64,000 bases of DNA. It comes from an uncultured delta proteobacterium. GTDB lineage: Bacteria; Desulfobacterota; Syntrophia; Syntrophales; Smithellaceae. Where the stretch lies: NCBI GenBank assembly GCA_963753975.1, contig CAVWEH010000005.1, positions 64,001 through 128,000 on the forward strand, written 5' to 3'. The notes beneath the pieces were generated by a model that had not been told where the DNA came from, did not search any database, and saw only the letters and a program-made list of their open reading frames with translations. Both the position numbers and the translations under genes were made by a program. Shown piece after piece: positions 1 to 64,000 of this stretch (positions within the stretch are counted from its first letter, which is position 1; the number at the start of each line of letters is the position of its first letter).

Positions 1-1
1 T

Positions 2-280
2 CCGGAAGAAGCTTTGTCTCTTTGCGAAAAAGGGGACACAACCGTGGACCTCGTTATAACGGATGTTGTAATGCCGGTAATGAACGGCAAAGAGTTAAGA
101 GATAAGCTGAGAGTCATCAGGCCGGCGATAAAAGTTCTTTTCGTGTCCGGCTACTCCTCCAATGTTGTAGTTCATCATGGAATACTGGAAGAAGGTGTGC
201 ATTTTCTCCAAAAGCCTTTCAGCATGAATGATCTCTCCCGCAAGATCAGCGAGGCGCTCGCCGGCAAGCGAAGCTATTAA
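2..280 (+). CDS. C-terminal receiver (REC) domain of a probable hybrid histidine kinase, 5'-truncated by the window edge
   Basis: DLVITDVVMPVMNG, VLFVSGY and FLQKPF are CheY-like motifs; the frame is open to the window start. Confidence 0.85.
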   Translation, partial: PEEALSLCEKGDTTVDLVITDVVMPVMNGKELRDKLRVIRPAIKVLFVSGYSSNVVVHHGILEEGVHFLQKPFSMNDLSRKISEALAGKRSY

Positions 281-529
281 ACTTGGGACCAGGTGGAGTC
301 AAATCTTTATTCTTGCCGAAGGCCTCTAGTACCACATTCAGATTTGCGGAACACGTATTGTAATTTTTCTATCAATAATCACTTAAGCAACATCTTTCGA
401 TGCGAACCTGTTGCAGGCAACATAGAGAACGCTCGTGCACTTCTTGTTGTTGATTGACTGATTTTAAAAAGTATGCAATATTACATCCAATTGATGTGCT
501 TCAATATCTTCAAATCACGGAGTGAAGAG

Positions 530-1381
530 ATGACGAGAAAATATTTACTGGTAATTGTTCTGTGTGCGGCGATGCTCATGGTTTCGGCGAGCAGCGGATT
601 CTCAGCTTCTCAACGAAACTCTTCAAACACTCCCGGTAAGCTTCATCTGCGCTCCGCCGCCGCGTTGGTGGCGGACCAAGAGACCGGCGAGTTCCTGATT
701 GAGAAACAAGCGACGGCGGTATTGCCGATCGCTTCCATCACTAAACTTATGACCGCCATGGTGGTGCTTGATGCCGGCATCAACCTTGAAGAATCGCTTA
801 CCATCGAGCAGGGAGATATGTTCGGCCTTCGCCGCCGCGCTCGCGCCCACCTGCCGGTAGGTACTGAGCTTTCGCGCAGAGATGCTCTGCTTATTGCGCT
901 TATGGCTTCCGATAATCGTTGTGCCCGCGCCTTGGGGCGCACATATCCGGGAGGCATCGATGCCTGTGTTGCCGCTATGAATGCCAAAGCCCAATCACTG
1001 GGACTTACCGAGACGCGCTTCGAAGACTCCACCGGACTCTCCAGCGGCAATGTCTCCTCCGCTCGGGACCTGGTGCGGCTTGTGAATGCCGCCTACCAAT
1101 ATAACCTTATCCGGGAATTCACCACCTGCAATAAGGCAAATATTTTTTTAGGCCGGCGCATAGTAAAATTCGGCAACACTAATCGTTTAATTCAGAGCCC
1201 CGGCTGGCAGATAGGCCTTTCTAAGACCGGCTTCATCGGAGCAGCAGGCCGATGCCTGGTGATGCAAGCCCATGTCGCCCAGCGTCCCTTAATTATTGTG
1301 CTGCTCGATTCTCATGGTAAGCTGACCCGCATAGGCGACGCCAACCGAATCAAACATTGGCTGGAAGGATTATCGCTGTAG
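530..1381 (+). CDS. pbpG: D-alanyl-D-alanine endopeptidase/carboxypeptidase (peptidase S11, PBP7-like)
   Basis: Signal peptide, SxxK (ASITKLMT), SDN and KTG motifs; ATG at 530 follows GGAG. Confidence 0.8.
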   Translation: MTRKYLLVIVLCAAMLMVSASSGFSASQRNSSNTPGKLHLRSAAALVADQETGEFLIEKQATAVLPIASITKLMTAMVVLDAGINLEESLTIEQGDMFGLRRRARAHLPVGTELSRRDALLIALMASDNRCARALGRTYPGGIDACVAAMNAKAQSLGLTETRFEDSTGLSSGNVSSARDLVRLVNAAYQYNLIREFTTCNKANIFLGRRIVKFGNTNRLIQSPGWQIGLSKTGFIGAAGRCLVMQAHVAQRPLIIVLLDSHGKLTRIGDANRIKHWLEGLSL

Positions 1382-1515
1382 CAGCGGGCGCGAAAAGCAG
1401 GGAAATTATGATCAGGTCTGTCTAGAAAAGCAACTTCCCCCCTCTACCGCAAATCATATTTGGGATCACGGGTTCTATGGAACCTTCCGCTTACCGATTC
1501 CAACGTATGACTCTT

Positions 1516-1898
1516 GTGACCTTTAGTTATGCATTCTGTTTCTGAAGTTTGGGTCTTATTACAATATAGTACCACTTGGCTTCGCACGTGGTATAATTTC
1601 CAATAGCCACCGGCTATTGGATACCACATTATGCTTTGCATAAAGGATAATTCCACTTGCGCTTCGAGCTTCACTTCATTCGCTCTTAGCGAGTGTCATT
1701 AATTCGGCTAAAAAACTTCAACGCGCCTATAGTGACCTTTAGGTTATTTGCTTTTGAAGTTTTAGTCTCATTACAACTGACAGATATTACTTCACTGCGT
1801 TTGTGGAGCACCTCTGTAAGGAGCCGAAGGCTATTTTCAAAGACGCGACATCCCGTAACGGGATAATATCCGAGTTTCATTAGAATTGGAGTTTCACA
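1516..1898 (+). repeat. Array of structured hairpin units: partial B (1516-1561), full A (1645-1701), full B (1700-1773), collapsed unit plus type C right end (1850-1898)
   Basis: Sequence matches to copies at 9.5, 12.7-12.9, 20.7 and 32.4-32.6 kb, e.g. GGATAATTCCACTTGCGCTTC..GCGAGTGTCATTA and GAATTGGAGTTTCAC. Confidence 0.85.
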
Positions 1899-2010
1899 AA
1901 AAATCATAGAAAAACAATACCATTTATTTTTGACAAAAGAATCCTGCGACATATATTACAGGAAAGGAGTTATGGCGCGTGTATAAAAAAAAGAGAAAGG
2001 AGAGAGCATT

Positions 2011-2454
2011 ATGATAAAAACATTTTTTGTTTTTAGTCTTGCCGTTTTGTTTGTAGGTTGCGCTGGTTCCCGCCCGGCGCGTCTGGGCGTCACGGATGGA
2101 AAATTTATCCCCTGCCCTGATTCCCCCAATTGCGTTTCCTCCCAATCTTCCGATAAGTCACATGCCATAGAACCTCTCTATTATAAAGGAAGCGCCTCTG
2201 AGGCCAGGGCTCGACTTCTGACCGCAATTAAGGGCATGAAGCGAGCAAATATCGTTACGGAGAAGGAGAATTATATTCATGCCGAGTTTGCTTCCGCCGT
2301 CTTTCGTTTTGTCGATGATGCAGAGTTTTACATCGATGATAGTCAAAAGGTAATCCATCTCCGGTCTGCCGCCCGCTTGGGGTATTCTGACTTCGGCGTG
2401 AATCGTCAGCGGATGGAAACGATCAGACAACTTTTTAACAGCCCATCGCCATAA
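2011..2454 (+). CDS. DUF1499 family lipoprotein
   Basis: Lipobox FVGC; CPDSPNCVSSQ, FVDDAEF and RSAARLGYSDFGVNRQR motifs. Confidence 0.85.
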   Translation: MIKTFFVFSLAVLFVGCAGSRPARLGVTDGKFIPCPDSPNCVSSQSSDKSHAIEPLYYKGSASEARARLLTAIKGMKRANIVTEKENYIHAEFASAVFRFVDDAEFYIDDSQKVIHLRSAARLGYSDFGVNRQRMETIRQLFNSPSP

Positions 2455-2471
2455 CGGCCGACGGTGATTTT

Positions 2472-2807
2472 TTGAGTAGGAAACCATTGGAGAGGGAATA
2501 CAAAACAATTGAGGCAATGATTGGCCTTTCCTGCCGGGAACGCCACGGCACAAACGAGGGTGAGCTTTGTCCAGCGTGTCAGGAACTTTTAGCTTATGCA
2601 AAAGCCCGTCTCGATAAATGCCTTTATCGGGAAAATAAGCCCACATGCGCCAAATGTCCTATTCACTGCTACAAACCGGCGATGAGGGAACGCATTCGCG
2701 AAGTGATGCGCTATGCCGGGCCGTGCATGCTTAGGCGTCATCCTGTTCTCGCTATCCGCCATTTACTGGACGGCTGGAAAACAATACCCCGCCCACCTAA
2801 GGGTTGA
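2472..2807 (+). CDS. YgbA / nitrous-oxide-stimulated promoter family Cys-rich protein
   Basis: LCPACQELLAYA..RLDKC..KPTCAKCPIHCYKP..VMRYAGP. Confidence 0.85.
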   Translation: MSRKPLEREYKTIEAMIGLSCRERHGTNEGELCPACQELLAYAKARLDKCLYRENKPTCAKCPIHCYKPAMRERIREVMRYAGPCMLRRHPVLAIRHLLDGWKTIPRPPKG

Positions 2808-2902
2808 ACCGTAAAATTGATTATGGTATAAAAATACCGCTAGTTTATTTCAGTATTGCGAATTGATGCCCCGAAAATAAAAATTGAGGAGGTGTAGGCG
2901 CG

Positions 2903-3265
2903 ATGACAGATGAAACCAAGAAAAAAGAACAGCACGACGAGATACATCTGGAAAAATTGACAATCAAGGAACTGCGGGAAATTGCCGCGGAGTTTCCCCA
3001 TGAAAAGGCGATCCTCGACATGAAGAAAGAAGAAATTATCTCCTTCATCAAGGAAGCCCGGGGCATCAAAGAAGAAACGCCCGTTAAGAAAAAGAAGAAG
3101 GGCGTAAAAATTAAGATGACCAAGGTGGAGCTGAAAGCCAAGATTCGTGAATTGAAAGGATTAAGATTGAAGGCGCTCGAGGAGAAGGATAGTAAAAAAG
3201 CCATACTCCTGCGGCACCATGTCAGCCGGCTAAAGAAACTATCAAGACGAGTTACCGCGGCCTGA
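2903..3265 (+). CDS. Basic hypothetical protein with Rho-N-terminal-like helical motif
   Basis: Strong RBS (GAGGAGG); LEKLTIKELREIA..MKKEEII pattern; Lys-rich. Confidence 0.6.
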   Translation: MTDETKKKEQHDEIHLEKLTIKELREIAAEFPHEKAILDMKKEEIISFIKEARGIKEETPVKKKKKGVKIKMTKVELKAKIRELKGLRLKALEEKDSKKAILLRHHVSRLKKLSRRVTAA

Positions 3266-3363
3266 ATCCAAGCAAGATACTCCAGACGAAGTCATTCTCC
3301 AACGCATAGATGTATTAAAGATCAAATTGAGCAAAAAAAGCATCATTTAAAAGGAGGAAAAAC

Positions 3364-3867
3364 ATGGAAGGAAAAACAATACGTGAGAGCACTATTATCA
3401 TGGCCCAGCTGATGAATCCTCAGGATGCAAATCCTGCCGGAAACGTCCATGGCGGAGTCATCATGAGGCTTATTGATAATGCGGCCGGTTGCGCGGCTTG
3501 CCGCCACTCGAGGTCCAATGTCGTTACGGCCTCCATTGACCGGATGGATTTCCATAATCCCGTTTTTGTGGGAGACCTTGTGACCCTGAGGGCCAGCTTA
3601 AACTTTGTCGGAAAAACGTCAATGGAACTCGGTGTCCGGGTGGAGGCGGAAAATCTCATTACCGGTCGGAGACGCCATACGGCATCCGCCTATTTGACTT
3701 TTGTAGCCCTGGACAAAAATGGCCGCCCCCTGCCTTTATCTCCCCTGGTTGTCGAGACAGACGAAGAGAAGCGGCGAAACCAGGAGGCTAAAGACAGACG
3801 CAAGGCAAGGCTCGCGGAAAAAACAAAAGAAAAACAATGCCAGGCTGATGCGAATTGCGCTGTATAG
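3364..3867 (+). CDS. Acyl-CoA thioesterase (hotdog fold, YciA-like)
   Basis: DANPAGNVHGG, VVTASID and TFVALD motifs. Confidence 0.9.
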   Translation: MEGKTIRESTIIMAQLMNPQDANPAGNVHGGVIMRLIDNAAGCAACRHSRSNVVTASIDRMDFHNPVFVGDLVTLRASLNFVGKTSMELGVRVEAENLITGRRRHTASAYLTFVALDKNGRPLPLSPLVVETDEEKRRNQEAKDRRKARLAEKTKEKQCQADANCAV

Positions 3868-3897
3868 AGGAAAATAAAGGAGAGTTAGAAAAAATTA

Positions 3898-4137
3898 TTA
3901 TCCTCCGTACATCACATGGAAAAGGTTTAAGAGCGATCCATTGACTAGCTTTTCCTCCAATGGCAAAATGCGGCCTTCCATGATTACCGTTGCACCCGGA
4001 GAGGTTGGTATTCCCAATAGGGCCAAAAGATCGGCCGTTTTCGACCCTTCGGGAATATCCATTTCCAGACCCTTATCAGGCCTATAATCAGGTATTTTTC
4101 TTTTCAACTCCCCAAACAATTTTACCGTGATCTTCAT
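3898..4137 (-). CDS. MoaD/ThiS family ubiquitin-like sulfur carrier
   Basis: 79 aa ending in GG; directly downstream of an AOR gene. Confidence 0.85.
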   Translation of the reverse strand: MKITVKLFGELKRKIPDYRPDKGLEMDIPEGSKTADLLALLGIPTSPGATVIMEGRILPLEEKLVNGSLLNLFHVMYGG

Positions 4138-4149
4138 CCCCAAGACTCA

Positions 4150-5868
4150 TCAGAAAGAAAAAGTGGTATCCATTTCGACATCGGTAACTGTAAACACCGT
4201 GTTATGAGGCGGCAGAGCTTCTTTATAGAAAAATTCGGGAAGCCGGTCATCCTTGTTGGTGAAGCCCGCTCTGCGGTTAAATTCTCTTTCCGCCTGCAGA
4301 GTGCGAACTCCCAAATGGCCAATGGCATCGGGGCCAAGCGGCGTGCCCAATTTAGCGCCAAGCGCTTTAAGAAATGCTGCGCCTGCTTCCGGCGCTTCCA
4401 GGGCGACAGCCGCCAGGATACAAAGACCGATGCTATCCATAGCAGCCATAGCGATCTGGGCATTGCGCGAGGCCTTGACCTGTCCTGCGGGTTTAAGAGG
4501 ATCGAGCTTTCCGGCCATATATTGACCAATGACGTTTCCGGCCGTATGGTCGGCGCCCATGGGCGAGGTGGCATAGGTAACGCCGTTTCCCTGCATGGCT
4601 CTCGGGTCATAGGCGGCAATGCTCTGATTCTTAACCGCCGGAATCCGGAGATGGTTGAAACGGCGACCGACAGCCGCCGGACCGTCTCCCAGCACCTTGC
4701 CCATTTCCGTGCCACGGCCTATCTCTTCCAGCATTCCGATTGCGGCCTGACTATCCTCAAATTTCTTGTATCCCGCATCCATGGCCACGGCCAAAGCAAC
4801 GCCGGTGTTCATGGTATCGAGTCCGATGTCGTCGCAGAGAAAATCCAGGCGGGCGATGGTATCCAGATCTTTTATTCCAGTCATGCCGCCAAAGGCCCAG
4901 ATCGTCTCGTATTCAAGGGAGGAGGTAAGATATTTTCCCTGTTTATCCATAAACACATTGGAGCAATGGATAATGCATTGGGCGCAACCCATGTGGCCGG
5001 GACCGCCGCCCCGCTCCTTCATGATCTTGGTCAGGTTTTCTCCGCTGATATTTTCCCAACCGGGAAGAACTCCTTTGGTGGCATTATAACTGGGGAAGGC
5101 GCCCATAGAATTTACCGCGGCCACTAATCCGGCAGTTCCCAGGTTCGGCAAAAACTGGCCGCTGAACGGATTTTCTTTAACTTTAAGGGCAAAGATTTTG
5201 GCGGCTTCCTTAAAGGCCTCCGGATCGGCAATCACATCGGGATTCTTCCCGCGCCGATCCACGACCAGGGCTTTCAAACCCTTAGAACCCATAACCGCTC
5301 CCAGCCCTCCGCGCCCCGCCGCCCGGCAGGGGTGATCGTCAACATCCGAGGATTGAATGGAAGCGGATTTCATAAGATATTCACCGGCCGGGCCGATGCC
5401 CATGACGGAAGTCCTGTTTCCATAGGTTTTGATTAATTTATCCACCAAACTATAGGTGCGCATTCCTTTGTATTCCTTGGCCTCTATGAGGCTGGCCTGG
5501 CCGTTTTCATCAATCCGCAGGATAAACATTTCCCCCTTAGCGGCCTGACCTTCGACAACGATTGCTGTAATCCCTAGGTGTCCCAAAGCGGCGGCGATGG
5601 TGCCTCCGGCATTGCTTTCTTTGATGGTGCCAGTCAAAGGACTTTTAGCGCCTACAGAAAGCCTGCTGGTATTAACCAGATTCGTTCCGCTTAAAAGCCC
5701 GGGGGCAAAAATAAGCTTATTTTCCGGGCCTAAGGGGTTGCATTTCGGCGGCACTTCGGCGTTGATCATAGTTGAGGTCAAGCTCCTGCCTCCCAGACCG
5801 AGATAAGGCTTAGGCACATCTTCAACGCGAATACTCTTCCGCGACATATCGACTCTTATGAATTTCAT
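4150..5868 (-). CDS. aor: Aldehyde:ferredoxin oxidoreductase family protein (W/Mo-pterin)
   Basis: KSPLTG..ESNAGG, GRGGLGAVMGSK, CxxCxxxC, EYET, CDDIGLD, YDPR and GADH motifs; ATG at 5868 follows AAGGAG. Confidence 0.92.
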   Translation of the reverse strand: MKFIRVDMSRKSIRVEDVPKPYLGLGGRSLTSTMINAEVPPKCNPLGPENKLIFAPGLLSGTNLVNTSRLSVGAKSPLTGTIKESNAGGTIAAALGHLGITAIVVEGQAAKGEMFILRIDENGQASLIEAKEYKGMRTYSLVDKLIKTYGNRTSVMGIGPAGEYLMKSASIQSSDVDDHPCRAAGRGGLGAVMGSKGLKALVVDRRGKNPDVIADPEAFKEAAKIFALKVKENPFSGQFLPNLGTAGLVAAVNSMGAFPSYNATKGVLPGWENISGENLTKIMKERGGGPGHMGCAQCIIHCSNVFMDKQGKYLTSSLEYETIWAFGGMTGIKDLDTIARLDFLCDDIGLDTMNTGVALAVAMDAGYKKFEDSQAAIGMLEEIGRGTEMGKVLGDGPAAVGRRFNHLRIPAVKNQSIAAYDPRAMQGNGVTYATSPMGADHTAGNVIGQYMAGKLDPLKPAGQVKASRNAQIAMAAMDSIGLCILAAVALEAPEAGAAFLKALGAKLGTPLGPDAIGHLGVRTLQAEREFNRRAGFTNKDDRLPEFFYKEALPPHNTVFTVTDVEMDTTFSF

Positions 5869-6060
5869 GGCTTTCTCCTTTTTGCCGGGATTTGTTACTA
5901 CCCAATTCCGCGTAAGAACAATCAACGGACTGCTATAACCAAAAACATGCACATTTGATAAGCGGACAGCTTTTTGACTGTATGCTTATTATAATAAGAA
6001 TATAAAGCAAACACAAAGGGTGTCAAGGAGAAAACATCTGACCCATTTAAGGAATGAGAA

Positions 6061-6855
6061 TCATCGAAGAGCGTCTTTAATTTCACGTCCGTATTTAGAA
6101 ACAATTTCTATCAAATTGTTATTGTTTTTGTTTTCATCAATCAAGCGGACGACGGCGCTGCCGATGACAATCCCGTCGGCAAAACGCGCGATTTCGCTTG
6201 CCTGTTTCGGATTCGAAATACCGAATCCTACCGCCAGGGGCAATTTCGTGATCTTCCTGATTTTGCTTACTTCCTGTTTGATATCTTCAATTTTGGGGGC
6301 GGCCGTTCCGGTGACGCCGGTAATGGAAATATAATAAAGAAATCCTGCGGCCTCGGCGGCAATCAAGCGCAATCTTGCCATCCCGGTTGTCGGGGCGACA
6401 AGAGAAATAAAATCAATGCTATGAGCGTCGGTATATTTTCTCAATTCCTGCGCTTCTTCGTGCGGCAGGTCAACCACCAGAACACCGTCCACACCGGCCG
6501 TTTCTGCCGCTTGGGCAAACTTTTTTGTTCCATAGGCAAAAATAGGATTGTAGTAGCCAAAGAGCACGATCGGAACCGGCGAAGTTTCCCGGATAGCGGA
6601 GACCAAATCCAGCACACTTTGCAGAGTTGTTCCCGCCTTTAGCGCCCGCTGTGACGCCGCTTGAATTACCGGGCCATCGGCTGTCGGATCGGAAAAGGGA
6701 ACGCCGATTTCCAGAATGTCGACCCCCGCAGCGGCTAAGCTCAAAATCAATTCTTTCGTTACGGCAAGTGAAGGATCACCTGCCGTTAAATACACGATCA
6801 GCGCTTTTTCATTCCTTTCGCGCAACAGGTTAAATTTTTCAGTAATTCGCCCCAT
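6061..6855 (-). CDS. trpA: Tryptophan synthase alpha chain
   Basis: [21 protein letters not shown] and VGFGIS motifs. Confidence 0.97.
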
Positions 6856-6857
6856 GC

Positions 6858-8048
6858 CTATATGACTCCCATCTCAGCAATTGTTTGTGCGTCTTTATCT
6901 CCCCTGCCGGAAAGACAAATAACGATGATTTTATTTTTGGCCATTTCGGGCGCTATCTTCATGGTATAGGCAACCGCGTGCGCGCTCTCCAACGCGGGAA
7001 TAATGCCTTCGTTCTCGGATAAAAAGGAAAAAGCCTCGATTGCTTCTTTATCGGTTACAGTCACGTATTTAATTTGTTTTGTTGTATGGAAATAAGCATG
7101 TTCGGGGCCGACTCCCGGATAATCTAAGCCCGCAGCAATCGAATATGCGTCGCGCACCTGTCCATGCTCATCCTGCAAAAGATAAGTTTTGTTTCCGTGC
7201 AAAACACCCACCTTCCCCGCATTGATGCTGGCTGAATGCTTGCTTGTATTCAGGCCGTGACCTGCCGCTTCGACTCCGTACATGGCGATTTTCTTTTCTC
7301 CGCGGAAGGGATAAAAAAGCCCCATCGCGTTACTGCCGCCGCCCACGCAGGCAACTAAAATATCCGGGTTCCTGCCTTCCATTTTTTGGATTTGTTTTTT
7401 CGTCTCCCGGCCGATGACCGATTGAAAGTCGCGCACCATCTGCGGATACGGATGCGGTCCGGCTGTTGTGCCGATGATATAGAAGGTATCACGAACACTG
7501 GACACCCAGTAGCGCATGGCTTCGTTCATCGCGTCTTTGAGCGTCGCCGTGCCGCTTTTCACGGGAACGACTTCGGCACCCAATATTTTCATGCGAAAAA
7601 CATTGGGCGCCTGACGGCGGATATCTTCCTCTCCCATAAATATTTTGCATTCCATACCAAAGAGCGCCGCAACTGTTGCCGTCGCCACACCATGCTGTCC
7701 CGCGCCGGTTTCCGCAATGACTTTTTTCTTCCCCATCCGGCGGGCTAGGAGCGCCTGCCCTAGCGTATTGTTTATTTTGTGCGAGCCGGTATGATTCAAA
7801 TCTTCCCGTTTCAGATAAATTTTAGCCCCGCCCAACGCTCTTGTCATACGCTTGGCAAAATAAAGCGGAGTTTCGCGTCCCGCATAGTCTTTCCGATAAT
7901 AGGCAAATTCTTTTTGAAAGGATTTATCTTTCTTTGCCGCGGTATATGCTTTTTCTAAATCGAGTAGCGCGGGCATTAATGTCTCGGCGGTATAGCGTCC
8001 GCCGAAAATGCCGAAGTGTCCGTTTTCATCCGGTAGAGCGTCTTTCAT
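6858..8048 (-). CDS. trpB: Tryptophan synthase beta chain
   Basis: [23 protein letters not shown] and [11 protein letters not shown] motifs. Confidence 0.98.
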
Positions 8049-8707
8049 ATTTTCCTCTTCGCAAAAATTAATGGTGCATCGTCGGTCTTAGAACTTACCT
8101 CATGCACAATATCGAATAGCTTGGCCAGTTTCCCCTGATCTTTTTTGCCGGGGGATTTTTCCACGCCGCTGTTAATATCCAGCGCATGAGGCGCAATTTT
8201 TTCCATTGCTTCTCTTATATTCTCCGCGTCTAAACCACCGGAAAGGATCAGCGGCTTTTTATTTTTGATGCGCGAGGCCAGATCCCAATTCGCTTTCTTG
8301 CCGGTGCCGCCGTAAAGACCGCGCTCTCGGCTGTCCACCAATATAGCTGCTGCATCGTAGCTCAAAGCATGATTCAAATCGTCGTCATTTTTTAGCTGAA
8401 CGGCTTTAATGACCTGCGCTGCCGGAAATTGAAAGCAGTACTCTGGCGATTCATTGCCGTGCAGCTGAACAAAATCAAGCCCGCAATATTTGACGACTCT
8501 TTTCACTTCTGCGGCATTCTCGTCGACAAAGACGCCGACCTTCGCTACCTCATCCGGCAGCATACTAACGATCTTGCGGGCATCCTCAGGTTTTATATAG
8601 CGCGGCGAGCGCAGATAAAAGATAAAACCCAGCGCAGCAGCACCTAATATAGCCGAGCAAAGAGCGTCCTCTTCATTGGTTATTCCACAAATTTTAATTT
8701 GTGTCAT
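8045..8707 (-). CDS. trpF: Phosphoribosylanthranilate isomerase
   Basis: KICGIT, QLHGNE, GGTG and LSGGL motifs. Confidence 0.95.
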
Positions 8708-9483
8708 TTCGGCTTTTTTCCTTTAAACGCATGCAGCTTTTCCCCTATATCCGCTGCTGTAATCAGCGCTTCACCGATCAAGAAAGCATGGATATTTGCC
8801 TGCAGCAAAAATTCTATGTCTGCTCTCGACATAATGCCGCTTTCGGCCACGACAATTTTGTGAGCGGGAATTTGCGCCCCAAGCTTGCGGCTGGTTTCTA
8901 TATCGGTAACGAACGTATCCAGGTTTCTGTTATTGATCCCGATTATCTGGGCACCGGCGGATAGGGCCGAATCCAGCTCCGCTTTCGTGTGCACTTCTAC
9001 AAGCGCACTTAATCCAATTTCCTTAGCCAATAACATAAAGTCCCGCAACTTGGCCCCTAAAACATGCGCAATCAATAAAACGGCATCAGCGCCGATGGTG
9101 CGCGTTTCATAAATCTGTATGGGATCAATTATAAAATCTTTCCGCAGGAGGGGCAGCCCGACTTCTTTTCTGATTTGGGTCAGATAATTTTTATGCCCGG
9201 CGAAATATTTTTCGTCGGTCAAAACAGATATAGCGGCAGCACCGTTTTTTTCATAAACGCGGGCAATTCTAACCGGATCGAAATCGTCAATGAACGTGCC
9301 CCGGGAAGGCGAGGCGCATTTCACTTCGGCTATGATCGCGCACTTCTTTGCGCTAAGCGCGCGGCGGAAATCCCGGCACGGCGGGAGCCCTGCAATTGCT
9401 TTTTCCAAAAGGGCTGCGTTCGTTTGCTTTTTTAGCTCCCGCACTTCGGTTTTCTTGGTTTTAATAATTTTGTCGAGAATCAT
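8704..9483 (-). CDS. trpC: Indole-3-glycerol phosphate synthase
   Basis: IAEVKCASPSRG, LRKDF, GINNRNL and ESGI motifs. Confidence 0.96.
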   Translation of the reverse strand: MILDKIIKTKKTEVRELKKQTNAALLEKAIAGLPPCRDFRRALSAKKCAIIAEVKCASPSRGTFIDDFDPVRIARVYEKNGAAAISVLTDEKYFAGHKNYLTQIRKEVGLPLLRKDFIIDPIQIYETRTIGADAVLLIAHVLGAKLRDFMLLAKEIGLSALVEVHTKAELDSALSAGAQIIGINNRNLDTFVTDIETSRKLGAQIPAHKIVVAESGIMSRADIEFLLQANIHAFLIGEALITAADIGEKLHAFKGKKPK

Positions 9484-9489
9484 ATCTTC

Positions 9490-9571
9490 CTCATCCCGCG
9501 TCGCTTCGCTCCTGGGATAATTCGACCAGCAAGCTTCAGCGCACTTTGTTTCTGAAGCTTGGGTCTCATTA
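9490..9571 (+). repeat. Single type B hairpin unit between trpD and trpC, bounded by CTCAT direct repeats
   Basis: ATCCC..GGGAT short hairpin, then TAAT-TC-GACC-AG-CAAGCTTCAG-loop-CTGAAGCTTG-GGTC-TC-ATTA; CTCAT at 9490-9494 and 9565-9569. Confidence 0.9.
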
Positions 9572-10579
9572 ACTGTTGCTCATTTCAATTAGCGCTTGTA
9601 ATTTCTTTACCGCCGCGCCGCTGTCGATGCATTCGGCCGCAATCGCGATTCCTTCTTTTAAGTTTTCTGCCTTTTCTCCGGCAACGATCGCCAAAGCAGC
9701 GTTCAGCAAAACAATGTTGCGGCAAGCGCCGTTTTTCCCGGAAAGAACATCTCTGGCAATCCGGGCATTCAGGGCCGGATCGCCGCCACGAATGGCTTCC
9801 AGCGGATCAATTCTCCCAAAATAGTCCGTCGGATTAATGTTGTAGGTTCGAATAATTCCGTCTTTTAGTTCCGCCACGCGTGTTTCGCTGCTTATCGTGA
9901 CTTCGTCCAAGCCATCCAAGCCATGAACAATGAAAGCTCTTTTCGTACCCATATTTTTCAACACATCGGCGAACATCTCGGCGAGTTTCGTATCATAAAC
10001 GCCCAGAAGCTGCGCGGTTGCTCCGGCCGGATTAGTGAGCGGCCCCAGCATATTAAATATGGTGCGAATACCGATTTCGCGCCGCGGGCCAATGGCGTAT
10101 TTCATCGCGCCGTGGAGTTTCGGCGCAAAAAGAAAGCCGATGCCGATTTGTTGTAGGCATTCTTCGACAATTTCCTGAGGCGCGCTGATATTAACGCCTA
10201 AGGCTTCCAGAACATCGGCACTGCCGCAGCCGCTGGATACGGCACGATTGCCGTGCTTGGCCACAACAATTCCCGCCGCTGCAGCAACGAAAGCTGTCGT
10301 CGTCGATATATTGAAGGTATTTAGGGAATCGCCCCCCGTGCCGCAGGTATCCAAGATCGTGGTCGCGCAGGCATTCACCCGCGTTGCTTTCTGGCGCATG
10401 ATGCGCGCCGCGCCGGTCACTTCCTCCACAGTTTCGCCTTTCATCCGCAATGCTGTAATCAAAGCGGCAATTTGTGCGGGAGTAGCGCTGCCTTCCATAA
10501 TTTCTTCCATCGCCGCCATCATTTCTGCTTCGCGTAGATCGATTTTTTTAACGGCTTTTTCAATCGCTTCTTTGATCAT
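9569..10579 (-). CDS. trpD: Anthranilate phosphoribosyltransferase
   Basis: [14 protein letters not shown] and KHGNRAVSS motifs; true start MIKEAI overlaps the trpG stop. Confidence 0.96.
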
Positions 10580-11163
10580 GAGAGAGGCTCCTTTCCTCCC
10601 GTATATTTTAAAAAGTTTCTGATGATGCGTTTGCCCTGCGGCGTCAAGACGGATTCCGGATGGAACTGGATGCCCTCCACCGGATATTCTCTGTGTCTGA
10701 GTCCCATAATTTCGCCTTCGGCGGTTTCGGCGCTGATTTCGAGGCAATCGGGCAGGGACTCCCGTTTGACCAAGAGCGAATGATAACGTCCCGCAGAGAA
10801 AGGATTGGGCAAGCCAACAAAAATTGTTTTGCCGTCGTTGATTATCGGCGATGTTTTTCCGTGCATGATGCGCGAAGCGCGGATTATTTCACCGCCGAAG
10901 GCATAGCCGATGGATTGATGCCCCAGACATATTCCCATAATCGGCACGTTTTTGTAAAATTCGCGGATAATATCCACGGTAAGTCCCGCCTCGCAAGGCG
11001 TGCAGGGACCCGGTGATATAAATATGCTTTGCGGCTTCAGTCTCTTTACTTCTTCGATTTCTATCCGGTCATTGCGGCGCACCTGGACATCTTCGCCCAT
11101 TTGTCCCAGATACTGCACAATATTAAATGTAAAAGAATCGTAATTATCAATCATTAAGATCAT
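10576..11163 (-). CDS. trpG: Anthranilate synthase component II (glutamine amidotransferase)
   Basis: [15 protein letters not shown] and QFHPES motifs. Confidence 0.95.
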
Positions 11164-11166
11164 GCT

Positions 11167-12672
11167 TTATTCCTCCCGCTTGCCGTTCTCTAGAACAAAG
11201 CCGCCCGCCGCGAGCCTCACGGCCTGCTGCATCCCGCTGGCTTTATTGAGCGATTCCTGATGTTCTGACTCAGGATTGGAATCGTAAACAATGCCCGCTC
11301 CTGCCTGTACGTAAATTTTGCCGCCTTTTAAAACCATCGTCCGGATCGTAATACAGAAATCCATATTCCCGCTGAAGCTGAAATAGCCGACGGCTCCGCC
11401 ATAGGGTCCTCTTTTTACCTTCTCCAGTTCGCTGATAATTTCCATCGCGCGGATCTTGGGAGCCCCGGTCAATGTTCCGGCCGGAAAGGTTGCGGCCAGA
11501 ACGTCGAACGCATCTTTGCCTTTGGCCAATTGCGCGCGTACATTCGATACTAGGTGCATCACGTGCGAGTATTTTTCCACGACCATGTATTGATTAACCT
11601 GCACACTGCCAGTCTCGGCAACGCGCCCCAAGTCATTCCTCCCCAGATCGACCAGCATTACGTGCTCCGCCCGTTCCTTTTCGTCAGAGAGCAGCTCATC
11701 GGACAGGGCACGATCCTCCTGCTCTGTTTTTCCTCTTCTTCTTGTTCCGGCAATGGGCCGCAACTCCATCGTATCTTCCTCCTTGCGTACCATTACTTCC
11801 GGTGACGAGCCGATGAGCGTCAGATCGGCGAGCTTTAGAAAGAACAGGTAAGGCGAGGGATTGACAAAACGCAGCGCCCGGTAGAGATCAATGAGATTGC
11901 TGCGGCAATCGGTCTCGAAACGCTGCGAGAGCACAACCTGGATTACATCTCCGGCAACGATGTATTCTTTGGCCTTCTCAATTACAGCTTTGTATTCATC
12001 AGGGGCCATATTAGAAACAAAATTCACTTCACTACGCGCGGCGGATATTATTGACTTGTGCGCTGATGCCGCCCCGATTGTCTCAATCATCCCTTCGATT
12101 TTCCGGCACGAAGCGGCATAACTTTCCTCCAGCGAAACCGTTCCTTCCATGAAGGCGCAGGCGACGACTTTGATTGTATGGCGCACATTATCAAAAATCA
12201 TGATCGAATCGCTGACCATAAAAATAGCTTCATCCAGATTCAGATCATCCGGGGGGCTGGGCGGGAGTTTTTCGAAGTACCGCACCATCTCATAGCCCAG
12301 GTAGCCCACAGCGCCGCCGTAAAACCGAGGCAAGCCTGGGATGGCAACGGGCTTATATCGATCAAGCAAAGCACGCAGCAAACTAAGCGGATTACCTTTA
12401 TGATTGCGGGCCGTGATTCTACCCTTCTCCTCGATCATGACGTTATCGCCATGAACTCTAAAGACAACTCCGGCATCCGTCCCCAAAAAAGAATACCGGC
12501 CCCATTTCTCGCCTCCTTCAACACTTTCCAGAAGATAAACATGGTCTTTATTTTGAAGTTTCATTAAAACGGAAACCGGTGTTTCCACATCGGCTAATAT
12601 TTCCCGATAAACCGGAATCAGGTTTCCGCTTTGCGCCAACTTTTCAAACTCGGCGAAACTGGGCTTATACAT
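11167..12672 (-). CDS. trpE: Anthranilate synthase component I
   Basis: LLESVEGG, NPSPY, PIAGT, EHVMLVDLGRND and GAPKIRAM motifs; ATG at 12672 follows AAGGAG. The longer ORF call runs into the repeat array. Confidence 0.96.
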   Translation of the reverse strand: MYKPSFAEFEKLAQSGNLIPVYREILADVETPVSVLMKLQNKDHVYLLESVEGGEKWGRYSFLGTDAGVVFRVHGDNVMIEEKGRITARNHKGNPLSLLRALLDRYKPVAIPGLPRFYGGAVGYLGYEMVRYFEKLPPSPPDDLNLDEAIFMVSDSIMIFDNVRHTIKVVACAFMEGTVSLEESYAASCRKIEGMIETIGAASAHKSIISAARSEVNFVSNMAPDEYKAVIEKAKEYIVAGDVIQVVLSQRFETDCRSNLIDLYRALRFVNPSPYLFFLKLADLTLIGSSPEVMVRKEEDTMELRPIAGTRRRGKTEQEDRALSDELLSDEKERAEHVMLVDLGRNDLGRVAETGSVQVNQYMVVEKYSHVMHLVSNVRAQLAKGKDAFDVLAATFPAGTLTGAPKIRAMEIISELEKVKRGPYGGAVGYFSFSGNMDFCITIRTMVLKGGKIYVQAGAGIVYDSNPESEHQESLNKASGMQQAVRLAAGGFVLENGKREE

Positions 12673-12690
12673 AATCTTCTCCTTGACCCC

Positions 12691-12928
12691 ATCCCCTGCC
12701 TGCGGCGGGGATAATTCGGCTAACAAGTTTCAGTGCACTCTGTTTCTGAAACTTGGGCCTCATTAACCACGGACGTGTCGTCCTCCGCTTTGCGGGGTCG
12801 TTCAACTATCCAATTCCGCTGTGCTTCGCTTTCGGAATTGGAGTTTCACATCCCTCATCGCTTTGCTCCTAGGATAATTCCACTTGCGCTTCAAACTTCG
12901 CTGGGCTCGTTTTCAGCGAGTGTCATTA
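12691..12928 (+). repeat. Tandem array of three hairpin units (B 12691-12765, C 12781-12849, A 12850-12928) in the trpE 5' leader
   Basis: Each unit is a short C-rich/G-rich hairpin followed by a long imperfect hairpin closed by TC..TC. Confidence 0.9.
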
Positions 12929-12959
12929 AAAAAGGCCGTGATTTTTTATCACGGCCTTT
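12928..12959 (-). terminator. Second (distal) terminator of the trp leader
   Basis: Minus strand AAAGGCCGTGA-taaaaaa-TCACGGCC followed by TTTTTT. Confidence 0.8.
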
Positions 12960-12969
12960 AGATATTGCT

Positions 12970-13013
12970 AAAAATAAAAAAGCCGTGAAGACCCAAGAGG
13001 TTCTCCACGGCTT
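12970..13013 (-). terminator. trp attenuator terminator (proximal)
   Basis: Minus strand AAGCCGTGGAGA..TCTTCACGGCTT followed by TTTTATTTTT, just downstream of the leader ORF. Confidence 0.85.
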
Positions 13014-13032
13014 CGATTTCAATTAAAAAAGA

Positions 13033-13110
13033 TCAGCGGCGGATAAGCCTCCCTGTGAGGTTCCACCACCACCAGTTATTAAGAGATAATACTCTCGCTG
13101 CTTCTTGCAT
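13033..13110 (-). CDS. trpL: trp operon leader peptide MQEAARVLSLNNWWWWNLTGRLIRR
   Basis: Hand translation; four consecutive TGG codons upstream of the terminators and trpE. Confidence 0.92.
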   Translation of the reverse strand: MQEAARVLSLNNWWWWNLTGRLIRR

Positions 13111-13145
13111 AACGCGTCTTCTTTCACTTTCCTGCATTTAGAAAC

Positions 13146-13174
13146 CGTATAGCAACAAGAAAATTATATGTCAA
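13146..13174 (-). promoter_or_regulatory. sigma70-type promoter of the trp leader
   Basis: TTGACA-N17-TATACG on the minus strand, about 35 nt before the leader ATG. Confidence 0.65.
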
Positions 13175-13310
13175 CACTTTTTTCATCAAAAAATATAAAA
13201 CGGCAACTAAGTAAGAATATTTAAAATTATTTTCTAATCCCGCTTGACACCAGCTTAATTCTTTCGCTATAAGCTTGGAACAAGTATTGGCATATTATAA
13301 TGTGGGATTT

Positions 13311-14756
13311 ATGGAATTACTTAATGCGGCTCTCGCCTTCATCAAAAGCATCAGATTGCAGGATATCCTTGATATCGCCATAATTGCCCTGATGATCTTT
13401 GCTCTCTTGACCTGGTTTAAAACAAGAGCGTCCCGCTTCGTGCTCATCGGCATATTGCTTCTGGGCGTTGTATATATTGCCGCCCGCTTCTTTCAGCTCT
13501 ATCTCACCACTATAGTTTTACAATCTTTCTTTGCCATTGTGCTTTTTGTTTTAGTAGTCATTTTTCAAGAAGACTTACGCGGATTTTTCGAAAGACTGGC
13601 CCTGCTGGGGAATATAGGGAAAAAATATCTGCCGCTTTCCGAACTGGAAAGAACAGCGGAAATAATTGCGCAAACGGCTGCAGATTTGGCTAAAAAACAT
13701 GTCGGCGCTTTAATTGTCCTGCAGGGCAATGATCCTCTGGAAAGACATGTCACCGGCGGCACTCGTTTAGACGGCCTGGTTAGTGAACCTCTGCTGGAAA
13801 GCATCTTTGACCCCCATTCCATCGGCCATGACGGAGCGGCCATAATTGCCGGTAATCGCATTAAAATGTTCGGTTGTCATCTGCCTCTTTGCATTCATAC
13901 ATCGAAATACGGGAATATCGGGTTGCGCCATACGGCGGCACTTGGCCTTGCGGAGCGATCGGATGCACTTTGCATTGTAGTTTCTGAGGAAACAGGAACA
14001 ATATCGATGGCTTATCAAGAGACCCTTGTTAAGATTAATAATGCTGCCGCCCTGCACAGGGTATTGGAGCAATTTTATATGCGCAATACACCGAAGAAAA
14101 CATCAAATCCTTCAGTTGCTTGGCTTAAAGAAAATACAAAGGAAAAAATTATCGCTCTGGGTATGGCTTGTATTTTATGGATTGCGTTCGGTTATCAGAG
14201 GGAAATTGTTCGCCGTGATTTCATCATTCCCATCGAATATAAAAACGTTCCGCAAAATTGGCACATTGATGAACCACGATTAACTGAAGCCAAAGTAATT
14301 CTTCAGGGACCGCAGCAAGCTTTTTATCTCCTAGATGAACGTTCACTTAAATTGTCTCTGGACTTATCCCCTGTAGCTGAAAAAAAACATGAATTTGTCC
14401 TGGCCAAGGACATGGTCAATGCGCCGTCCAATTTATCAGTTACGGAAATAAGACCGTCGACAATTTATATTTATGCCACTAAACTTATTTCCCGGACTTT
14501 ATCTGTAAAAATCATTACGCAAAATTCTTTGCCGAAAAGCCTTTCCCTGCAAAGGATTAGCGTAACCCCGGCCAGAGTTCGGGTTTTGATAGATCCTCGA
14601 GTTAATCCGGAAAAAATAGAAATTGAGACGGAACCGATTGATCTGCAAAAAATATTCTTTACAACGGCGCTCGACACAAAAATTGTTCTTCCCGCCGGCG
14701 TTTATTTCCCGGAGGGAAAATCGCAAAACACACGCGTAATTATACGGGTGAAGTAA
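13311..14756 (+). CDS. dacA: Diadenylate cyclase (CdaA/DacA) fused to C-terminal YbbR/CdaR-like domains
   Basis: Three N-terminal TM helices, VIFQEDLR, HDGA, GLRHTAALG and VVSEETG motifs, then another TM helix and beta-rich YbbR-like segments. Confidence 0.85.
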   Translation: MELLNAALAFIKSIRLQDILDIAIIALMIFALLTWFKTRASRFVLIGILLLGVVYIAARFFQLYLTTIVLQSFFAIVLFVLVVIFQEDLRGFFERLALLGNIGKKYLPLSELERTAEIIAQTAADLAKKHVGALIVLQGNDPLERHVTGGTRLDGLVSEPLLESIFDPHSIGHDGAAIIAGNRIKMFGCHLPLCIHTSKYGNIGLRHTAALGLAERSDALCIVVSEETGTISMAYQETLVKINNAAALHRVLEQFYMRNTPKKTSNPSVAWLKENTKEKIIALGMACILWIAFGYQREIVRRDFIIPIEYKNVPQNWHIDEPRLTEAKVILQGPQQAFYLLDERSLKLSLDLSPVAEKKHEFVLAKDMVNAPSNLSVTEIRPSTIYIYATKLISRTLSVKIITQNSLPKSLSLQRISVTPARVRVLIDPRVNPEKIEIETEPIDLQKIFFTTALDTKIVLPAGVYFPEGKSQNTRVIIRVK

Positions 14757-14851
14757 AGCCACGGCGTAATGGATATGACTGCTGCAAATTTATTGCATTA
14801 GATAGCAAAATATGATGAAATCAGGATTACAAAATTCAGGAGGCATTCGAT

Positions 14852-15331
14852 ATGAGTGTTTTTGAAGCAAGCGATATAGTTGAAATTGCCATCAGGATTG
14901 AAGAAAACGGCATTAACTTTTATAAATTTGCCGAACAAATCACCAAACAGGGAGAAGCAAAAAACCTTTTTGCCCATCTGGCAGAAGAGGAAATAAAACA
15001 TAAACGAATTTTCGAAGGCATTTTTGCGCAGATGGAAAAATACAATCCACCGGAGAGCTATGCGGGAGAATATAGCGCTTATTTGCGCGCTTATGTGGAT
15101 AATAATGTAATCTTCACTAAAAAATCCATGGACAAAGAACTGTCCAAGGTGACCGATACCTTGGCCGCTTTCGATTTTGCCATCAAACGCGAGTTGGATT
15201 CAATCCTCTATTATCATGAAATCAAGAAATTGGTGCCGGCAACTCAGCATGCAACACTTGATCAGATCATTAATGAGGAAAGGAAACATTTTACGTTACT
15301 TACAGAAATGAAAAAACGCTTCATGAAATAA
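14852..15331 (+). CDS. Ferritin-like / rubrerythrin-domain protein
   Basis: AIRIEENG..FY, EEIKH, E..SILYY and EERKH diiron pattern. Confidence 0.85.
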   Translation: MSVFEASDIVEIAIRIEENGINFYKFAEQITKQGEAKNLFAHLAEEEIKHKRIFEGIFAQMEKYNPPESYAGEYSAYLRAYVDNNVIFTKKSMDKELSKVTDTLAAFDFAIKRELDSILYYHEIKKLVPATQHATLDQIINEERKHFTLLTEMKKRFMK

Positions 15332-15405
15332 TGATCACCTATACTCGTTACTATATTGAATTTCTTTTTTTGGTTTTTTTCTGTCCAAGTTAGAAAGCGC
15401 ATCAA

Positions 15406-16767
15406 TTAGTTCTTTAAGCCGTATTTTTTCAATTTATAACGCAACATGCGTTCCGACATACCTAAAATCTCGGCGGCTTTTGTCTGGTTATCTTGAGCCT
15501 TTCCCATTGACTCGGCAATCAGCCGTTTTTCCAGTTCCTCCACGGATTCCCGCAAAAGGCTGGGTGCTTTCTTGCCCGAATCGCGGGGAGATAATGCCGA
15601 TTTAAAGGGTAAGTCTTCCGTTGTAATGTATTCATCACGCGCAATGACTACTGCCCTCTCCAGAATATTGACCAGCTCGCGCACGTTTCCCGGATAATCA
15701 TATTTCAAAAGTGAGTCCCGCGCTTCGGCGGTTAAACCTCGAATATTTTTCCTATTTTCTCTGGCAAATTTATCAATGAAATGATCGATTAAAATAGGCA
15801 GATCATCCTTTCTCTCCCGCAGAGGGGGAAGCGACATGGTCACAACTTTCAACCTATAGAAAAGATCCTCACGAAAAGTTCCTTCCTTGACTTGAATTTC
15901 CAAATCGCGGTTTGTTGCGCTGATTACCCGAACATCAACGTGAATGTCAATATTACTGCCTAAACGCTGAAATTCGCGTTCCTGTAAAAACCGCAGAAGT
16001 TTAACCTGCACCGTCGGGGGTAACTCTCCTATTTCGTCGAGGAAAAGTGTTCCGCCGTCGGCTTCTTCAAACCGGCCGATCCGGCGGGAAGTAGCACCGG
16101 TAAAAGCACCTTTTTCATGACCGAACAATTCGCTTTCCAATAAATTTTCATGCAGGGCTACACAATTAACAACGATGATCGGTTTATTCGCCCGGGAACT
16201 TAATTGGTGAATCAGCCGAGCCAAGAGCTCTTTCCCCGTTCCGCTTTCCCCTTGAAGCAGAACAGACGCCTTGCTCGCGGCAATACGCCCCGCCATATTA
16301 ATCACTTCCGCCATCCGCGGACTTTTGTAAACTATTTTATCGGCAGTGACACCCTTTTTGCCTAATTCCTCCCTTAAAAGCTCATTTTCCTTGATGAGTT
16401 GTCTTCTTTCTGCCGCCCGATTGACCAGTATTAATAATTCGTCGAGTTCCACCGGCTTAGTGATGTAGTCTATTGCTCCTACTTTTATGGCTTCGACTGC
16501 CGTTTCTATTGTGCCGTAAGCGGTAATGATAACCACATCTATTTCGGGATTAATGCGCTTTATTTCTTTCAGTACCTCCAGTCCATCCATACCGGGCATT
16601 TTGTAATCCAGGAGGATTAAGTCAAAATGATCGTTCATGACCATTTTGAGAGCTTTCTTGCCGTTTTCCGCTTCCGCTACAACGTGACCTTCGGAAAGCA
16701 AAAAATCACGCAGCATTTCCCTCTGGGATTGACCATCTTCGACAATAAGAATGCTTACTTTTTGCAT
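15406..16767 (-). CDS. NtrC-family sigma54-dependent response regulator (REC-AAA+-HTH)
   Basis: [21 protein letters not shown] and PGNVREL motifs; C-terminal Fis-type HTH. Confidence 0.95.
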
Positions 16768-16786
16768 GGGTAACTGTCTTCCATAT

Positions 16787-18571
16787 TTACAGCTTTTCGC
16801 TCAATCTTTCACAAGGTAAAACAACTTCAAATGTTGTTCCTTCATCCTTCCGGCTGATCACCCTTACATCTCCCCCGTGGCCGCGGATGATCTCACTGGC
16901 CAAAGGTATACCTAACCCCAAACCTTTTTCTTTTGTCGTGTATTCCGGGTTAAAAATCCTTTCGATTTCCTCAGCTGTCATGCCGCAACCCGTATCCGCA
17001 ATACTTACGACTATATAATTTTTCCCTTCTTTATCCACTGTTATGGAAATTTTACCTTCCGCAGGCATTGATTCCATGGCATTTTTGACCAGGTTGAGAA
17101 ATGCTTGTTGCAATTTATTTATATCTATCGGAATTATTGCCGGAGTCAGTCGCCATTTTGTTTCAATAGTAATACCGCGAGCCGAAGCCTCCTCTCGAAT
17201 GAGACTGACAATCTTTTGTAAAATTTCCGTTATTGAAAAATCACGTAGTTCCAATCTGCGGCTCTTGGAAAAAGAAAGAAACTCTTCAATGATTCCGTTA
17301 AGACGCTTAATTTCGTCTCTGATAACACCGGAAAGATTTTGAAAATCTTCGGCTTTACTTGAATCCACTGGAATGAAATCCCTCTTTAACCTCTGCGTGG
17401 CCATACTTATAGCATTTAAGGGGTTGCGAATTTCATGCGCCACACCAGCAGCCAACTGCCCCAGGGAGGAAAGCCTTTCTGCTTTCTCCAGCCGTCTTTC
17501 TATCTCAATAATCCCGGCCAGGTGGCGATTCTGATCATTATAAAGCAGCCACATAGATAATAAGGCAATGATGACAATAAAAAACATGAAGATAAAAATA
17601 TTTTGACGGTTTTCGGCAATGATTTTATCCATAGATCCCCGGTCGAGACCAATTCTCACTATACCGACAACTTTTTTATCTAAAGATAATGGCGCGGCCA
17701 GATCCAAAATTTTATCTTCGCCGGAATTTATTTTCGTGCTGACAATTTTTATATTGCCTGTTAATATTTCCTTAAAATTGAAATCATCATTTTTTAAATC
17801 TTGCATCGGCCGGCCGACACTGCTGAGCAGTTTTTTCTGATCATTGATAATTTGCATGTAAACTATTCCATGACCTTCGCCGATTTTCTTTATTCCCTTT
17901 TCCACGGCAACTTTCAGGCTCCAATAGATTAATCCTTTTTTATCCAGGTTTATAACCACTGTACCGCTGTTATCCTTACGCCTCAGGGCAACAAAGCCAA
18001 TTCCTTGTTTTGCGCGAATTTTTTCCATTACTTCAATAGTCGTTAAATTCCGGTTGCCTTTTTTTAGTTCTCTTGGATCAAGCATATCGGTCTGTAAAGG
18101 ACCGCTTTCATATATTGCGTTTCCCTGTGGATTCAAGACGGCCAAATACCAAAAATTATTATCCGCAGCAAATTTCTTTAGATAATCATCGTTTACTTTA
18201 CCCTTTTTCCATTGTTGGTCTAATTTTCTCCCCATTTCTGTAATTGCTTCAATAACCCATTTTTTGGAATAGACAGCTTCTTCCTGACGAGAATCATTCA
18301 AATTCGAACCTGCTTTTTCGGGTGTCGCTATTATACTTTTAAAATTTTCTTCCGTTAACCGCTGCAGAACGCTGATTGTACTTAGAGCCTGATCTTCCAT
18401 AAAACCCACGAGGTTTGTTTCACTTCTTCTAAGATCCAGTAACCCCATAATCAAGATTAAGGCTACCAAAACAGCGCTGACGATGCCCACAGCTAAAGGT
18501 TGGAGAAACGTACCATTGTATCTGCGAGCTTTTCGCTCAACAATTAATTCTTTTTTTGTGAAAAAACGCAT
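16787..18571 (-). CDS. Membrane sensor histidine kinase (ZraS/AtoS-like)
   Basis: Two TM segments with a periplasmic domain; H-box AHEIRNPL and N/G1/F/G2 boxes. Confidence 0.93.
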   Translation of the reverse strand: MRFFTKKELIVERKARRYNGTFLQPLAVGIVSAVLVALILIMGLLDLRRSETNLVGFMEDQALSTISVLQRLTEENFKSIIATPEKAGSNLNDSRQEEAVYSKKWVIEAITEMGRKLDQQWKKGKVNDDYLKKFAADNNFWYLAVLNPQGNAIYESGPLQTDMLDPRELKKGNRNLTTIEVMEKIRAKQGIGFVALRRKDNSGTVVINLDKKGLIYWSLKVAVEKGIKKIGEGHGIVYMQIINDQKKLLSSVGRPMQDLKNDDFNFKEILTGNIKIVSTKINSGEDKILDLAAPLSLDKKVVGIVRIGLDRGSMDKIIAENRQNIFIFMFFIVIIALLSMWLLYNDQNRHLAGIIEIERRLEKAERLSSLGQLAAGVAHEIRNPLNAISMATQRLKRDFIPVDSSKAEDFQNLSGVIRDEIKRLNGIIEEFLSFSKSRRLELRDFSITEILQKIVSLIREEASARGITIETKWRLTPAIIPIDINKLQQAFLNLVKNAMESMPAEGKISITVDKEGKNYIVVSIADTGCGMTAEEIERIFNPEYTTKEKGLGLGIPLASEIIRGHGGDVRVISRKDEGTTFEVVLPCERLSEKL

Positions 18572-18648
18572 TTTTATCCTTACTATCTCATTTTGCCGGT
18601 CATCTTAAGCCATTCAAGAGAAAAGTCAACGGCTAATCCCAGAAACAA

Positions 18649-18756
18649 TCGACATTTTTGTCGAAGGCAGGGTAAATATCACATATAATGCTTACAAGTT
18701 TGTATTTATTATGTATTTTAAATTTAGCGAGTACATCTTTCGACATTTATTGCCGA
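18649..18756. promoter_or_regulatory. Two candidate upstream activator (bEBP) sites: TCGACA-N4-TGTCGA (18649-18664) and TCGACA-N5-TGCCGA (18740-18756)
   Basis: One perfect and one near-perfect related palindrome about 90-200 bp upstream of a sigma54 promoter. Confidence 0.6.
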
Positions 18757-18844
18757 TAATATAAACGGTTTACTTATTCCAAAAAGGCTAGATTATAAGT
18801 TATTTATCAATTATTACAAGAGGTTAAAATAACTAGCCCAATTC

Positions 18845-18860
18845 CGGCACGATAAATGCT
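18845..18860 (+). promoter_or_regulatory. sigma54 (-24/-12) promoter
   Basis: CGGCACGATAAATGCT: GG-N10-GC with a GGCACG core. Confidence 0.75.
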
Positions 18861-18870
18861 TTAGTCAGGT

Positions 18871-18996
18871 TAAGGTATTAGTAGTGTCGACTAAAAATAA
18901 CGGGCATAACTAGCCGACAGCAGAATAACCTGGAAGGCATCAAGCCTTCCCTCTTCACTCCTAGGGAGGCTCCAACCAAGCCTCCCTTTCCTTTTC
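18871..18996 (+). ncRNA. Putative sigma54-dependent small RNA (about 125 nt)
   Basis: Lies between the sigma54 promoter and a plus-strand terminator (AGGGAGGCT..AGCCTCCCT-TTCCTTTTC); three stem-loops; no substantial ORF. Confidence 0.65.
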
Positions 18997-19007
18997 TGCA
19001 AGAATAA

Positions 19008-20360
19008 TCATTTTTTATTTGCCATATCATTTTTCTTCCGCTTCCAAACGTCTATTCTTTCTTTAATGGTTTTTTCATAACCCGATCCTTTCGGTCTATA
19101 AAATACTTGCCCTTGCAGTTTTTCCGGCAAGTATTCCTGCGGAACATAAGCATCGTCATAATCGTGAGCATATTTGTAATCTTTGCCGTAATCAAGTTCT
19201 TTCATTAATCTGGTCGGTGCATTACGAATATGCAGAGGCACTGGCAAGTATCCGGTTTTATTAATTGTTTCCTTGACACTGCCAAAACCCGTATAAAGGG
19301 CATTACTTTTTGGGGCTACTGCCAGATAAACAGCAGCCTGAGCCAGAGCCAGTTCCCCCTCGGGCAAGCCGATAAAGTGGAAGGCCTGCTGCGCGGCAAC
19401 ACAAATAACTAACGCCTGCGGATCGGCATTGCCGATGTCTTCCGAAGCGAAACGTATCATGCGCCGGGCAATATAGAGAGGGTCCTCTCCGGCAACAAGC
19501 ATCCGCCCCAACCAATACAAAGCGGCATCGGGATCACTTCCACGCAAACTTTTATGGAAAGCCGAGATTAAATTATAATGTTCCTCTCCGTCCTTATCAT
19601 ATAAAAGAGCTTTTTTAAGCAGGGCTTCCTGGGCCAGCGCAAGAGAGACAACTCTTTTTTCAGAAGGCAGGCTTTGCACCATTGAAGCTATAGCTTCCAA
19701 ATTATTAAGGGCGCTGCGGGCATCGCCGTCAGCCAATCGAACGATGTAAAGAATGGTATCGCGATCCATCCGGATGCCGAGCTCTCCTAACCCTTTTTGC
19801 TTATCTTTTAGAGCATTTTCGACAATGATCACCAACTCTTCTTCGGAAAACGGCTCCAAAACCAAAACCCGCGTCCGCGATAAAAGAGGAGCAATAACTT
19901 CAAAGGAAGGATTCTCCGTAGTCGCGCCGATTAATGTAATAAGGCCGCTTTCCACATGCGGTAAAAAAGCATCTTGCTGCGCTTTGTTAAAGCGGTGGAT
20001 TTCATCAACGAAAAGGACCATCTTTTTCTTTTTTGTTTCCCACAATTCTCTGGCTTCATCGATAACCGCCCGAATTTCTTTCACTCCGGAAAGAACAGCG
20101 GAAAAGCTAATGAATTTCGATCGGGTCTCGTTGGCCAGAACTCTGGCCAGAGTAGTCTTGCCTGAACCGGGCGGCCCCCAAAAAATCATGGAAAACAGGT
20201 TATCTTCTTCAATGGCACGTCTGAGTAAACAGCCCTCCCCCAAGAGATGGGGCTGGCCGATATATTCGGAAATATTCTGCGGCCTCATTTTTTCGGCAAG
20301 CGGCGCGGCAGCCTTCGTGTCATTTAAGCCTCCTAAACTGAATAAATCCAAATTTTTCAT
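19008..20360 (-). CDS. rarA: Replication-associated recombination protein A (MgsA/RarA)
   Basis: WGPPGSGKTT, DEIHRFNKAQQD and HKSLRGSDPDA motifs. Confidence 0.95.
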   Translation of the reverse strand: MKNLDLFSLGGLNDTKAAAPLAEKMRPQNISEYIGQPHLLGEGCLLRRAIEEDNLFSMIFWGPPGSGKTTLARVLANETRSKFISFSAVLSGVKEIRAVIDEARELWETKKKKMVLFVDEIHRFNKAQQDAFLPHVESGLITLIGATTENPSFEVIAPLLSRTRVLVLEPFSEEELVIIVENALKDKQKGLGELGIRMDRDTILYIVRLADGDARSALNNLEAIASMVQSLPSEKRVVSLALAQEALLKKALLYDKDGEEHYNLISAFHKSLRGSDPDAALYWLGRMLVAGEDPLYIARRMIRFASEDIGNADPQALVICVAAQQAFHFIGLPEGELALAQAAVYLAVAPKSNALYTGFGSVKETINKTGYLPVPLHIRNAPTRLMKELDYGKDYKYAHDYDDAYVPQEYLPEKLQGQVFYRPKGSGYEKTIKERIDVWKRKKNDMANKK

Positions 20361-20614
20361 TTTCTTGTCTTTGCCGCCTCAATTAACTCGATTATACTCG
20401 TCATTTTATCCTTGGGCTGAAAATTCACAACTTTTTCCCATTTCTTAGGATCTAATTTTTCTTTCAAAAACCTCCCTATGTCAGGAATAGCCATCCAGCA
20501 ACTTACAATGCGTGCGCAGGGTAACTCTCCCGCTTCCCGTAAACAGTAAGAAAAGGGGATTTCATCGCCCAATCGAGGACAGCGGATCAGCTTATTATTT
20601 ATATCCTGTTTCAT
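20357..20614 (-). CDS. Small conserved-looking hypothetical protein with Cys motif
   Basis: RCPRLG..YC..LPC..CW; stop overlaps the rarA start (ATGA). Confidence 0.7.
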   Translation of the reverse strand: MKQDINNKLIRCPRLGDEIPFSYCLREAGELPCARIVSCWMAIPDIGRFLKEKLDPKKWEKVVNFQPKDKMTSIIELIEAAKTRK

Positions 20615-20639
20615 TTTCGTTTAGATTGACGAAAAAAAG

Positions 20640-20674
20640 AAAAACCGTCAAGGTTTTTGTTCTTGACGGTTTTT
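20640..20674. terminator. Intrinsic terminator downstream of trpB2 (symmetric)
   Basis: AAAAACCGTCAAG..CTTGACGGTTTTT. Confidence 0.8.
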
Positions 20675-20770
20675 AATGAGACTCAAGTTTCAAAAGCGTA
20701 GTGAGCCCCAGATTTTAGAAGTGAAGCGTACTGAAATCTGTTGGACAAACTATCCCGCAAAGCGGGGTCC
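20674..20770 (-). repeat. Degenerate type B hairpin unit with a long loop
   Basis: TAATGAGACTCAAGTTTCAAAAGCG is near-identical to 32531; ends in ACTATCCCGCAAAGCGGGG. Confidence 0.8.
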
Positions 20771-20780
20771 ATACCCATGA

Positions 20781-22142
20781 TTAAGGTTTTGGAAAATCCT
20801 TGATCGCGTTCAGCGCCCGCTGGATCTCTTCATCGGGCAATTCATAAGCTTGTAACTTACCCGATAAATAGGCATCATAGGCGGCAAGATCAACCAAACC
20901 ATGACCGCTCCAATTAAAGAGGATTACCTTTTCCTTCCCTTCTTGTTTGGCGCGCTGAGCTTCATCTACAACTGCCGCCAGAACATGGTTAGTCTCCGGC
21001 GCGGGGATAAATCCTTCTGAGCGCGCCCATTTAACACCGGCGTCAAAAGTTTTCATCTGGTCATAAGCTCTTGGCTCAACCAGCTTTTCCATGATCAGAT
21101 GACTGACGATCGGCGCCATACCGTGGTAGCGCAATCCACCGGCATGAATCGGCGCGGGAATATAATCATGACCTAACGTATGCATGGGCAGCAACGGCGT
21201 AGTTTTTGCCAAGTCCCCAAAGTCATAAGCAAACGGTCCTTTCGTCATAGTCGGGCAGGATGTTGGTTCTGCTCCTACTACTTTTATATTTTTACCGTGA
21301 ATTTTATCGCAAACAAAAGGCAGGGCAAGACCGGCAAAGTTGCTGCCGCCGCCGCAACACCCCATAACCACATCGGGATATACGCCGATTTTCTGTAATT
21401 GTTTTTGCGCCTCCAAACCATTTACTGTCTGATAGAGCAGAACATGGTTTAAAACACTGCCCAATCCGTAACGCGCGTTTTGACCGGTCACGGCATCTTC
21501 AATTGCTTCGCTGATGGCGATTCCCAGAGAGCCGGGAGAATCGGGATGCTCCGCCAAAACATTTCTGCCCGCTTGCGTTAAATTACTGGGGCTGGGAATA
21601 CATTCGGCTCCCCAAGTGTTCATCATTATGCGCCGATAAGGTTTTTGATCATAACTGATCTTGACCATATAAACGCGGCATTCCAGACCAAACATTTGGG
21701 TAGCCATGGCCAATGCGCTGCCCCATTGTCCGGCGCCGGTTTCCGTAACCATTCTTTTTGTTCCAGCAACCTTATTATAATAGGCCATGGGAACGGCGGC
21801 GTTGGGTTTATGTGAACCTGCGGGGCTGACGCCTTCATGTTTGTAATAAATTTTAACAGGGCAGCCGAGCAGTTTTTCAAAATTATAAGCCCGGTAAAGA
21901 GGCGATGGACGCCAGAGCAAATACTTTTGCAATACTTCTTCGGGAATTTTTATCCAACGCTTGCTGGAAGCTTCCTGCTCAATAATGTTCATCGGGAAAA
22001 TTGCCGCCAGATCACCGGGAGTTACCGGTTGTAGGGTGCCGGGGTGCAAAGGCGGTTTCATCGGTGTAGGCAAATCCGCTACGATGTTATACCACTTTTT
22101 GGGTATTTCACGATCTTGCAGTAATACTTTTACCTGTTCCAT
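20781..22142 (-). CDS. trpB2: TrpB-like PLP enzyme (tryptophan synthase beta type 2)
   Basis: SPAGSHKPN, ETGAGQWG, IHAGGLRYHG and PAPET motifs. Confidence 0.95.
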   Translation of the reverse strand: MEQVKVLLQDREIPKKWYNIVADLPTPMKPPLHPGTLQPVTPGDLAAIFPMNIIEQEASSKRWIKIPEEVLQKYLLWRPSPLYRAYNFEKLLGCPVKIYYKHEGVSPAGSHKPNAAVPMAYYNKVAGTKRMVTETGAGQWGSALAMATQMFGLECRVYMVKISYDQKPYRRIMMNTWGAECIPSPSNLTQAGRNVLAEHPDSPGSLGIAISEAIEDAVTGQNARYGLGSVLNHVLLYQTVNGLEAQKQLQKIGVYPDVVMGCCGGGSNFAGLALPFVCDKIHGKNIKVVGAEPTSCPTMTKGPFAYDFGDLAKTTPLLPMHTLGHDYIPAPIHAGGLRYHGMAPIVSHLIMEKLVEPRAYDQMKTFDAGVKWARSEGFIPAPETNHVLAAVVDEAQRAKQEGKEKVILFNWSGHGLVDLAAYDAYLSGKLQAYELPDEEIQRALNAIKDFPKP

Positions 22143-22180
22143 AATTATTCTCCTTCCAATAATTGTTTGACAATGCGCCT

Positions 22181-22219
22181 AAAAAAAATGCCATGGAATG
22201 TTCTTCTTCCCATGGCATT
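22181..22219 (-). terminator. Attenuator terminator upstream of trpB2
   Basis: Minus strand AATGCCATGG..CCATGGCATT followed by a T-run. Confidence 0.85.
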
Positions 22220-22280
22220 GCCATCACTTTTTGGAATCATGGGAAGGAGCTTCCCTGCCCACACTCCTTTTTGTCCGAGG

Positions 22281-22343
22281 CTATGGGCAGACATTGTCCA
22301 AAGTCTGCCACCACCAGTTATTGTTGGAAATATTCATCAGCAT
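22281..22343 (-). CDS. Trp-rich leader peptide of trpB2, MLMNISNNNWWWQTLDNVCP
   Basis: Hand translation; three tandem TGG codons upstream of the terminator. Confidence 0.88.
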   Translation of the reverse strand: MLMNISNNNWWWQTLDNVCP

Positions 22344-22444
22344 TTTTTCAACTCAAACTTACCCTTTAAAGTGCAATTTGCCTAACACAACGAATAAATG
22401 ATTGTCAAGTCGAAAATTTAATATAAAAAGACAAGAAGTATATT

Positions 22445-23020
22445 TCATTGATTTTCAGTCTGATTATGCAATGCAAGTTCAAGAAGGTTTACACCTCGAT
22501 ACATTTGTTTCCGAAGGGCATTGTTCATCGATATGCACTCGATAAAATTCTTCCTCAAGACCCCGTCATCAAGGCGCCTCTCATCTGCTACCGGCAGCAA
22601 GGGGAAATACGCTATAAAAATCTCCGCAAATATTCCCGTCCCGTTCATCGCGTGTATCGTATTTTCATTATATATTTTAACCTGGCTAACTCCACAACTG
22701 GGAGAATCGCTTTTAAAAATAAATCCGCAAAGTGCTTGCTTCTTAAGCTGAGTAACGTGCTTTCTCGTCCATGCCACCATGCGTTTGGTCATATCCTGCT
22801 TCGTGTCGGTCGTAACTAACCGGGGGAAAGCAGGATCGCCTTCCAAATGCATCGATTCTCGCGGCACGCCAAGACCGCATTCGACCTCGGGGCAGACCGA
22901 AACATATTCTATATATCTGCCCCATGTATCCCTGAGAAAATGGTCGAGCTTGTGCCCCCCATCATAGCGCACATTTTCGCCAAGCAAGCATGAGCTTATG
23001 CCTAACTTTATTTTTTCCAT
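22445..23020 (-). CDS. DUF523 (YbbK / 2-thiouracil desulfurase-like) protein, possibly an internally deleted DUF523-DUF1722 fusion
   Basis: GISSCLLGENVRYDG, CPEVECGLGVPR and KSDSPSCG motifs. Confidence 0.85.
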   Translation of the reverse strand: MEKIKLGISSCLLGENVRYDGGHKLDHFLRDTWGRYIEYVSVCPEVECGLGVPRESMHLEGDPAFPRLVTTDTKQDMTKRMVAWTRKHVTQLKKQALCGFIFKSDSPSCGVSQVKIYNENTIHAMNGTGIFAEIFIAYFPLLPVADERRLDDGVLRKNFIECISMNNALRKQMYRGVNLLELALHNQTENQ

Positions 23021-23178
23021 TTCATTGTTCCGAGTTACCGCTAACTACATGCAGATAAAGATTGCAGACTGGCTCGGTCAGCCCTGAACATCCGTCAACG
23101 GCAGACTTAACTTATACATTCGATCAATGACGGGTATTTTATCTGTTCGAAAGTTTATCCGCTTTATTCATTATCTCA

Positions 23179-24372
23179 TTAAGCGAAAAAATCTTTATCG
23201 CGGCGATACCAATAATCGGGAATAAGGCGATACATAATCCTGGACATAGGCCCAATATATTCTCGCGTTCTTTTGTCATACTGGCAGGCCTTAATGATCA
23301 TATCTTTTATATTGTTTTTGTTGCCCACTTCATTAAATATCCGGTACGCAGAGGAAAAAAGCGGACTGTACATGTTTTTCTTTTCTAAATATTTATAAAC
23401 GTTCCTTACCGTATTGGGACCTTCCGGCATACCGTCAATTCTTTCCAATACGCGCAAATTAGTTTCAATGGGATTGCCTGTATAAAGTTCATAAAAATAT
23501 TTGCCATAGCGGTAATTTTTGCTGGCCATGGATGACATAGTCACGTACAAGTCTCCCACACCTGCCTGGCTGTGGAAAGCCTGAAAATGTCCGCCCAAAA
23601 TACGAGACAAAGAACGAATTTCCACGCCGGCACGGGCAAATATGGTGCCCGGAATAGAATCACCCAGTTCCATGGAATCAGCCATTCCCTTAATATTGGC
23701 CACGATATTTTTCAGTGCTCCGCAAGCTTCCACGCCGACAACATCAAAGTTATAATAGGTATTTAGTTCTTTTCGATTAAACTTAAGCAAATCTTCCCGG
23801 ACAATATTTGCTATTCGCCTTTTACCGGCTACAGTAAGACAAACGGGATTTCCCAAAGCTATATCCACGTCAAAAAACGGCCCGCCAATACATACTACCT
23901 GATACTTATGCTTCACTTTATAGAGGTTATTGTCGATTAGTTGTGAAGGTGTAATCAGTTCCTTGAAGATCTCATCGGAGATCAAACCCTTTATTGGAGA
24001 TATAAGACACGTATCACCAGCTTTTTTATCAATTAGTGGTTTAAGGTAATTAATGAATTCCGGCAGACGATTCATTGTTATTGCTAAAATAATGAAATCA
24101 TTATTTTCAACTACATATTCCAAATCATTTGTGGCATAAACTTTTGGTGATAGACGTGGAATATTTTCCATCCGCCCCAGGCGATTCGCTAAATCTTTCG
24201 TCAAATGAATGGGATTTAAATGATCCCTGTTGATTGCCTTGCAGACTTCCGAATCATGGTAATATATGGTTACGCGCTTTTTATCGCGTCCCAGTTTATA
24301 AGCAAAAGAAGTGCCCAGGCGACCAGGTCCGATAATAGCCACCTTTGTTGTATCAAAATTAGAAATCATCAT
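23179..24372 (-). CDS. NAD(P)H-dependent glycerol-3-phosphate dehydrogenase family protein (divergent GpsA-like)
   Basis: IIGPGRLG Rossmann motif, GVEACGALKNI, GVGDLYVT and SKNYRYG. Confidence 0.8.
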   Translation of the reverse strand: MMISNFDTTKVAIIGPGRLGTSFAYKLGRDKKRVTIYYHDSEVCKAINRDHLNPIHLTKDLANRLGRMENIPRLSPKVYATNDLEYVVENNDFIILAITMNRLPEFINYLKPLIDKKAGDTCLISPIKGLISDEIFKELITPSQLIDNNLYKVKHKYQVVCIGGPFFDVDIALGNPVCLTVAGKRRIANIVREDLLKFNRKELNTYYNFDVVGVEACGALKNIVANIKGMADSMELGDSIPGTIFARAGVEIRSLSRILGGHFQAFHSQAGVGDLYVTMSSMASKNYRYGKYFYELYTGNPIETNLRVLERIDGMPEGPNTVRNVYKYLEKKNMYSPLFSSAYRIFNEVGNKNNIKDMIIKACQYDKRTREYIGPMSRIMYRLIPDYWYRRDKDFFA

Positions 24373-24529
24373 TAATTTTACCCTTTATCACAATTTTGAG
24401 TTATTATAGGAAATAATATTCAACTGTCAAACTATAATAGCTTCTTCCAAAAGCGGTTAGATTTATCAATAATTCATTTTTTAGTTGCATTATCATAAAG
24501 GATTGTTTAAAAAAAGCTTTGTCTTCATA

Positions 24530-24577
24530 CGCTTCGTCCAGCATGCCCAAGCGTTGCTTTCGGAATCGGAGTTTTAC
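24530..24577 (+). repeat. Right half of a type C hairpin unit
   Basis: GCTTCGTCCAGCATGCC..GCTTTCGGAATCGGAGTTTTAC resembles the reverse complement of 32441-32490. Confidence 0.7.
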
Positions 24578-24658
24578 TATAAGCGATCCGCTGATGATTC
24601 GTTCAATATTTTAAATTGCTTCGGAAATCTTTAACTATGCAGTTGAGATTACATTTTT

Positions 24659-25324
24659 ATGTCCAAATCTGACGTTGCTCTAGAAGAAAAAAATTTGTTT
24701 TTCCCCAATGGATCTATAAAAGAAAGAAAATTCCTGCAGGAAGGCAAATTGGAAGGGGAATATACTTCCTACTTCAACAATGGTCAAATAATGGCGCAAT
24801 TGCACTTTATCCGTGGCAAGAAAAACGGAGCCGCGATTACATATTACCATAACGGTCAAGTGAGAGAAAAAGTAAATTTCGCCAATGACAAAATGGACGG
24901 ACCCTACATTTCTTATTACGAAAACGGCAACATCAGGGAAGAGGAAAATTACGGGGAAGGTAAGCTGGATGGCCAATATGAAATTTATTACAAAACCGGC
25001 CAGTTAAAAGAAGTAGAAAATTTTAAAAATGGCAAATTTAACGGAGAATATATCTGCTATTATAAAAGCGGACAAATTAAGGAAAAAGGATATTTTATAA
25101 ACGACAAACGCGAAGGTGAATACATAGCTTATTTCAAAAACGGGCAGATAAGGGAACAGGCTACTTACAAAAATGGAAATCTTGCAGGTAAATTTTTGTC
25201 TTTCACTGAAAATCTTTCCAGCGAACCGGGCAAAGGTAGCGACGCTTCCGACGATATTCGAGATGAAAAAGATATTGCCGCTTTGCTTCAAGATTTAGCC
25301 GGTTTCGATAAAAAAGAAAAGTGA
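24659..25324 (+). CDS. MORN-variant repeat protein (YwqK-like)
   Basis: About seven 24-aa repeats G(K)xxGxYxxYYxNGQIxExxxF/Y. Confidence 0.85.
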   Translation: MSKSDVALEEKNLFFPNGSIKERKFLQEGKLEGEYTSYFNNGQIMAQLHFIRGKKNGAAITYYHNGQVREKVNFANDKMDGPYISYYENGNIREEENYGEGKLDGQYEIYYKTGQLKEVENFKNGKFNGEYICYYKSGQIKEKGYFINDKREGEYIAYFKNGQIREQATYKNGNLAGKFLSFTENLSSEPGKGSDASDDIRDEKDIAALLQDLAGFDKKEK

Positions 25325-25354
25325 CCATGCTTGTGTTATAGAGAAAAAAATATC

Positions 25355-26194
25355 ATGATAAAGAAAATTCTTATTCCTACCGATGGCTCCACCAATAGCC
25401 TCACGACTTTGGAATATGGAATTTATGTCGCCCGTAAACTCAACGCCTCTTTAATCGGTCTTTACGTTTTGGATGTGAATTTGATCCAGGGCCCGATGCT
25501 TACCGATATTTTCGGTTCTGTCGGAATGCCGCCTTACGACGGTTTTTTCGATGCAGTGGAAATATCTCTTAACGAAAAAGCGGACTTTATTTTAAAAGCT
25601 TTCCGCGAGCGCTGTCAGGAATCAGGAATTAATGCTGAAGTAAAAAAACCAATCGGTAAAATCAATCAAATAATTATCGAAGAATCTCAAGGTGTCGATT
25701 TAATTCTGATGACGAAAGAAGGTGAACACTTCCACTTAAAGGAAGGCGGACTTCTTGGTTCAATAGCCGAAGCCGTTGTCCGCAATTCAGGGAACCCGGT
25801 GCTGATCACTCCCGAAACTTTCTTGGAAATAGAAAGTATGGGACTTGCTTACGACGGCAGCGTTCCGGCCGCAAAAGCTTTAAAACTTTCTTTGGAATTA
25901 TCCGAACAAGCTTCCTGGCCGCTGACAGTTGTGACTATCAACGAGGATGCTGATAAGGCCGATAAGCTTTGTACCGAAGCAGAGGAGCTTATCGGAAAAT
26001 ACAGTGCTGATTGCGAAATTATTATTATGCAGGGCAAAGAAGGAGAAGAAATAATTAAGTTTATAAAAGAAGGATCAGTGGAATTAATGGTCATGGGAGC
26101 TTATGGTCATAATCGTCTGCGCGAATTATTCTTGGGCAGTACGACTACTCATATCATCCGCAAAAGCCCTATTCCTGTTTTACTCACGCACTAA
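25355..26194 (+). CDS. Universal stress protein (tandem USP domains)
   Basis: ILIPTDGS, LGSIAE, MGAYGH and LGSTT motifs. Confidence 0.9.
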   Translation: MIKKILIPTDGSTNSLTTLEYGIYVARKLNASLIGLYVLDVNLIQGPMLTDIFGSVGMPPYDGFFDAVEISLNEKADFILKAFRERCQESGINAEVKKPIGKINQIIIEESQGVDLILMTKEGEHFHLKEGGLLGSIAEAVVRNSGNPVLITPETFLEIESMGLAYDGSVPAAKALKLSLELSEQASWPLTVVTINEDADKADKLCTEAEELIGKYSADCEIIIMQGKEGEEIIKFIKEGSVELMVMGAYGHNRLRELFLGSTTTHIIRKSPIPVLLTH

Positions 26195-26208
26195 TTGTAT
26201 TCTTTACT

Positions 26209-26973
26209 CTAAAGCTCTTTATCGAGAACCATTTGTTGCAATGTGTCCAGCAAATCGTATCTGGTCAAATCGTATTGAATCGGTGTAATCGTGATAAAGC
26301 CGGAAGCCAAGGCTGCAACATCTGTATCTTCATTTCGTGCCTTGGGTGAATATTCCCCGGAAATCCAGTAATAAGTATTTTCTCTTGGATCCACCCGTTT
26401 TTCAAAAGTTTCGACAATATTGTTTTTGTTTTGCCGGACAACTACGACCCCTTTGATTTTCTCGCGGGGAAGGCAGGGGATATTAACATTAATCGCACTT
26501 CCTTTAAGTTCCGGACTGCCCAAGATTAACCGGGTCATCTTGCGGGCAAACTTGGCGGCATAGGTAAAATCAGCTTCCTTATGAGTATCGAGGGAAATAG
26601 CCATTGAGGGAACGCCCATGATTACCGCTTCAGTTGCCGCCGATACTGTTCCCGAATAAAGGACATTGATCCCTGCATTAGAGCCCCGATTGATGCCCGA
26701 CACAACCATGTCCACCGGCTTTTGGGCTAACTCTTTGATGCCTATTTTGACACAATCCGCCGGCGTCCCATAAACAGCATAACCTAAAAATTTTCCGTTT
26801 TTTGTGGCGCGGCGCACCATCAGGGGACGAAAAATAGTAATAGCATGCCCTACGGCACTCTGTTCGATTTCCGGGGCAACAATCAAACAATCCGCCTCCC
26901 GGGAAAGCTCGTCATAAAGAGAGCTTAAGCCTTTGGCATATATTCCGTCATCATTAGTAAGTAAGAATCGCAT
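26209..26973 (-). CDS. surE: 5'/3'-nucleotidase SurE
   Basis: LLTNDDG, GTPADCV and SGINRGSNAG..YSGTV motifs. Confidence 0.95.
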   Translation of the reverse strand: MRFLLTNDDGIYAKGLSSLYDELSREADCLIVAPEIEQSAVGHAITIFRPLMVRRATKNGKFLGYAVYGTPADCVKIGIKELAQKPVDMVVSGINRGSNAGINVLYSGTVSAATEAVIMGVPSMAISLDTHKEADFTYAAKFARKMTRLILGSPELKGSAINVNIPCLPREKIKGVVVVRQNKNNIVETFEKRVDPRENTYYWISGEYSPKARNEDTDVAALASGFITITPIQYDLTRYDLLDTLQQMVLDKEL

Positions 26974-27028
26974 TCCCCCCAACTTTATATCTTTCGGTCT
27001 TCGGTCTTCAGCCTATCCACCTAAATCG

Positions 27029-28294
27029 CTATTTTACCTGCTCCAATTTTCCGTTATTAACTCTTAATATAAAAGGAGTCTTTTGAGCAACTCTATCCGG
27101 ACCAAAAGATATATTTCCCGTTGCGCCCTTATAATTTTCCACTTTTATTAAGGCATTGATGAATTCTTGACGCGTTTGAATGTCTTCATTTTCCAAGACA
27201 TTAAAGATTATTCCGGCCGTATCATACGCTAACGCCTCGATACTTTCCGGATCACGGCTATAAGCCGTGTAATAAGCGTCGACAAAGTCGTTTGTTTCCG
27301 GATAAAAGCTATTAACAAAAAAACTGTCGACAAAAACAGCTCCTTCCAGATAATCCGAATTATTTTTTAACAAATACGGCGAATTCCACAAGCTGGTGCC
27401 CAGAAGCTTAATGCCTTTCACATCATAAAAAGCAAGCTGAGAAGTTATCATCCTGACTCGCCGATACGAATCGGGAATAAATAAAGCTTCAAAATCAAGG
27501 GCTAATGGAGTTTTTACTTCCGGTTTTTTAGAAGACATTTTCTTTGCAGTGCTGATAAGATTGCCGGTGACTTTATCAATTTGTTCCGTAAAATCCGTCT
27601 GACTTTTGTTGTAAGGTATTGCCCTTTCCACTTTACCCCCCTCACGCACTGCTTCCGCACGGAAAATTTTCACCATTTCCTCTCCATAGTCGTCCTTCGG
27701 ATATAAAATAGAAAATATTGCGCAATTCAAATCATCCAGGGCATATTTAACTATAGCCCTGATTTGTTGGGTAGGCGTCAAGAAGTGCTGGAAGACATAT
27801 TCGCTTGAGGAGGTAATTCCTTCTTTGGAGGTTATCAGGACTATTGGAACTTCCCACTTATTAGCTTCACGGGCAGCTTCGATAGCATCCTCTGTTCCAG
27901 TGACGGCAACAATCGCCATAACATTTTCAGTATTGGCCAAATGTTCTACGGCCGCTCTTGCTCCCTCCGGCAAACCGCGGGAATCTTCCGCAACAACCCT
28001 CCACAAAGTGCTCTTTCCCCCATCAAACATACCCGCAGATAATAAAATTGCATCCAGTGCTTTGCTTCCTAAATCAGCATACGGGCCGGATAGAGGCAGC
28101 ACACACCCTAAGGTATAGCGATTATATCCGACCACCGGAGGTTTCACTGGGGGAAGTATGGCTTCCGGCGGTTTTACTTCCGTAGGCGGGCTCGGAGCAG
28201 GTTCCTGAACAATAATTCTTGGCTGGGCGCAGCAGGCGATAAAAAAAACTAGCAGCAAAATAAATATTTTGACCAAAATCCGATAATTTTTCAT
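27029..28294 (-). CDS. LppC/LpoA-like lipoprotein (periplasmic binding protein type 1 fold)
   Basis: Lipoprotein signal, Pro-rich linker, LPLSG, ALAYD and GATG motifs. Confidence 0.8.
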   Translation of the reverse strand: MKNYRILVKIFILLLVFFIACCAQPRIIVQEPAPSPPTEVKPPEAILPPVKPPVVGYNRYTLGCVLPLSGPYADLGSKALDAILLSAGMFDGGKSTLWRVVAEDSRGLPEGARAAVEHLANTENVMAIVAVTGTEDAIEAAREANKWEVPIVLITSKEGITSSSEYVFQHFLTPTQQIRAIVKYALDDLNCAIFSILYPKDDYGEEMVKIFRAEAVREGGKVERAIPYNKSQTDFTEQIDKVTGNLISTAKKMSSKKPEVKTPLALDFEALFIPDSYRRVRMITSQLAFYDVKGIKLLGTSLWNSPYLLKNNSDYLEGAVFVDSFFVNSFYPETNDFVDAYYTAYSRDPESIEALAYDTAGIIFNVLENEDIQTRQEFINALIKVENYKGATGNISFGPDRVAQKTPFILRVNNGKLEQVK

Positions 28295-28890
28295 TTTGCC
28301 TCCTTCATAATTGTCAGCATATAATCACGGGCGCGTTTGGCCAACTCAGGATTGTCTAATAAAATCGATATTTCATTATTATACTTCATCGCCGCTTGTG
28401 TAAGGTTATGGCTACCCAGAAGAACCAGCCGCTGATCGATCACGATTAGTTTTGTATGCGTCGTTTTGTATGGTGAATCGAAATAGACCTTCACCGCTTT
28501 CTCTTCCAGAAGTTTCCCCGTCTCTCTGTTTTGAATATTCAGTTCATCCGAGAGGCTGCCTGTCGTTTCTAAAATGACGGTAACCTTTACGCCTCTTTTC
28601 GTCGCTTTGGCCAAATGCCCCAGGACACGATCGGGATAACTGTTTTTGTGCACACCGACTTTAAAAGAAAATATCGACATGAAGATTTCGCTTTGCGCTT
28701 CGTCAATGGCCTTTAACAACGCCGGGAAATAAGCTTCATTGGTCAGAAGAATCGCCTGGCATCCGGGCTGATCAGAAGAAATTGTATTAAGCTTTTCTCC
28801 GGCAAATGCTGACGATAATGACGCAATTACAAAAATTAAGCCGCAGAGCACAACAACAATATTTTTCTTGCCTGAATCAAAGCTGCTCAT
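28291..28890 (-). CDS. Single-domain phospholipase D family (Nuc-like) secreted protein
   Basis: HTKLIVID..GSHNLT..NNE (HKD motif); signal peptide. Confidence 0.88.
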   Translation of the reverse strand: MSSFDSGKKNIVVVLCGLIFVIASLSSAFAGEKLNTISSDQPGCQAILLTNEAYFPALLKAIDEAQSEIFMSIFSFKVGVHKNSYPDRVLGHLAKATKRGVKVTVILETTGSLSDELNIQNRETGKLLEEKAVKVYFDSPYKTTHTKLIVIDQRLVLLGSHNLTQAAMKYNNEISILLDNPELAKRARDYMLTIMKEAK

Positions 28891-28941
28891 AGTTCCTCTA
28901 ACTTATATTATTGTATAATATTTCTTTGTATTGGTCGATAT

Positions 28942-28979
28942 AAAAAAGCCCGAAACTGGAATCCAGTTTCGGGCTTTTT
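28942..28979 (-). terminator. dnaK terminator
   Basis: AAAAAGCCCGAAACTGG..CCAGTTTCGGGCTTTTT. Confidence 0.88.
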
Positions 28980-28993
28980 ACTTCAATTCTTCG

Positions 28994-30916
28994 CTATTTT
29001 ACTTCCTCAAAGTCGGCATCTACTACATCATCATCCTTTTTCCCCGACGCCTGCTGCCCACCGCTTTGCTGCTCTGTCCCGGCACCGGCAGTAGGACCAC
29101 CTTGACCACCGGAGGTTTTTGCATACATGGCTTCCGCCAATTTGTGCGAGACATTCATCAAGTCGTCCTGAGCTTTTTTGATGGCTTCAACATTTTCGCC
29201 TTCCAAAGCTTTTTTCGCCTTGCTTATTGCTTCTTCGATTTTTGCTTTTTCGCCCGCATCTACTTTATCGCCAAATTCCTTAATATTTTTTTCCACGCTG
29301 TAAATCATGGAATCGGCCTGATTTCTCGCTTCAATTAATTCCTTGCGACGCTTGTCTTCTTCGGCGTGCTGTTCCGCGTCACGCACTAATTTCTGAATTT
29401 CTGCTTCACTCAAACCGCTGGAAGCGGTGATTTTGATGCTCTGTTCTTTACCGGTACCCAGATCTTTTGCGTTAACATGCACGATACCGTTGGCATCAAT
29501 ATCAAAAGTAACTTCAATTTGAGGTATGCCGCGCGGCGCCGGTGGTATACCCACCAATTCAAAACGCCCCAAAGTTCTGTTATCAGGCGCCATCTGACGT
29601 TCACCCTGAAGCACGTGAATGCTCACCGCCGGCTGATTATCGGCAGCTGTCGAAAAAATCTGGCTTTTCTTGCTGGGAATAGTAGTGTTTTTCTCGATAA
29701 GCCTGGTCATAACCCCGCCCAGAGTCTCTATACCCAGAGAAAGCGGAGTAACATCAAGCAGCAATACATCTTTCACATCACCCGCCAAAACTCCGCCCTG
29801 AATTGCTGCGCCGACAGCCACAACTTCGTCCGGATTCACGCCTTTGTGCGGTTCCTTGCCGAAAATTTCTTTTACCCTCTGTTGAACCCGCGGCATTCTG
29901 GTCATTCCACCAACCAAAATAACTTCGTCAATATCTTTGGTTGATAGATTGGCGTCTTTCAGTGCAGTGCGGCAAGGATCAACTACCTTTTCAATCAATT
30001 CTCCCACTAAAGATTCCAGCTTAGCTCTGGAGAGCTTAATATTCATGTGCTTGGGGCCGGATGCATCGGCGGTAACGAACGGCAGATTGATATCGGTTTC
30101 CATCGTAGTGGAAAGTTCCATCTTCGCCTTTTCCGCCGCTTCTTTGAGCCGTTGCAGCGCCATTTTATCGTTCCTCAAATCAATGCCTTGATCTTTTTTA
30201 AATTCTGCGACCAGAAAATCCATTACGCGCTGGTCGAAATCTTCACCGCCCAAATGCGTATCGCCGTTGGTAGACTTAACCTCAAAGACGCCATCGCCCA
30301 ATTCCAAAATAGATATATCAAAAGTGCCGCCGCCTAAATCAAAGACGGCAATCTTTTCCTCCTTCTTCTTGTCCAAACCATAAGCAAGAGCGGCTGCTGT
30401 AGGTTCATTGATGATACGTAATACATTCAGTCCGGCAATCTTGCCGGCGTCTTTTGTCGCCTGACGTTGTGAATCGTTAAAATATGCCGGAACGGTAATA
30501 ACAGCATCCGTTACTTTTTCTCCCAGATAATCCTCCGCAGTTTGTTTCATCTTCGTCAAAATCATCGCGGATATTTCGGCCGGAGAATAGTTCTTTTTCC
30601 TTATTGTAACTTGGGCATCACCGTTCGAAGCTTCCGTTATCTTGTAAGGAATAATCTTGATATCATACTGAACTTCTTTGGAATTGTATTTTCTACCGAT
30701 AAGCCTTTTGACGGCGTAGACAGTATTTTCCGAATTCGTTATGGCCTGCCTTTTCGCCACCTGCCCTACTAACCTTTCGCCGGTTTCCGTTATGGCAACA
30801 ACGGACGGCGTGGTGCGATTGCCTTCTTGATTGGCGATAACGACAGGGTCTCCCCCTTCCATTATGGCTACGCAAGAATTTGTTGTCCCTAAATCAATTC
30901 CGATAATTTTTGCCAT
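28994..30916 (-). CDS. dnaK: Chaperone DnaK
   Basis: [17 protein letters not shown] and DADFEEV motifs. Confidence 0.99.
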
Positions 30917-30927
30917 TTTTTTCCTCC

Positions 30928-31509
30928 TTATTCTCCATTGTCTGCTATTTTTTCACATGTCTCATTTTCTTTATTTGTCTTTTTACATACACAAACTTTT
31001 GACGGCCTTAAAAGTCTGCCATTGAGCAAATAACCTTTTGCTATTTCATTAACTATTTTATTTTCTTCATGCTCGTCGCTATGAATCTGCATCATTGCTT
31101 CATGAAAGTTGGGGTCGAAATCAGCTCCTGAACTTTCAATTCTCTCCACGCCGTGCTTTTTGAGACAGCACAAAAGCTGTTCCTGAATTAATTTGATACC
31201 ATCCTTAAATGCTTCAACATCGGAGCCGCCGGTATGTTCCATTGCCCTGTCTAAGCTGTCCAAAAAAGGCAAAATATCTCTAATGATCTCTTCGTTGCCA
31301 TACTTGATTGTATCAGCCTTTTCTTTAGCCGCCCTTTTTTTGTAATTATCCAATTCCGCAGTTGCACGCAGGTACTTATCATAATTGGCCGCGGCTTCTT
31401 TTTCCTTATCTTCTAATTTCGCTTTTAGATCATTTATTTCCGAGTGCTCTCCTCCGGCAATAACTTCGTCCGGAGGATGTTTAGCAATGTGTTCTTTTTT
31501 TGTTTTCAC
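30928..31509 (-). CDS. grpE: Nucleotide exchange factor GrpE
   Basis: [18 protein letters not shown] and [11 protein letters not shown] motifs. Confidence 0.96.
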
Positions 31510-31534
31510 CTTAACCTCAAAAATAATTTTCTCA

Positions 31535-32119
31535 TTATTTTAAGTCAGGCTTTTGAAATAATTTCATATCTACCAGTTCACAGATAGCATGACCGGCTGT
31601 AATATGTGTTTCCTGAATGCGCGCCGTACTGGAAGAAGCTACATTAACGGAAAAATCAACAATTTTCGCAATGCTTCCCCCATCTTTGCCGGTAAAAGCA
31701 ACTGTTACCAATCCCATCTTCTTGGCCATTTCCAGGCCTTTCATAACATTGGCGGAATTACCGCTGGTACTGATTCCCCAGGCGACATCCCCCGGTTGTC
31801 CTATCGCCCTGATCTGCTTACTGAATATTTCGGAGAAGTCATAATCATTTCCGATACTCGTAATAACGGATGTATCGGTCGTAAGAGCAATTGCCGGAAG
31901 AGGCGGCCTTTCTATTAAAAAGCGGTTAATAAATTCCGCAGCAATATGTTGTGCATCCGCCGCTGAACCGCCATTGCCAAAAAGTAATATCTTGTTGCCT
32001 GATTTCAGTGCAGCAGTTAACACATCAATTATATTAATCAGTTTACTTAGGTTCTCATTAATAAAAGCTTCTTTGACGCGGCTGCTTTCTTTAAATATTT
32101 TTATTACATGATCCTGCAT
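31535..32119 (-). CDS. gmhA: D-sedoheptulose 7-phosphate isomerase
   Basis: GNGGSAADAQH, ISTSGNS and RIQETH motifs. Confidence 0.95.
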   Translation of the reverse strand: MQDHVIKIFKESSRVKEAFINENLSKLINIIDVLTAALKSGNKILLFGNGGSAADAQHIAAEFINRFLIERPPLPAIALTTDTSVITSIGNDYDFSEIFSKQIRAIGQPGDVAWGISTSGNSANVMKGLEMAKKMGLVTVAFTGKDGGSIAKIVDFSVNVASSSTARIQETHITAGHAICELVDMKLFQKPDLK

Positions 32120-32439
32120 AATTACCTAGCTGAAATCTTTCATTATTACCTAAAGTAAAGCCAAGCTAATATATTTACAGGTATTACTCCTGTCAAGGGT
32201 AGCCAGCTGTAATTTTCTTAGCTTTTTAGGGACATATTTTAATCACGAGCATACTAATATTGACATCAGACGTCTCCGGAATTTGTCCTTAACGCAGTAA
32301 TCCCCAGCCCACCTACGTCACACCGGTAATAGATAACCTTCAGGTTACTAAGGCCGGTGTCCAGTTATTTTGCCGTTGACCAGTGCAAAAAAAGAATTGA
32401 AATAAAGAAATTTGCGAGTATATTTAAGCACATGGTTTT

Positions 32440-32603
32440 CGTGAAACTCCAATTCCGAAAGCGAAGCCCGACGTATGCTAGGCAAAGCGCAACGGAATTG
32501 GTAAGCTGAACGATCCCGCACAGCGGAGGGTAATGAGACTCAAACTTCAAAAGCGAAGCTGATAGAAGTTTGTTAGCCGAATTATCCAGTGTAAGCAGGG
32601 ATA
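32440..32603 (-). repeat. Tandem array of two hairpin units (C 32440-32530, B 32531-32603)
   Basis: Reverse-complement matches to 12781-12849 and 12691-12765. Confidence 0.9.
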
Positions 32604-32715
32604 TCTTACCCGTGATTAAATGCATTATTTCCATTAATGTATTTCTTAAATAGGGCGTTGTTGTCCTTAATTATTACTGACTCTATTTATTTTTATTCGG
32701 CCTGAAGGAGGCAAA

Positions 32716-35112
32716 ATGAATAAGCCTTTAAATTCTGAGAAGAAGGTCATTTTCTTTGCATATAAAGGGCCACAGTCTGGCATGGCGGACAATAATATTG
32801 ATTCGATCAAAAGAGCTATAACGGAATACAATTCGCATCAAGGGGGCTATGTAGCAAAATCATGGGAAGAGTATCGCACAACAACGGCAATTAGTAAGGA
32901 TGTTTTAACTGCCATTGATAAGTGCGACGTTCTGGTTGCGGATTTGACGTATTTTAACCACAATGTACTTTTTGAGTTGGGATATGCAATAGCAAAAGGA
33001 AAGAATATATTAATAGTTCTCAATGAACACTATAAACTAGATGGTTCGGAAACAGCAGGGAAGAAGTATAAAAATTTTACTCTTCGCGGTATTAGATACA
33101 CACCTTTTGTAAATTATAAGAATATTCATGAAGCATTACAAAACAAGCTCTTCGAAGGTGATTTGCTTAATAAGCTTTCTGTAAATGTTAAGAACATAAA
33201 ACCGAGAAGTACCGATATTTTCTATATTGAAAGTAAATTTCCCACTCAGGCTTCTTTAGACCTTTCAAACATAATTCGAGATTTTAAAGATGAAAAGAAA
33301 CTCACATTGATAAGTGATGATTCAACAGAGGTTAGGTATCAACCGTTAAAATGGTATTTGCAAAATCTGCGACAAGCTAAAATGACAATCATCCATTTTC
33401 TTGGAGACAAAGTTGAGAATTCCTTTTTTGAGAATGCACAGAATTCATTTTTTGCTGGACTGGCATGTGGTTGGGGCAGTGAGGTAATATTATTTGCTCC
33501 AGCAAAGTATGACCCGCCGCTTGATTATCATGATATTCTTGTTCAGTATACATCATCCACTGATCTCGTTAGCAATGCTATAGACTGGCTTAGCGCTAAG
33601 TTTAAGGATGTTATACCAAAAATTGATGTAGTTTTGAAAGAACATGAAACCAACTTAATCAAACTTGGTATAGGCTGTGATATTGCAGAAAATGAAAGCC
33701 AGACATTATTAAATTACTTTGTTTACACTGGTTCATATCAAGCTGCGTTAAATTATGAGAAGACTTTATTGGTTGGCAGAAAAGGTAGTGGCAAAACAGC
33801 AATATACATAAAACTTTCAGACGAGTTGCCGTTAGATTTCAAGAATTACGTGGTGAAATTACAACCTGAGTCAGATGAGCTTTTAGATGAAGTAAACTTA
33901 TCACAACTATATGTTTCTTCCAGAAGAAGTTTTTTTTCTGCGGTTTGGCAACTAGTTATTTTCTCTAAATTAGCAAATACTGTAAGTGAAAAACTTAAAA
34001 ACAAATCTCTAAATATAGGCTTTAATGATGCTGAAAAAGCAATAATTGATTTTGTTGACAACAACAAAGATCTCATACGTCTGAATTTTTTCGGTGTTGT
34101 GCGTAATTTGAGTATAAGGGCAAGCGAGAATGCTAAAGCCAATCCAGCGATAATGGAAACATTATTCCGCGAGTATCTGTCTCCATTAAAACGTATTCTA
34201 AATGAATATTTTAACTCAATCGATGAAAAGTTTTATAGAGTAGTTATCCTGGCGGACAATTTAGACAAAACATGGGATCCAAAGAATGACTTAAGTGTTC
34301 AGGTCGAAATGATATTGGCACTATTTGAAATAGAAAATAAGATCAGGCACGAATTAATAAGTGACACAAATTCTAAAATTGAAATCAAGCAAATAGTTTT
34401 TTTGAGGGAAGACATTTTTAATTATATAAAAAAACAATCAATTGAGCCTGATAAACTAACTACAATGTCTCATGAAATTGATTGGGAAAACTATCCATTG
34501 TTGTTAAGAGATTTGGTCGAAAATAGATTTGGGCATATTTTGAATTTAAAAGATAAACAAGAAATTGAAAAAAGAGCATGGCGTGAATTTTTTAATTTCA
34601 AAGAAAAAAAACATCCATATGATTTAATTCTTGAAATTGTTACTAAGCGCCCAAGGGATCTTATTTATTTTGTGGCTAAACTATTTGAATCAGCTATAAA
34701 TAACGACCACAATAAAGTTGACAATGAGGATTTAGAGTACGCCATTATTAATTATACAGAATTTTTGAATGATAATTTAATTGCCGAGACAAGGGCAGAA
34801 TTTCCAGAGATTTCCAATATTCTCGGAAAGCTGCAAAAATATCATGGAGAAAGGTTTGAATATAATCAGTTTACAAAAATACTTGGTGAATTTAAATTAG
34901 ATCATGCTAAACAACGAAAGTTAATCGAAACATTATTCGATAAAGGATATATGTTGGGGTACGATGAAAAGACAAATCAGCCCTTCAGTGACATAGAAGT
35001 ATTAAATGGAAAACTACAAGAAAAAAAATTATTTTTCTTTCCTAATAAAGTGTATCTTATCGCTCATGCAAAGTACTATTTTATTAAGCATAAATCATCT
35101 TCACCTTTTTAA
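32716..35112 (+). CDS. P-loop ATPase (Sll1717-like) with N-terminal nucleoside-deoxyribosyltransferase/TIR-like domain
   Basis: DVLVADLT..NVLFELGYAIA; Walker A GRKGSGKT; Walker B VILADNLD; RPRDL; visibly AT-richer than its neighbours. Confidence 0.75.
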   Translation: MNKPLNSEKKVIFFAYKGPQSGMADNNIDSIKRAITEYNSHQGGYVAKSWEEYRTTTAISKDVLTAIDKCDVLVADLTYFNHNVLFELGYAIAKGKNILIVLNEHYKLDGSETAGKKYKNFTLRGIRYTPFVNYKNIHEALQNKLFEGDLLNKLSVNVKNIKPRSTDIFYIESKFPTQASLDLSNIIRDFKDEKKLTLISDDSTEVRYQPLKWYLQNLRQAKMTIIHFLGDKVENSFFENAQNSFFAGLACGWGSEVILFAPAKYDPPLDYHDILVQYTSSTDLVSNAIDWLSAKFKDVIPKIDVVLKEHETNLIKLGIGCDIAENESQTLLNYFVYTGSYQAALNYEKTLLVGRKGSGKTAIYIKLSDELPLDFKNYVVKLQPESDELLDEVNLSQLYVSSRRSFFSAVWQLVIFSKLANTVSEKLKNKSLNIGFNDAEKAIIDFVDNNKDLIRLNFFGVVRNLSIRASENAKANPAIMETLFREYLSPLKRILNEYFNSIDEKFYRVVILADNLDKTWDPKNDLSVQVEMILALFEIENKIRHELISDTNSKIEIKQIVFLREDIFNYIKKQSIEPDKLTTMSHEIDWENYPLLLRDLVENRFGHILNLKDKQEIEKRAWREFFNFKEKKHPYDLILEIVTKRPRDLIYFVAKLFESAINNDHNKVDNEDLEYAIINYTEFLNDNLIAETRAEFPEISNILGKLQKYHGERFEYNQFTKILGEFKLDHAKQRKLIETLFDKGYMLGYDEKTNQPFSDIEVLNGKLQEKKLFFFPNKVYLIAHAKYYFIKHKSSSPF

Positions 35113-35134
35113 AGGAGAGAAGTAAGGTTTAAAC

Positions 35135-35992
35135 CTAGTTGTAGCCCTCATCATAAGCAATCATATCGAGGTGCAATGTAGCAATGTCTTCAACGTCGAG
35201 GTTTGGCTCTTCGCTTGATTTGGTTAATTCAATAATTTTTATATAACGGCGGCACTTATTGCAGACATCTACCCGGTGGTGTTCCTCTCCTTCCACTTCA
35301 AAATAAGCCAGGGAATGTTGTTCATCGTTGCCGCAAAATGGGCATTTAATCCGGTGAAAATACCATTTAAACCCGCACTGGTGGCAAAACAAATACCGCT
35401 TGCCTTCTTCCTCTTCCCTGATTTCACCTATCTTCGGTTCTTTGCCGCAAATGGGACAGTATCCCTCCGACCAGCCCGACTTGGCTATTATCTCATCGTA
35501 TTTTTCGGCAATATTTTCTAATTCCGGCCTTAAGCTTTCCTCGGTAAAAAGATCGATCAAGTCAAGATTTTCCCGAGCTTCGCTGCCGGATGCTAATCCT
35601 TCGTTTGCAGCTTCGCCTTCTTCATCACTGCGGTCAAAAGAAGCGCGAATCGTTTTTTCCCAATCATATTGTTTATCTTTAATGATGCTTATAATTTTTT
35701 GCGCCTCTTCCGGCATTCTTTTTTCCACTATGGAAATCAAGGAATTAAAATATTGTTTCGGACGCGATAAATCATATTCCTTTCCCGTAATATCAATTAA
35801 GGGAAGGCCTCCTTCCATTTTTTGGGTGATTAAATTTTCTTCGACACTAAAAATGGAATCTTTCATATTCTGGCGGTATTCCTCCCGCAGAATTAAAATA
35901 TCCGCCAATATATCCAAAAGATCAGTATAATCAGGATTCGCGGCTTTGTAATCCTCTATTGTTTTTAAAGACTTTCTCAATGCTACAGCCAT
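35135..35992 (-). CDS. fdhE: Formate dehydrogenase accessory protein FdhE
   Basis: CPICG, CHQC, CPFCG and CNKC motifs; ATLHLD. Confidence 0.9.
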   Translation of the reverse strand: MAVALRKSLKTIEDYKAANPDYTDLLDILADILILREEYRQNMKDSIFSVEENLITQKMEGGLPLIDITGKEYDLSRPKQYFNSLISIVEKRMPEEAQKIISIIKDKQYDWEKTIRASFDRSDEEGEAANEGLASGSEARENLDLIDLFTEESLRPELENIAEKYDEIIAKSGWSEGYCPICGKEPKIGEIREEEEGKRYLFCHQCGFKWYFHRIKCPFCGNDEQHSLAYFEVEGEEHHRVDVCNKCRRYIKIIELTKSSEEPNLDVEDIATLHLDMIAYDEGYN

Positions 35993-36165
35993 TTTTTACT
36001 CCTCCAGACAAACATACTTACGTAAAGTTAAGAGGCCTATATCCGCTTTCCCGGGTATCTTCAAGAAATATTTATTTTGCGGATATTTTGCTGAAATCTT
36101 TGTATTAATAACCTATGGGTAGGAGCCTACTCACCAAGCCATTCTCCATTCTTCAGCTGATAACC

Positions 36166-37603
36166 TTAAAAGAAAATAAAAGTGATGATAATAAACAAAA
36201 CAACTAAAATGGGAATTGAATATTTAAACATGTAGCCGAAAAAGCTGGGCATCTTCACACCTGCTTCTTCGGCGATAGACTTAACCATAAAATTCGGCGC
36301 ATTGCCGATATAGGTATTTGCCCCCATGAAGACTGCTCCCGCGGATATGGCCGCCAGATAAGGAATCTTTTCCACAATCAGGCGGGCAACGGCCTGCGCT
36401 TCCGGTATTCCCGGATAAAACTTGCCGATCGCGCCGTTAAAAAAGGTCAAATATGTGGGAGCATTATCCAAAAAGCTGGAAAGAACTCCCGTAGCCCAAA
36501 AATAATGCGCCGGTGTGTTTATTGATTTTATTAACCAAGCTAACGCTCCGTCTTCGCCTGTTTTCAGAATCGCCAGTGCCGGAATAATAGTTATAAAGAT
36601 ACCGGCAAAGAGATATGCCACTTCCAGAATGGGAGCCCAACTAAACTCGTTGACTTTTCGGACTTCCTGTCGGGTAAAAATGAGGGATAAAATTCCCATG
36701 ACAATTAAAACAGCATCTTTGATCAAATTTTCAATGGATTGATGGATGCCGAAAATATTTACTTCGCCCAGATTTATTGTTCCGCTGAACAAGACGGCAG
36801 CAACGATTCCCGACAGGAATATAAAATTCTGAGCGCCCTCAATTCTTAGCGGTTCAGATTCCGAACTTTCCCGGCCTGTTTTATCTTCTTTTTTATAGTA
36901 GTAAGAATCCAAAATAAAATAAAGCATAAGTAAAACGACACTGGCAAACGCCATTTCCGGCAGAATATGCATAGTCCAAAAAAATGGTACTCCATGCAAG
37001 AAGCCGAGAAACAAGGGCGGATCGCCCAGCGGCGTCAGTGCACCGCCAATATTGCTGACCAGAAAAATAAAAAAAACGATCGTGTGCGCCTTATGCACAC
37101 GCCAGGAATTTGATCGCAAAATCGGCCGGATCAAAAGCATGGAAGCCCCGGTCGTTCCGATGATCGATGCCAGGATAGTGCCGATCAGCAGGATCAACTG
37201 CATTAACAGCAGGCGTTCCTTTCAAAGTGCCTTGGACATAAATGCCGCCCGAGACGGTGAATAAAGCCCACAACAGCAGAATAAAGGGAATATAATCGAT
37301 AATTATAATGTGAGCTATTTCATGAACGGCGACTTCACGGAAAAAATACAAAAAAGGCACGGCGAAGACTAACGCCCAGAAAACGGAGATTTTGGGAAAA
37401 TGATGATCCCAGAAATGAGGCGCAAATAAGGGAAAAAGCGCTATGGAAAGTAAAATACCGGCAAACGGAAGAATAGACCACAATGGAAGAATAGTGCCAA
37501 GAGTATCATTGTTTATATTTGTATTCCCGGAATAGGCAAGACTTATTGCGGGAGTAATCAGCAATATAATAATTACTAATAGAATATGACTAAATCGTTT
37601 CAA
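36166..37603 (-). pseudogene. Putative sodium:proton antiporter / ion-transporter superfamily permease split by one frameshift near 37197
   Basis: N-half ..GTLKGTPAVNA continues in another frame as LILLIGTILASIIGTTGAS..LTPLGDPPLF..FLDNAPTY..YIGNAPNF. Confidence 0.8.
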
Positions 37604-37910
37604 GGCAATCCGTTAATTTATACTCTCTTTTTTTTTAACAAAATAACCTGTTCGCATCATAGCTTTTGCAGGTAAATTGTTTACGAACTTTTGCGCAAAT
37701 TGAAAATCATTCATTGCTAAAAAAACATTTTTAGATTCTCAGCATATTGTATTCAAAATATAATTGAATGTTGTATAAATAACTACAAATAATTAAAAAG
37801 ATTTATATATAAAATCTAATATATAAGTCAACCTTTTATGATTAAATTCGATTTAATAGAAACGCACTGGCTGATAATTTATATAATTCATTTCCAATTA
37901 CTAATAGTTA

Positions 37911-37939
37911 TTGACACCCAACCGCTATGTACTTATACT
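37911..37939 (+). promoter_or_regulatory. sigma70-type promoter
   Basis: TTGACA-N17-TATACT, 30 nt before the ATG at 37970. Confidence 0.7.
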
Positions 37940-37969
37940 TTTTTTGATTAAAGGAAGACATAAACAAAA

Positions 37970-38572
37970 ATGGATTTAAGCGTTTTTTATCATTCTGAAA
38001 TATTTAAGTTAATAGTGATTCCCTTATTGATTTTTCTGGCTCGTATCTGCGATGTTACGCTGGATACAGCCCGCATCATTTATGTGTCCAGAGGTATGAA
38101 ATTTTTAGCCCCTATAATTGGATTCTTCGAAGTTCTTATCTGGCTTTTATCCATCACGCAAATAATGAATAACCTGACCAATGTTGTTTATTACATTGCC
38201 TATGCCGGCGGTTTTGCCATGGGAAACTTTATCGGCATTTACATCGAAGAGAAAATGGCTATCGGCACCGTTATCATTAGAATTATTACCCAAAAAGCAG
38301 CAGCGGATTTGGTGGAATATCTTAAATGCGACGGTTACGGAGTAACCTATATAGACGCATATGGAACTCTCGGGCCGGTAAAGGTGGTTTATACCATTAT
38401 CAAAAGAAGAGATGTAAGTCGTGTCATCGATATAATCAGGAAATTTAATCCAGCGGCTTTTTTTACCATCGAAGATATTCGTTCTGTTCGTGAAGGAGTT
38501 TTTAGAAAAAAGAGGGAGTTGAAAAAATCATCTGTTTTCCGGTTGAAAAAGAAATATAAGCATCACGATTAA
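37970..38572 (+). CDS. DUF2179 / UPF0316 membrane protein
   Basis: IFLARICDV, GFFEVLIW, YAGGFAMGN and GYGVT..F.TIEDIR motifs. Confidence 0.85.
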   Translation: MDLSVFYHSEIFKLIVIPLLIFLARICDVTLDTARIIYVSRGMKFLAPIIGFFEVLIWLLSITQIMNNLTNVVYYIAYAGGFAMGNFIGIYIEEKMAIGTVIIRIITQKAAADLVEYLKCDGYGVTYIDAYGTLGPVKVVYTIIKRRDVSRVIDIIRKFNPAAFFTIEDIRSVREGVFRKKRELKKSSVFRLKKKYKHHD

Positions 38573-38829
38573 TTCCTAAATAATGATTTAACTATTGTTG
38601 CCCCTCCCGGCTTTGAGTTTTCCGTTAATGCGCCGGCAAAAAACACCGGCCGGAATAAATTGTGTTGAAGTTAATGCTGAAAACAAAAAACCCGGGGATC
38701 GCTTAGAGAATCTATTTAGAATTTCCCAAGGCGCGCTATTTCTTCAACCAGTTAAATCAAATTCACCATTTCATTTCGACAAGATGATAGGCCGATATCA
38801 TAAATTTTATGGATCACAATATAGCTTTT

Positions 38830-39240
38830 TTAATTTTCGGGAATTACTAAAACAGGCAACTTAATAGCATCAATAATATTTTCGTCAGCACTATCAAACA
38901 GGTTTGAATATAATTTATTTCTGTGTTTATGCCCGGTTATTATCAAGTCGATATTATTCTTTTCACAATATTTCACAATCTCCTTATCTAAGGGCCCTTT
39001 GGAAACAGCGTATATAATTTTTTGGTTTTCCAATAACTCAGGAGGAACAACTTCTTTTACCCTTAAGGCTACCTCATCCTCATGATCCGCAGGATGGCGA
39101 TAACCGGCTTGCATGTCATTAACGTACAAGATATGTATTTTGCTTTTGAACATTTCAGCAAATTCTAAAGCCTTCACTGCCGAAGAAATATTTTCCGAAT
39201 CCAGATCTATCGGATATAAAATATTTTTAAAACTGAGCAT
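38830..39240 (-). CDS. Universal stress protein
   Basis: FKNILYPID..DLIITG..LPVLVIP. Confidence 0.85.
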   Translation of the reverse strand: MLSFKNILYPIDLDSENISSAVKALEFAEMFKSKIHILYVNDMQAGYRHPADHEDEVALRVKEVVPPELLENQKIIYAVSKGPLDKEIVKYCEKNNIDLIITGHKHRNKLYSNLFDSADENIIDAIKLPVLVIPEN

Positions 39241-39300
39241 AACTACCTCCAAATAATTATCAGAAACAATATGTCATCAACAATTTATGTCAACCTTTAA

Positions 39301-39462
39301 GGCACCATTGGCCCGGTAAAAATAGTTTTTAGTATTATTAAAGGAAAAGATGTCTGCCTTGTACTTGCTATCATTAGAAAATTCAATCCACTTTCTTTTT
39401 TTACCATCGAGGATATTCGTTCTGTCCGGGAGGACGTCTTCCGATCAATAGAAATTAAATGA
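39301..39462 (+). pseudogene. 3' remnant of a second DUF2179 gene
   Basis: Translates GTIGPVKIVFSIIKGKDV..IIRKFNPLSFFTIEDIRSVREDVF, paralogous to the C-terminus of 37970-38572; an in-frame TAA precedes it and there is no ATG start. Confidence 0.85.
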
Positions 39463-39488
39463 ACAGGTCGATTTCCGGCCAGACCTAT

Positions 39489-39941
39489 TTAAATACTGCT
39501 CTGCTCTTTCTCCTCCGCCCTTGCTGATTGCAGAGTATTCAGCGCCTTTAAAATTTCGGTCAGTTTATCGTCCTCGATACGCGTAAGAGCAACTTGCAGC
39601 TCCTCTATCTCTTTCTTGGCTTCAATATTGGTTCTGTAATCCTCGAACGCCTGATACCGGTCACGTTCCGCCTGCCGGTTTTGGGCCATCATGATGACCG
39701 GCGCTGCATAGGCCGCCAGAACCGAGAAAAGCAGGTTCAACAAAATGAAAGGATAAGGGTCCCAGTGATAAATCCAGCCGATGATATTCAGAATTATCCA
39801 GATTATAATCAGAACTGTCTGAAAAATGATGAAAGTCCATGACCCCATGCCAACCGTGAGCTTGTCAGCCAGCACTTGGCCGAGGGTCAGGGTTTCCCGG
39901 TGTTTCCCATGCCAGGTTTCAGGATCAACTGAACCGTTCAT
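39489..39941 (-). CDS. DUF1003 membrane protein
   Basis: MGSWTFI, DPYPFILLNL and APVIMMAQNRQ motifs. Confidence 0.9.
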   Translation of the reverse strand: MNGSVDPETWHGKHRETLTLGQVLADKLTVGMGSWTFIIFQTVLIIIWIILNIIGWIYHWDPYPFILLNLLFSVLAAYAAPVIMMAQNRQAERDRYQAFEDYRTNIEAKKEIEELQVALTRIEDDKLTEILKALNTLQSARAEEKEQSSI

Positions 39942-40238
39942 TCATACCTCCTTTTTGCTGTCGTGGATATAATTTTTTTGATTGCGGATTATATTGGCGT
40001 CGTTATTGTTTGTCAAGGCGAGATGGACTGCGAGATGATTATTATCATTTAAAAAGCAGATGTCATTTTCAAAGTACTTTGAACAGAATACCGGTAAGAA
40101 TGAATGCGCTGTGAAACCCAAAGATGAAGATATGGCTTATTATTTTTCGTTTAATATTTTCATTTAATCTGCTTGACAGGTTTTTTATTTTTGTTAAAGA
40201 ATAGGCATTATTTCAAAAAAACCTTGAGGAGGATACAT

Positions 40239-41006
40239 ATGGGCTATAATAATATTATCGTGTCAACGAAGGATTTCGTAAGCACTATCACGCTCAACCG
40301 CCCGCCGACAAACTCTGTAAACCTCGGCATTCGCGAAGAACTGAACCAGGCTATCACTGAACTGGAAAATAGCAAGGATACCAGGGTTGTGATAATCACC
40401 GGCGCCGGAGAAAAAGGCTTCTGTGCCGGAATGGATGTGAGCGATATCGCGAACATTACCAAAGGGCCTAACGGCAACGATGTTTTAAACCGCATCGAAC
40501 GTTCCGCTAAGCCGTTTATCGCCGCTATAAACGGATACGCTCTGGGTGGTGGATGTGAAATCGCCATGGCCTGCCATTTCCGCTTCATGACGGACAATCC
40601 CAAAGCCCTCATTGGATGCCCGGAAGTAAATCTCGGCATCACACCCGGCTGGGGCGGCATACAGCGTCTGCCGAGGATTTTGGGCAAATCCAAGGCATTG
40701 GATATGATTCTTTTCAGTAAAAGGCTTAGATCGCCGGAAGCACTGGCCATCGGTCTGGTGGACAAGGTTTTTCCTGCTGCCGATTTAATTAAAGAAACAA
40801 CGGCTTATGCAGTAGCACTATCCAAGAGGGCGCCGCTTGCTGTAAGCGCGACGCTACAGGGAATGAGTGTGGGCCTCGAAAAAGGCCTGGAAGAAGGTCT
40901 GCGCATTGACCGGGAGTGGTCAAGCAAATTGGGCAAGAGTAAGGATGCTGCAGAAGGATTTACCGCATTTTTTGAAAAGCGCGAACCGGTATTCAAGGGA
41001 GAATAA
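40239..41006 (+). CDS. Enoyl-CoA hydratase/isomerase
   Basis: FCAGMD, ALGGGCE and PEVNLGITPGWGG motifs. Confidence 0.93.
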   Translation: MGYNNIIVSTKDFVSTITLNRPPTNSVNLGIREELNQAITELENSKDTRVVIITGAGEKGFCAGMDVSDIANITKGPNGNDVLNRIERSAKPFIAAINGYALGGGCEIAMACHFRFMTDNPKALIGCPEVNLGITPGWGGIQRLPRILGKSKALDMILFSKRLRSPEALAIGLVDKVFPAADLIKETTAYAVALSKRAPLAVSATLQGMSVGLEKGLEEGLRIDREWSSKLGKSKDAAEGFTAFFEKREPVFKGE

Positions 41007-41258
41007 CGGCTGGCGGCTTTTGGAATAAATTGTGTTACTTTTGCACCTCCGTTCTCTCCTGAAAAAGAGGGGACGGAGGTTGTGTGCGTTATTAGCTTGC
41101 GTTTAATCTCTCTGATAAATTCCGAGTAACTTTTATTCACTTTAGAAAAAGAACAAAAAAATCCGTCAAAACTTTTTGATTGAATTATACTCAATTTTCC
41201 AAAAATGGAATCATGGATATAAAAATTTAAAATCATAGACCAGGAAGGAGAAGTAAAA

Positions 41259-42443
41259 ATGAAAGAAATTGTTATTGTCGCCGGTGTTCGAACCGCTGTC
41301 GGCCGTATGGGAGGAACAATCGCACGTTACCGGCCGGAGGAATTAGGTGCTTTTGCCTTAAGGGGGCTTGTAGACAAAACCGGAATCGATCCTAATATCA
41401 TCGAAGATGTAGTGATGGGACTTTCCAATTCCTGGCATTCAGCCTACAACCCGGCCCGGTGGGCCGTTCTCAAGGCGGGGTTTCCTTACAGTCTTCCGGG
41501 TGTAACGGTGGAACGCCAATGTTCTTCGGGATTGCAAGCAATCAATTTCGCGGCCACTCAAATTATGGCCGGCCTCGGCGATATTTATATCGCCGGAGGC
41601 ATGGAAAGCTGGAGCCAGTGCCCCTGGATGATCGGCCGGGCCAGCGAAGCCTACAGCATGACTCCGCCGAGAATCCTGCCGCGGGAAACAGCGCCGACGC
41701 CGGAAGATCAGATGGTCATGGGTATGACTGCCGAAAACCTCGTCGTTAAATACAAAGTCACCCGTGAGGAGCAAGACGCCTTCGGCCTGAGAAGTCAGGA
41801 GAGGGCTCTCAAAGCGATAAAGGCGGGATATTTTAAGGATGAGATTATTCCCATCACGGTTCCGCAGAAAAAGGGCGAGATTGTCTTTGATACGGATGAA
41901 CATCCACGGGAAACGAGCATGGAAAAGCTCCGGGCCCTGCCGCCTGCTTTCAAGAAGGATGGAACGGTCACGGCTGGCTCCTCGTCCGGCCGCAACGACG
42001 CTGCTGCTGCGGTTTTAGTCATGACCATGGAAAAGGCCAAAGAACTCGGTTACAAACCGCTCGCCCGCTGGGTTACATGCGGAGTGGCCGGCGTTGACCC
42101 CAAAATCATGGGAATCGGCCCGGCTTACGCAATGCCCAAGGCATTGAAACGGGCAGGTCTGAAAATGACGGATATGGATGTCATCGAAATTAACGAGGCT
42201 TTTGCTGCTCAAGTCATTGCCTGCGTCAAAGAGTTGAAAACACAGGGGCATCCCATTGCTGATGAAAAACTCAATCCTAACGGCGGGGCGATTGCCTTCG
42301 GTCATCCCAATGGTATGAGCGGGACACGTATTGCAATATTCGCCATCAACGAGTTGAAGCGGCGCAAAGGAAAATACGCCATCGCTTCTCTCTGCATCGG
42401 CGGCGGTCAGGGTTTGGCCACGATTTTCGAGAGGCTTTCCTGA
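41259..42443 (+). CDS. Acetyl-CoA C-acyltransferase (thiolase)
   Basis: RQCSSG, NEAFA, GHPNG and CIGGGQG motifs. Confidence 0.95.
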   Translation: MKEIVIVAGVRTAVGRMGGTIARYRPEELGAFALRGLVDKTGIDPNIIEDVVMGLSNSWHSAYNPARWAVLKAGFPYSLPGVTVERQCSSGLQAINFAATQIMAGLGDIYIAGGMESWSQCPWMIGRASEAYSMTPPRILPRETAPTPEDQMVMGMTAENLVVKYKVTREEQDAFGLRSQERALKAIKAGYFKDEIIPITVPQKKGEIVFDTDEHPRETSMEKLRALPPAFKKDGTVTAGSSSGRNDAAAAVLVMTMEKAKELGYKPLARWVTCGVAGVDPKIMGIGPAYAMPKALKRAGLKMTDMDVIEINEAFAAQVIACVKELKTQGHPIADEKLNPNGGAIAFGHPNGMSGTRIAIFAINELKRRKGKYAIASLCIGGGQGLATIFERLS

Positions 42444-42535
42444 AAATCTACCTGAACCATGTAAAGACGATCAGTAGTGTATCGTTGATATCGGAACCGA
42501 TACATTTACTGTGATAATAATTTACAAAAACGATG

Positions 42536-42574
42536 TTTAATGCTCCCCGCGGATTTGTCGCGGGGAGCATTAAA
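42536..42574. terminator. Hairpin terminator between convergent genes
   Basis: TTTAATGCTCCCCGC..GCGGGGAGCATTAAA. Confidence 0.75.
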
Positions 42575-42580
42575 TCTATT

Positions 42581-43039
42581 TTAGAAGAATAACATGGACA
42601 GCGCTTCGGCTATGCATGCCGGTTTATCCTGACCTTTGATTTCAATTGTGTGGGTAGTGATCATGAGGATTCTGCCGGGCCCTTTTTCTTCCACGGCGGA
42701 GATAACCATCCGGGAGCGCACCTGTGAACCAACCGGAACGGGATTGATGAAGCGTACCTTGTTCAGGCCGTAATTAATCCCCATCTTCAGGCCTTCCGGC
42801 AGATATTTAGCCGATTTACTGAATATCGGAATCAGCGAAAGCGTCAAAAATCCATGGCCGATGGGACCGCCGAAAGGACCCTTCTTCGCTTTTTCGATAT
42901 CCACATGGATCCACTGATGGTCGTCCGTGGCGTCGGCAAACCGGTTGATTCTGTCCTGGTCAATTAACACCCAGTTGCTGATACCGTTTTCCTGGCCGAC
43001 CATTGTTTTTAATTTTTCCGCAGATATTAGTTCAGACAT
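42581..43039 (-). CDS. MaoC-family dehydratase
   Basis: FADATDDHQWIHVD, HGFLTLSL and NYGLNKVRF motifs. Confidence 0.92.
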   Translation of the reverse strand: MSELISAEKLKTMVGQENGISNWVLIDQDRINRFADATDDHQWIHVDIEKAKKGPFGGPIGHGFLTLSLIPIFSKSAKYLPEGLKMGINYGLNKVRFINPVPVGSQVRSRMVISAVEEKGPGRILMITTHTIEIKGQDKPACIAEALSMLFF

Positions 43040-43131
43040 TTTAAAATTCTCCTTTTGTTATATAGATTAATTAATCATAGATAGATAAATCATCAATAAA
43101 AATTATTTGAATCGTTTTTCTTGCAACTAAA

Positions 43132-44106
43132 TTAATAATTCAATACCCAAAGAGGTTTTTCACCCTTCATCACCCGTCCCAAATTATCCAGCGACATGTT
43201 AATAATGCGCATTCCTGATTCCCTGGTAGAGCCGGCTAGATGAGGAGTTAGGATAACATTTTCCAAACCAAAGAGCGGATGATTCGCAGGCGGCGGCTCC
43301 TCGGTAAAGACGTCCACGGCGGCAAAGGCAATTTTCTTGCCGCGTAAAGCCTCCGCCAAAGCGGCTTCATCCACCAACGCCCCGCGTCCCACGTTGATGA
43401 GCACCGCGGTGGATTTCATTAGCGCCAGCTTCGCCGTATCAATAATTTTTGTGGTCTCGGCAGTGAGCGGCAGGTGGAGGCTCACCACATCGGCAGTTTT
43501 CAGAATTTCTTCCATAGACGCGTAAGCGGCATTGTACTTTTTCTCGTCCGCGGCGCTGAGCCTGACAATGTCGTAATAGAGCAGTTTGACTCCGAAGGGC
43601 GCGAGGCGTTCGGCTACGGCGCGGGCTGTGCGGCCCATACCCAAAAGTCCATAGGTTTTGCCGTTCAGTTCGAATACGCCCGTCCTTTGAGCTTCAGTAA
43701 AAAGCCACGCGCCCTGATGAGTTTTGGCGTTATAATAGGGCAGGTTTTTCAGAGAGGCCAAAGCCAGCATTATCGTATGTTCGGCCACGCCGATATCGTT
43801 TGCTCCCGGCGTGTTGGCGACTGGTATACCGAATTCCTTACAGGCATTAATATCAATATGGTTATAACCCACGCTCGGTTGTTGGATGAGCTTGAGTTTC
43901 TTGGCTGCCTTAGCAACCCTGCGGGTGATAGCTGTAGATCCTGTATAGTCACCCAGGAGGATATCAGCATCGGCAATTTCCGCCATAAGCTTTTCCTCAG
44001 TAAATTTATGGACGTCTATAACGGTAAATGGAATTCCCGCAACTTTAGTCTCGATAAGGCTTTTCAAGCCGGTGCCGGACAGGGGGGCGGTATTGAGTAT
44101 TTTCAT
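43132..44106 (-). CDS. D-isomer-specific 2-hydroxyacid dehydrogenase
   Basis: GLLGMG, INVGRG, DVFTEEP and TPHLAG motifs. Confidence 0.92.
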   Translation of the reverse strand: MKILNTAPLSGTGLKSLIETKVAGIPFTVIDVHKFTEEKLMAEIADADILLGDYTGSTAITRRVAKAAKKLKLIQQPSVGYNHIDINACKEFGIPVANTPGANDIGVAEHTIMLALASLKNLPYYNAKTHQGAWLFTEAQRTGVFELNGKTYGLLGMGRTARAVAERLAPFGVKLLYYDIVRLSAADEKKYNAAYASMEEILKTADVVSLHLPLTAETTKIIDTAKLALMKSTAVLINVGRGALVDEAALAEALRGKKIAFAAVDVFTEEPPPANHPLFGLENVILTPHLAGSTRESGMRIINMSLDNLGRVMKGEKPLWVLNY

Positions 44107-44383
44107 ATATCCTCTTCAATTTTCTTATTCATGAGGCTAAAATTTCAAAAACGAAATGCATCAGGATACACCTTGGCCATGAACCATCTTTTACTTTCCC
44201 TAAACCATTGACAATTGAATGTCAATATGTGAGAATTTTTTTACTGCTATTCGGCGTGCACCGAACTGTTTAGATAAAGGGTGAGTAAATCTTTCGGTGA
44301 AAGACGCTTAGCAAAAAGATCTTATCACACATAAAAATGAATTATAATACCTAAAACAAGTTTTTACTCATCTGAGGAATACT

Positions 44384-45937
44384 ATGAACGGTGCGGAGAT
44401 AATTTTGCAGACGGCCAGAGACGACGGAGTCGAAATATGTTTTGCCAACGCGGGAACAACCGAGTTGCCGTTGGTGGCGGCATTTGATACTGTAAGCGGC
44501 ATTCGCCCTGTCCTTGGCCTTTTTGAGGGTGTTTGCACGGGAGCAGCCGACGGCTATGGCCGGATGACACAGACACCTGCCATGACCTTGCTGCATCTTG
44601 GCCCGGGATTTGCCAACGGCATTGCCAATCTGCACAACGCCCGCCGCGCGCGGACACCGATTTTCAACATCATCGGCCAACATGCTTCCTGGCATCTGGC
44701 GGCGGATCCTCCTTTAAATATGGATATCGCCTCGCTCGCAAAAACAGTATCCGGATGGCAGAGAAAGAGTCGTTCTGTAAATGCATTGGCGCAGGATACG
44801 GCAGATGCGGTGGCCGCATCGCTTTATGGACAGATATCCACGATCATCGTTCCCACAGATTATCAGTGGTCCGAGTACGAAGGGAAAAGTGTTAAAATGC
44901 CGCATTTTGAATTTGCTGGGGCTGATCAAAAGAAAATTGAAGCAGCCGCAAAACTGCTGAAAAAATCAACCAAACCGGCGCTAATCCTGGGCGGGCGGGC
45001 ATTGCGCAAACCAGGCCTCGCCACAGCGGCAAAAATCAAAGCGGCCACGGGTTGTGATCTTTTGATGGTCACCTTCCCGGCTTATTTTGACAGCGGCGAA
45101 GGTTTCCCGTTATTAAAACGCATTCCCTATTTTCCCGAACAGGCATCAGCCCTGCTGGGTAAATATGACTCGTTTATTCTGGCTGGAGCCGAAGAGCCGG
45201 TTGCCTTTTTCGGATACAAAGGGGGGAAGAGTCATTATCTCGCCGACAGCCAGAAATGGGTTAGGATTGATACGGAAAAACAGGATGCGACCGCCGCGCT
45301 TCTTGCCCTGGCCGAAGATTTAAGCGCTTCCTTAAGTAAGATTAATGTCCATTCTATACTGGCAAAATATGAATTGCCGGAAATCCCTTCCGGAGCATTA
45401 GACTCCCGGAAATTATGCGCAGTGATTGCCGCTCTGCAGCCGGACAATTGTATTATTGTAGATGAAGGCGTTACTTCGTCAGCGCCATACTATTCATTAG
45501 CTCCGATGCTAAAACCTTACAGCCATCTTACTCTGACCGGCGGCGCAATAGGACAAGGTATGCCCTGCGCCCTGGGAGCGGCACTGGCCTGTCCCGACAG
45601 AAAAGTGATCAATATCGAGGCCGACGGAAGCGCCATGTACACTGTGCAGGCTCTGTGGTCGCAAGCTCATGAAAAAGCAAATGTGATTACCCTGATTTGC
45701 TCGAATCGCAAATATTTTACGATTGAATATGAATGCTTGAGGGCCGGATATTCGTCTTTAGGGAAAGAAGCCAAAGCCCTAATAAATCTGGATAATCCTC
45801 CGCTTGATTGGGTTAAACTCGGCCACGGAATGAATGTTTCCGCCGTATCCGTGAATACCGCGGAAGAATTAGCGAAAGAATTGAAAGCGGCTTTGAATGA
45901 ATCCGGTCCCCACTTAATTGAAGCCGTTCTCGGGTAA
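44384..45937 (+). CDS. Thiamine-diphosphate enzyme (acetolactate synthase large subunit-like / decarboxylase)
   Basis: ANAGTTE, GAADGYGR, LHLGPG and ADGSAMY..N motifs. Confidence 0.88.
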   Translation: MNGAEIILQTARDDGVEICFANAGTTELPLVAAFDTVSGIRPVLGLFEGVCTGAADGYGRMTQTPAMTLLHLGPGFANGIANLHNARRARTPIFNIIGQHASWHLAADPPLNMDIASLAKTVSGWQRKSRSVNALAQDTADAVAASLYGQISTIIVPTDYQWSEYEGKSVKMPHFEFAGADQKKIEAAAKLLKKSTKPALILGGRALRKPGLATAAKIKAATGCDLLMVTFPAYFDSGEGFPLLKRIPYFPEQASALLGKYDSFILAGAEEPVAFFGYKGGKSHYLADSQKWVRIDTEKQDATAALLALAEDLSASLSKINVHSILAKYELPEIPSGALDSRKLCAVIAALQPDNCIIVDEGVTSSAPYYSLAPMLKPYSHLTLTGGAIGQGMPCALGAALACPDRKVINIEADGSAMYTVQALWSQAHEKANVITLICSNRKYFTIEYECLRAGYSSLGKEAKALINLDNPPLDWVKLGHGMNVSAVSVNTAEELAKELKAALNESGPHLIEAVLG

Positions 45938-45962
45938 TAACAACCGAAGGAGGAATCAACCA

Positions 45963-46961
45963 ATGTCACTTCCCGCCAACATGAAATATATTGACCATGG
46001 CCAGGGCGGCCCGGCCTCGAGCCTTAAGGTAAAAGAGGGACCCCTGCCGCAGCTCCAATCCGGCGAGGTATTGATCGAAGTCGCTTACGCCGGAGTGAAC
46101 CGGCCTGATTTATTGCAGCGTGCCGGAGCTTATCCTCCCCCTGCCGGAGCTTCGCCTGTTTTGGGGTTAGAAGTGGCCGGAAAGATAGTTGACAAAGCTA
46201 TCGATGTTAAACAATGGAAAATAGACGATGTAGTCTGTGCGCTCACGCCGGGCGGCGGCTATGCCGAATATTGCGCGGCACCATCTTCTAATTGTCTGCC
46301 GATTCCTAAGGGTCTTTCGCTTGCCGAAGCGGCGGCATTGCCGGAAAATTATTTCACCGTTTGGACAAACGTGTTCGATCGCGGTCGTCTCACCGCAGGA
46401 GAAAAATTTCTTGTGCATGGCGGTGCGGGCGGCATCGGCATTACGGCGATTCAACTGGCCAAAGCCTTCGGCGCAAAGGTTTATACGACTGTCACCGGCA
46501 CGGACAAAATTGACGCAGTTAAAAAGCTCGGTGCCGATGAGGCAATTGATTACAAGAAGCAGGATTGGTATCAAGAAATACGCAAGCTCGCCGGAAAGCA
46601 GGGCTTGGACTGCATCCTGGATATGGTCGGCGGAGAATACATCGGAAAAAATCTTAAGCTTCTTACAACCAACGGAAGACTGGTGCAAATTGCCTTCATG
46701 CAAGGCTCCAAGGTCGAACTCGACTGCCTGCCCATTTTAACCAGAAGTCTGACCTTTACCGGTTCAACACTGCGGCCGCGGTCGATCGAAGAAAAAGCGG
46801 CCATCGCGCAAGCACTCTTGAAAAATGTCTGGCCGCTTCTGGAAGCCAAGAAAGTGGGCACTTTAATCTACAAAGTTTATCCTCTTCAGGAAGCTCGAAA
46901 AGCGCATGAGCTAATGGAATCTTCCGCCCATATTGGCAAAATAGTGCTGAAAGTAATATGA
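45963..46961 (+). CDS. NAD(P)H-quinone oxidoreductase, PIG3 family
   Basis: GVNRPD..GAYPPP, HGGAGGIG and HIGKIVL motifs. Confidence 0.92.
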   Translation: MSLPANMKYIDHGQGGPASSLKVKEGPLPQLQSGEVLIEVAYAGVNRPDLLQRAGAYPPPAGASPVLGLEVAGKIVDKAIDVKQWKIDDVVCALTPGGGYAEYCAAPSSNCLPIPKGLSLAEAAALPENYFTVWTNVFDRGRLTAGEKFLVHGGAGGIGITAIQLAKAFGAKVYTTVTGTDKIDAVKKLGADEAIDYKKQDWYQEIRKLAGKQGLDCILDMVGGEYIGKNLKLLTTNGRLVQIAFMQGSKVELDCLPILTRSLTFTGSTLRPRSIEEKAAIAQALLKNVWPLLEAKKVGTLIYKVYPLQEARKAHELMESSAHIGKIVLKVI

Positions 46962-47815
46962 GCAAAACCGGCAAATCAGCGTTGGTCGTGGAAGGTGGAG
47001 GGATGAGGAGCATCTTTGCCGCGGGAGTTCTTCATGCCTTTGGCGAGGCCGGTTTTGATCCTTTCGATTTATATATTGGCGTTTCCGCAGGCGCTTGCCA
47101 CCTGGCTTCTCATTTAGCCGGTCAGAATAACCGGAATTTCGATATCACTCTTCAATACTCACTGACATCCGATTTCATCAATATTAGACGATTTCTCAGC
47201 GGTGGCCATTTGATGGATCTGGATTGGATGTGGAAACAAACCATCGCCAACTACCGGCTTAATCTCGCCTGCTTATTTAGCAGATTACGCACACAGAATA
47301 AGGAATATATTGTCGTTGCCACGTCAATGGAAACAGGCAATGCTCTTTATTTACGGCCCGATGAAAATACCTTGGAACACTACTTAAAAGTTTCCAGTTC
47401 CATACCAATCTTTTACCGGAACATTCTGGAAGTAGAAGGCGAAAAGGCTACGGACGGCGGCATTGCCGATGCTATCCCGGTGCGGGAAGCGAACAGGCGC
47501 GGCGCAACCGAGATCACAGTCATCCGTTCGCGTCCAACGGACTATGTCAAGAAACAGAGCCCGTTCACCTTTATTTTGTCTATTTATTTTAGAAAATATC
47601 CGCAGCTTGTGGAAAAATTCAGAAAGCGGGCGCGTAACTACATGGCTTCCGTGGATTTCATCCATCACCCGCCGGAAGGTGTCCGGATAACTGAACTTGC
47701 CCCGCCTAATGGCACAGGCATCGGCAGGACGACGCAAAATGAAACCGTACTCAGAGCTACCTACCAAATAGGCATTGATTCCGGCAACAGGTTCTTAAAA
47801 AAGAAACCGAAATAG
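46958..47815 (+). CDS. Patatin-like phospholipase
   Basis: EGGGMR, GVSAG and DGG motifs. Confidence 0.92.
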   Translation: MSKTGKSALVVEGGGMRSIFAAGVLHAFGEAGFDPFDLYIGVSAGACHLASHLAGQNNRNFDITLQYSLTSDFINIRRFLSGGHLMDLDWMWKQTIANYRLNLACLFSRLRTQNKEYIVVATSMETGNALYLRPDENTLEHYLKVSSSIPIFYRNILEVEGEKATDGGIADAIPVREANRRGATEITVIRSRPTDYVKKQSPFTFILSIYFRKYPQLVEKFRKRARNYMASVDFIHHPPEGVRITELAPPNGTGIGRTTQNETVLRATYQIGIDSGNRFLKKKPK

Positions 47816-47918
47816 CTTAACTTCTGATTCAGCCCCCTTCTTTACTTCATGAACGCGATCTTCTCCATAATGTGTCAAGTCCCGATAACGGTAATGAGGC
47901 ACAGATTAAAGAGAACCA

Positions 47919-48782
47919 TTAAGATAAAACTACTTCGTCAAAGGTACCGTCGGCAAAATCCAAAAAAATAAGACGGTTTCTTATCGGGCTTCCGATCCCG
48001 GTGATTATTTTGATTGCTTCCTGCGCTTCCCAGGCGGCGATTACCGCCGGCGTCGCCGCGGGATTGCCCGTCCGAGCTTCTATTCCGCAGACGTTTTCTT
48101 TAGCGGAGGAGCCGCAGAGAGCATCAAATCCTTTATCCCCCGGAAAGACGGTCAACAGCTCCCCGCACCAACCCGCTATCGCACCATGAACAAAGGGAAT
48201 ATTTAGTTTCTCGCAGGCACCGGCAACAATCCGGCGGGTCGGCAGATTATCCAACCCGTCGATTACAACATTGGCATCTTTTATCAATTTCTCAGCATTC
48301 CGCGAATCGATTTTTTTGTTGATGGCGGTAACTGTTACGGCGGAATTGATTTTTCTTACCCGGGCCGCTGCAACTTGCACCTTGGATTTGCTCAGATCAC
48401 TCTCTGTGACCATTATTTGTCTGTTGAGATTGTTTTCCGTAAACTTGTCATTATCTATGATTACCAACTGACCGATTCCCTGCCGGGCGAGCAATTCTAT
48501 TATCGTTCCCCCCAGGCCGCCTACACCGCAGACGACAACCGTGGAGCGAAGCAGTTTTAACTGCCCCTCTATGCCAATTGTTCCGATGTTACGTATGTAC
48601 CTAATGGGAATTATATTTTGTTTAAGACAGGAAATTTCGATCTCCCGCGAGGGAATTCTTCTTCTAGAGGAAATAAAGCGAACGCTCTTCAGGTCAATAA
48701 CCCGTTTTTTTTTCTTGTCGGGCAACGTCCAACTTTTGCACAGCCCGCGAATCAAATTATCGATGGATTGACCTGTAGCCAT
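47919..48782 (-). CDS. ThiF/MoeB/HesA family adenylyltransferase
   Basis: RYIRN, GVGGLG, NLNRQ and DGLDN motifs. Confidence 0.9.
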   Translation of the reverse strand: MATGQSIDNLIRGLCKSWTLPDKKKKRVIDLKSVRFISSRRRIPSREIEISCLKQNIIPIRYIRNIGTIGIEGQLKLLRSTVVVCGVGGLGGTIIELLARQGIGQLVIIDNDKFTENNLNRQIMVTESDLSKSKVQVAAARVRKINSAVTVTAINKKIDSRNAEKLIKDANVVIDGLDNLPTRRIVAGACEKLNIPFVHGAIAGWCGELLTVFPGDKGFDALCGSSAKENVCGIEARTGNPAATPAVIAAWEAQEAIKIITGIGSPIRNRLIFLDFADGTFDEVVLS

Positions 48783-48831
48783 ATCGCTAATGAATTCAAA
48801 AAAATTGAAAATTCCGGTTCAGCCGTCTTTT

Positions 48832-48942
48832 ACCCCGTCAGAGAAAGCCCCCAACTCCTGTTGGGGGTTAAAGTCCTGTAAGACAGACGGCAGTTTGATG
48901 CCGCCCTCTAAAACCGCAAAGCGCCCGTTGCTCTAACGGGGT
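48832..48942 (-). other. 111-bp multi-stem element closed by a 12-bp inverted repeat (MITE/REP-like or cis-regulatory RNA)
   Basis: Minus strand ACCCCGTTAGAG..CTCTGACGGGGT encloses three internal hairpins. Confidence 0.6.
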
Positions 48943-49311
48943 TTACTTTTTTTCCGTAAAAAATGTCGTTGCCCCCGTAAACCAGAGCGCTTGCTTATCA
49001 TCACCTTCGAAAACAAGTTTTCCTTCAAAAAGAGCGTCCATGGATTTATTGAGGTCTTCCGATGCCATGATCTTGAAAGCGGTATCGGCATCCTTCCAGA
49101 CCATAGCCACGTCAAATTGTTTTTGATCACCGCCGGACACCGATGAAAATTTTCCATTGTCGAAAATAAATAATCTTCCCCTTTTACCGTCGGCCGTTTT
49201 AATTAATACTTTTGTTTTTTCTTTTCTAATATATTCCTGGAATTCCGGATTCTTTTTGGATGCGCCTTTAAGCTTGCGATACAGAATAAAAAGCAGCAGC
49301 GTAAATTTCAT
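48943..49311 (-). CDS. Hypothetical protein, SCP2 sterol-binding-like
   Basis: DVAMVWKDADTA..ALFEGKLVFEGD resembles the SCP2 C-terminus. Confidence 0.65.
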   Translation of the reverse strand: MKFTLLLFILYRKLKGASKKNPEFQEYIRKEKTKVLIKTADGKRGRLFIFDNGKFSSVSGGDQKQFDVAMVWKDADTAFKIMASEDLNKSMDALFEGKLVFEGDDKQALWFTGATTFFTEKK

Positions 49312-49327
49312 ATATATACCTCCTTCT

Positions 49328-49612
49328 TCAGCCGCCGGCGACTCGGGGCAAGAGATCGAGCTTGTCGCCGTCCTTAAAATTTATTTTTTTCAATAGCTTT
49401 ATGTTTGTGCCGTTGAGCAGGATATTACTGTTATCCCAAATTGATTGTTTTTTGCCGACTCCCATGGACATAATCTTTTTCTCGAGCACGGGTCCGAATT
49501 TAGTCTCGACAAAGTTTCTGGCTTCGTCAATACTGCCCACATCGGCGGTCACGGTTCGCCTCCCCAGTAAAGTCCGCCATGGTCCGATGAAGTTGATGTT
49601 AATTGCCGGCAA
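49328..49612 (-). CDS. MoaD/ThiS family protein
   Basis: ILLNG..DGDKLDLLPRVAGG C-terminus; TTG start. Confidence 0.85.
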   Translation of the reverse strand: MPAININFIGPWRTLLGRRTVTADVGSIDEARNFVETKFGPVLEKKIMSMGVGKKQSIWDNSNILLNGTNIKLLKKINFKDGDKLDLLPRVAGG

Positions 49613-49676
49613 ATGAGTTACCCATTAATAACGGCATCCCGAGATCCTCTGCTGCCCCGCTAATTCTATGCCGCAG

Positions 49677-51524
49677 CTATTCCGCCCCGATGGATGCGGC
49701 GATTTCCGGCATACCCAGATTCTCCAATCTCTTTTTTGACGGTTTGCCGGTAATTTTGTTCCAGTCTCTGACGGCATAGTACTCCGGAAGCATCTTTTCC
49801 ATGTTCGGTACATGGCCTTCCTGCCCGCCGTCGGGAATCGGCCTCATGGCCAGTTCCGGTATCACGTCATCTTTCGAAGTAATTCCGAGCTTGCAGGACA
49901 GCGCTCTCTGCAGCTGGAAGGTGCGCTCTCCGGCCTTTAATAACTCATCCATGGTCGTATTCCAGCCCGTGGAAGCATTAATCATGTCGATAAGTAAATT
50001 GAACGGTATTATGGCAAAGTGACAAATTCCCAGTGAATCGGTTAAAGTTCGGAAATTCTGGCCTTTGGCGACACCGGCAGCTTTATCATCGGCCCAGCGG
50101 TCGGTTATTTCGATTTCCACATCTGGATGGCCTGTCCCACTGTCCACCTGATAGGCGTCATTCTTATTATGATCAGCGCCGCGCGGAGCCGTTGCATAAA
50201 CAAGGCCCATCGAATGATAAGCCCGCGGATCGTGCATGGGAAATTCCAATCCCTTGCATTGGACGGCTTCTCCCGGCGGCCGGCCGTACTTTTGCGCCAT
50301 CTTCTTTGTTCCGGAGACGAGCACTGCGCCGAAGCCCTGGTTTTTAGCAATCAGATGCGCAAGCTCAATTGCCGCATCGGTATTACCCCATGTTAGTTTC
50401 AATCCGCCGGTATCTTTCTCCGAAATTACTCCGAGGCTATAGAGATAAAACGCATAGCCGACACTGGCGCCGCTGCTTATCGTGTCGAATCCATAAGCGT
50501 TGCATAATTCGTTAAAATATACTGCCATCGACATATCCAGATCCAATCCCATCATCGCGCCCCAGGCTATCAAGGTTTCATATTCCGGCCCTTCGACCCT
50601 GTCATACAGGTGCTTCCCTTCTTTGATCTGGAGAATCTTGCGGCAGCGTATCGGGCAGCCGTAACAGGCGGTGCTGTCCGTTTGATATTTTTCCAACTGT
50701 TCAGCGCCGCTTATTCTTGTCGATTCCGGCAAAGTGGGGGCGGTGTAGTATTTGGTAGGACCGTCGCCGTAGGAAATGGCCGAATCAATCCATCCGGCCG
50801 TACCGGTCTGGTGCATGATCATCGATAAAAAACCTTCTTTGACTTCAGTCATCGCGCGGCGCGAGACCTCGCGGAATTTCTCCGGATCAGCCATCGGCAG
50901 TTTCATCTTGCCGCGTACCGCGATCGCCTTAACCTTCTTGGAGCCCATAACACAGCCCAATCCGGCTCGGCCGAGGCAGTGTCCATATTCGGTCATGATA
51001 TTGCCGTAGGGGACAAGATTCTCGGAAGCGGGACCGATGCAGGCAACCTGCACACGATTATCGTTATATTCTTTTTTGATTTCTTCCTGAGTTTTGTAGG
51101 TATCTTTCCCCCACAAGTGGCTAGCGTCTTTAATTTCTGCTTTGCCGTCTTTGATATAAATATATACGGGTTTGGCGGAGATGCCTTTAAGGATTATGCC
51201 GTCGTAACCGGCATTCTTGAACTCCGCGCCGAACCAGGCTCCGGCATTGGCGTCGCCGTAATGCCCCGTGTAGGGGGACTTAGTAGCGCCGCCCCAGCGG
51301 CTGACACTGGGCCCGCTGGTGCCGTTCAAGAGACCAGGCATAAGGATAAGGGGATTATCCGGACCCAGCGGATCGGTTTTATCATCAACCATGTTGTAGA
51401 GGTAACGCGCGGCGAGCCCCGTGCTGCCGATAAAATCGCGTGCGTATTTTTCATTCAGGGGTTCATCCTGGAGTTTTCCCTGCGTAAGATCAGCAACTAA
51501 TATCTTACCATGATATCCATTCAT
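49677..51524 (-). CDS. aor: Aldehyde:ferredoxin oxidoreductase family protein
   Basis: KSPYTG, GRAGLGCVMGSK, CYGCPIRC, GPEYET, HDPR and RGADH motifs. Confidence 0.93.
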   Translation of the reverse strand: MNGYHGKILVADLTQGKLQDEPLNEKYARDFIGSTGLAARYLYNMVDDKTDPLGPDNPLILMPGLLNGTSGPSVSRWGGATKSPYTGHYGDANAGAWFGAEFKNAGYDGIILKGISAKPVYIYIKDGKAEIKDASHLWGKDTYKTQEEIKKEYNDNRVQVACIGPASENLVPYGNIMTEYGHCLGRAGLGCVMGSKKVKAIAVRGKMKLPMADPEKFREVSRRAMTEVKEGFLSMIMHQTGTAGWIDSAISYGDGPTKYYTAPTLPESTRISGAEQLEKYQTDSTACYGCPIRCRKILQIKEGKHLYDRVEGPEYETLIAWGAMMGLDLDMSMAVYFNELCNAYGFDTISSGASVGYAFYLYSLGVISEKDTGGLKLTWGNTDAAIELAHLIAKNQGFGAVLVSGTKKMAQKYGRPPGEAVQCKGLEFPMHDPRAYHSMGLVYATAPRGADHNKNDAYQVDSGTGHPDVEIEITDRWADDKAAGVAKGQNFRTLTDSLGICHFAIIPFNLLIDMINASTGWNTTMDELLKAGERTFQLQRALSCKLGITSKDDVIPELAMRPIPDGGQEGHVPNMEKMLPEYYAVRDWNKITGKPSKKRLENLGMPEIAASIGAE

Positions 51525-51553
51525 GATCTCCTCCTGTATGTTTCTTTGTTCGT

Positions 51554-52726
51554 TTAAAAATCGACGCTTTTGCCTGCATAAGCGTAATTAAATATTTTGC
51601 CCAGGTCTTCTCCTCCGGGAACGCGGGTCACAGTCATGGTCATGACCTCATTTAATGCTCTTTCTATGAGCGCCGGTATTTCTTTTTCATATCGGCCTTT
51701 ATCCACACCGCACTCCTTAACTGAAAGCGGCTGCCCTATTTCCTTAGCCAAGGCGCGCACTCTGGCAATAAGAGCCTTTACGCATTCCTTGTCGGAACCG
51801 GACGCCACACGGCAGTAGCGCGCTATCTCGGCATACTTGATTGTTGTTTCTTCGGAACCGTTCACCAGATATTCCATAGTATAGGGCAGAAAAAGTCCCA
51901 CAGCGCGTCCGTGAGGAACATGGAAAATTGCTCCGAGAGCGTGCCCGGTGCTATGCCCTAAGCCGGCCATGGAATTGCCGAAAGACATACCACCCATTGT
52001 GGCGGCATTCATCATTTCCGTGCGGGCTTCGAGGTCATTACCATTTTTATACGCTCGGGGCAAATAATCAAGAGCCAGCCTTGTGGCGATTAATCCCGGC
52101 CCGAGAGTCATACTGGTACCCCAGGCGGAGGTGTATCCCTCGATGGCATGGCAGATGACATCCATGCCGGTGTCCGCCGTAATTTGGGGAGGCATACCGG
52201 CAACCATAACGGGATCAAGTATAGCGACATCCGGCATGCATTCGGTAGTGCCCAATCCCAGTTTACGGTTATCCTTTGTGTCGGTGAGCACGATGGCCCA
52301 GGTAGCTTCCGAGCCCGTTCCGCTGGTTGTAGGAATGGCCATCAACCGGGCTTTTTCCCGGAAATTGAACTCTTCGAGTACTGATAGGGCCTCCGGCTCC
52401 AGTTCCGGCCGTGCCAAAAGCAGGATAATTGCTTTAGCGGCATCAATGCAAGAACCGCCGCCTATACCGATTACCCAATCGGGCTGATATTTTCCCACCG
52501 CTATTCCGCCCTTTTTGATAGTTTCGAGCGACGGCTCCGGTTCCACTTCATCAAATATTTGCCATTTAATGTTTTTGGCATCGAATCGATCGGTAATCGG
52601 TTTTATCAATCCCAGCTTGACAATGTTCTTATCGGTGACAAGGAAAGCTTTTTTACCCTTGATTTGCGCGAGATAATCGAGCGCGTTATCCCCATAGACA
52701 ATCAAGGGACAGGCAAAATTCCACAT
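51554..52726 (-). CDS. Iron-containing alcohol dehydrogenase
   Basis: GGGSCIDAAK, PTTSGTGSE, D..HAIE and H..GH..HG motifs. Confidence 0.93.
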   Translation of the reverse strand: MWNFACPLIVYGDNALDYLAQIKGKKAFLVTDKNIVKLGLIKPITDRFDAKNIKWQIFDEVEPEPSLETIKKGGIAVGKYQPDWVIGIGGGSCIDAAKAIILLLARPELEPEALSVLEEFNFREKARLMAIPTTSGTGSEATWAIVLTDTKDNRKLGLGTTECMPDVAILDPVMVAGMPPQITADTGMDVICHAIEGYTSAWGTSMTLGPGLIATRLALDYLPRAYKNGNDLEARTEMMNAATMGGMSFGNSMAGLGHSTGHALGAIFHVPHGRAVGLFLPYTMEYLVNGSEETTIKYAEIARYCRVASGSDKECVKALIARVRALAKEIGQPLSVKECGVDKGRYEKEIPALIERALNEVMTMTVTRVPGGEDLGKIFNYAYAGKSVDF

Positions 52727-52768
52727 ATATTAACCTCCATCTTTTTCTTGTTTTGGGTGGTTAAATCA

Positions 52769-53176
52769 TCAATCCAACCATTCGGTCGGAACCAGCATCG
52801 TGCAGTTGGTAAGCTCATTGGCGGCCTTGGTATAGCGCATAATTTTAGCCATGTCGCCCGTCAATTTGGATTGTTTAGTGATCAGCGCTTTTGTAGAATC
52901 AAGCTTCTTGGTGGCAATTTGCTTCCAAATATTATACGGAGCCGAAATAGTGAATGCGGGTTTGTATTTCTTAGGGTCGGTAACAATTTCACAAACCCGG
53001 CATTTGCCATGATAAAGATCTACATATGTGTAAGCTGTCTCCTTAAGCGGGCCGCCCGCTTCCCCAATGAAGTAAAAATCACCCTCCCAGGTTTTGGCCG
53101 CCTCCTCATATGCCGCACTTTTATTGATTTCCGCCTTGTAAAGATCACACCATTCCTGAGTATTATACTTAGCCAT
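52769..53176 (-). CDS. SCP2 sterol-binding domain protein
   Basis: WEGDF..DLYHGKC..LDSTKALITKQSKLTGDMAKIMR. Confidence 0.8.
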   Translation of the reverse strand: MAKYNTQEWCDLYKAEINKSAAYEEAAKTWEGDFYFIGEAGGPLKETAYTYVDLYHGKCRVCEIVTDPKKYKPAFTISAPYNIWKQIATKKLDSTKALITKQSKLTGDMAKIMRYTKAANELTNCTMLVPTEWLD

Positions 53177-53461
53177 AACGAAAACCTCCTTATTGTTTTT
53201 TTAGCGTTTTTTGTTAATCCGATAACTTAGTATTAATTGTCTTCTAAACCTATATCCAAATAATGCGTAGTTATATGCCGGGTAAAAATAACTGTCAACC
53301 ATTTATAATGTTTCACTGGAAAATACCGTTTTACATTAAACCATAACCGCAGAAAACTACTTTACGAGCTTCAGATCAGAAACAAAATATCGGAATGCAA
53401 TCAGTTTTCGGCTTTTCTAGTGAGGAGCACGGCTAATTTAGGAAATTTCATTCTTTAGGAT

Positions 53462-55243
53462 TTACGTAAGCCTTGACTGAAGAGCTTCGAATTGTTTTTT
53501 CAGCCTTGCCGGAAGACGATCCCCAAACTGGACAAAGTGCTTTTCGATATCCGGAATCTCCGCCCTCCAGGCATCCACATCGACTTTGAGCAAAGCTTTC
53601 ATATCTTGTTCAGAGATGGAAAGTCCCTTCATATCAAGGTCAGCAATCGCAGGCAGCAGACCAATGGGGGTTTTGACCGCGTCGACTTTCCCTTCTACTC
53701 GTTCGCACATCCATTTCAACACCCGGCTGTTTTCCCCAAATCCGGGCCAGAGCCATCGGCCTTCAGAAGTTTTACGGAACCAGTTTACATAAAAAATCCG
53801 GGGTGCCTTACTTTTAAGTTTGTCACCCATATCCAGCCAATGCTGAAAATAATCAGCCATATTGTATCCACAGAAAGGCTGCATGGCAAAGGGATCACGC
53901 CTTAAATTCCCCACCGCGCCAATATTGGCGGCTGTTGTTTCCGATGAAGCGGTGGCGCCGAGAAAAACACCGTGGTCAAAACTATAGGCCTCGTTGACCA
54001 GAGGAACAACACCCGCCCGACGTCCGCCAAACAGGAATATATCAATAGGAACACCTTCAGGTTTTTCCCAATCTTTGCAAATGATAGGACACTGAGAAGC
54101 AGGAGCCGTGAAGCGGGCGTTTGGATGCGCTGCTGCTTCCTCAATATCCGGAGACCAATCACGCCCTTTCCAGTCAATGGCATGCCGGGGAGGCGCGCCG
54201 TCCATGCCTTCCCACCAAATATCGCCATCATCAGTAAGAGCGCAGTTCGTAAAAATAATATTCTCTTTTAACGTATCCATAGCCATAGGATTAGATTTAT
54301 ACGATGTACCCGGCGCCACACCAAAAAATCCGGCTTCGGGATTGATTGCGTATAAACGGCCGTCAGGGCCGATCTTCATCCAGGAAATATCGTCGCCGAT
54401 ACATTCGCATTTCCAGCCGGGAATTGTCGGCCTCAACATGGCCAGGTTGGTCTTGCCGCACGCTGAAGGAAAGGCTCCCGCGATGTGATACTGTCTCCCT
54501 TCCGGGCTGGTAAGCCGGAGAATAAGCATATGCTCCGCCATCCAGCCTTCTCTTTTGGCCATAGCCGAAGCAATGCGCAGGGCCAGGCATTTCTTGCCGA
54601 GGAGAGCATTGCCGCCGTAACCCGAACCGTAAGACCAGATAAGATTTTCATCCGGAAAATGGCTTATATATTTTTTCTCCATTGGCGCACAAGGCCAGCT
54701 AACATCTTTCTGTCCCTTATTTAGCGGCGCACCTATCGAATGCAGGCAGGGAATGAATTCGCCGTCTTTTCCCAGTTTATCGAGAACTTTAGTTCCTACG
54801 CGGGTCATTATGTGCATATTACAGACAACATAAGGGCTATCTGTAATTTCTATGCCGATTTTGGCTATAGGTGATTTAATCGGTCCCATGGAAAAAGGAA
54901 TCACGTACATGGTGCGACCCTTCATACATCCTTTATAGAGAGCCTTCATCGTGGCCTTTAATTCAGTAGGATCTATCCAATTATTAGTGGGGCCTGCTTC
55001 CATCTTTTGCGGCGTACTGATATAGGTTCGTGCCTCCACTCTAGCCACGTCCGAGGGGTCCGAACGGAACAAAAAACTGTTTTTTCGTTTTTTAAGAGGG
55101 ATAGTACTGCCGCTTTTGACCATTATCGACATAAGCCGGTCATATTCCGCTCGAGAGCCGTCGCACCAATGCACTGTATCCGGCAGACACATTTCCGACA
55201 CTTCTTTAATCCACTTTTTCAGTTCTTCATTTTTTACAACCAT
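53462..55243 (-). CDS. pckG: Phosphoenolpyruvate carboxykinase (GTP)
   Basis: [27 protein letters not shown] and GDDI motifs. Confidence 0.97.
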
Positions 55244-55316
55244 ATCCGTATAATCCCCTCATTCATAAAATTAATCCCGGCAATATATCGGGATAATAGT
55301 TCCCGATGTCGTGTAA

Positions 55317-58049
55317 CTATTTACGTTTCTTTTCTAATTTCTTCTTCTCCTCAATCACAGCCTGCGCGGCCGCCAGTCTTGCTATCGGTACTCGGTAGGG
55401 CGAACAACTCACGTAGTCCATGCCCACCCGGTGGCAAAACATAACGCTTATCGGCTCGCCGCCGTGCTCGCCGCAGATGCCGACTTTCAACCCCGGACGT
55501 GCCTTACGACCGCGTTCGATACCAAACTCCACGAGTTGACCCACGCCATCCTGATCGAGAACCTGAAATGGATCTACCGGAATAATCTTTTTTTCCACGT
55601 ATTCGGGCACAAAGGCTCCGACATCGTCACGACTGAAACCGTAGGTCATCTGCGTCAGATCGTTGGTACCGTAACTGAAAAACTCAGCTTCTTCCGCTAT
55701 GTCATAGGCAAGCAGCGCCGCGCGCGGAATCTCGATCATGGTGCCTACCAAGTGCGGTATTTTCTTGAGACCGTACTTGCCGCACACTTCGGGAAGAATA
55801 TTCTTAACCAGAGTTGCCTGATTTTTGAACTCGGCTACGTCGCAAACTACCGGAATCATGATTTCGGGCAGTGCTTTTTTGCCTTCCTTCAGAAGTTCCG
55901 CCGCACTTTCCAGAATAGCGCGGATTTGCATCTCACTAACTTCAGGATAAGTAATGCCGAGGCGCACACCGCGATGCCCCATCATCGGATTTGTTTCATG
56001 CAAATTTTCCGCCCGGCTGTTGAGTTTCTCAATAGAGATATGCAAGCTTTCGGCGAGGCGCTGACGCTCTTCGGGATTTCCCGGTACGAACTCATGCAAT
56101 GGCGGATCCAAAAGGCGAATGGTCACCGGCCGGCCGGCCATCACCTCCATGGTCTTCTTGATGTCGTTCTTGACAAAAGGAAACAGATCCTTTAATGCCG
56201 CCCGGCGTTCTTCAATGGTATCCGATAGAATCATTCTGCGCAGATGAAATAACGGCTGTTCGCTATTCTCTCCATAGAACATGTGTTCGGTGCGGAACAG
56301 GCCGATGCCCTCGGCACCGAATTGTATGGCTCTGGCGGCATCCTTTGGGGTATCAGCATTTGTGCGGATTTTGAGGCGGCGAATCTGATCGCAAATTTTC
56401 ATAAAGGCGACAAAATTTTTATCATCCTTTGTACCGCTGATCATAGCTAAGGCACCTTTGTACACGCGGCCTTTGGTTCCATTGAGAGTAATTATCTCAC
56501 CCTCCCGCACTATTTTTCCGTCAACCATCATTGTCTTCTGGTGCGGATCAATGCACAGAGCTCCAGCGCCGACTATACAGCACTTACCCCATCCCCGAGC
56601 CACCAGAGCTGCATGTGAGGTCATGCCGCCGCGCGCAGTGAGAATACCTTGCGCCGCGCGCATGCCTTCGACATCTTCAGGGTTAGTGTCCTCACGCACA
56701 AGAATAACTTTCTTACCAGCTTTGGCCCAGCCCACCGCATCTGCCGCCGTAAATACGGCCTGACCCACGGCCCCGCCGGGACTGGCAGGCAGGCCTTTGG
56801 CCAGAAATTCTCCCTTCATTTCCGCCTCCGGGTCAACCATGGGGTGGAGCAGTTCATCAAGCTGGGATGGAGTTACACGCATCACCGCATCGCTGGCGCT
56901 GATCATCTTACTTTTAAACATTTCGCCGGCCATGCGCACGGCAGCCGGTCCATTGCGCTTGCCGGTGCGCGTCTGCAGCATCCAAACGCGACCATTCTGA
57001 ACGGTGAACTCGAGATCCTGCATATCTTGGAAGTGGTTTTCGAGCTTCTGGCGGATCTTTTTGAGAAGTGCATAAGCTTTGGGCATGGCCTTCTCCAGGC
57101 TGGGGTGACCGTCAGTATCGTCTACCTGCCTCATTTCTTCGTTGATTGGATTCGGTGTACGAATGCCGGCAACAACGTCTTCGCCCTGCGCGTTCGGCAG
57201 CCACTCACCGTAGAATTTGTTTTCGCCTGTAGCGGGGTTACGGGTGAAGGCGACACCTGTAGCTGAGTTCTCACCCATGTTGCCGAACACCATTGCCTGT
57301 ACATTTACCGCCGTGCCCCAATCGTCAGGAATTCCTTCAATCCTGCGATAGGAAACAGCGCGTTTACCATTCCAGCTTTTAAAGACAGCGGAGATAGCGC
57401 CCCATAGTTGTTCGTAGGCATCATCGGGAAAGGGTTTGCCGATGACTTGCATTACCTTGGCCTTGTAAATTTTGGCAAGTTCCGCCAGATCATGTTCTGT
57501 AAGATCGACATCGTTCGTAACTCTGCGGCGCTGTTTCATAGCCGCCAGTTCCCGCTCTAACTGCTGGCGCACACTCATTCCTTCAGCTGGTTCAAGACCT
57601 TCGGCTTTTTCCATGACAACGTCCGAATACATTTGGATTAAGCGACGATATGAATCCCATACAAAGCGCGCGTTTTGGGTCTTTTTGATCATGCCGGGAA
57701 TGGTCTTTGAGGTAAGGCCGATGTTCAACACCGTCTCCATCATGCCGGGCATGCTTTTGCGCGCCCCGGAACGGGCCGAACACAACAGAGGATTCTGCGG
57801 ATCGCCGAACTTCACGCCGGCTTCCCGCTCCATTTTGTTTATGGCTTTATAAACCTGTTCTTTGAGGCCTTGCGGGTAGCGTCCCTTATGCTTATAGAAT
57901 GCGGTACAAACTTCCGTCGTTATAGTGAAACCCGGCGGGATAGGAATGCCGAGGTGAGTCATTTCGGCAAGGCCGGCACCCTTGCCCCCCAACAAATTCT
58001 TGTCTTTTCCGTGCCCTTCCGAGAAAGTATAAACAAATTTCGTTCCCAT
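55317..58049 (-). CDS. ppdK: Pyruvate, phosphate dikinase
   Basis: GGKGAGL, GGMTSHAA, GLFRTEHM and GICGEHGG motifs. Confidence 0.98.
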   Translation of the reverse strand: MGTKFVYTFSEGHGKDKNLLGGKGAGLAEMTHLGIPIPPGFTITTEVCTAFYKHKGRYPQGLKEQVYKAINKMEREAGVKFGDPQNPLLCSARSGARKSMPGMMETVLNIGLTSKTIPGMIKKTQNARFVWDSYRRLIQMYSDVVMEKAEGLEPAEGMSVRQQLERELAAMKQRRRVTNDVDLTEHDLAELAKIYKAKVMQVIGKPFPDDAYEQLWGAISAVFKSWNGKRAVSYRRIEGIPDDWGTAVNVQAMVFGNMGENSATGVAFTRNPATGENKFYGEWLPNAQGEDVVAGIRTPNPINEEMRQVDDTDGHPSLEKAMPKAYALLKKIRQKLENHFQDMQDLEFTVQNGRVWMLQTRTGKRNGPAAVRMAGEMFKSKMISASDAVMRVTPSQLDELLHPMVDPEAEMKGEFLAKGLPASPGGAVGQAVFTAADAVGWAKAGKKVILVREDTNPEDVEGMRAAQGILTARGGMTSHAALVARGWGKCCIVGAGALCIDPHQKTMMVDGKIVREGEIITLNGTKGRVYKGALAMISGTKDDKNFVAFMKICDQIRRLKIRTNADTPKDAARAIQFGAEGIGLFRTEHMFYGENSEQPLFHLRRMILSDTIEERRAALKDLFPFVKNDIKKTMEVMAGRPVTIRLLDPPLHEFVPGNPEERQRLAESLHISIEKLNSRAENLHETNPMMGHRGVRLGITYPEVSEMQIRAILESAAELLKEGKKALPEIMIPVVCDVAEFKNQATLVKNILPEVCGKYGLKKIPHLVGTMIEIPRAALLAYDIAEEAEFFSYGTNDLTQMTYGFSRDDVGAFVPEYVEKKIIPVDPFQVLDQDGVGQLVEFGIERGRKARPGLKVGICGEHGGEPISVMFCHRVGMDYVSCSPYRVPIARLAAAQAVIEEKKKLEKKRK

Positions 58050-58641
58050 TGCGTCCCTTTCTAACCTCCCCCAAATAATTTTATTTTATTAAAAGTATAA
58101 TATCGACATAAGACTGTCATCATTGTCAAGAAAAAAATACGTATTTTGATGATTTGCAAGCCAGCATTTTCCGGCGCTTTTTTCCAAAAATTCTTACTGC
58201 CGGCTTCGTTGATTTTTTCAATAAGTTTTGACATCTTGTTGTTTAATTTTCTTGACAAAGCGCCGGGCTTATTCATATACTCGTCCGCGAAAGAGCAAGC
58301 TTTTATCGGCATAATGAATGATTGTACAAGGGAGACATTGTCACTCATTATTCTCAATAAACATAGATCCCCGGTTTATTAATTCTGGTTTGGGGTTTAT
58401 TGTTAGGCTGGTGTGCCTGAAATTACAAAAAATGTTCTCTTGTTAGCCAGGGGAGAGTGTAAATTTGCCAATCGCCGGGAATACATTAACAAGGTGGCAA
58501 CTTTTCGGTCTTTTGCCGCAAAAAAGATTATGCCACTTGTCGGCGTACTTCAATCAACTTTTTTTTATTTACAGCGGGGATTCCGGTTTGATTACCGGCA
58601 ATCAAGTATTATAAAATAAATGTTTAGGGGAGGTAGATTTT

Positions 58642-60399
58642 ATGAAAGGTAAAGTATTTTTATTTATTGCTGTAATTATGATTATCGTCGGAGGAATAGC
58701 CGCCAACCTTGTGCAAAACGATTTTTACCAGGTTAAGGTTCGCGATGTTCGTTTCGTGGCGGCTGACGGTTCGATCATGAGCGCCCTTCTGTTCATTCCG
58801 AAAAATGCCACGCCGCAGACACCAGCGCCCGGCATTCTTACCGTTCATGGCTATATCAATTCGCGGGAGATTATGTCGGGATTTTCGATTGAATTCGCGC
58901 GCCGTGGCTGGGTTGTTCTGGAAATCGATCAGAGCGGGCACGGATATAGCGCCCCTCCGGCTTTCGCCAACGGTTACGGCGGTATACCCGGCCTGACCTA
59001 TCTCCGCAGCCTTGATTTCGTCGATAAGAACAAAATCGGCCTGGTGGGTCATTCCATGGGTGGATGGGCATGTCTCGCCGCAGCCATGGCTCGTCCCGAC
59101 GACTATAAGGCAATAGTTCTGGAAGGATCGTCCACTGGAGCGCCTTTCGCTCCGGAGGGAAGCACCACCTATCCCAAGAATATGGCTCTGGTAGAAAGCA
59201 CATTTGACGAGTTTTCCTTACTCATGTGGAGCGTACCGATAGCACGCAATGTTGTCAACAGTGATAAACTCAAAAAGGTATTCGGTGTAACCGAAACAAT
59301 CGAACCCGGCAAAATATACGGCTCCATCGAAAACGGAACGGCACGCGTTCTTTATCAACCGGTAACAACCCATCCGGGCGATACCGAGTCACCCACAGCG
59401 ATAGGTTATGCAATCTCCTGGTTACAGCAAACCCTGGGTGAGGAAAAAACTCTCGCTCCTTCCAATCAAATCTGGTTCTGGAAGGAAATCGCCACCCTTA
59501 TCGGCCTTATCGGTTGCATCCTGCTTGTGTTTGCAGCCGGCAATCTTCTGCTGCAAGCCGGATATTTCAGCTCCTTGCAAGGGACGCCGCAAAACCCGAA
59601 ACCCGCAACCGGAGTTGCGTGGTGGATCGCTGCCATTCTCATGATCATAATCGGACCTTTAACCTATTTCCCGGCAACGCTTATAGCCTATGGTAAGTTA
59701 AAGCAATCCTGGTTCTTCCCCCAGCAGATTACCAACGATATCTTGTTCTGGTTGCTCATAGCTGCGATCATTTCTCTTATCCTGTTTGTGATCTGGCACC
59801 TGCTGAACAAGAAAAAAGGCGGGAATGCGGTATCATACGGCCTCAAGGCTGCCAAGGGTTCTACCTGGAAAAAAATCGGACTTTCCGCCTGGTTTGCCTT
59901 CCTGGTTACGGCTGTAGCATATTTATCGGTTATGGTGATTTCTTATTTCTTTACCGTGGATTTCCGATTCTGGATTATGCCTATCAAACCCATGAGCGCA
60001 ACACAGTTTAAAATAGCACTGCGTTATGTAATTCCTCTGACTCTATTTTACCTGATGTTTGCAGTTGCTCTGCACGGGCAGTTGCGTTCTCCGACCGGTT
60101 CATTTAAAAAGAGAATGCTCATGAGTGCAATACTGGGATCACTGGGCTATCTCATAATGCTTGTGGTTATGTACATACCAATTTTAGCAGGAGGAGCGGC
60201 CCCCTTCATCAATACAATATACCAGACATTGTTCCTGATTGTAGCGGTGCAGTTGTTCCCGTTGTTCCTTATCGTCAGTCTCATATCGACCTATTTTTCC
60301 GAAAAAACGGGGTTAGTCTATGCCGGGGCGTTCGTAAACGCCTTCTTCATAACATGGTATATGGTGGCGGCACAGGCGACGCACATTGCTCTTTGCTAA
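58642..60399 (+). CDS. Alpha/beta hydrolase with a multi-TM C-terminal domain
   Basis: HGY and GHSMGG nucleophile elbow; about eight hydrophobic helices at the C-terminus. Confidence 0.85.
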   Translation: MKGKVFLFIAVIMIIVGGIAANLVQNDFYQVKVRDVRFVAADGSIMSALLFIPKNATPQTPAPGILTVHGYINSREIMSGFSIEFARRGWVVLEIDQSGHGYSAPPAFANGYGGIPGLTYLRSLDFVDKNKIGLVGHSMGGWACLAAAMARPDDYKAIVLEGSSTGAPFAPEGSTTYPKNMALVESTFDEFSLLMWSVPIARNVVNSDKLKKVFGVTETIEPGKIYGSIENGTARVLYQPVTTHPGDTESPTAIGYAISWLQQTLGEEKTLAPSNQIWFWKEIATLIGLIGCILLVFAAGNLLLQAGYFSSLQGTPQNPKPATGVAWWIAAILMIIIGPLTYFPATLIAYGKLKQSWFFPQQITNDILFWLLIAAIISLILFVIWHLLNKKKGGNAVSYGLKAAKGSTWKKIGLSAWFAFLVTAVAYLSVMVISYFFTVDFRFWIMPIKPMSATQFKIALRYVIPLTLFYLMFAVALHGQLRSPTGSFKKRMLMSAILGSLGYLIMLVVMYIPILAGGAAPFINTIYQTLFLIVAVQLFPLFLIVSLISTYFSEKTGLVYAGAFVNAFFITWYMVAAQATHIALC

Positions 60400-60423
60400 C
60401 AGTAAATCTTATTTCGTCAAATT

Positions 60424-60465
60424 AACTAGTCACCGGGTCACCAGGCCCGGTGACTAGTTCTTTTC
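60424..60465 (+). terminator. Intrinsic terminator
   Basis: AACTAGTCACCGGG..CCCGGTGACTAGTT-CTTTTC. Confidence 0.8.
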
Positions 60466-60671
60466 TGCAAATAGCCGACGACCCGGAATACCTCAAAACC
60501 TATCACTATAACAACTGAAAAAAAACAGTTGTGCCGAATGATCGGGCAATTTATGGTAATTGACTGGCGTAGAGTAAACTGTGATCTTGCCCCGGATTCG
60601 ATAGCATGATAAGCAAAACTTATGAATATTAATATTCATATTAATAACCAAAGAGATAAAACCCACTTCCC

Positions 60672-61919
60672 ATGAACGATGATAAACTGTACTTGGTCAT
60701 GATGGGCCTTCCGGCGAGGGGTAAATCAACGTTGGCGATACGCCTGCAGGATGCTTTTGGAAAAAGCCGGATCCCCGCGAAGATATTCAACAACGGCAAT
60801 CTCCGGAGAGCTTACCTGCCGCTCACAGAAACTTCCTCGGCAAACTTTTATCATCCGGCCAACACCTCTGCCTTAGAAATGCGAAAAAAATTCGCCTGCA
60901 TCAATATGAAGAGGGCTAAAGCATATCTCGAGGGCAAAGGACGGGTGGCCATCCTGGACGCGGCCAATGTAAGCAGGGAGCGGCGCAGGATAATCGAAGA
61001 TAATCTCGGCAACCACCCCATTCTTTTTATCGAATGCATTAATGATGACCGGGAAATCCTGGCTTTGAGCATTCTGGAAAAAACGCGGTTGCCGGAATTT
61101 TCCCGGTTGGGCCGTCAGAAGGCGCAGGCGGAATTTTCAAAGAGGATAGAAAACTACCGGATGATTTATACACCGTTGAAAGAGGAGAGGAATTACTTCC
61201 GCATGGATTCTCTGCAAAACAGGATATTGGAAGAGAAACAGACCGACACGATTCCACTGTATTTGCTGATCAAAGATATTCTGGTGACCGATGTCGTTAA
61301 AAACCTTTTTCTTATTCGGCATGCCGAAACAAAATTCAATACCATCGACCGTATCGGCGGAGATTCTGCTCTCACCGCAAAAGGTACTTCGCAGGCAAAA
61401 GCCCTGGGTAACTTTTTTAAAAAAAGACAGATCTCCTATATTTTTACCAGCCGCAAAAAGCGAACAATTCAAACAGCCGGCATTATCTGTGCCGTGCAGA
61501 AGAATTGTAAGATTATTCCCATCAACGAGTTTGATGAAATCAACGCCGGCATATGTGAAGGAATGACTTACAAAGATATCGAAAGAAAGATGCCCGAAGT
61601 TTATCAGGCCCGGAGGGCGGACAAATACCACTATATCTATCCGCAGGGGGAAAGCTACGAGACAATGAAACCGCGCATCGAAGCGGGGCTGAAAAAAGCT
61701 TTTTTCTTAAACCGCCACTCAGATAACATCATGATTGTCGGCCATCAGGCGGTAAATCGGATGATCCTTGCTCATTTTCTCTACCGGCGCAATGATGATG
61801 TTCCTTACATTTATATTCCGCAGGATGAATTTTATCACATTGTCTCCACGCAGAATAAAAAAATCTTTGAACTGAAACCCTACGCTCAAATGGGCAGGAA
61901 ATACACGCCCCGACAATAA
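60672..61919 (+). CDS. 6-phosphofructo-2-kinase/fructose-2,6-bisphosphatase-like bifunctional protein
   Basis: MMGLPARGKS kinase P-loop, ILDAAN, then a histidine phosphatase domain RHAET..EINAG..YPQGESY..HQAV. Confidence 0.85.
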   Translation: MNDDKLYLVMMGLPARGKSTLAIRLQDAFGKSRIPAKIFNNGNLRRAYLPLTETSSANFYHPANTSALEMRKKFACINMKRAKAYLEGKGRVAILDAANVSRERRRIIEDNLGNHPILFIECINDDREILALSILEKTRLPEFSRLGRQKAQAEFSKRIENYRMIYTPLKEERNYFRMDSLQNRILEEKQTDTIPLYLLIKDILVTDVVKNLFLIRHAETKFNTIDRIGGDSALTAKGTSQAKALGNFFKKRQISYIFTSRKKRTIQTAGIICAVQKNCKIIPINEFDEINAGICEGMTYKDIERKMPEVYQARRADKYHYIYPQGESYETMKPRIEAGLKKAFFLNRHSDNIMIVGHQAVNRMILAHFLYRRNDDVPYIYIPQDEFYHIVSTQNKKIFELKPYAQMGRKYTPRQ

Positions 61920-61977
61920 AGTCAGGGCGTGTACCAAAAAAAATTAATTCCCCTAAGCTGTAACACCGAAAGCATTC

Positions 61978-63906
61978 TTACTGTTTACCTTGTTTGGCCA
62001 GCTCTTCCGCTCTCAGGGTCTTTCTAAGAATTTTGCCCACATTGTTCTTGGGCAGTTCTTTTCTGAATTCAACCATGGTAGGAAGCTTGTACTTGGCCAA
62101 TTTGGTTGCACAGAATTCGATTATTTCCTGCTCTGTCGCGGTCTGCCCTTCCTTTAATACGACAAAAACCTTGATCTGCTCACCGCGTGTCGGATGAGGC
62201 ACTCCGATAGCGCATGCCTCCACAACTTTTGGGTTGGTATATAAAGCTTCATCTATGTCACGCGGATAGACGTTGTATCCGCCGGAAATAATCATGTCCT
62301 TTTTACGGTCGACGATGTAGAAGTAGCCTTCTTTATCCATTTTGGCTATGTCGCCGGTATACAACCATCCATTCCTTAAAGCGATGGCTGTTTCTTCAGG
62401 TTTTTTCCAATACCCCTTCATGACCTGAGGACCTCTGATAATAAGCTCGCCAAGTTCACCTACGGGAACATCCTTCTCCCCTGTTTCGAGATCCACTAGG
62501 CGGCATTCCGTATCCGGATACGGGAGTCCAATACTTCCTGCTTTTTGTACTCCTTCATATGGATTGGCATGCGTACACGGTGAAGCCTCAGTCAAGCCGA
62601 ATCCCTCAGCAATCAGCGCTCCAGATCTTGCTTTGATTTTTTTTATAACCTCAACCGGAAGCGGAGCGCTGCCTGAAGGAAGGCGTTTTATGCAGGTAAG
62701 ATCAAGCTTATCGAAATTCGGATGGCCAAGCAAGCCGATCAACATGGTCGGAACAAGACAGGCTACGGTTGGCCTGTATTTTTGTATGACGTCAAACAGG
62801 GCCTCCGGCGTTGGTCTTACTAACATTACACAGGTGCATTTGTAATAAATGGTTAAATTCATAACAGTGGACATCCCATAAACATGAAAAAACGGGATGG
62901 CACCGAGAAATATCTCCTTGCCGTCGCTTGTTATCGAATTTTTATATGTTTTTGGATCTGTTGCTTTTATCTGTTGCAACTGCTTGCTCAGGTTAGCATG
63001 GGTTAGCATCGCCCCCTTGGAAACACCTGTAGTGCCGCCTGTATACTGCAGTATGGCAATGTCGTTAAAATTAACATTTACCTGCGGGGGATTCGGGGGA
63101 TATTTCGCAATAAGGTCTTTCCAGCCGTATACATCCGGGGCATCCTTTGGCTTGGCAGCAAATACCGTGGCTGGATCCGTTGAGGAGGGAATATAATCGC
63201 CCAGTGAAGCATACACTATCTGTTTTATCTTGGTTTTTGGTCTCAGATCGATCATGTTATTTGCCAGCAGATCAAGCGTGATAAGAACCTTGGATTCCGA
63301 ATCATTGAACTGATATTCCAGTTCGGGTACGGAATATAGCGGATTGTTCATTACGGCTTTCCCGCCGATCTTCAGTATTGCATAATAAGCGGCGACTGTT
63401 TGAATCAAATTGGGCAGATGGATCGCGACACTGTCGCCTTTTCTAATGCCAAAATCAGTCAGACAGGTCGCAAAACGGTATACCATATCTTTCAATTCCG
63501 CATAGGTGATCTTATAATCTTGTGAAACAAACGCTGTTCTTCGTGGAAAATCCCGTGCCGCAATTTCAAGATTGTCAGTTAACAGTAATTCTTCATACTT
63601 AACCGTTGCCGTAACGCCCGGACTATAATGGGCAACCCACGGTTTATCCTGATATGTTACATTCTTCTTCACCGGCGGAGTTACTTTTTTCTTTGCCGGA
63701 AGCGCTGCCTTCTTCTTTTTGATCGGCCGCGCTACCTGCTTTTTTTTAGCCGGCTTTGATGCCTTCTTTTTAACCGAACGTATAACTTTCTTTTTCTTAA
63801 CCAATGACTTAACTTTTTTCTTTTTTACAGGACGCGTTACCTTCTTCTTAACCGAACGTGTAACTTTCTTTTTCTTTTTTGCAGGACGCACTGCTTTCTT
63901 CTTCAT
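61978..63906 (-). CDS. fadD: Long-chain-fatty-acid--CoA ligase with a Lys-rich repetitive N-terminal extension
   Basis: YTGGTTGVSKG, EGFGLTE, TGD and GKILR motifs; RBS GGAGGGAGG before the ATG at 63906. Confidence 0.9.
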   Translation of the reverse strand: MKKKAVRPAKKKKKVTRSVKKKVTRPVKKKKVKSLVKKKKVIRSVKKKASKPAKKKQVARPIKKKKAALPAKKKVTPPVKKNVTYQDKPWVAHYSPGVTATVKYEELLLTDNLEIAARDFPRRTAFVSQDYKITYAELKDMVYRFATCLTDFGIRKGDSVAIHLPNLIQTVAAYYAILKIGGKAVMNNPLYSVPELEYQFNDSESKVLITLDLLANNMIDLRPKTKIKQIVYASLGDYIPSSTDPATVFAAKPKDAPDVYGWKDLIAKYPPNPPQVNVNFNDIAILQYTGGTTGVSKGAMLTHANLSKQLQQIKATDPKTYKNSITSDGKEIFLGAIPFFHVYGMSTVMNLTIYYKCTCVMLVRPTPEALFDVIQKYRPTVACLVPTMLIGLLGHPNFDKLDLTCIKRLPSGSAPLPVEVIKKIKARSGALIAEGFGLTEASPCTHANPYEGVQKAGSIGLPYPDTECRLVDLETGEKDVPVGELGELIIRGPQVMKGYWKKPEETAIALRNGWLYTGDIAKMDKEGYFYIVDRKKDMIISGGYNVYPRDIDEALYTNPKVVEACAIGVPHPTRGEQIKVFVVLKEGQTATEQEIIEFCATKLAKYKLPTMVEFRKELPKNNVGKILRKTLRAEELAKQGKQ

Positions 63907-64000
63907 AATAATATTACCTCCCTCCTCAGATTAATGTTATAAATATTTCATTTTACGGAAGCTCGATATTCCGGATAATCCTTTTATGATTCATCTTTTC

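Follow-up and report, generated by a model that had tools for sequence, protein, structure and literature searches.

The 64,000-nt stretch analysed here (the window) carries, at six loci, members of a family of structure-conserved, mobile and non-autonomous DNA units, as the preliminary description had proposed and as empty alleles and turnover at orthologous sites support. The family is not attC, REP, SRM, MITE or an Rfam family. All six loci at which about 12 units had been described are present, with 8 complete units by covariance model and about 5 interrupted or decayed ones (Table 1). The genome under study (G000, 2.43 Mb) holds about 144–155 loci, and the units occupy approximately 1% of it (27 kb). 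We tentatively suggest, at slightly less than an even chance, that they are non-autonomous single-strand transposons of a rolling-circle or peel-and-paste type (IS91/Helitron-like), served in trans by an HUH-type nicking enzyme.

A single hairpin fold

The types A, B and C that had been distinguished do share a conserved geometry, and they are subtypes of one 54-nt hairpin fold with a tandem G.A, a 2-nt bulge and a GNA tip, read on the strand opposite to that used before. The TC/TC loop frame is present but reads as GA/GA on this strand, where the tip is a GNA or ANA triloop in 256 of the 271 units with a 16-nt loop; such tips are a DNA mini-hairpin motif (PMC13037366). On the GA strand, the 54-nt hairpin stands first, contrary to the short-then-long order given earlier, and is followed by a small hairpin and often by a tail with a GTGR end. 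Complete elements measure 83–185 nt and carry no genes of their own.

A structure-only descriptor gave 127 matches in the G000 genome and 3 in one shuffled copy. The stem covariations quoted in the preliminary description were correct. Among 44 units, both sides had changed at 19 of 20 pairs, and pairing held in 95.8% of cells against 76.8% in shuffles and 23–40% with slid partners, a test that is partly circular because the descriptor used to choose these units itself demands pairing at 14 positions. Four pairs that were not demanded covary too, with 10, 27, 18 and 1 double changes. The long stem has 31 G.T and 12 A.C wobbles, and the short stem 5 G.T and 48 A.C.

Strong covariation would also be expected of RNA elements, or of retroelements copied from structured RNA. 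The short-stem G.T wobbles favour the strand read in the preliminary description, on which one fixed end, a variable opposite end and an A-rich flank resemble a retro-insertion. We nevertheless regard this origin as highly improbable, since the units show no orientation bias to transcription, their variable ends are discrete hairpin feet, the sole reverse transcriptase found in G000 is retron-like with no unit nearby, and Rfam gave no match at the gathering score or at E<1 (one chance match lay away from any unit). Likenesses to kink-turn, hammerhead and TIGR were dropped, as neither the bulge nor the boxes lie where these would require them. From the DNA-type triloops, the lack of bias in orientation to genes (55:45, p=0.37) and the weak replication-strand bias toward the lagging template (67:45, p=0.047), we infer that single-stranded DNA is the working form of the units.

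Table 1. Units and related hairpins at the six loci of the window (types as in the text)
Feature	Position	Strand	Context or content
Locus 1, composite, nested	1466..1899	−	between DD-peptidase-like gene (473-1381) and 147-aa ORF (2011-2454)
Locus 1, C-type left-arm stub	1899-1883	−	
Locus 1, split unit	from 1882	−	split by second hairpin module (~1864-1805)
Locus 1, B unit	1773-1700	−	16-nt mini-hairpin inside loop
Locus 1, A unit	from 1701	−	followed by small hairpins
Locus 1, decayed B unit	from 1561	−	tail end 1466
16-nt mini-hairpin	1732..1747	−	inserts into unit loops and into itself
Locus 2, single B unit + small hairpin	9494..9571	−	between trpD and trpC
Locus 3, outer element	12767..12928	−	A unit, small hairpin, C unit (12851-12798), small hairpin, tail
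Locus 3, inner element	12692..12766	−	B unit + small hairpin
Locus 4	20674..20780	+	B-unit left arm, tip triloop invaded by second unit (20699-20752), small hairpin, tail
Locus 5, decayed C-type left arm	24520..24579 (inner end approximate)	−	loop insert, right arm lost
Locus 6	32438..32615	+	C unit with loop insert (32439-32513), small hairpin, B unit (32531-32584), small hairpin, tail

Ends, targets and turnover

Clean empty alleles show that the 5' end is fixed and coincides with the foot of the 54-nt hairpin. There are several alternative 3' ends, each a hairpin with a short purine-ended tail, rather than random truncations. Elements start with TT, TA or TC and end with GTGR or GGGA; a purine follows CCGTG in 118 of 123 cases. 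The target of the commonest subtype (TT/TC) is TTA|TT: of 109 distinct flanks, 93 have TTA ahead of TT, against a background of 3.5%. Terminal inverted repeats are absent, as none of the 74 outermost tailed elements has more than 5 of 10 terminal bases complementary. Several empty alleles are precise, and empty/filled junctions show no true target duplication; the overlap of 2–4 nt is partly element-encoded, and at C5:408706 the T count shows that the terminal A belongs to the element.

The target also varies with the element. Its second base follows the 5' arm, being A in 7 of 12 TAAT-type but 1 of 55 TT/TC-type cases of a small, non-independent set, and target bases resemble this arm over up to 8 nt at one site. 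The TTA of the left flank is unchanged among subtypes that differ at positions 7–10.

The chained arrays described earlier do consist of adjacent units; most chains, however, look like nested insertions with remodelling rather than simple tandems or ordered cassettes. Within G000, 102 of the 121 internal starts fall at six recurring junction types, and new copies nest where earlier ones are unpaired. Tandems of 94 bp and 79 bp, arranged head to tail, were also found. Two of the six loci, 1 and 6, reach beyond the extents first assigned, to their tails at 1466 and 32615.

The check for filled versus empty alleles suggested in the preliminary description revealed empty alleles at orthologous sites. 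The locus 2 site, where the first triplet of the unit is the TAA stop of trpD, is empty in four of six relatives, holds another unit type in G160 and an unrelated repeat in G060. Half of the 12 alleles at locus 3 are empty and the other six are filled, with a unit set that differs in each; the small hairpin of the inner element is common to all six, and the outer element lies immediately before this older element, behind a terminator-like hairpin upstream of trpE. Locus 4, whose end and the stop codon of a trpB-like gene lie 1 nt apart, is absent in five relatives; four of these hold other DNA there, so that the site has no clean junction. Approximately 110 nt are missing at locus 5 in G158 and G159. 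At the locus 1 site, the relative G012 has nothing but a tail, and near-identical 200-nt copies of this locus occur elsewhere in G000 (98% at C1:152297). For locus 6, no orthologous allele was retrieved for comparison.

Compared with G012, 32 of 55 G000 loci have no unit there and 16 have different units; the unit type is swapped at 16 of the 23 sites occupied in both. Such swapping at sites that stay occupied is what gene conversion would produce, and some units are old and kept across genera (the xerC flanks). These observations would suit regulatory or nucleoid-binding sites that the host maintains and that are disseminated largely through homologous recombination and gene conversion, without a mobility enzyme of their own. 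We consider this very unlikely, given the new insertions, which are precise, lie in unrelated DNA and follow a target rule, the 32 loci without a unit in a close relative, the failure to find units in the congener G023, and a copy with 93% identity between a Bacteroidota and a deltaproteobacterial record. Carriers include genomes of the Smithellaceae family and of Bacteroidota/Ignavibacteria.

The units sit in operon junctions, stop codons and leaders, and most sites turn over between close relatives, which makes them an active source of regulatory change in Bacteroidota and in uncultured syntrophs.

Comparison with known elements

The single-strand transposon that we tentatively prefer would work as follows. 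In single-stranded DNA, the long hairpin would fold on the tandem-GA strand, with a weak preference for the lagging-strand template; it would be the binding and start site (ori) of the enzyme, with the small hairpin or tail acting as a leaky terminator (ter). The strand would be released, probably as a small circle with its two ends stacked into one helix, and joined at R|T within a T-rich target. The mosaics could then arise through leaky termination, through nesting and through recombination of one copy with another. This scheme borrows the end logic of IS91 and Helitrons, namely unlike ends, no target duplication, a target that resembles the ter cut site, a hairpin just 5' of the 3' end, A|T insertion, bypassed terminators and head-to-tail junctions (PMC13181058, PMC4778049). 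In the units, the target–ter resemblance is that of TTTA to the element end GTGA.

With the IS91 family and its miniatures, the units share unlike ends with subterminal palindromes, the lack of target duplication, a short ter-like target and leaky termination (PMC13181058), as well as a strand-specific single-stranded intermediate, predicted in the case of the units. In contrast, they have no Y2 transposase inside or beside them and no sequence likeness to 46 IS91 loci, use TTA|TT instead of CTTG/GTTC, measure 83–185 nt and nest heavily in themselves. Non-autonomous Helitrons likewise start with T, have a hairpin before a purine-ended 3' tail (CTRR, against GTGR in the units), insert between A and T in AT-rich DNA, gain new 3' ends and form head-to-tail junctions (PMC4778049). 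The 3' hairpin and A|T insertion hold for the TT/TC subtype, while the 5'-TC/CTRR-3' ends of Helitrons do not occur as such in the units, which are bacterial, far smaller and have their conserved structure at the 5' end.

REP/BIME sequences with TnpA-REP (RAYT) are likewise imperfect hairpins that lie between genes in their hundreds, have a bulge that looks required, form mosaic clusters and are patchily distributed (PMC8266576, PMC6006769, PMC3733652). The units differ in chaining head-to-tail in one orientation instead of forming inverted pairs; no RAYT among the Y1 loci examined is flanked by them, and G000 has no Y1 gene. As had been stated, the REP tag is absent: GTRG lies within 14 nt of the hairpin foot in 13 of 122 units and CGTC in 2. 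The spread of REP-like repeats without a dedicated transposase is itself an open question, stated for CGTC REPs (PMC3733652). The ends of IS200/IS605 and PATEs resemble the units as ends-only elements without inverted repeats or duplication, inserted 3' of a T-rich tetranucleotide with a weak lagging-template bias (PMC7290912). The left and right hairpins of the units differ, however, their right end varies, and their target preference extends 3' of the cut. No parent IS sharing its ends with the units was found among the Y1 loci examined. In IS200/IS605, a tetranucleotide guide pairs with the target; guide–target covariation of this kind was sought by eye in the units and was not seen.

Integron attC sites have RYYYAAC/GTTRRRY boxes, a strand-specific fold, extrahelical bases and a variable terminal loop. 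The units share this strand-specific fold with its internal loop, extrahelical bases and variable loop, and their core R|TT resembles G|TT; they differ in their fixed 54-nt length and lack of gene cassettes, and the absence of the boxes noted earlier was confirmed (0 of 122 units, either strand). Ssn/SRM-NTS repeats are hairpins acted on as single-stranded DNA with a cut near the hairpin foot (PMC11893778), but the SRM motif is absent from all 144 loci and Ssn-type genes are not flanked by units. MITEs are set apart by the lack of terminal inverted repeats (74 of 74) and of target duplication in the units. We found no published description of the family in a search that covered few subscription journals; related motifs could be present among the REPs tabulated with PMC3733652 and PMC6006769.

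Candidate enzymes

The preliminary description placed the enzyme outside the window. Within the window, no enzyme gene indeed lies beside the units; none of the HUH/Y1/RAYT, tyrosine recombinase, GIY-YIG or (in G000 only) IS110 genes tracks them. Y1 genes are absent from G000 and three other carriers; a unit lies at 3 of 52 Y1 loci, taken from about 87 matches listed, and never on both sides. G000 has no IS91 Y2 gene, and only 13 of 46 tested genomes have one; within the genus, the sole holder among 14 other genomes is the unit-free G023; none of 46 IS91 loci carries a unit or module likeness. A scan of G000 reading frames for the HUH motif detected only the island Rep PF23343, the sole HUH Rep there. 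This candidate was rejected, as it belongs to a tRNA-integrated island without a unit-like origin and occurs in 5 of 46 genomes; all five are carriers, but most carriers lack it. A Rep_1 search of five genomes gave no match, nor did its control query. No unit lies near the reverse transcriptase or IS110 genes of G000. Clustering of flanking reading frames (887, then 325) yielded no recurrent mobile-element family by eye and motif. Copies with the order hairpin–gene–tail, which would be autonomous, were not seen. Orphan tails, as possible marks of such a copy, amounted to a few tail-only remnants, none of which could be shown to enclose a gene with a unit, and low-copy genomes have no telling neighbour gene. 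No HUH gene tracks the element and the wobbles do not all favour one strand, which counts against the single-strand transposon that we prefer. Furthermore, the dependence of the second target base on the 5' arm would be explained no less well by strand exchange over a short homology core.

Such an exchange could be performed by a tyrosine recombinase, either host XerC/XerD or an integrase, for which the folded element would be a single-stranded attachment site. An excised, closed dumbbell circle would undergo one exchange at R|T with a homology core of 1–4 nt, and replication would resolve the junction; integron cassettes and CTX phage are precedents for such single strand exchange. When circularised, 37 elements fold with both ends in one helix (mean pairing probability of the closing pair 0.86, without a shuffled control), the target resembles the 5' arm, and 4 bp plus the tandem GA give a 6-nt core beside an arm with a 2-nt bulge. 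XerC-like genes occur in all 45 genomes searched and in G000, and this ubiquity would explain the failure to find a dedicated enzyme gene. A unit lies within about 400 nt of xerC, always on the xerC strand, in 18 of 30 family genomes, although xerC was selected post hoc among 15 doubly flanked genes, with no other orthologous gene as a control. This link was discarded as a clue to the enzyme, as it reflects two old insertion sites in the DUF151-xerC-hslV operon, kept across genera, and none of 30 recombinase loci in Bacteroidota/Ignavibacteria carriers has a unit. The absence of attC boxes, the two arms without inverted-repeat likeness and the xerC-bearing, unit-free G023 also speak against a tyrosine recombinase, and the intact ones of G000 are only XerC, XerD and the island integrase, with no integron integrase. 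We therefore judge this route unlikely.

A small GIY-YIG single-strand nuclease, Ssn-like or tRNA-embedded, could instead cut the hairpin foot, with host repair or recombination pasting the fragment. Ssn cleaves single-stranded DNA a few nucleotides from its hairpin repeat (PMC11893778), and such a cut would yield a fixed end. Carriers often have small GIY-YIG genes (G000 encodes three such proteins), one GIY-YIG gene adjoins a unit in G000 and G012, and small hairpins like the nested ones also lie beside tRNA-embedded GIY-YIG genes. This explanation is quite unlikely, as units lie near 6 of 100 loci from other genomes, about the level of chance, the SRM motif is missing, and every subfamily class, in a noisy classing, occurs in unit-poor genomes too; moreover, a hydrolytic nuclease does not itself rejoin DNA, and several empty alleles are precise. 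It is possible, though on balance improbable, that the units form a self-contained class of sub-100-nt single-stranded DNA transposons. These would excise as closed dumbbell circles, choose targets partly by pairing with the right arm of the hairpin and pass between phyla with no enzyme gene linked to them. Their movement would depend on a host protein (for example XerC/D or a topoisomerase) or on a family of enzymes still missing from libraries.

With ends, target and strand known at base resolution, a single 85-nt oligonucleotide suffices to test any candidate enzyme. An activity that joins single-stranded DNA on so small a substrate would, if new, also serve as a tool.

Pattern scans of IMG/VR for units in phages and plasmids gave nothing or chance matches, and BLAST searches gave no match. 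On contig L126, labelled as archaeal, a large array is split by an IS3-like element (family assigned by eye). The 16-nt mini-hairpin has further copies in the window at 1516-1530 and, free-standing, at 32334-32347, and its pattern matches 68 times in G000.

Fold, anatomy and range of the repeat

The source genome, G000 (2.43 Mb in 6 contigs, 95% complete), carries the repeat at all six loci claimed for the window (C5:64001-128000) in the preliminary description; the window also holds the trp genes. The three unit types described there indeed have one fold in common, but the correct reading strand is the opposite one, on which every type reads 4 bp, GA/GA, 4 bp, a 2-nt bulge, 8 to 10 bp and a loop. 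Py-GA-Pu tandem mismatches are stable in DNA. A descriptor of this fold matched 127 times in G000 versus 3 times in one shuffled copy of the genome. Among 335 distinct units drawn from G000, part of a second genome (G012) and the retrieved loci, 271 had a loop of exactly 16 nt and hence a unit length of 54 nt; their tip triloop was GNA in 188 and ANA in 68. GCGNAGC is described in PMC13037366 as an unusually stable DNA mini-hairpin. Stem covariation between copies, claimed earlier, was strong, though partly circular, since the units were picked by a descriptor demanding pairing. Wobble pairs gave mixed evidence on strand: those of the long stem (31 G.T vs 12 A.C) favor our strand, and those of the short stem (5 G.T vs 48 A.C, 33 of the latter at a single position) favor the strand first read.

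In a complete element, the long hairpin is followed by a small hairpin starting with TCC and often by a tail, whose last hairpin precedes GTG plus a purine in 118 of 123 cases. Outermost tailed elements span 83-185 nt, and terminal inverted repeats were absent from 74 of 74; the foot of the small hairpin is where tailless elements stop. Either way, the terminal base can pair with the base just after the long hairpin. When 37 elements were folded as circles, a single helix was predicted across the junction (mean probability 0.86, with no shuffled control). This modeled dumbbell closure of a circularized element, and the resemblance of the target to the element's 5' arm, would suit a tyrosine recombinase performing strand exchange on the folded element, which we consider unlikely.

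G000 contains 155 BLAST-defined loci totaling 27 kb. Over the 144 loci with the best support, 255 unit starts were counted, and the covariance model gave at least 138 matches among 150 candidates scored. Matches occurred in 41 of 49 genomes of the family and 55 of 151 in the class sample, in which the congener G023 had no units. Named records with the same element are labeled Smithella, Smithellaceae, Syntrophaceae or delta proteobacterium. An exact pattern run over GTDB had Bacteroidota and Ignavibacteria records among the matches listed, and 15 such genomes picked from these held 1-37 units each. A 140-nt element was identical in 130 of 140 columns between the genome of a Rikenellaceae record and a deltaproteobacterial record, which points to horizontal spread between phyla. 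Pattern scans and BLAST searches of phage and plasmid collections found no element.

Filled and empty alleles, targets and nesting

The preliminary description raised the question of filled versus empty orthologous alleles, and empty ones were found at the trpD-trpC junction, the trpE leader and sites in G012. At trpD-trpC, four of six relatives were empty, one carried another unit type and one (G060, L204) an unrelated inverted-pair repeat in place of the G000 unit; this repeat, which does not match the SRM motif, we take to be CGTC-REP-like. At the trpE leader, six of 12 alleles were filled and six empty; the units differ in each filled allele, and the last hairpin is common to all. The G012 comparison, covering 1.18 Mb (~42% of G012), gave 55 G000 loci with both flanks: 32 had no unit start there (25 also clearly shorter), 16 had different units and 7 agreed. 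In the reverse direction, 21 of 45 G012 loci were shorter in G000, in a list including some duplicate and doubtful loci. Empty alleles upstream of xerC were exact, with host bases intact on both sides.

In about 10 readable filled/empty pairs, the target was TTA|TT and no true target duplication was found, although for one pair, hC1_22139, a duplication of 3-4 nt is an alternative reading. The terminal purine and the leading T or TT are element-borne. Of 109 distinct flanks of metagenome copies of the commonest (TT/TC) subtype, 93 had TTA before the start, versus 3.5% of intergenic TT in G000. TAAT-type elements do not follow this rule and often sit on stop codons or other units; their second target base was A in 7 of 12 versus 1 of 55 TT/TC-type elements, a comparison of few and related cases.

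The 121 internal starts in G000 followed the G of the right-arm GA (30), GAAT of the outer stem (28), the small hairpin (21), the left stem (14), the tail (5), the G of the tip triloop (4) or something else (19). Since the host unit's remainder often resumes beyond the guest, internal starts mark insertions into older copies, for the most part where bases are unpaired or pair only weakly. Most of the tandem arrays reported earlier are such insertions; exact head-to-tail tandems also occur in G000. Elsewhere the host remainder is absent, implying deletion or conversion between copies; conversion alone is a very improbable account of the family. Other small hairpin families nest likewise, one of them 16 nt.

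Between co-directional genes the element lies either way (55:45, p=0.37), and an RNA route is the least probable explanation weighed. Among 112 loci whose skew was usable, the element sits on the G-rich strand in 67 (p=0.047), a weak hint of lagging-template exposure.

Mechanism and candidate enzymes

We tentatively favor transposition of the element as a single strand that an HUH enzyme would drive, because the fixed start, the several stops set by hairpins, entry at A|T with no duplication, the ter-like target and the head-to-tail tandems match IS91 and Helitrons, as described in PMC13181058 and PMC4778049. The element nevertheless falls outside IS91 as defined. It lacks the defining features of attC and GTAG/CGTC REPs, as the preliminary description held for the attC boxes and the GTAG tetranucleotide, and those of SRM, MITE and PATE. 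No Rfam family qualified, and an Rfam search of the window gave 0 matches. No description was found in the open literature searched, and the main text of the REP survey PMC3733652 mentions no Syntroph- or delta- taxa. That the element forms a new class, moved by a host enzyme or by one not yet described, is possible, if rather doubtful.

Each candidate enzyme was judged by its presence in carriers and by units beside its gene. The enriched mobility-gene neighbors anticipated earlier did not emerge: no family recurred among 1,212 flanking ORFs, and no candidate was tied to the units. Y1 transposase genes had units at 3 of 52 loci and are missing from G000, G012, G031 and G022. IS91 occurs in 13 of 46 genomes, with units at 0 of 46 loci. 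GIY-YIG genes had units at 6 of 100 loci, and an Ssn-like nuclease as mover is quite improbable. The rolling-circle Rep PF23343 of G000, inside a tRNA-integrated island, is present in 5 of 46 genomes, all five carriers, and has no unit-like origin. Neither the retron-like reverse transcriptase nor the broken IS110 of G000 has a unit nearby. A unit adjoins xerC in 18 of 30 family genomes, which traces to a pair of old insertion sites within a single operon, versus 0 of 30 in Bacteroidota/Ignavibacteria carriers. The mover is unlinked, lost from assemblies, a host protein or outside the families queried.

Coordinates of features in G000 (contigs C1-C6), its window and retrieved loci (L numbers)
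Position	Feature	Remark
C4:307531	Exact head-to-tail tandem	94 bp
C2:139307	Exact head-to-tail tandem	79 bp
C5:408706; C6:1624	Element-borne terminal purine	
Window 1732-1747, 1516-1530, 32334-32347	16-20 nt hairpin entering loops of other repeats and its own	68 matches in G000
C1:149012; C2:526271; C4:17415; C5:549551	Other ~80-nt dispersed repeat	Repeatedly an element target, at one position
C2:536671-544100 (L466)	Small island with HUH rolling-circle Rep PF23343, a tyrosine integrase, a 95-aa protein and four cargo ORFs, integrated at the end of a tRNA	Att-like repeat also present in its close relatives of G015 and G005
L003 1400-2130; L274; L484; L485; L501; L494	Small GIY-YIG genes between repeated tRNA fragments, tRNA part swapped for a tiny hairpin	Smithellaceae and Bacteroidota; sometimes tandem arrays
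L002 1480-1850	Shortened GIY-YIG gene	Flanks carry another family of short palindromic repeats
L449, L462, L464, L465 (G015)	IS91-like element plus tyrosine recombinase, 4 copies	Ends in long attC-like hairpin
C2:427937-431470 (L387)	HTH gene and retron-like reverse transcriptase	Structured region upstream
C1:1-1300 (L388)	Frameshifted GC-rich IS110 at contig end, unlike the remaining genome	Possibly assembly artefact or contamination
Window 63659-63903	Low-complexity 24-27 nt repeats within last ORF	Lys-rich tail
Window 38360-38502 and 39298-39440	Direct repeat, 143 nt	73% identical, 938 nt apart

Fifteen genes were listed with units on both sides or twice nearby, a candidate pattern; on C2 of G000 they include topA, dprA and ligA, named by eye from sequence, and xerC, identified by Pfam and context.
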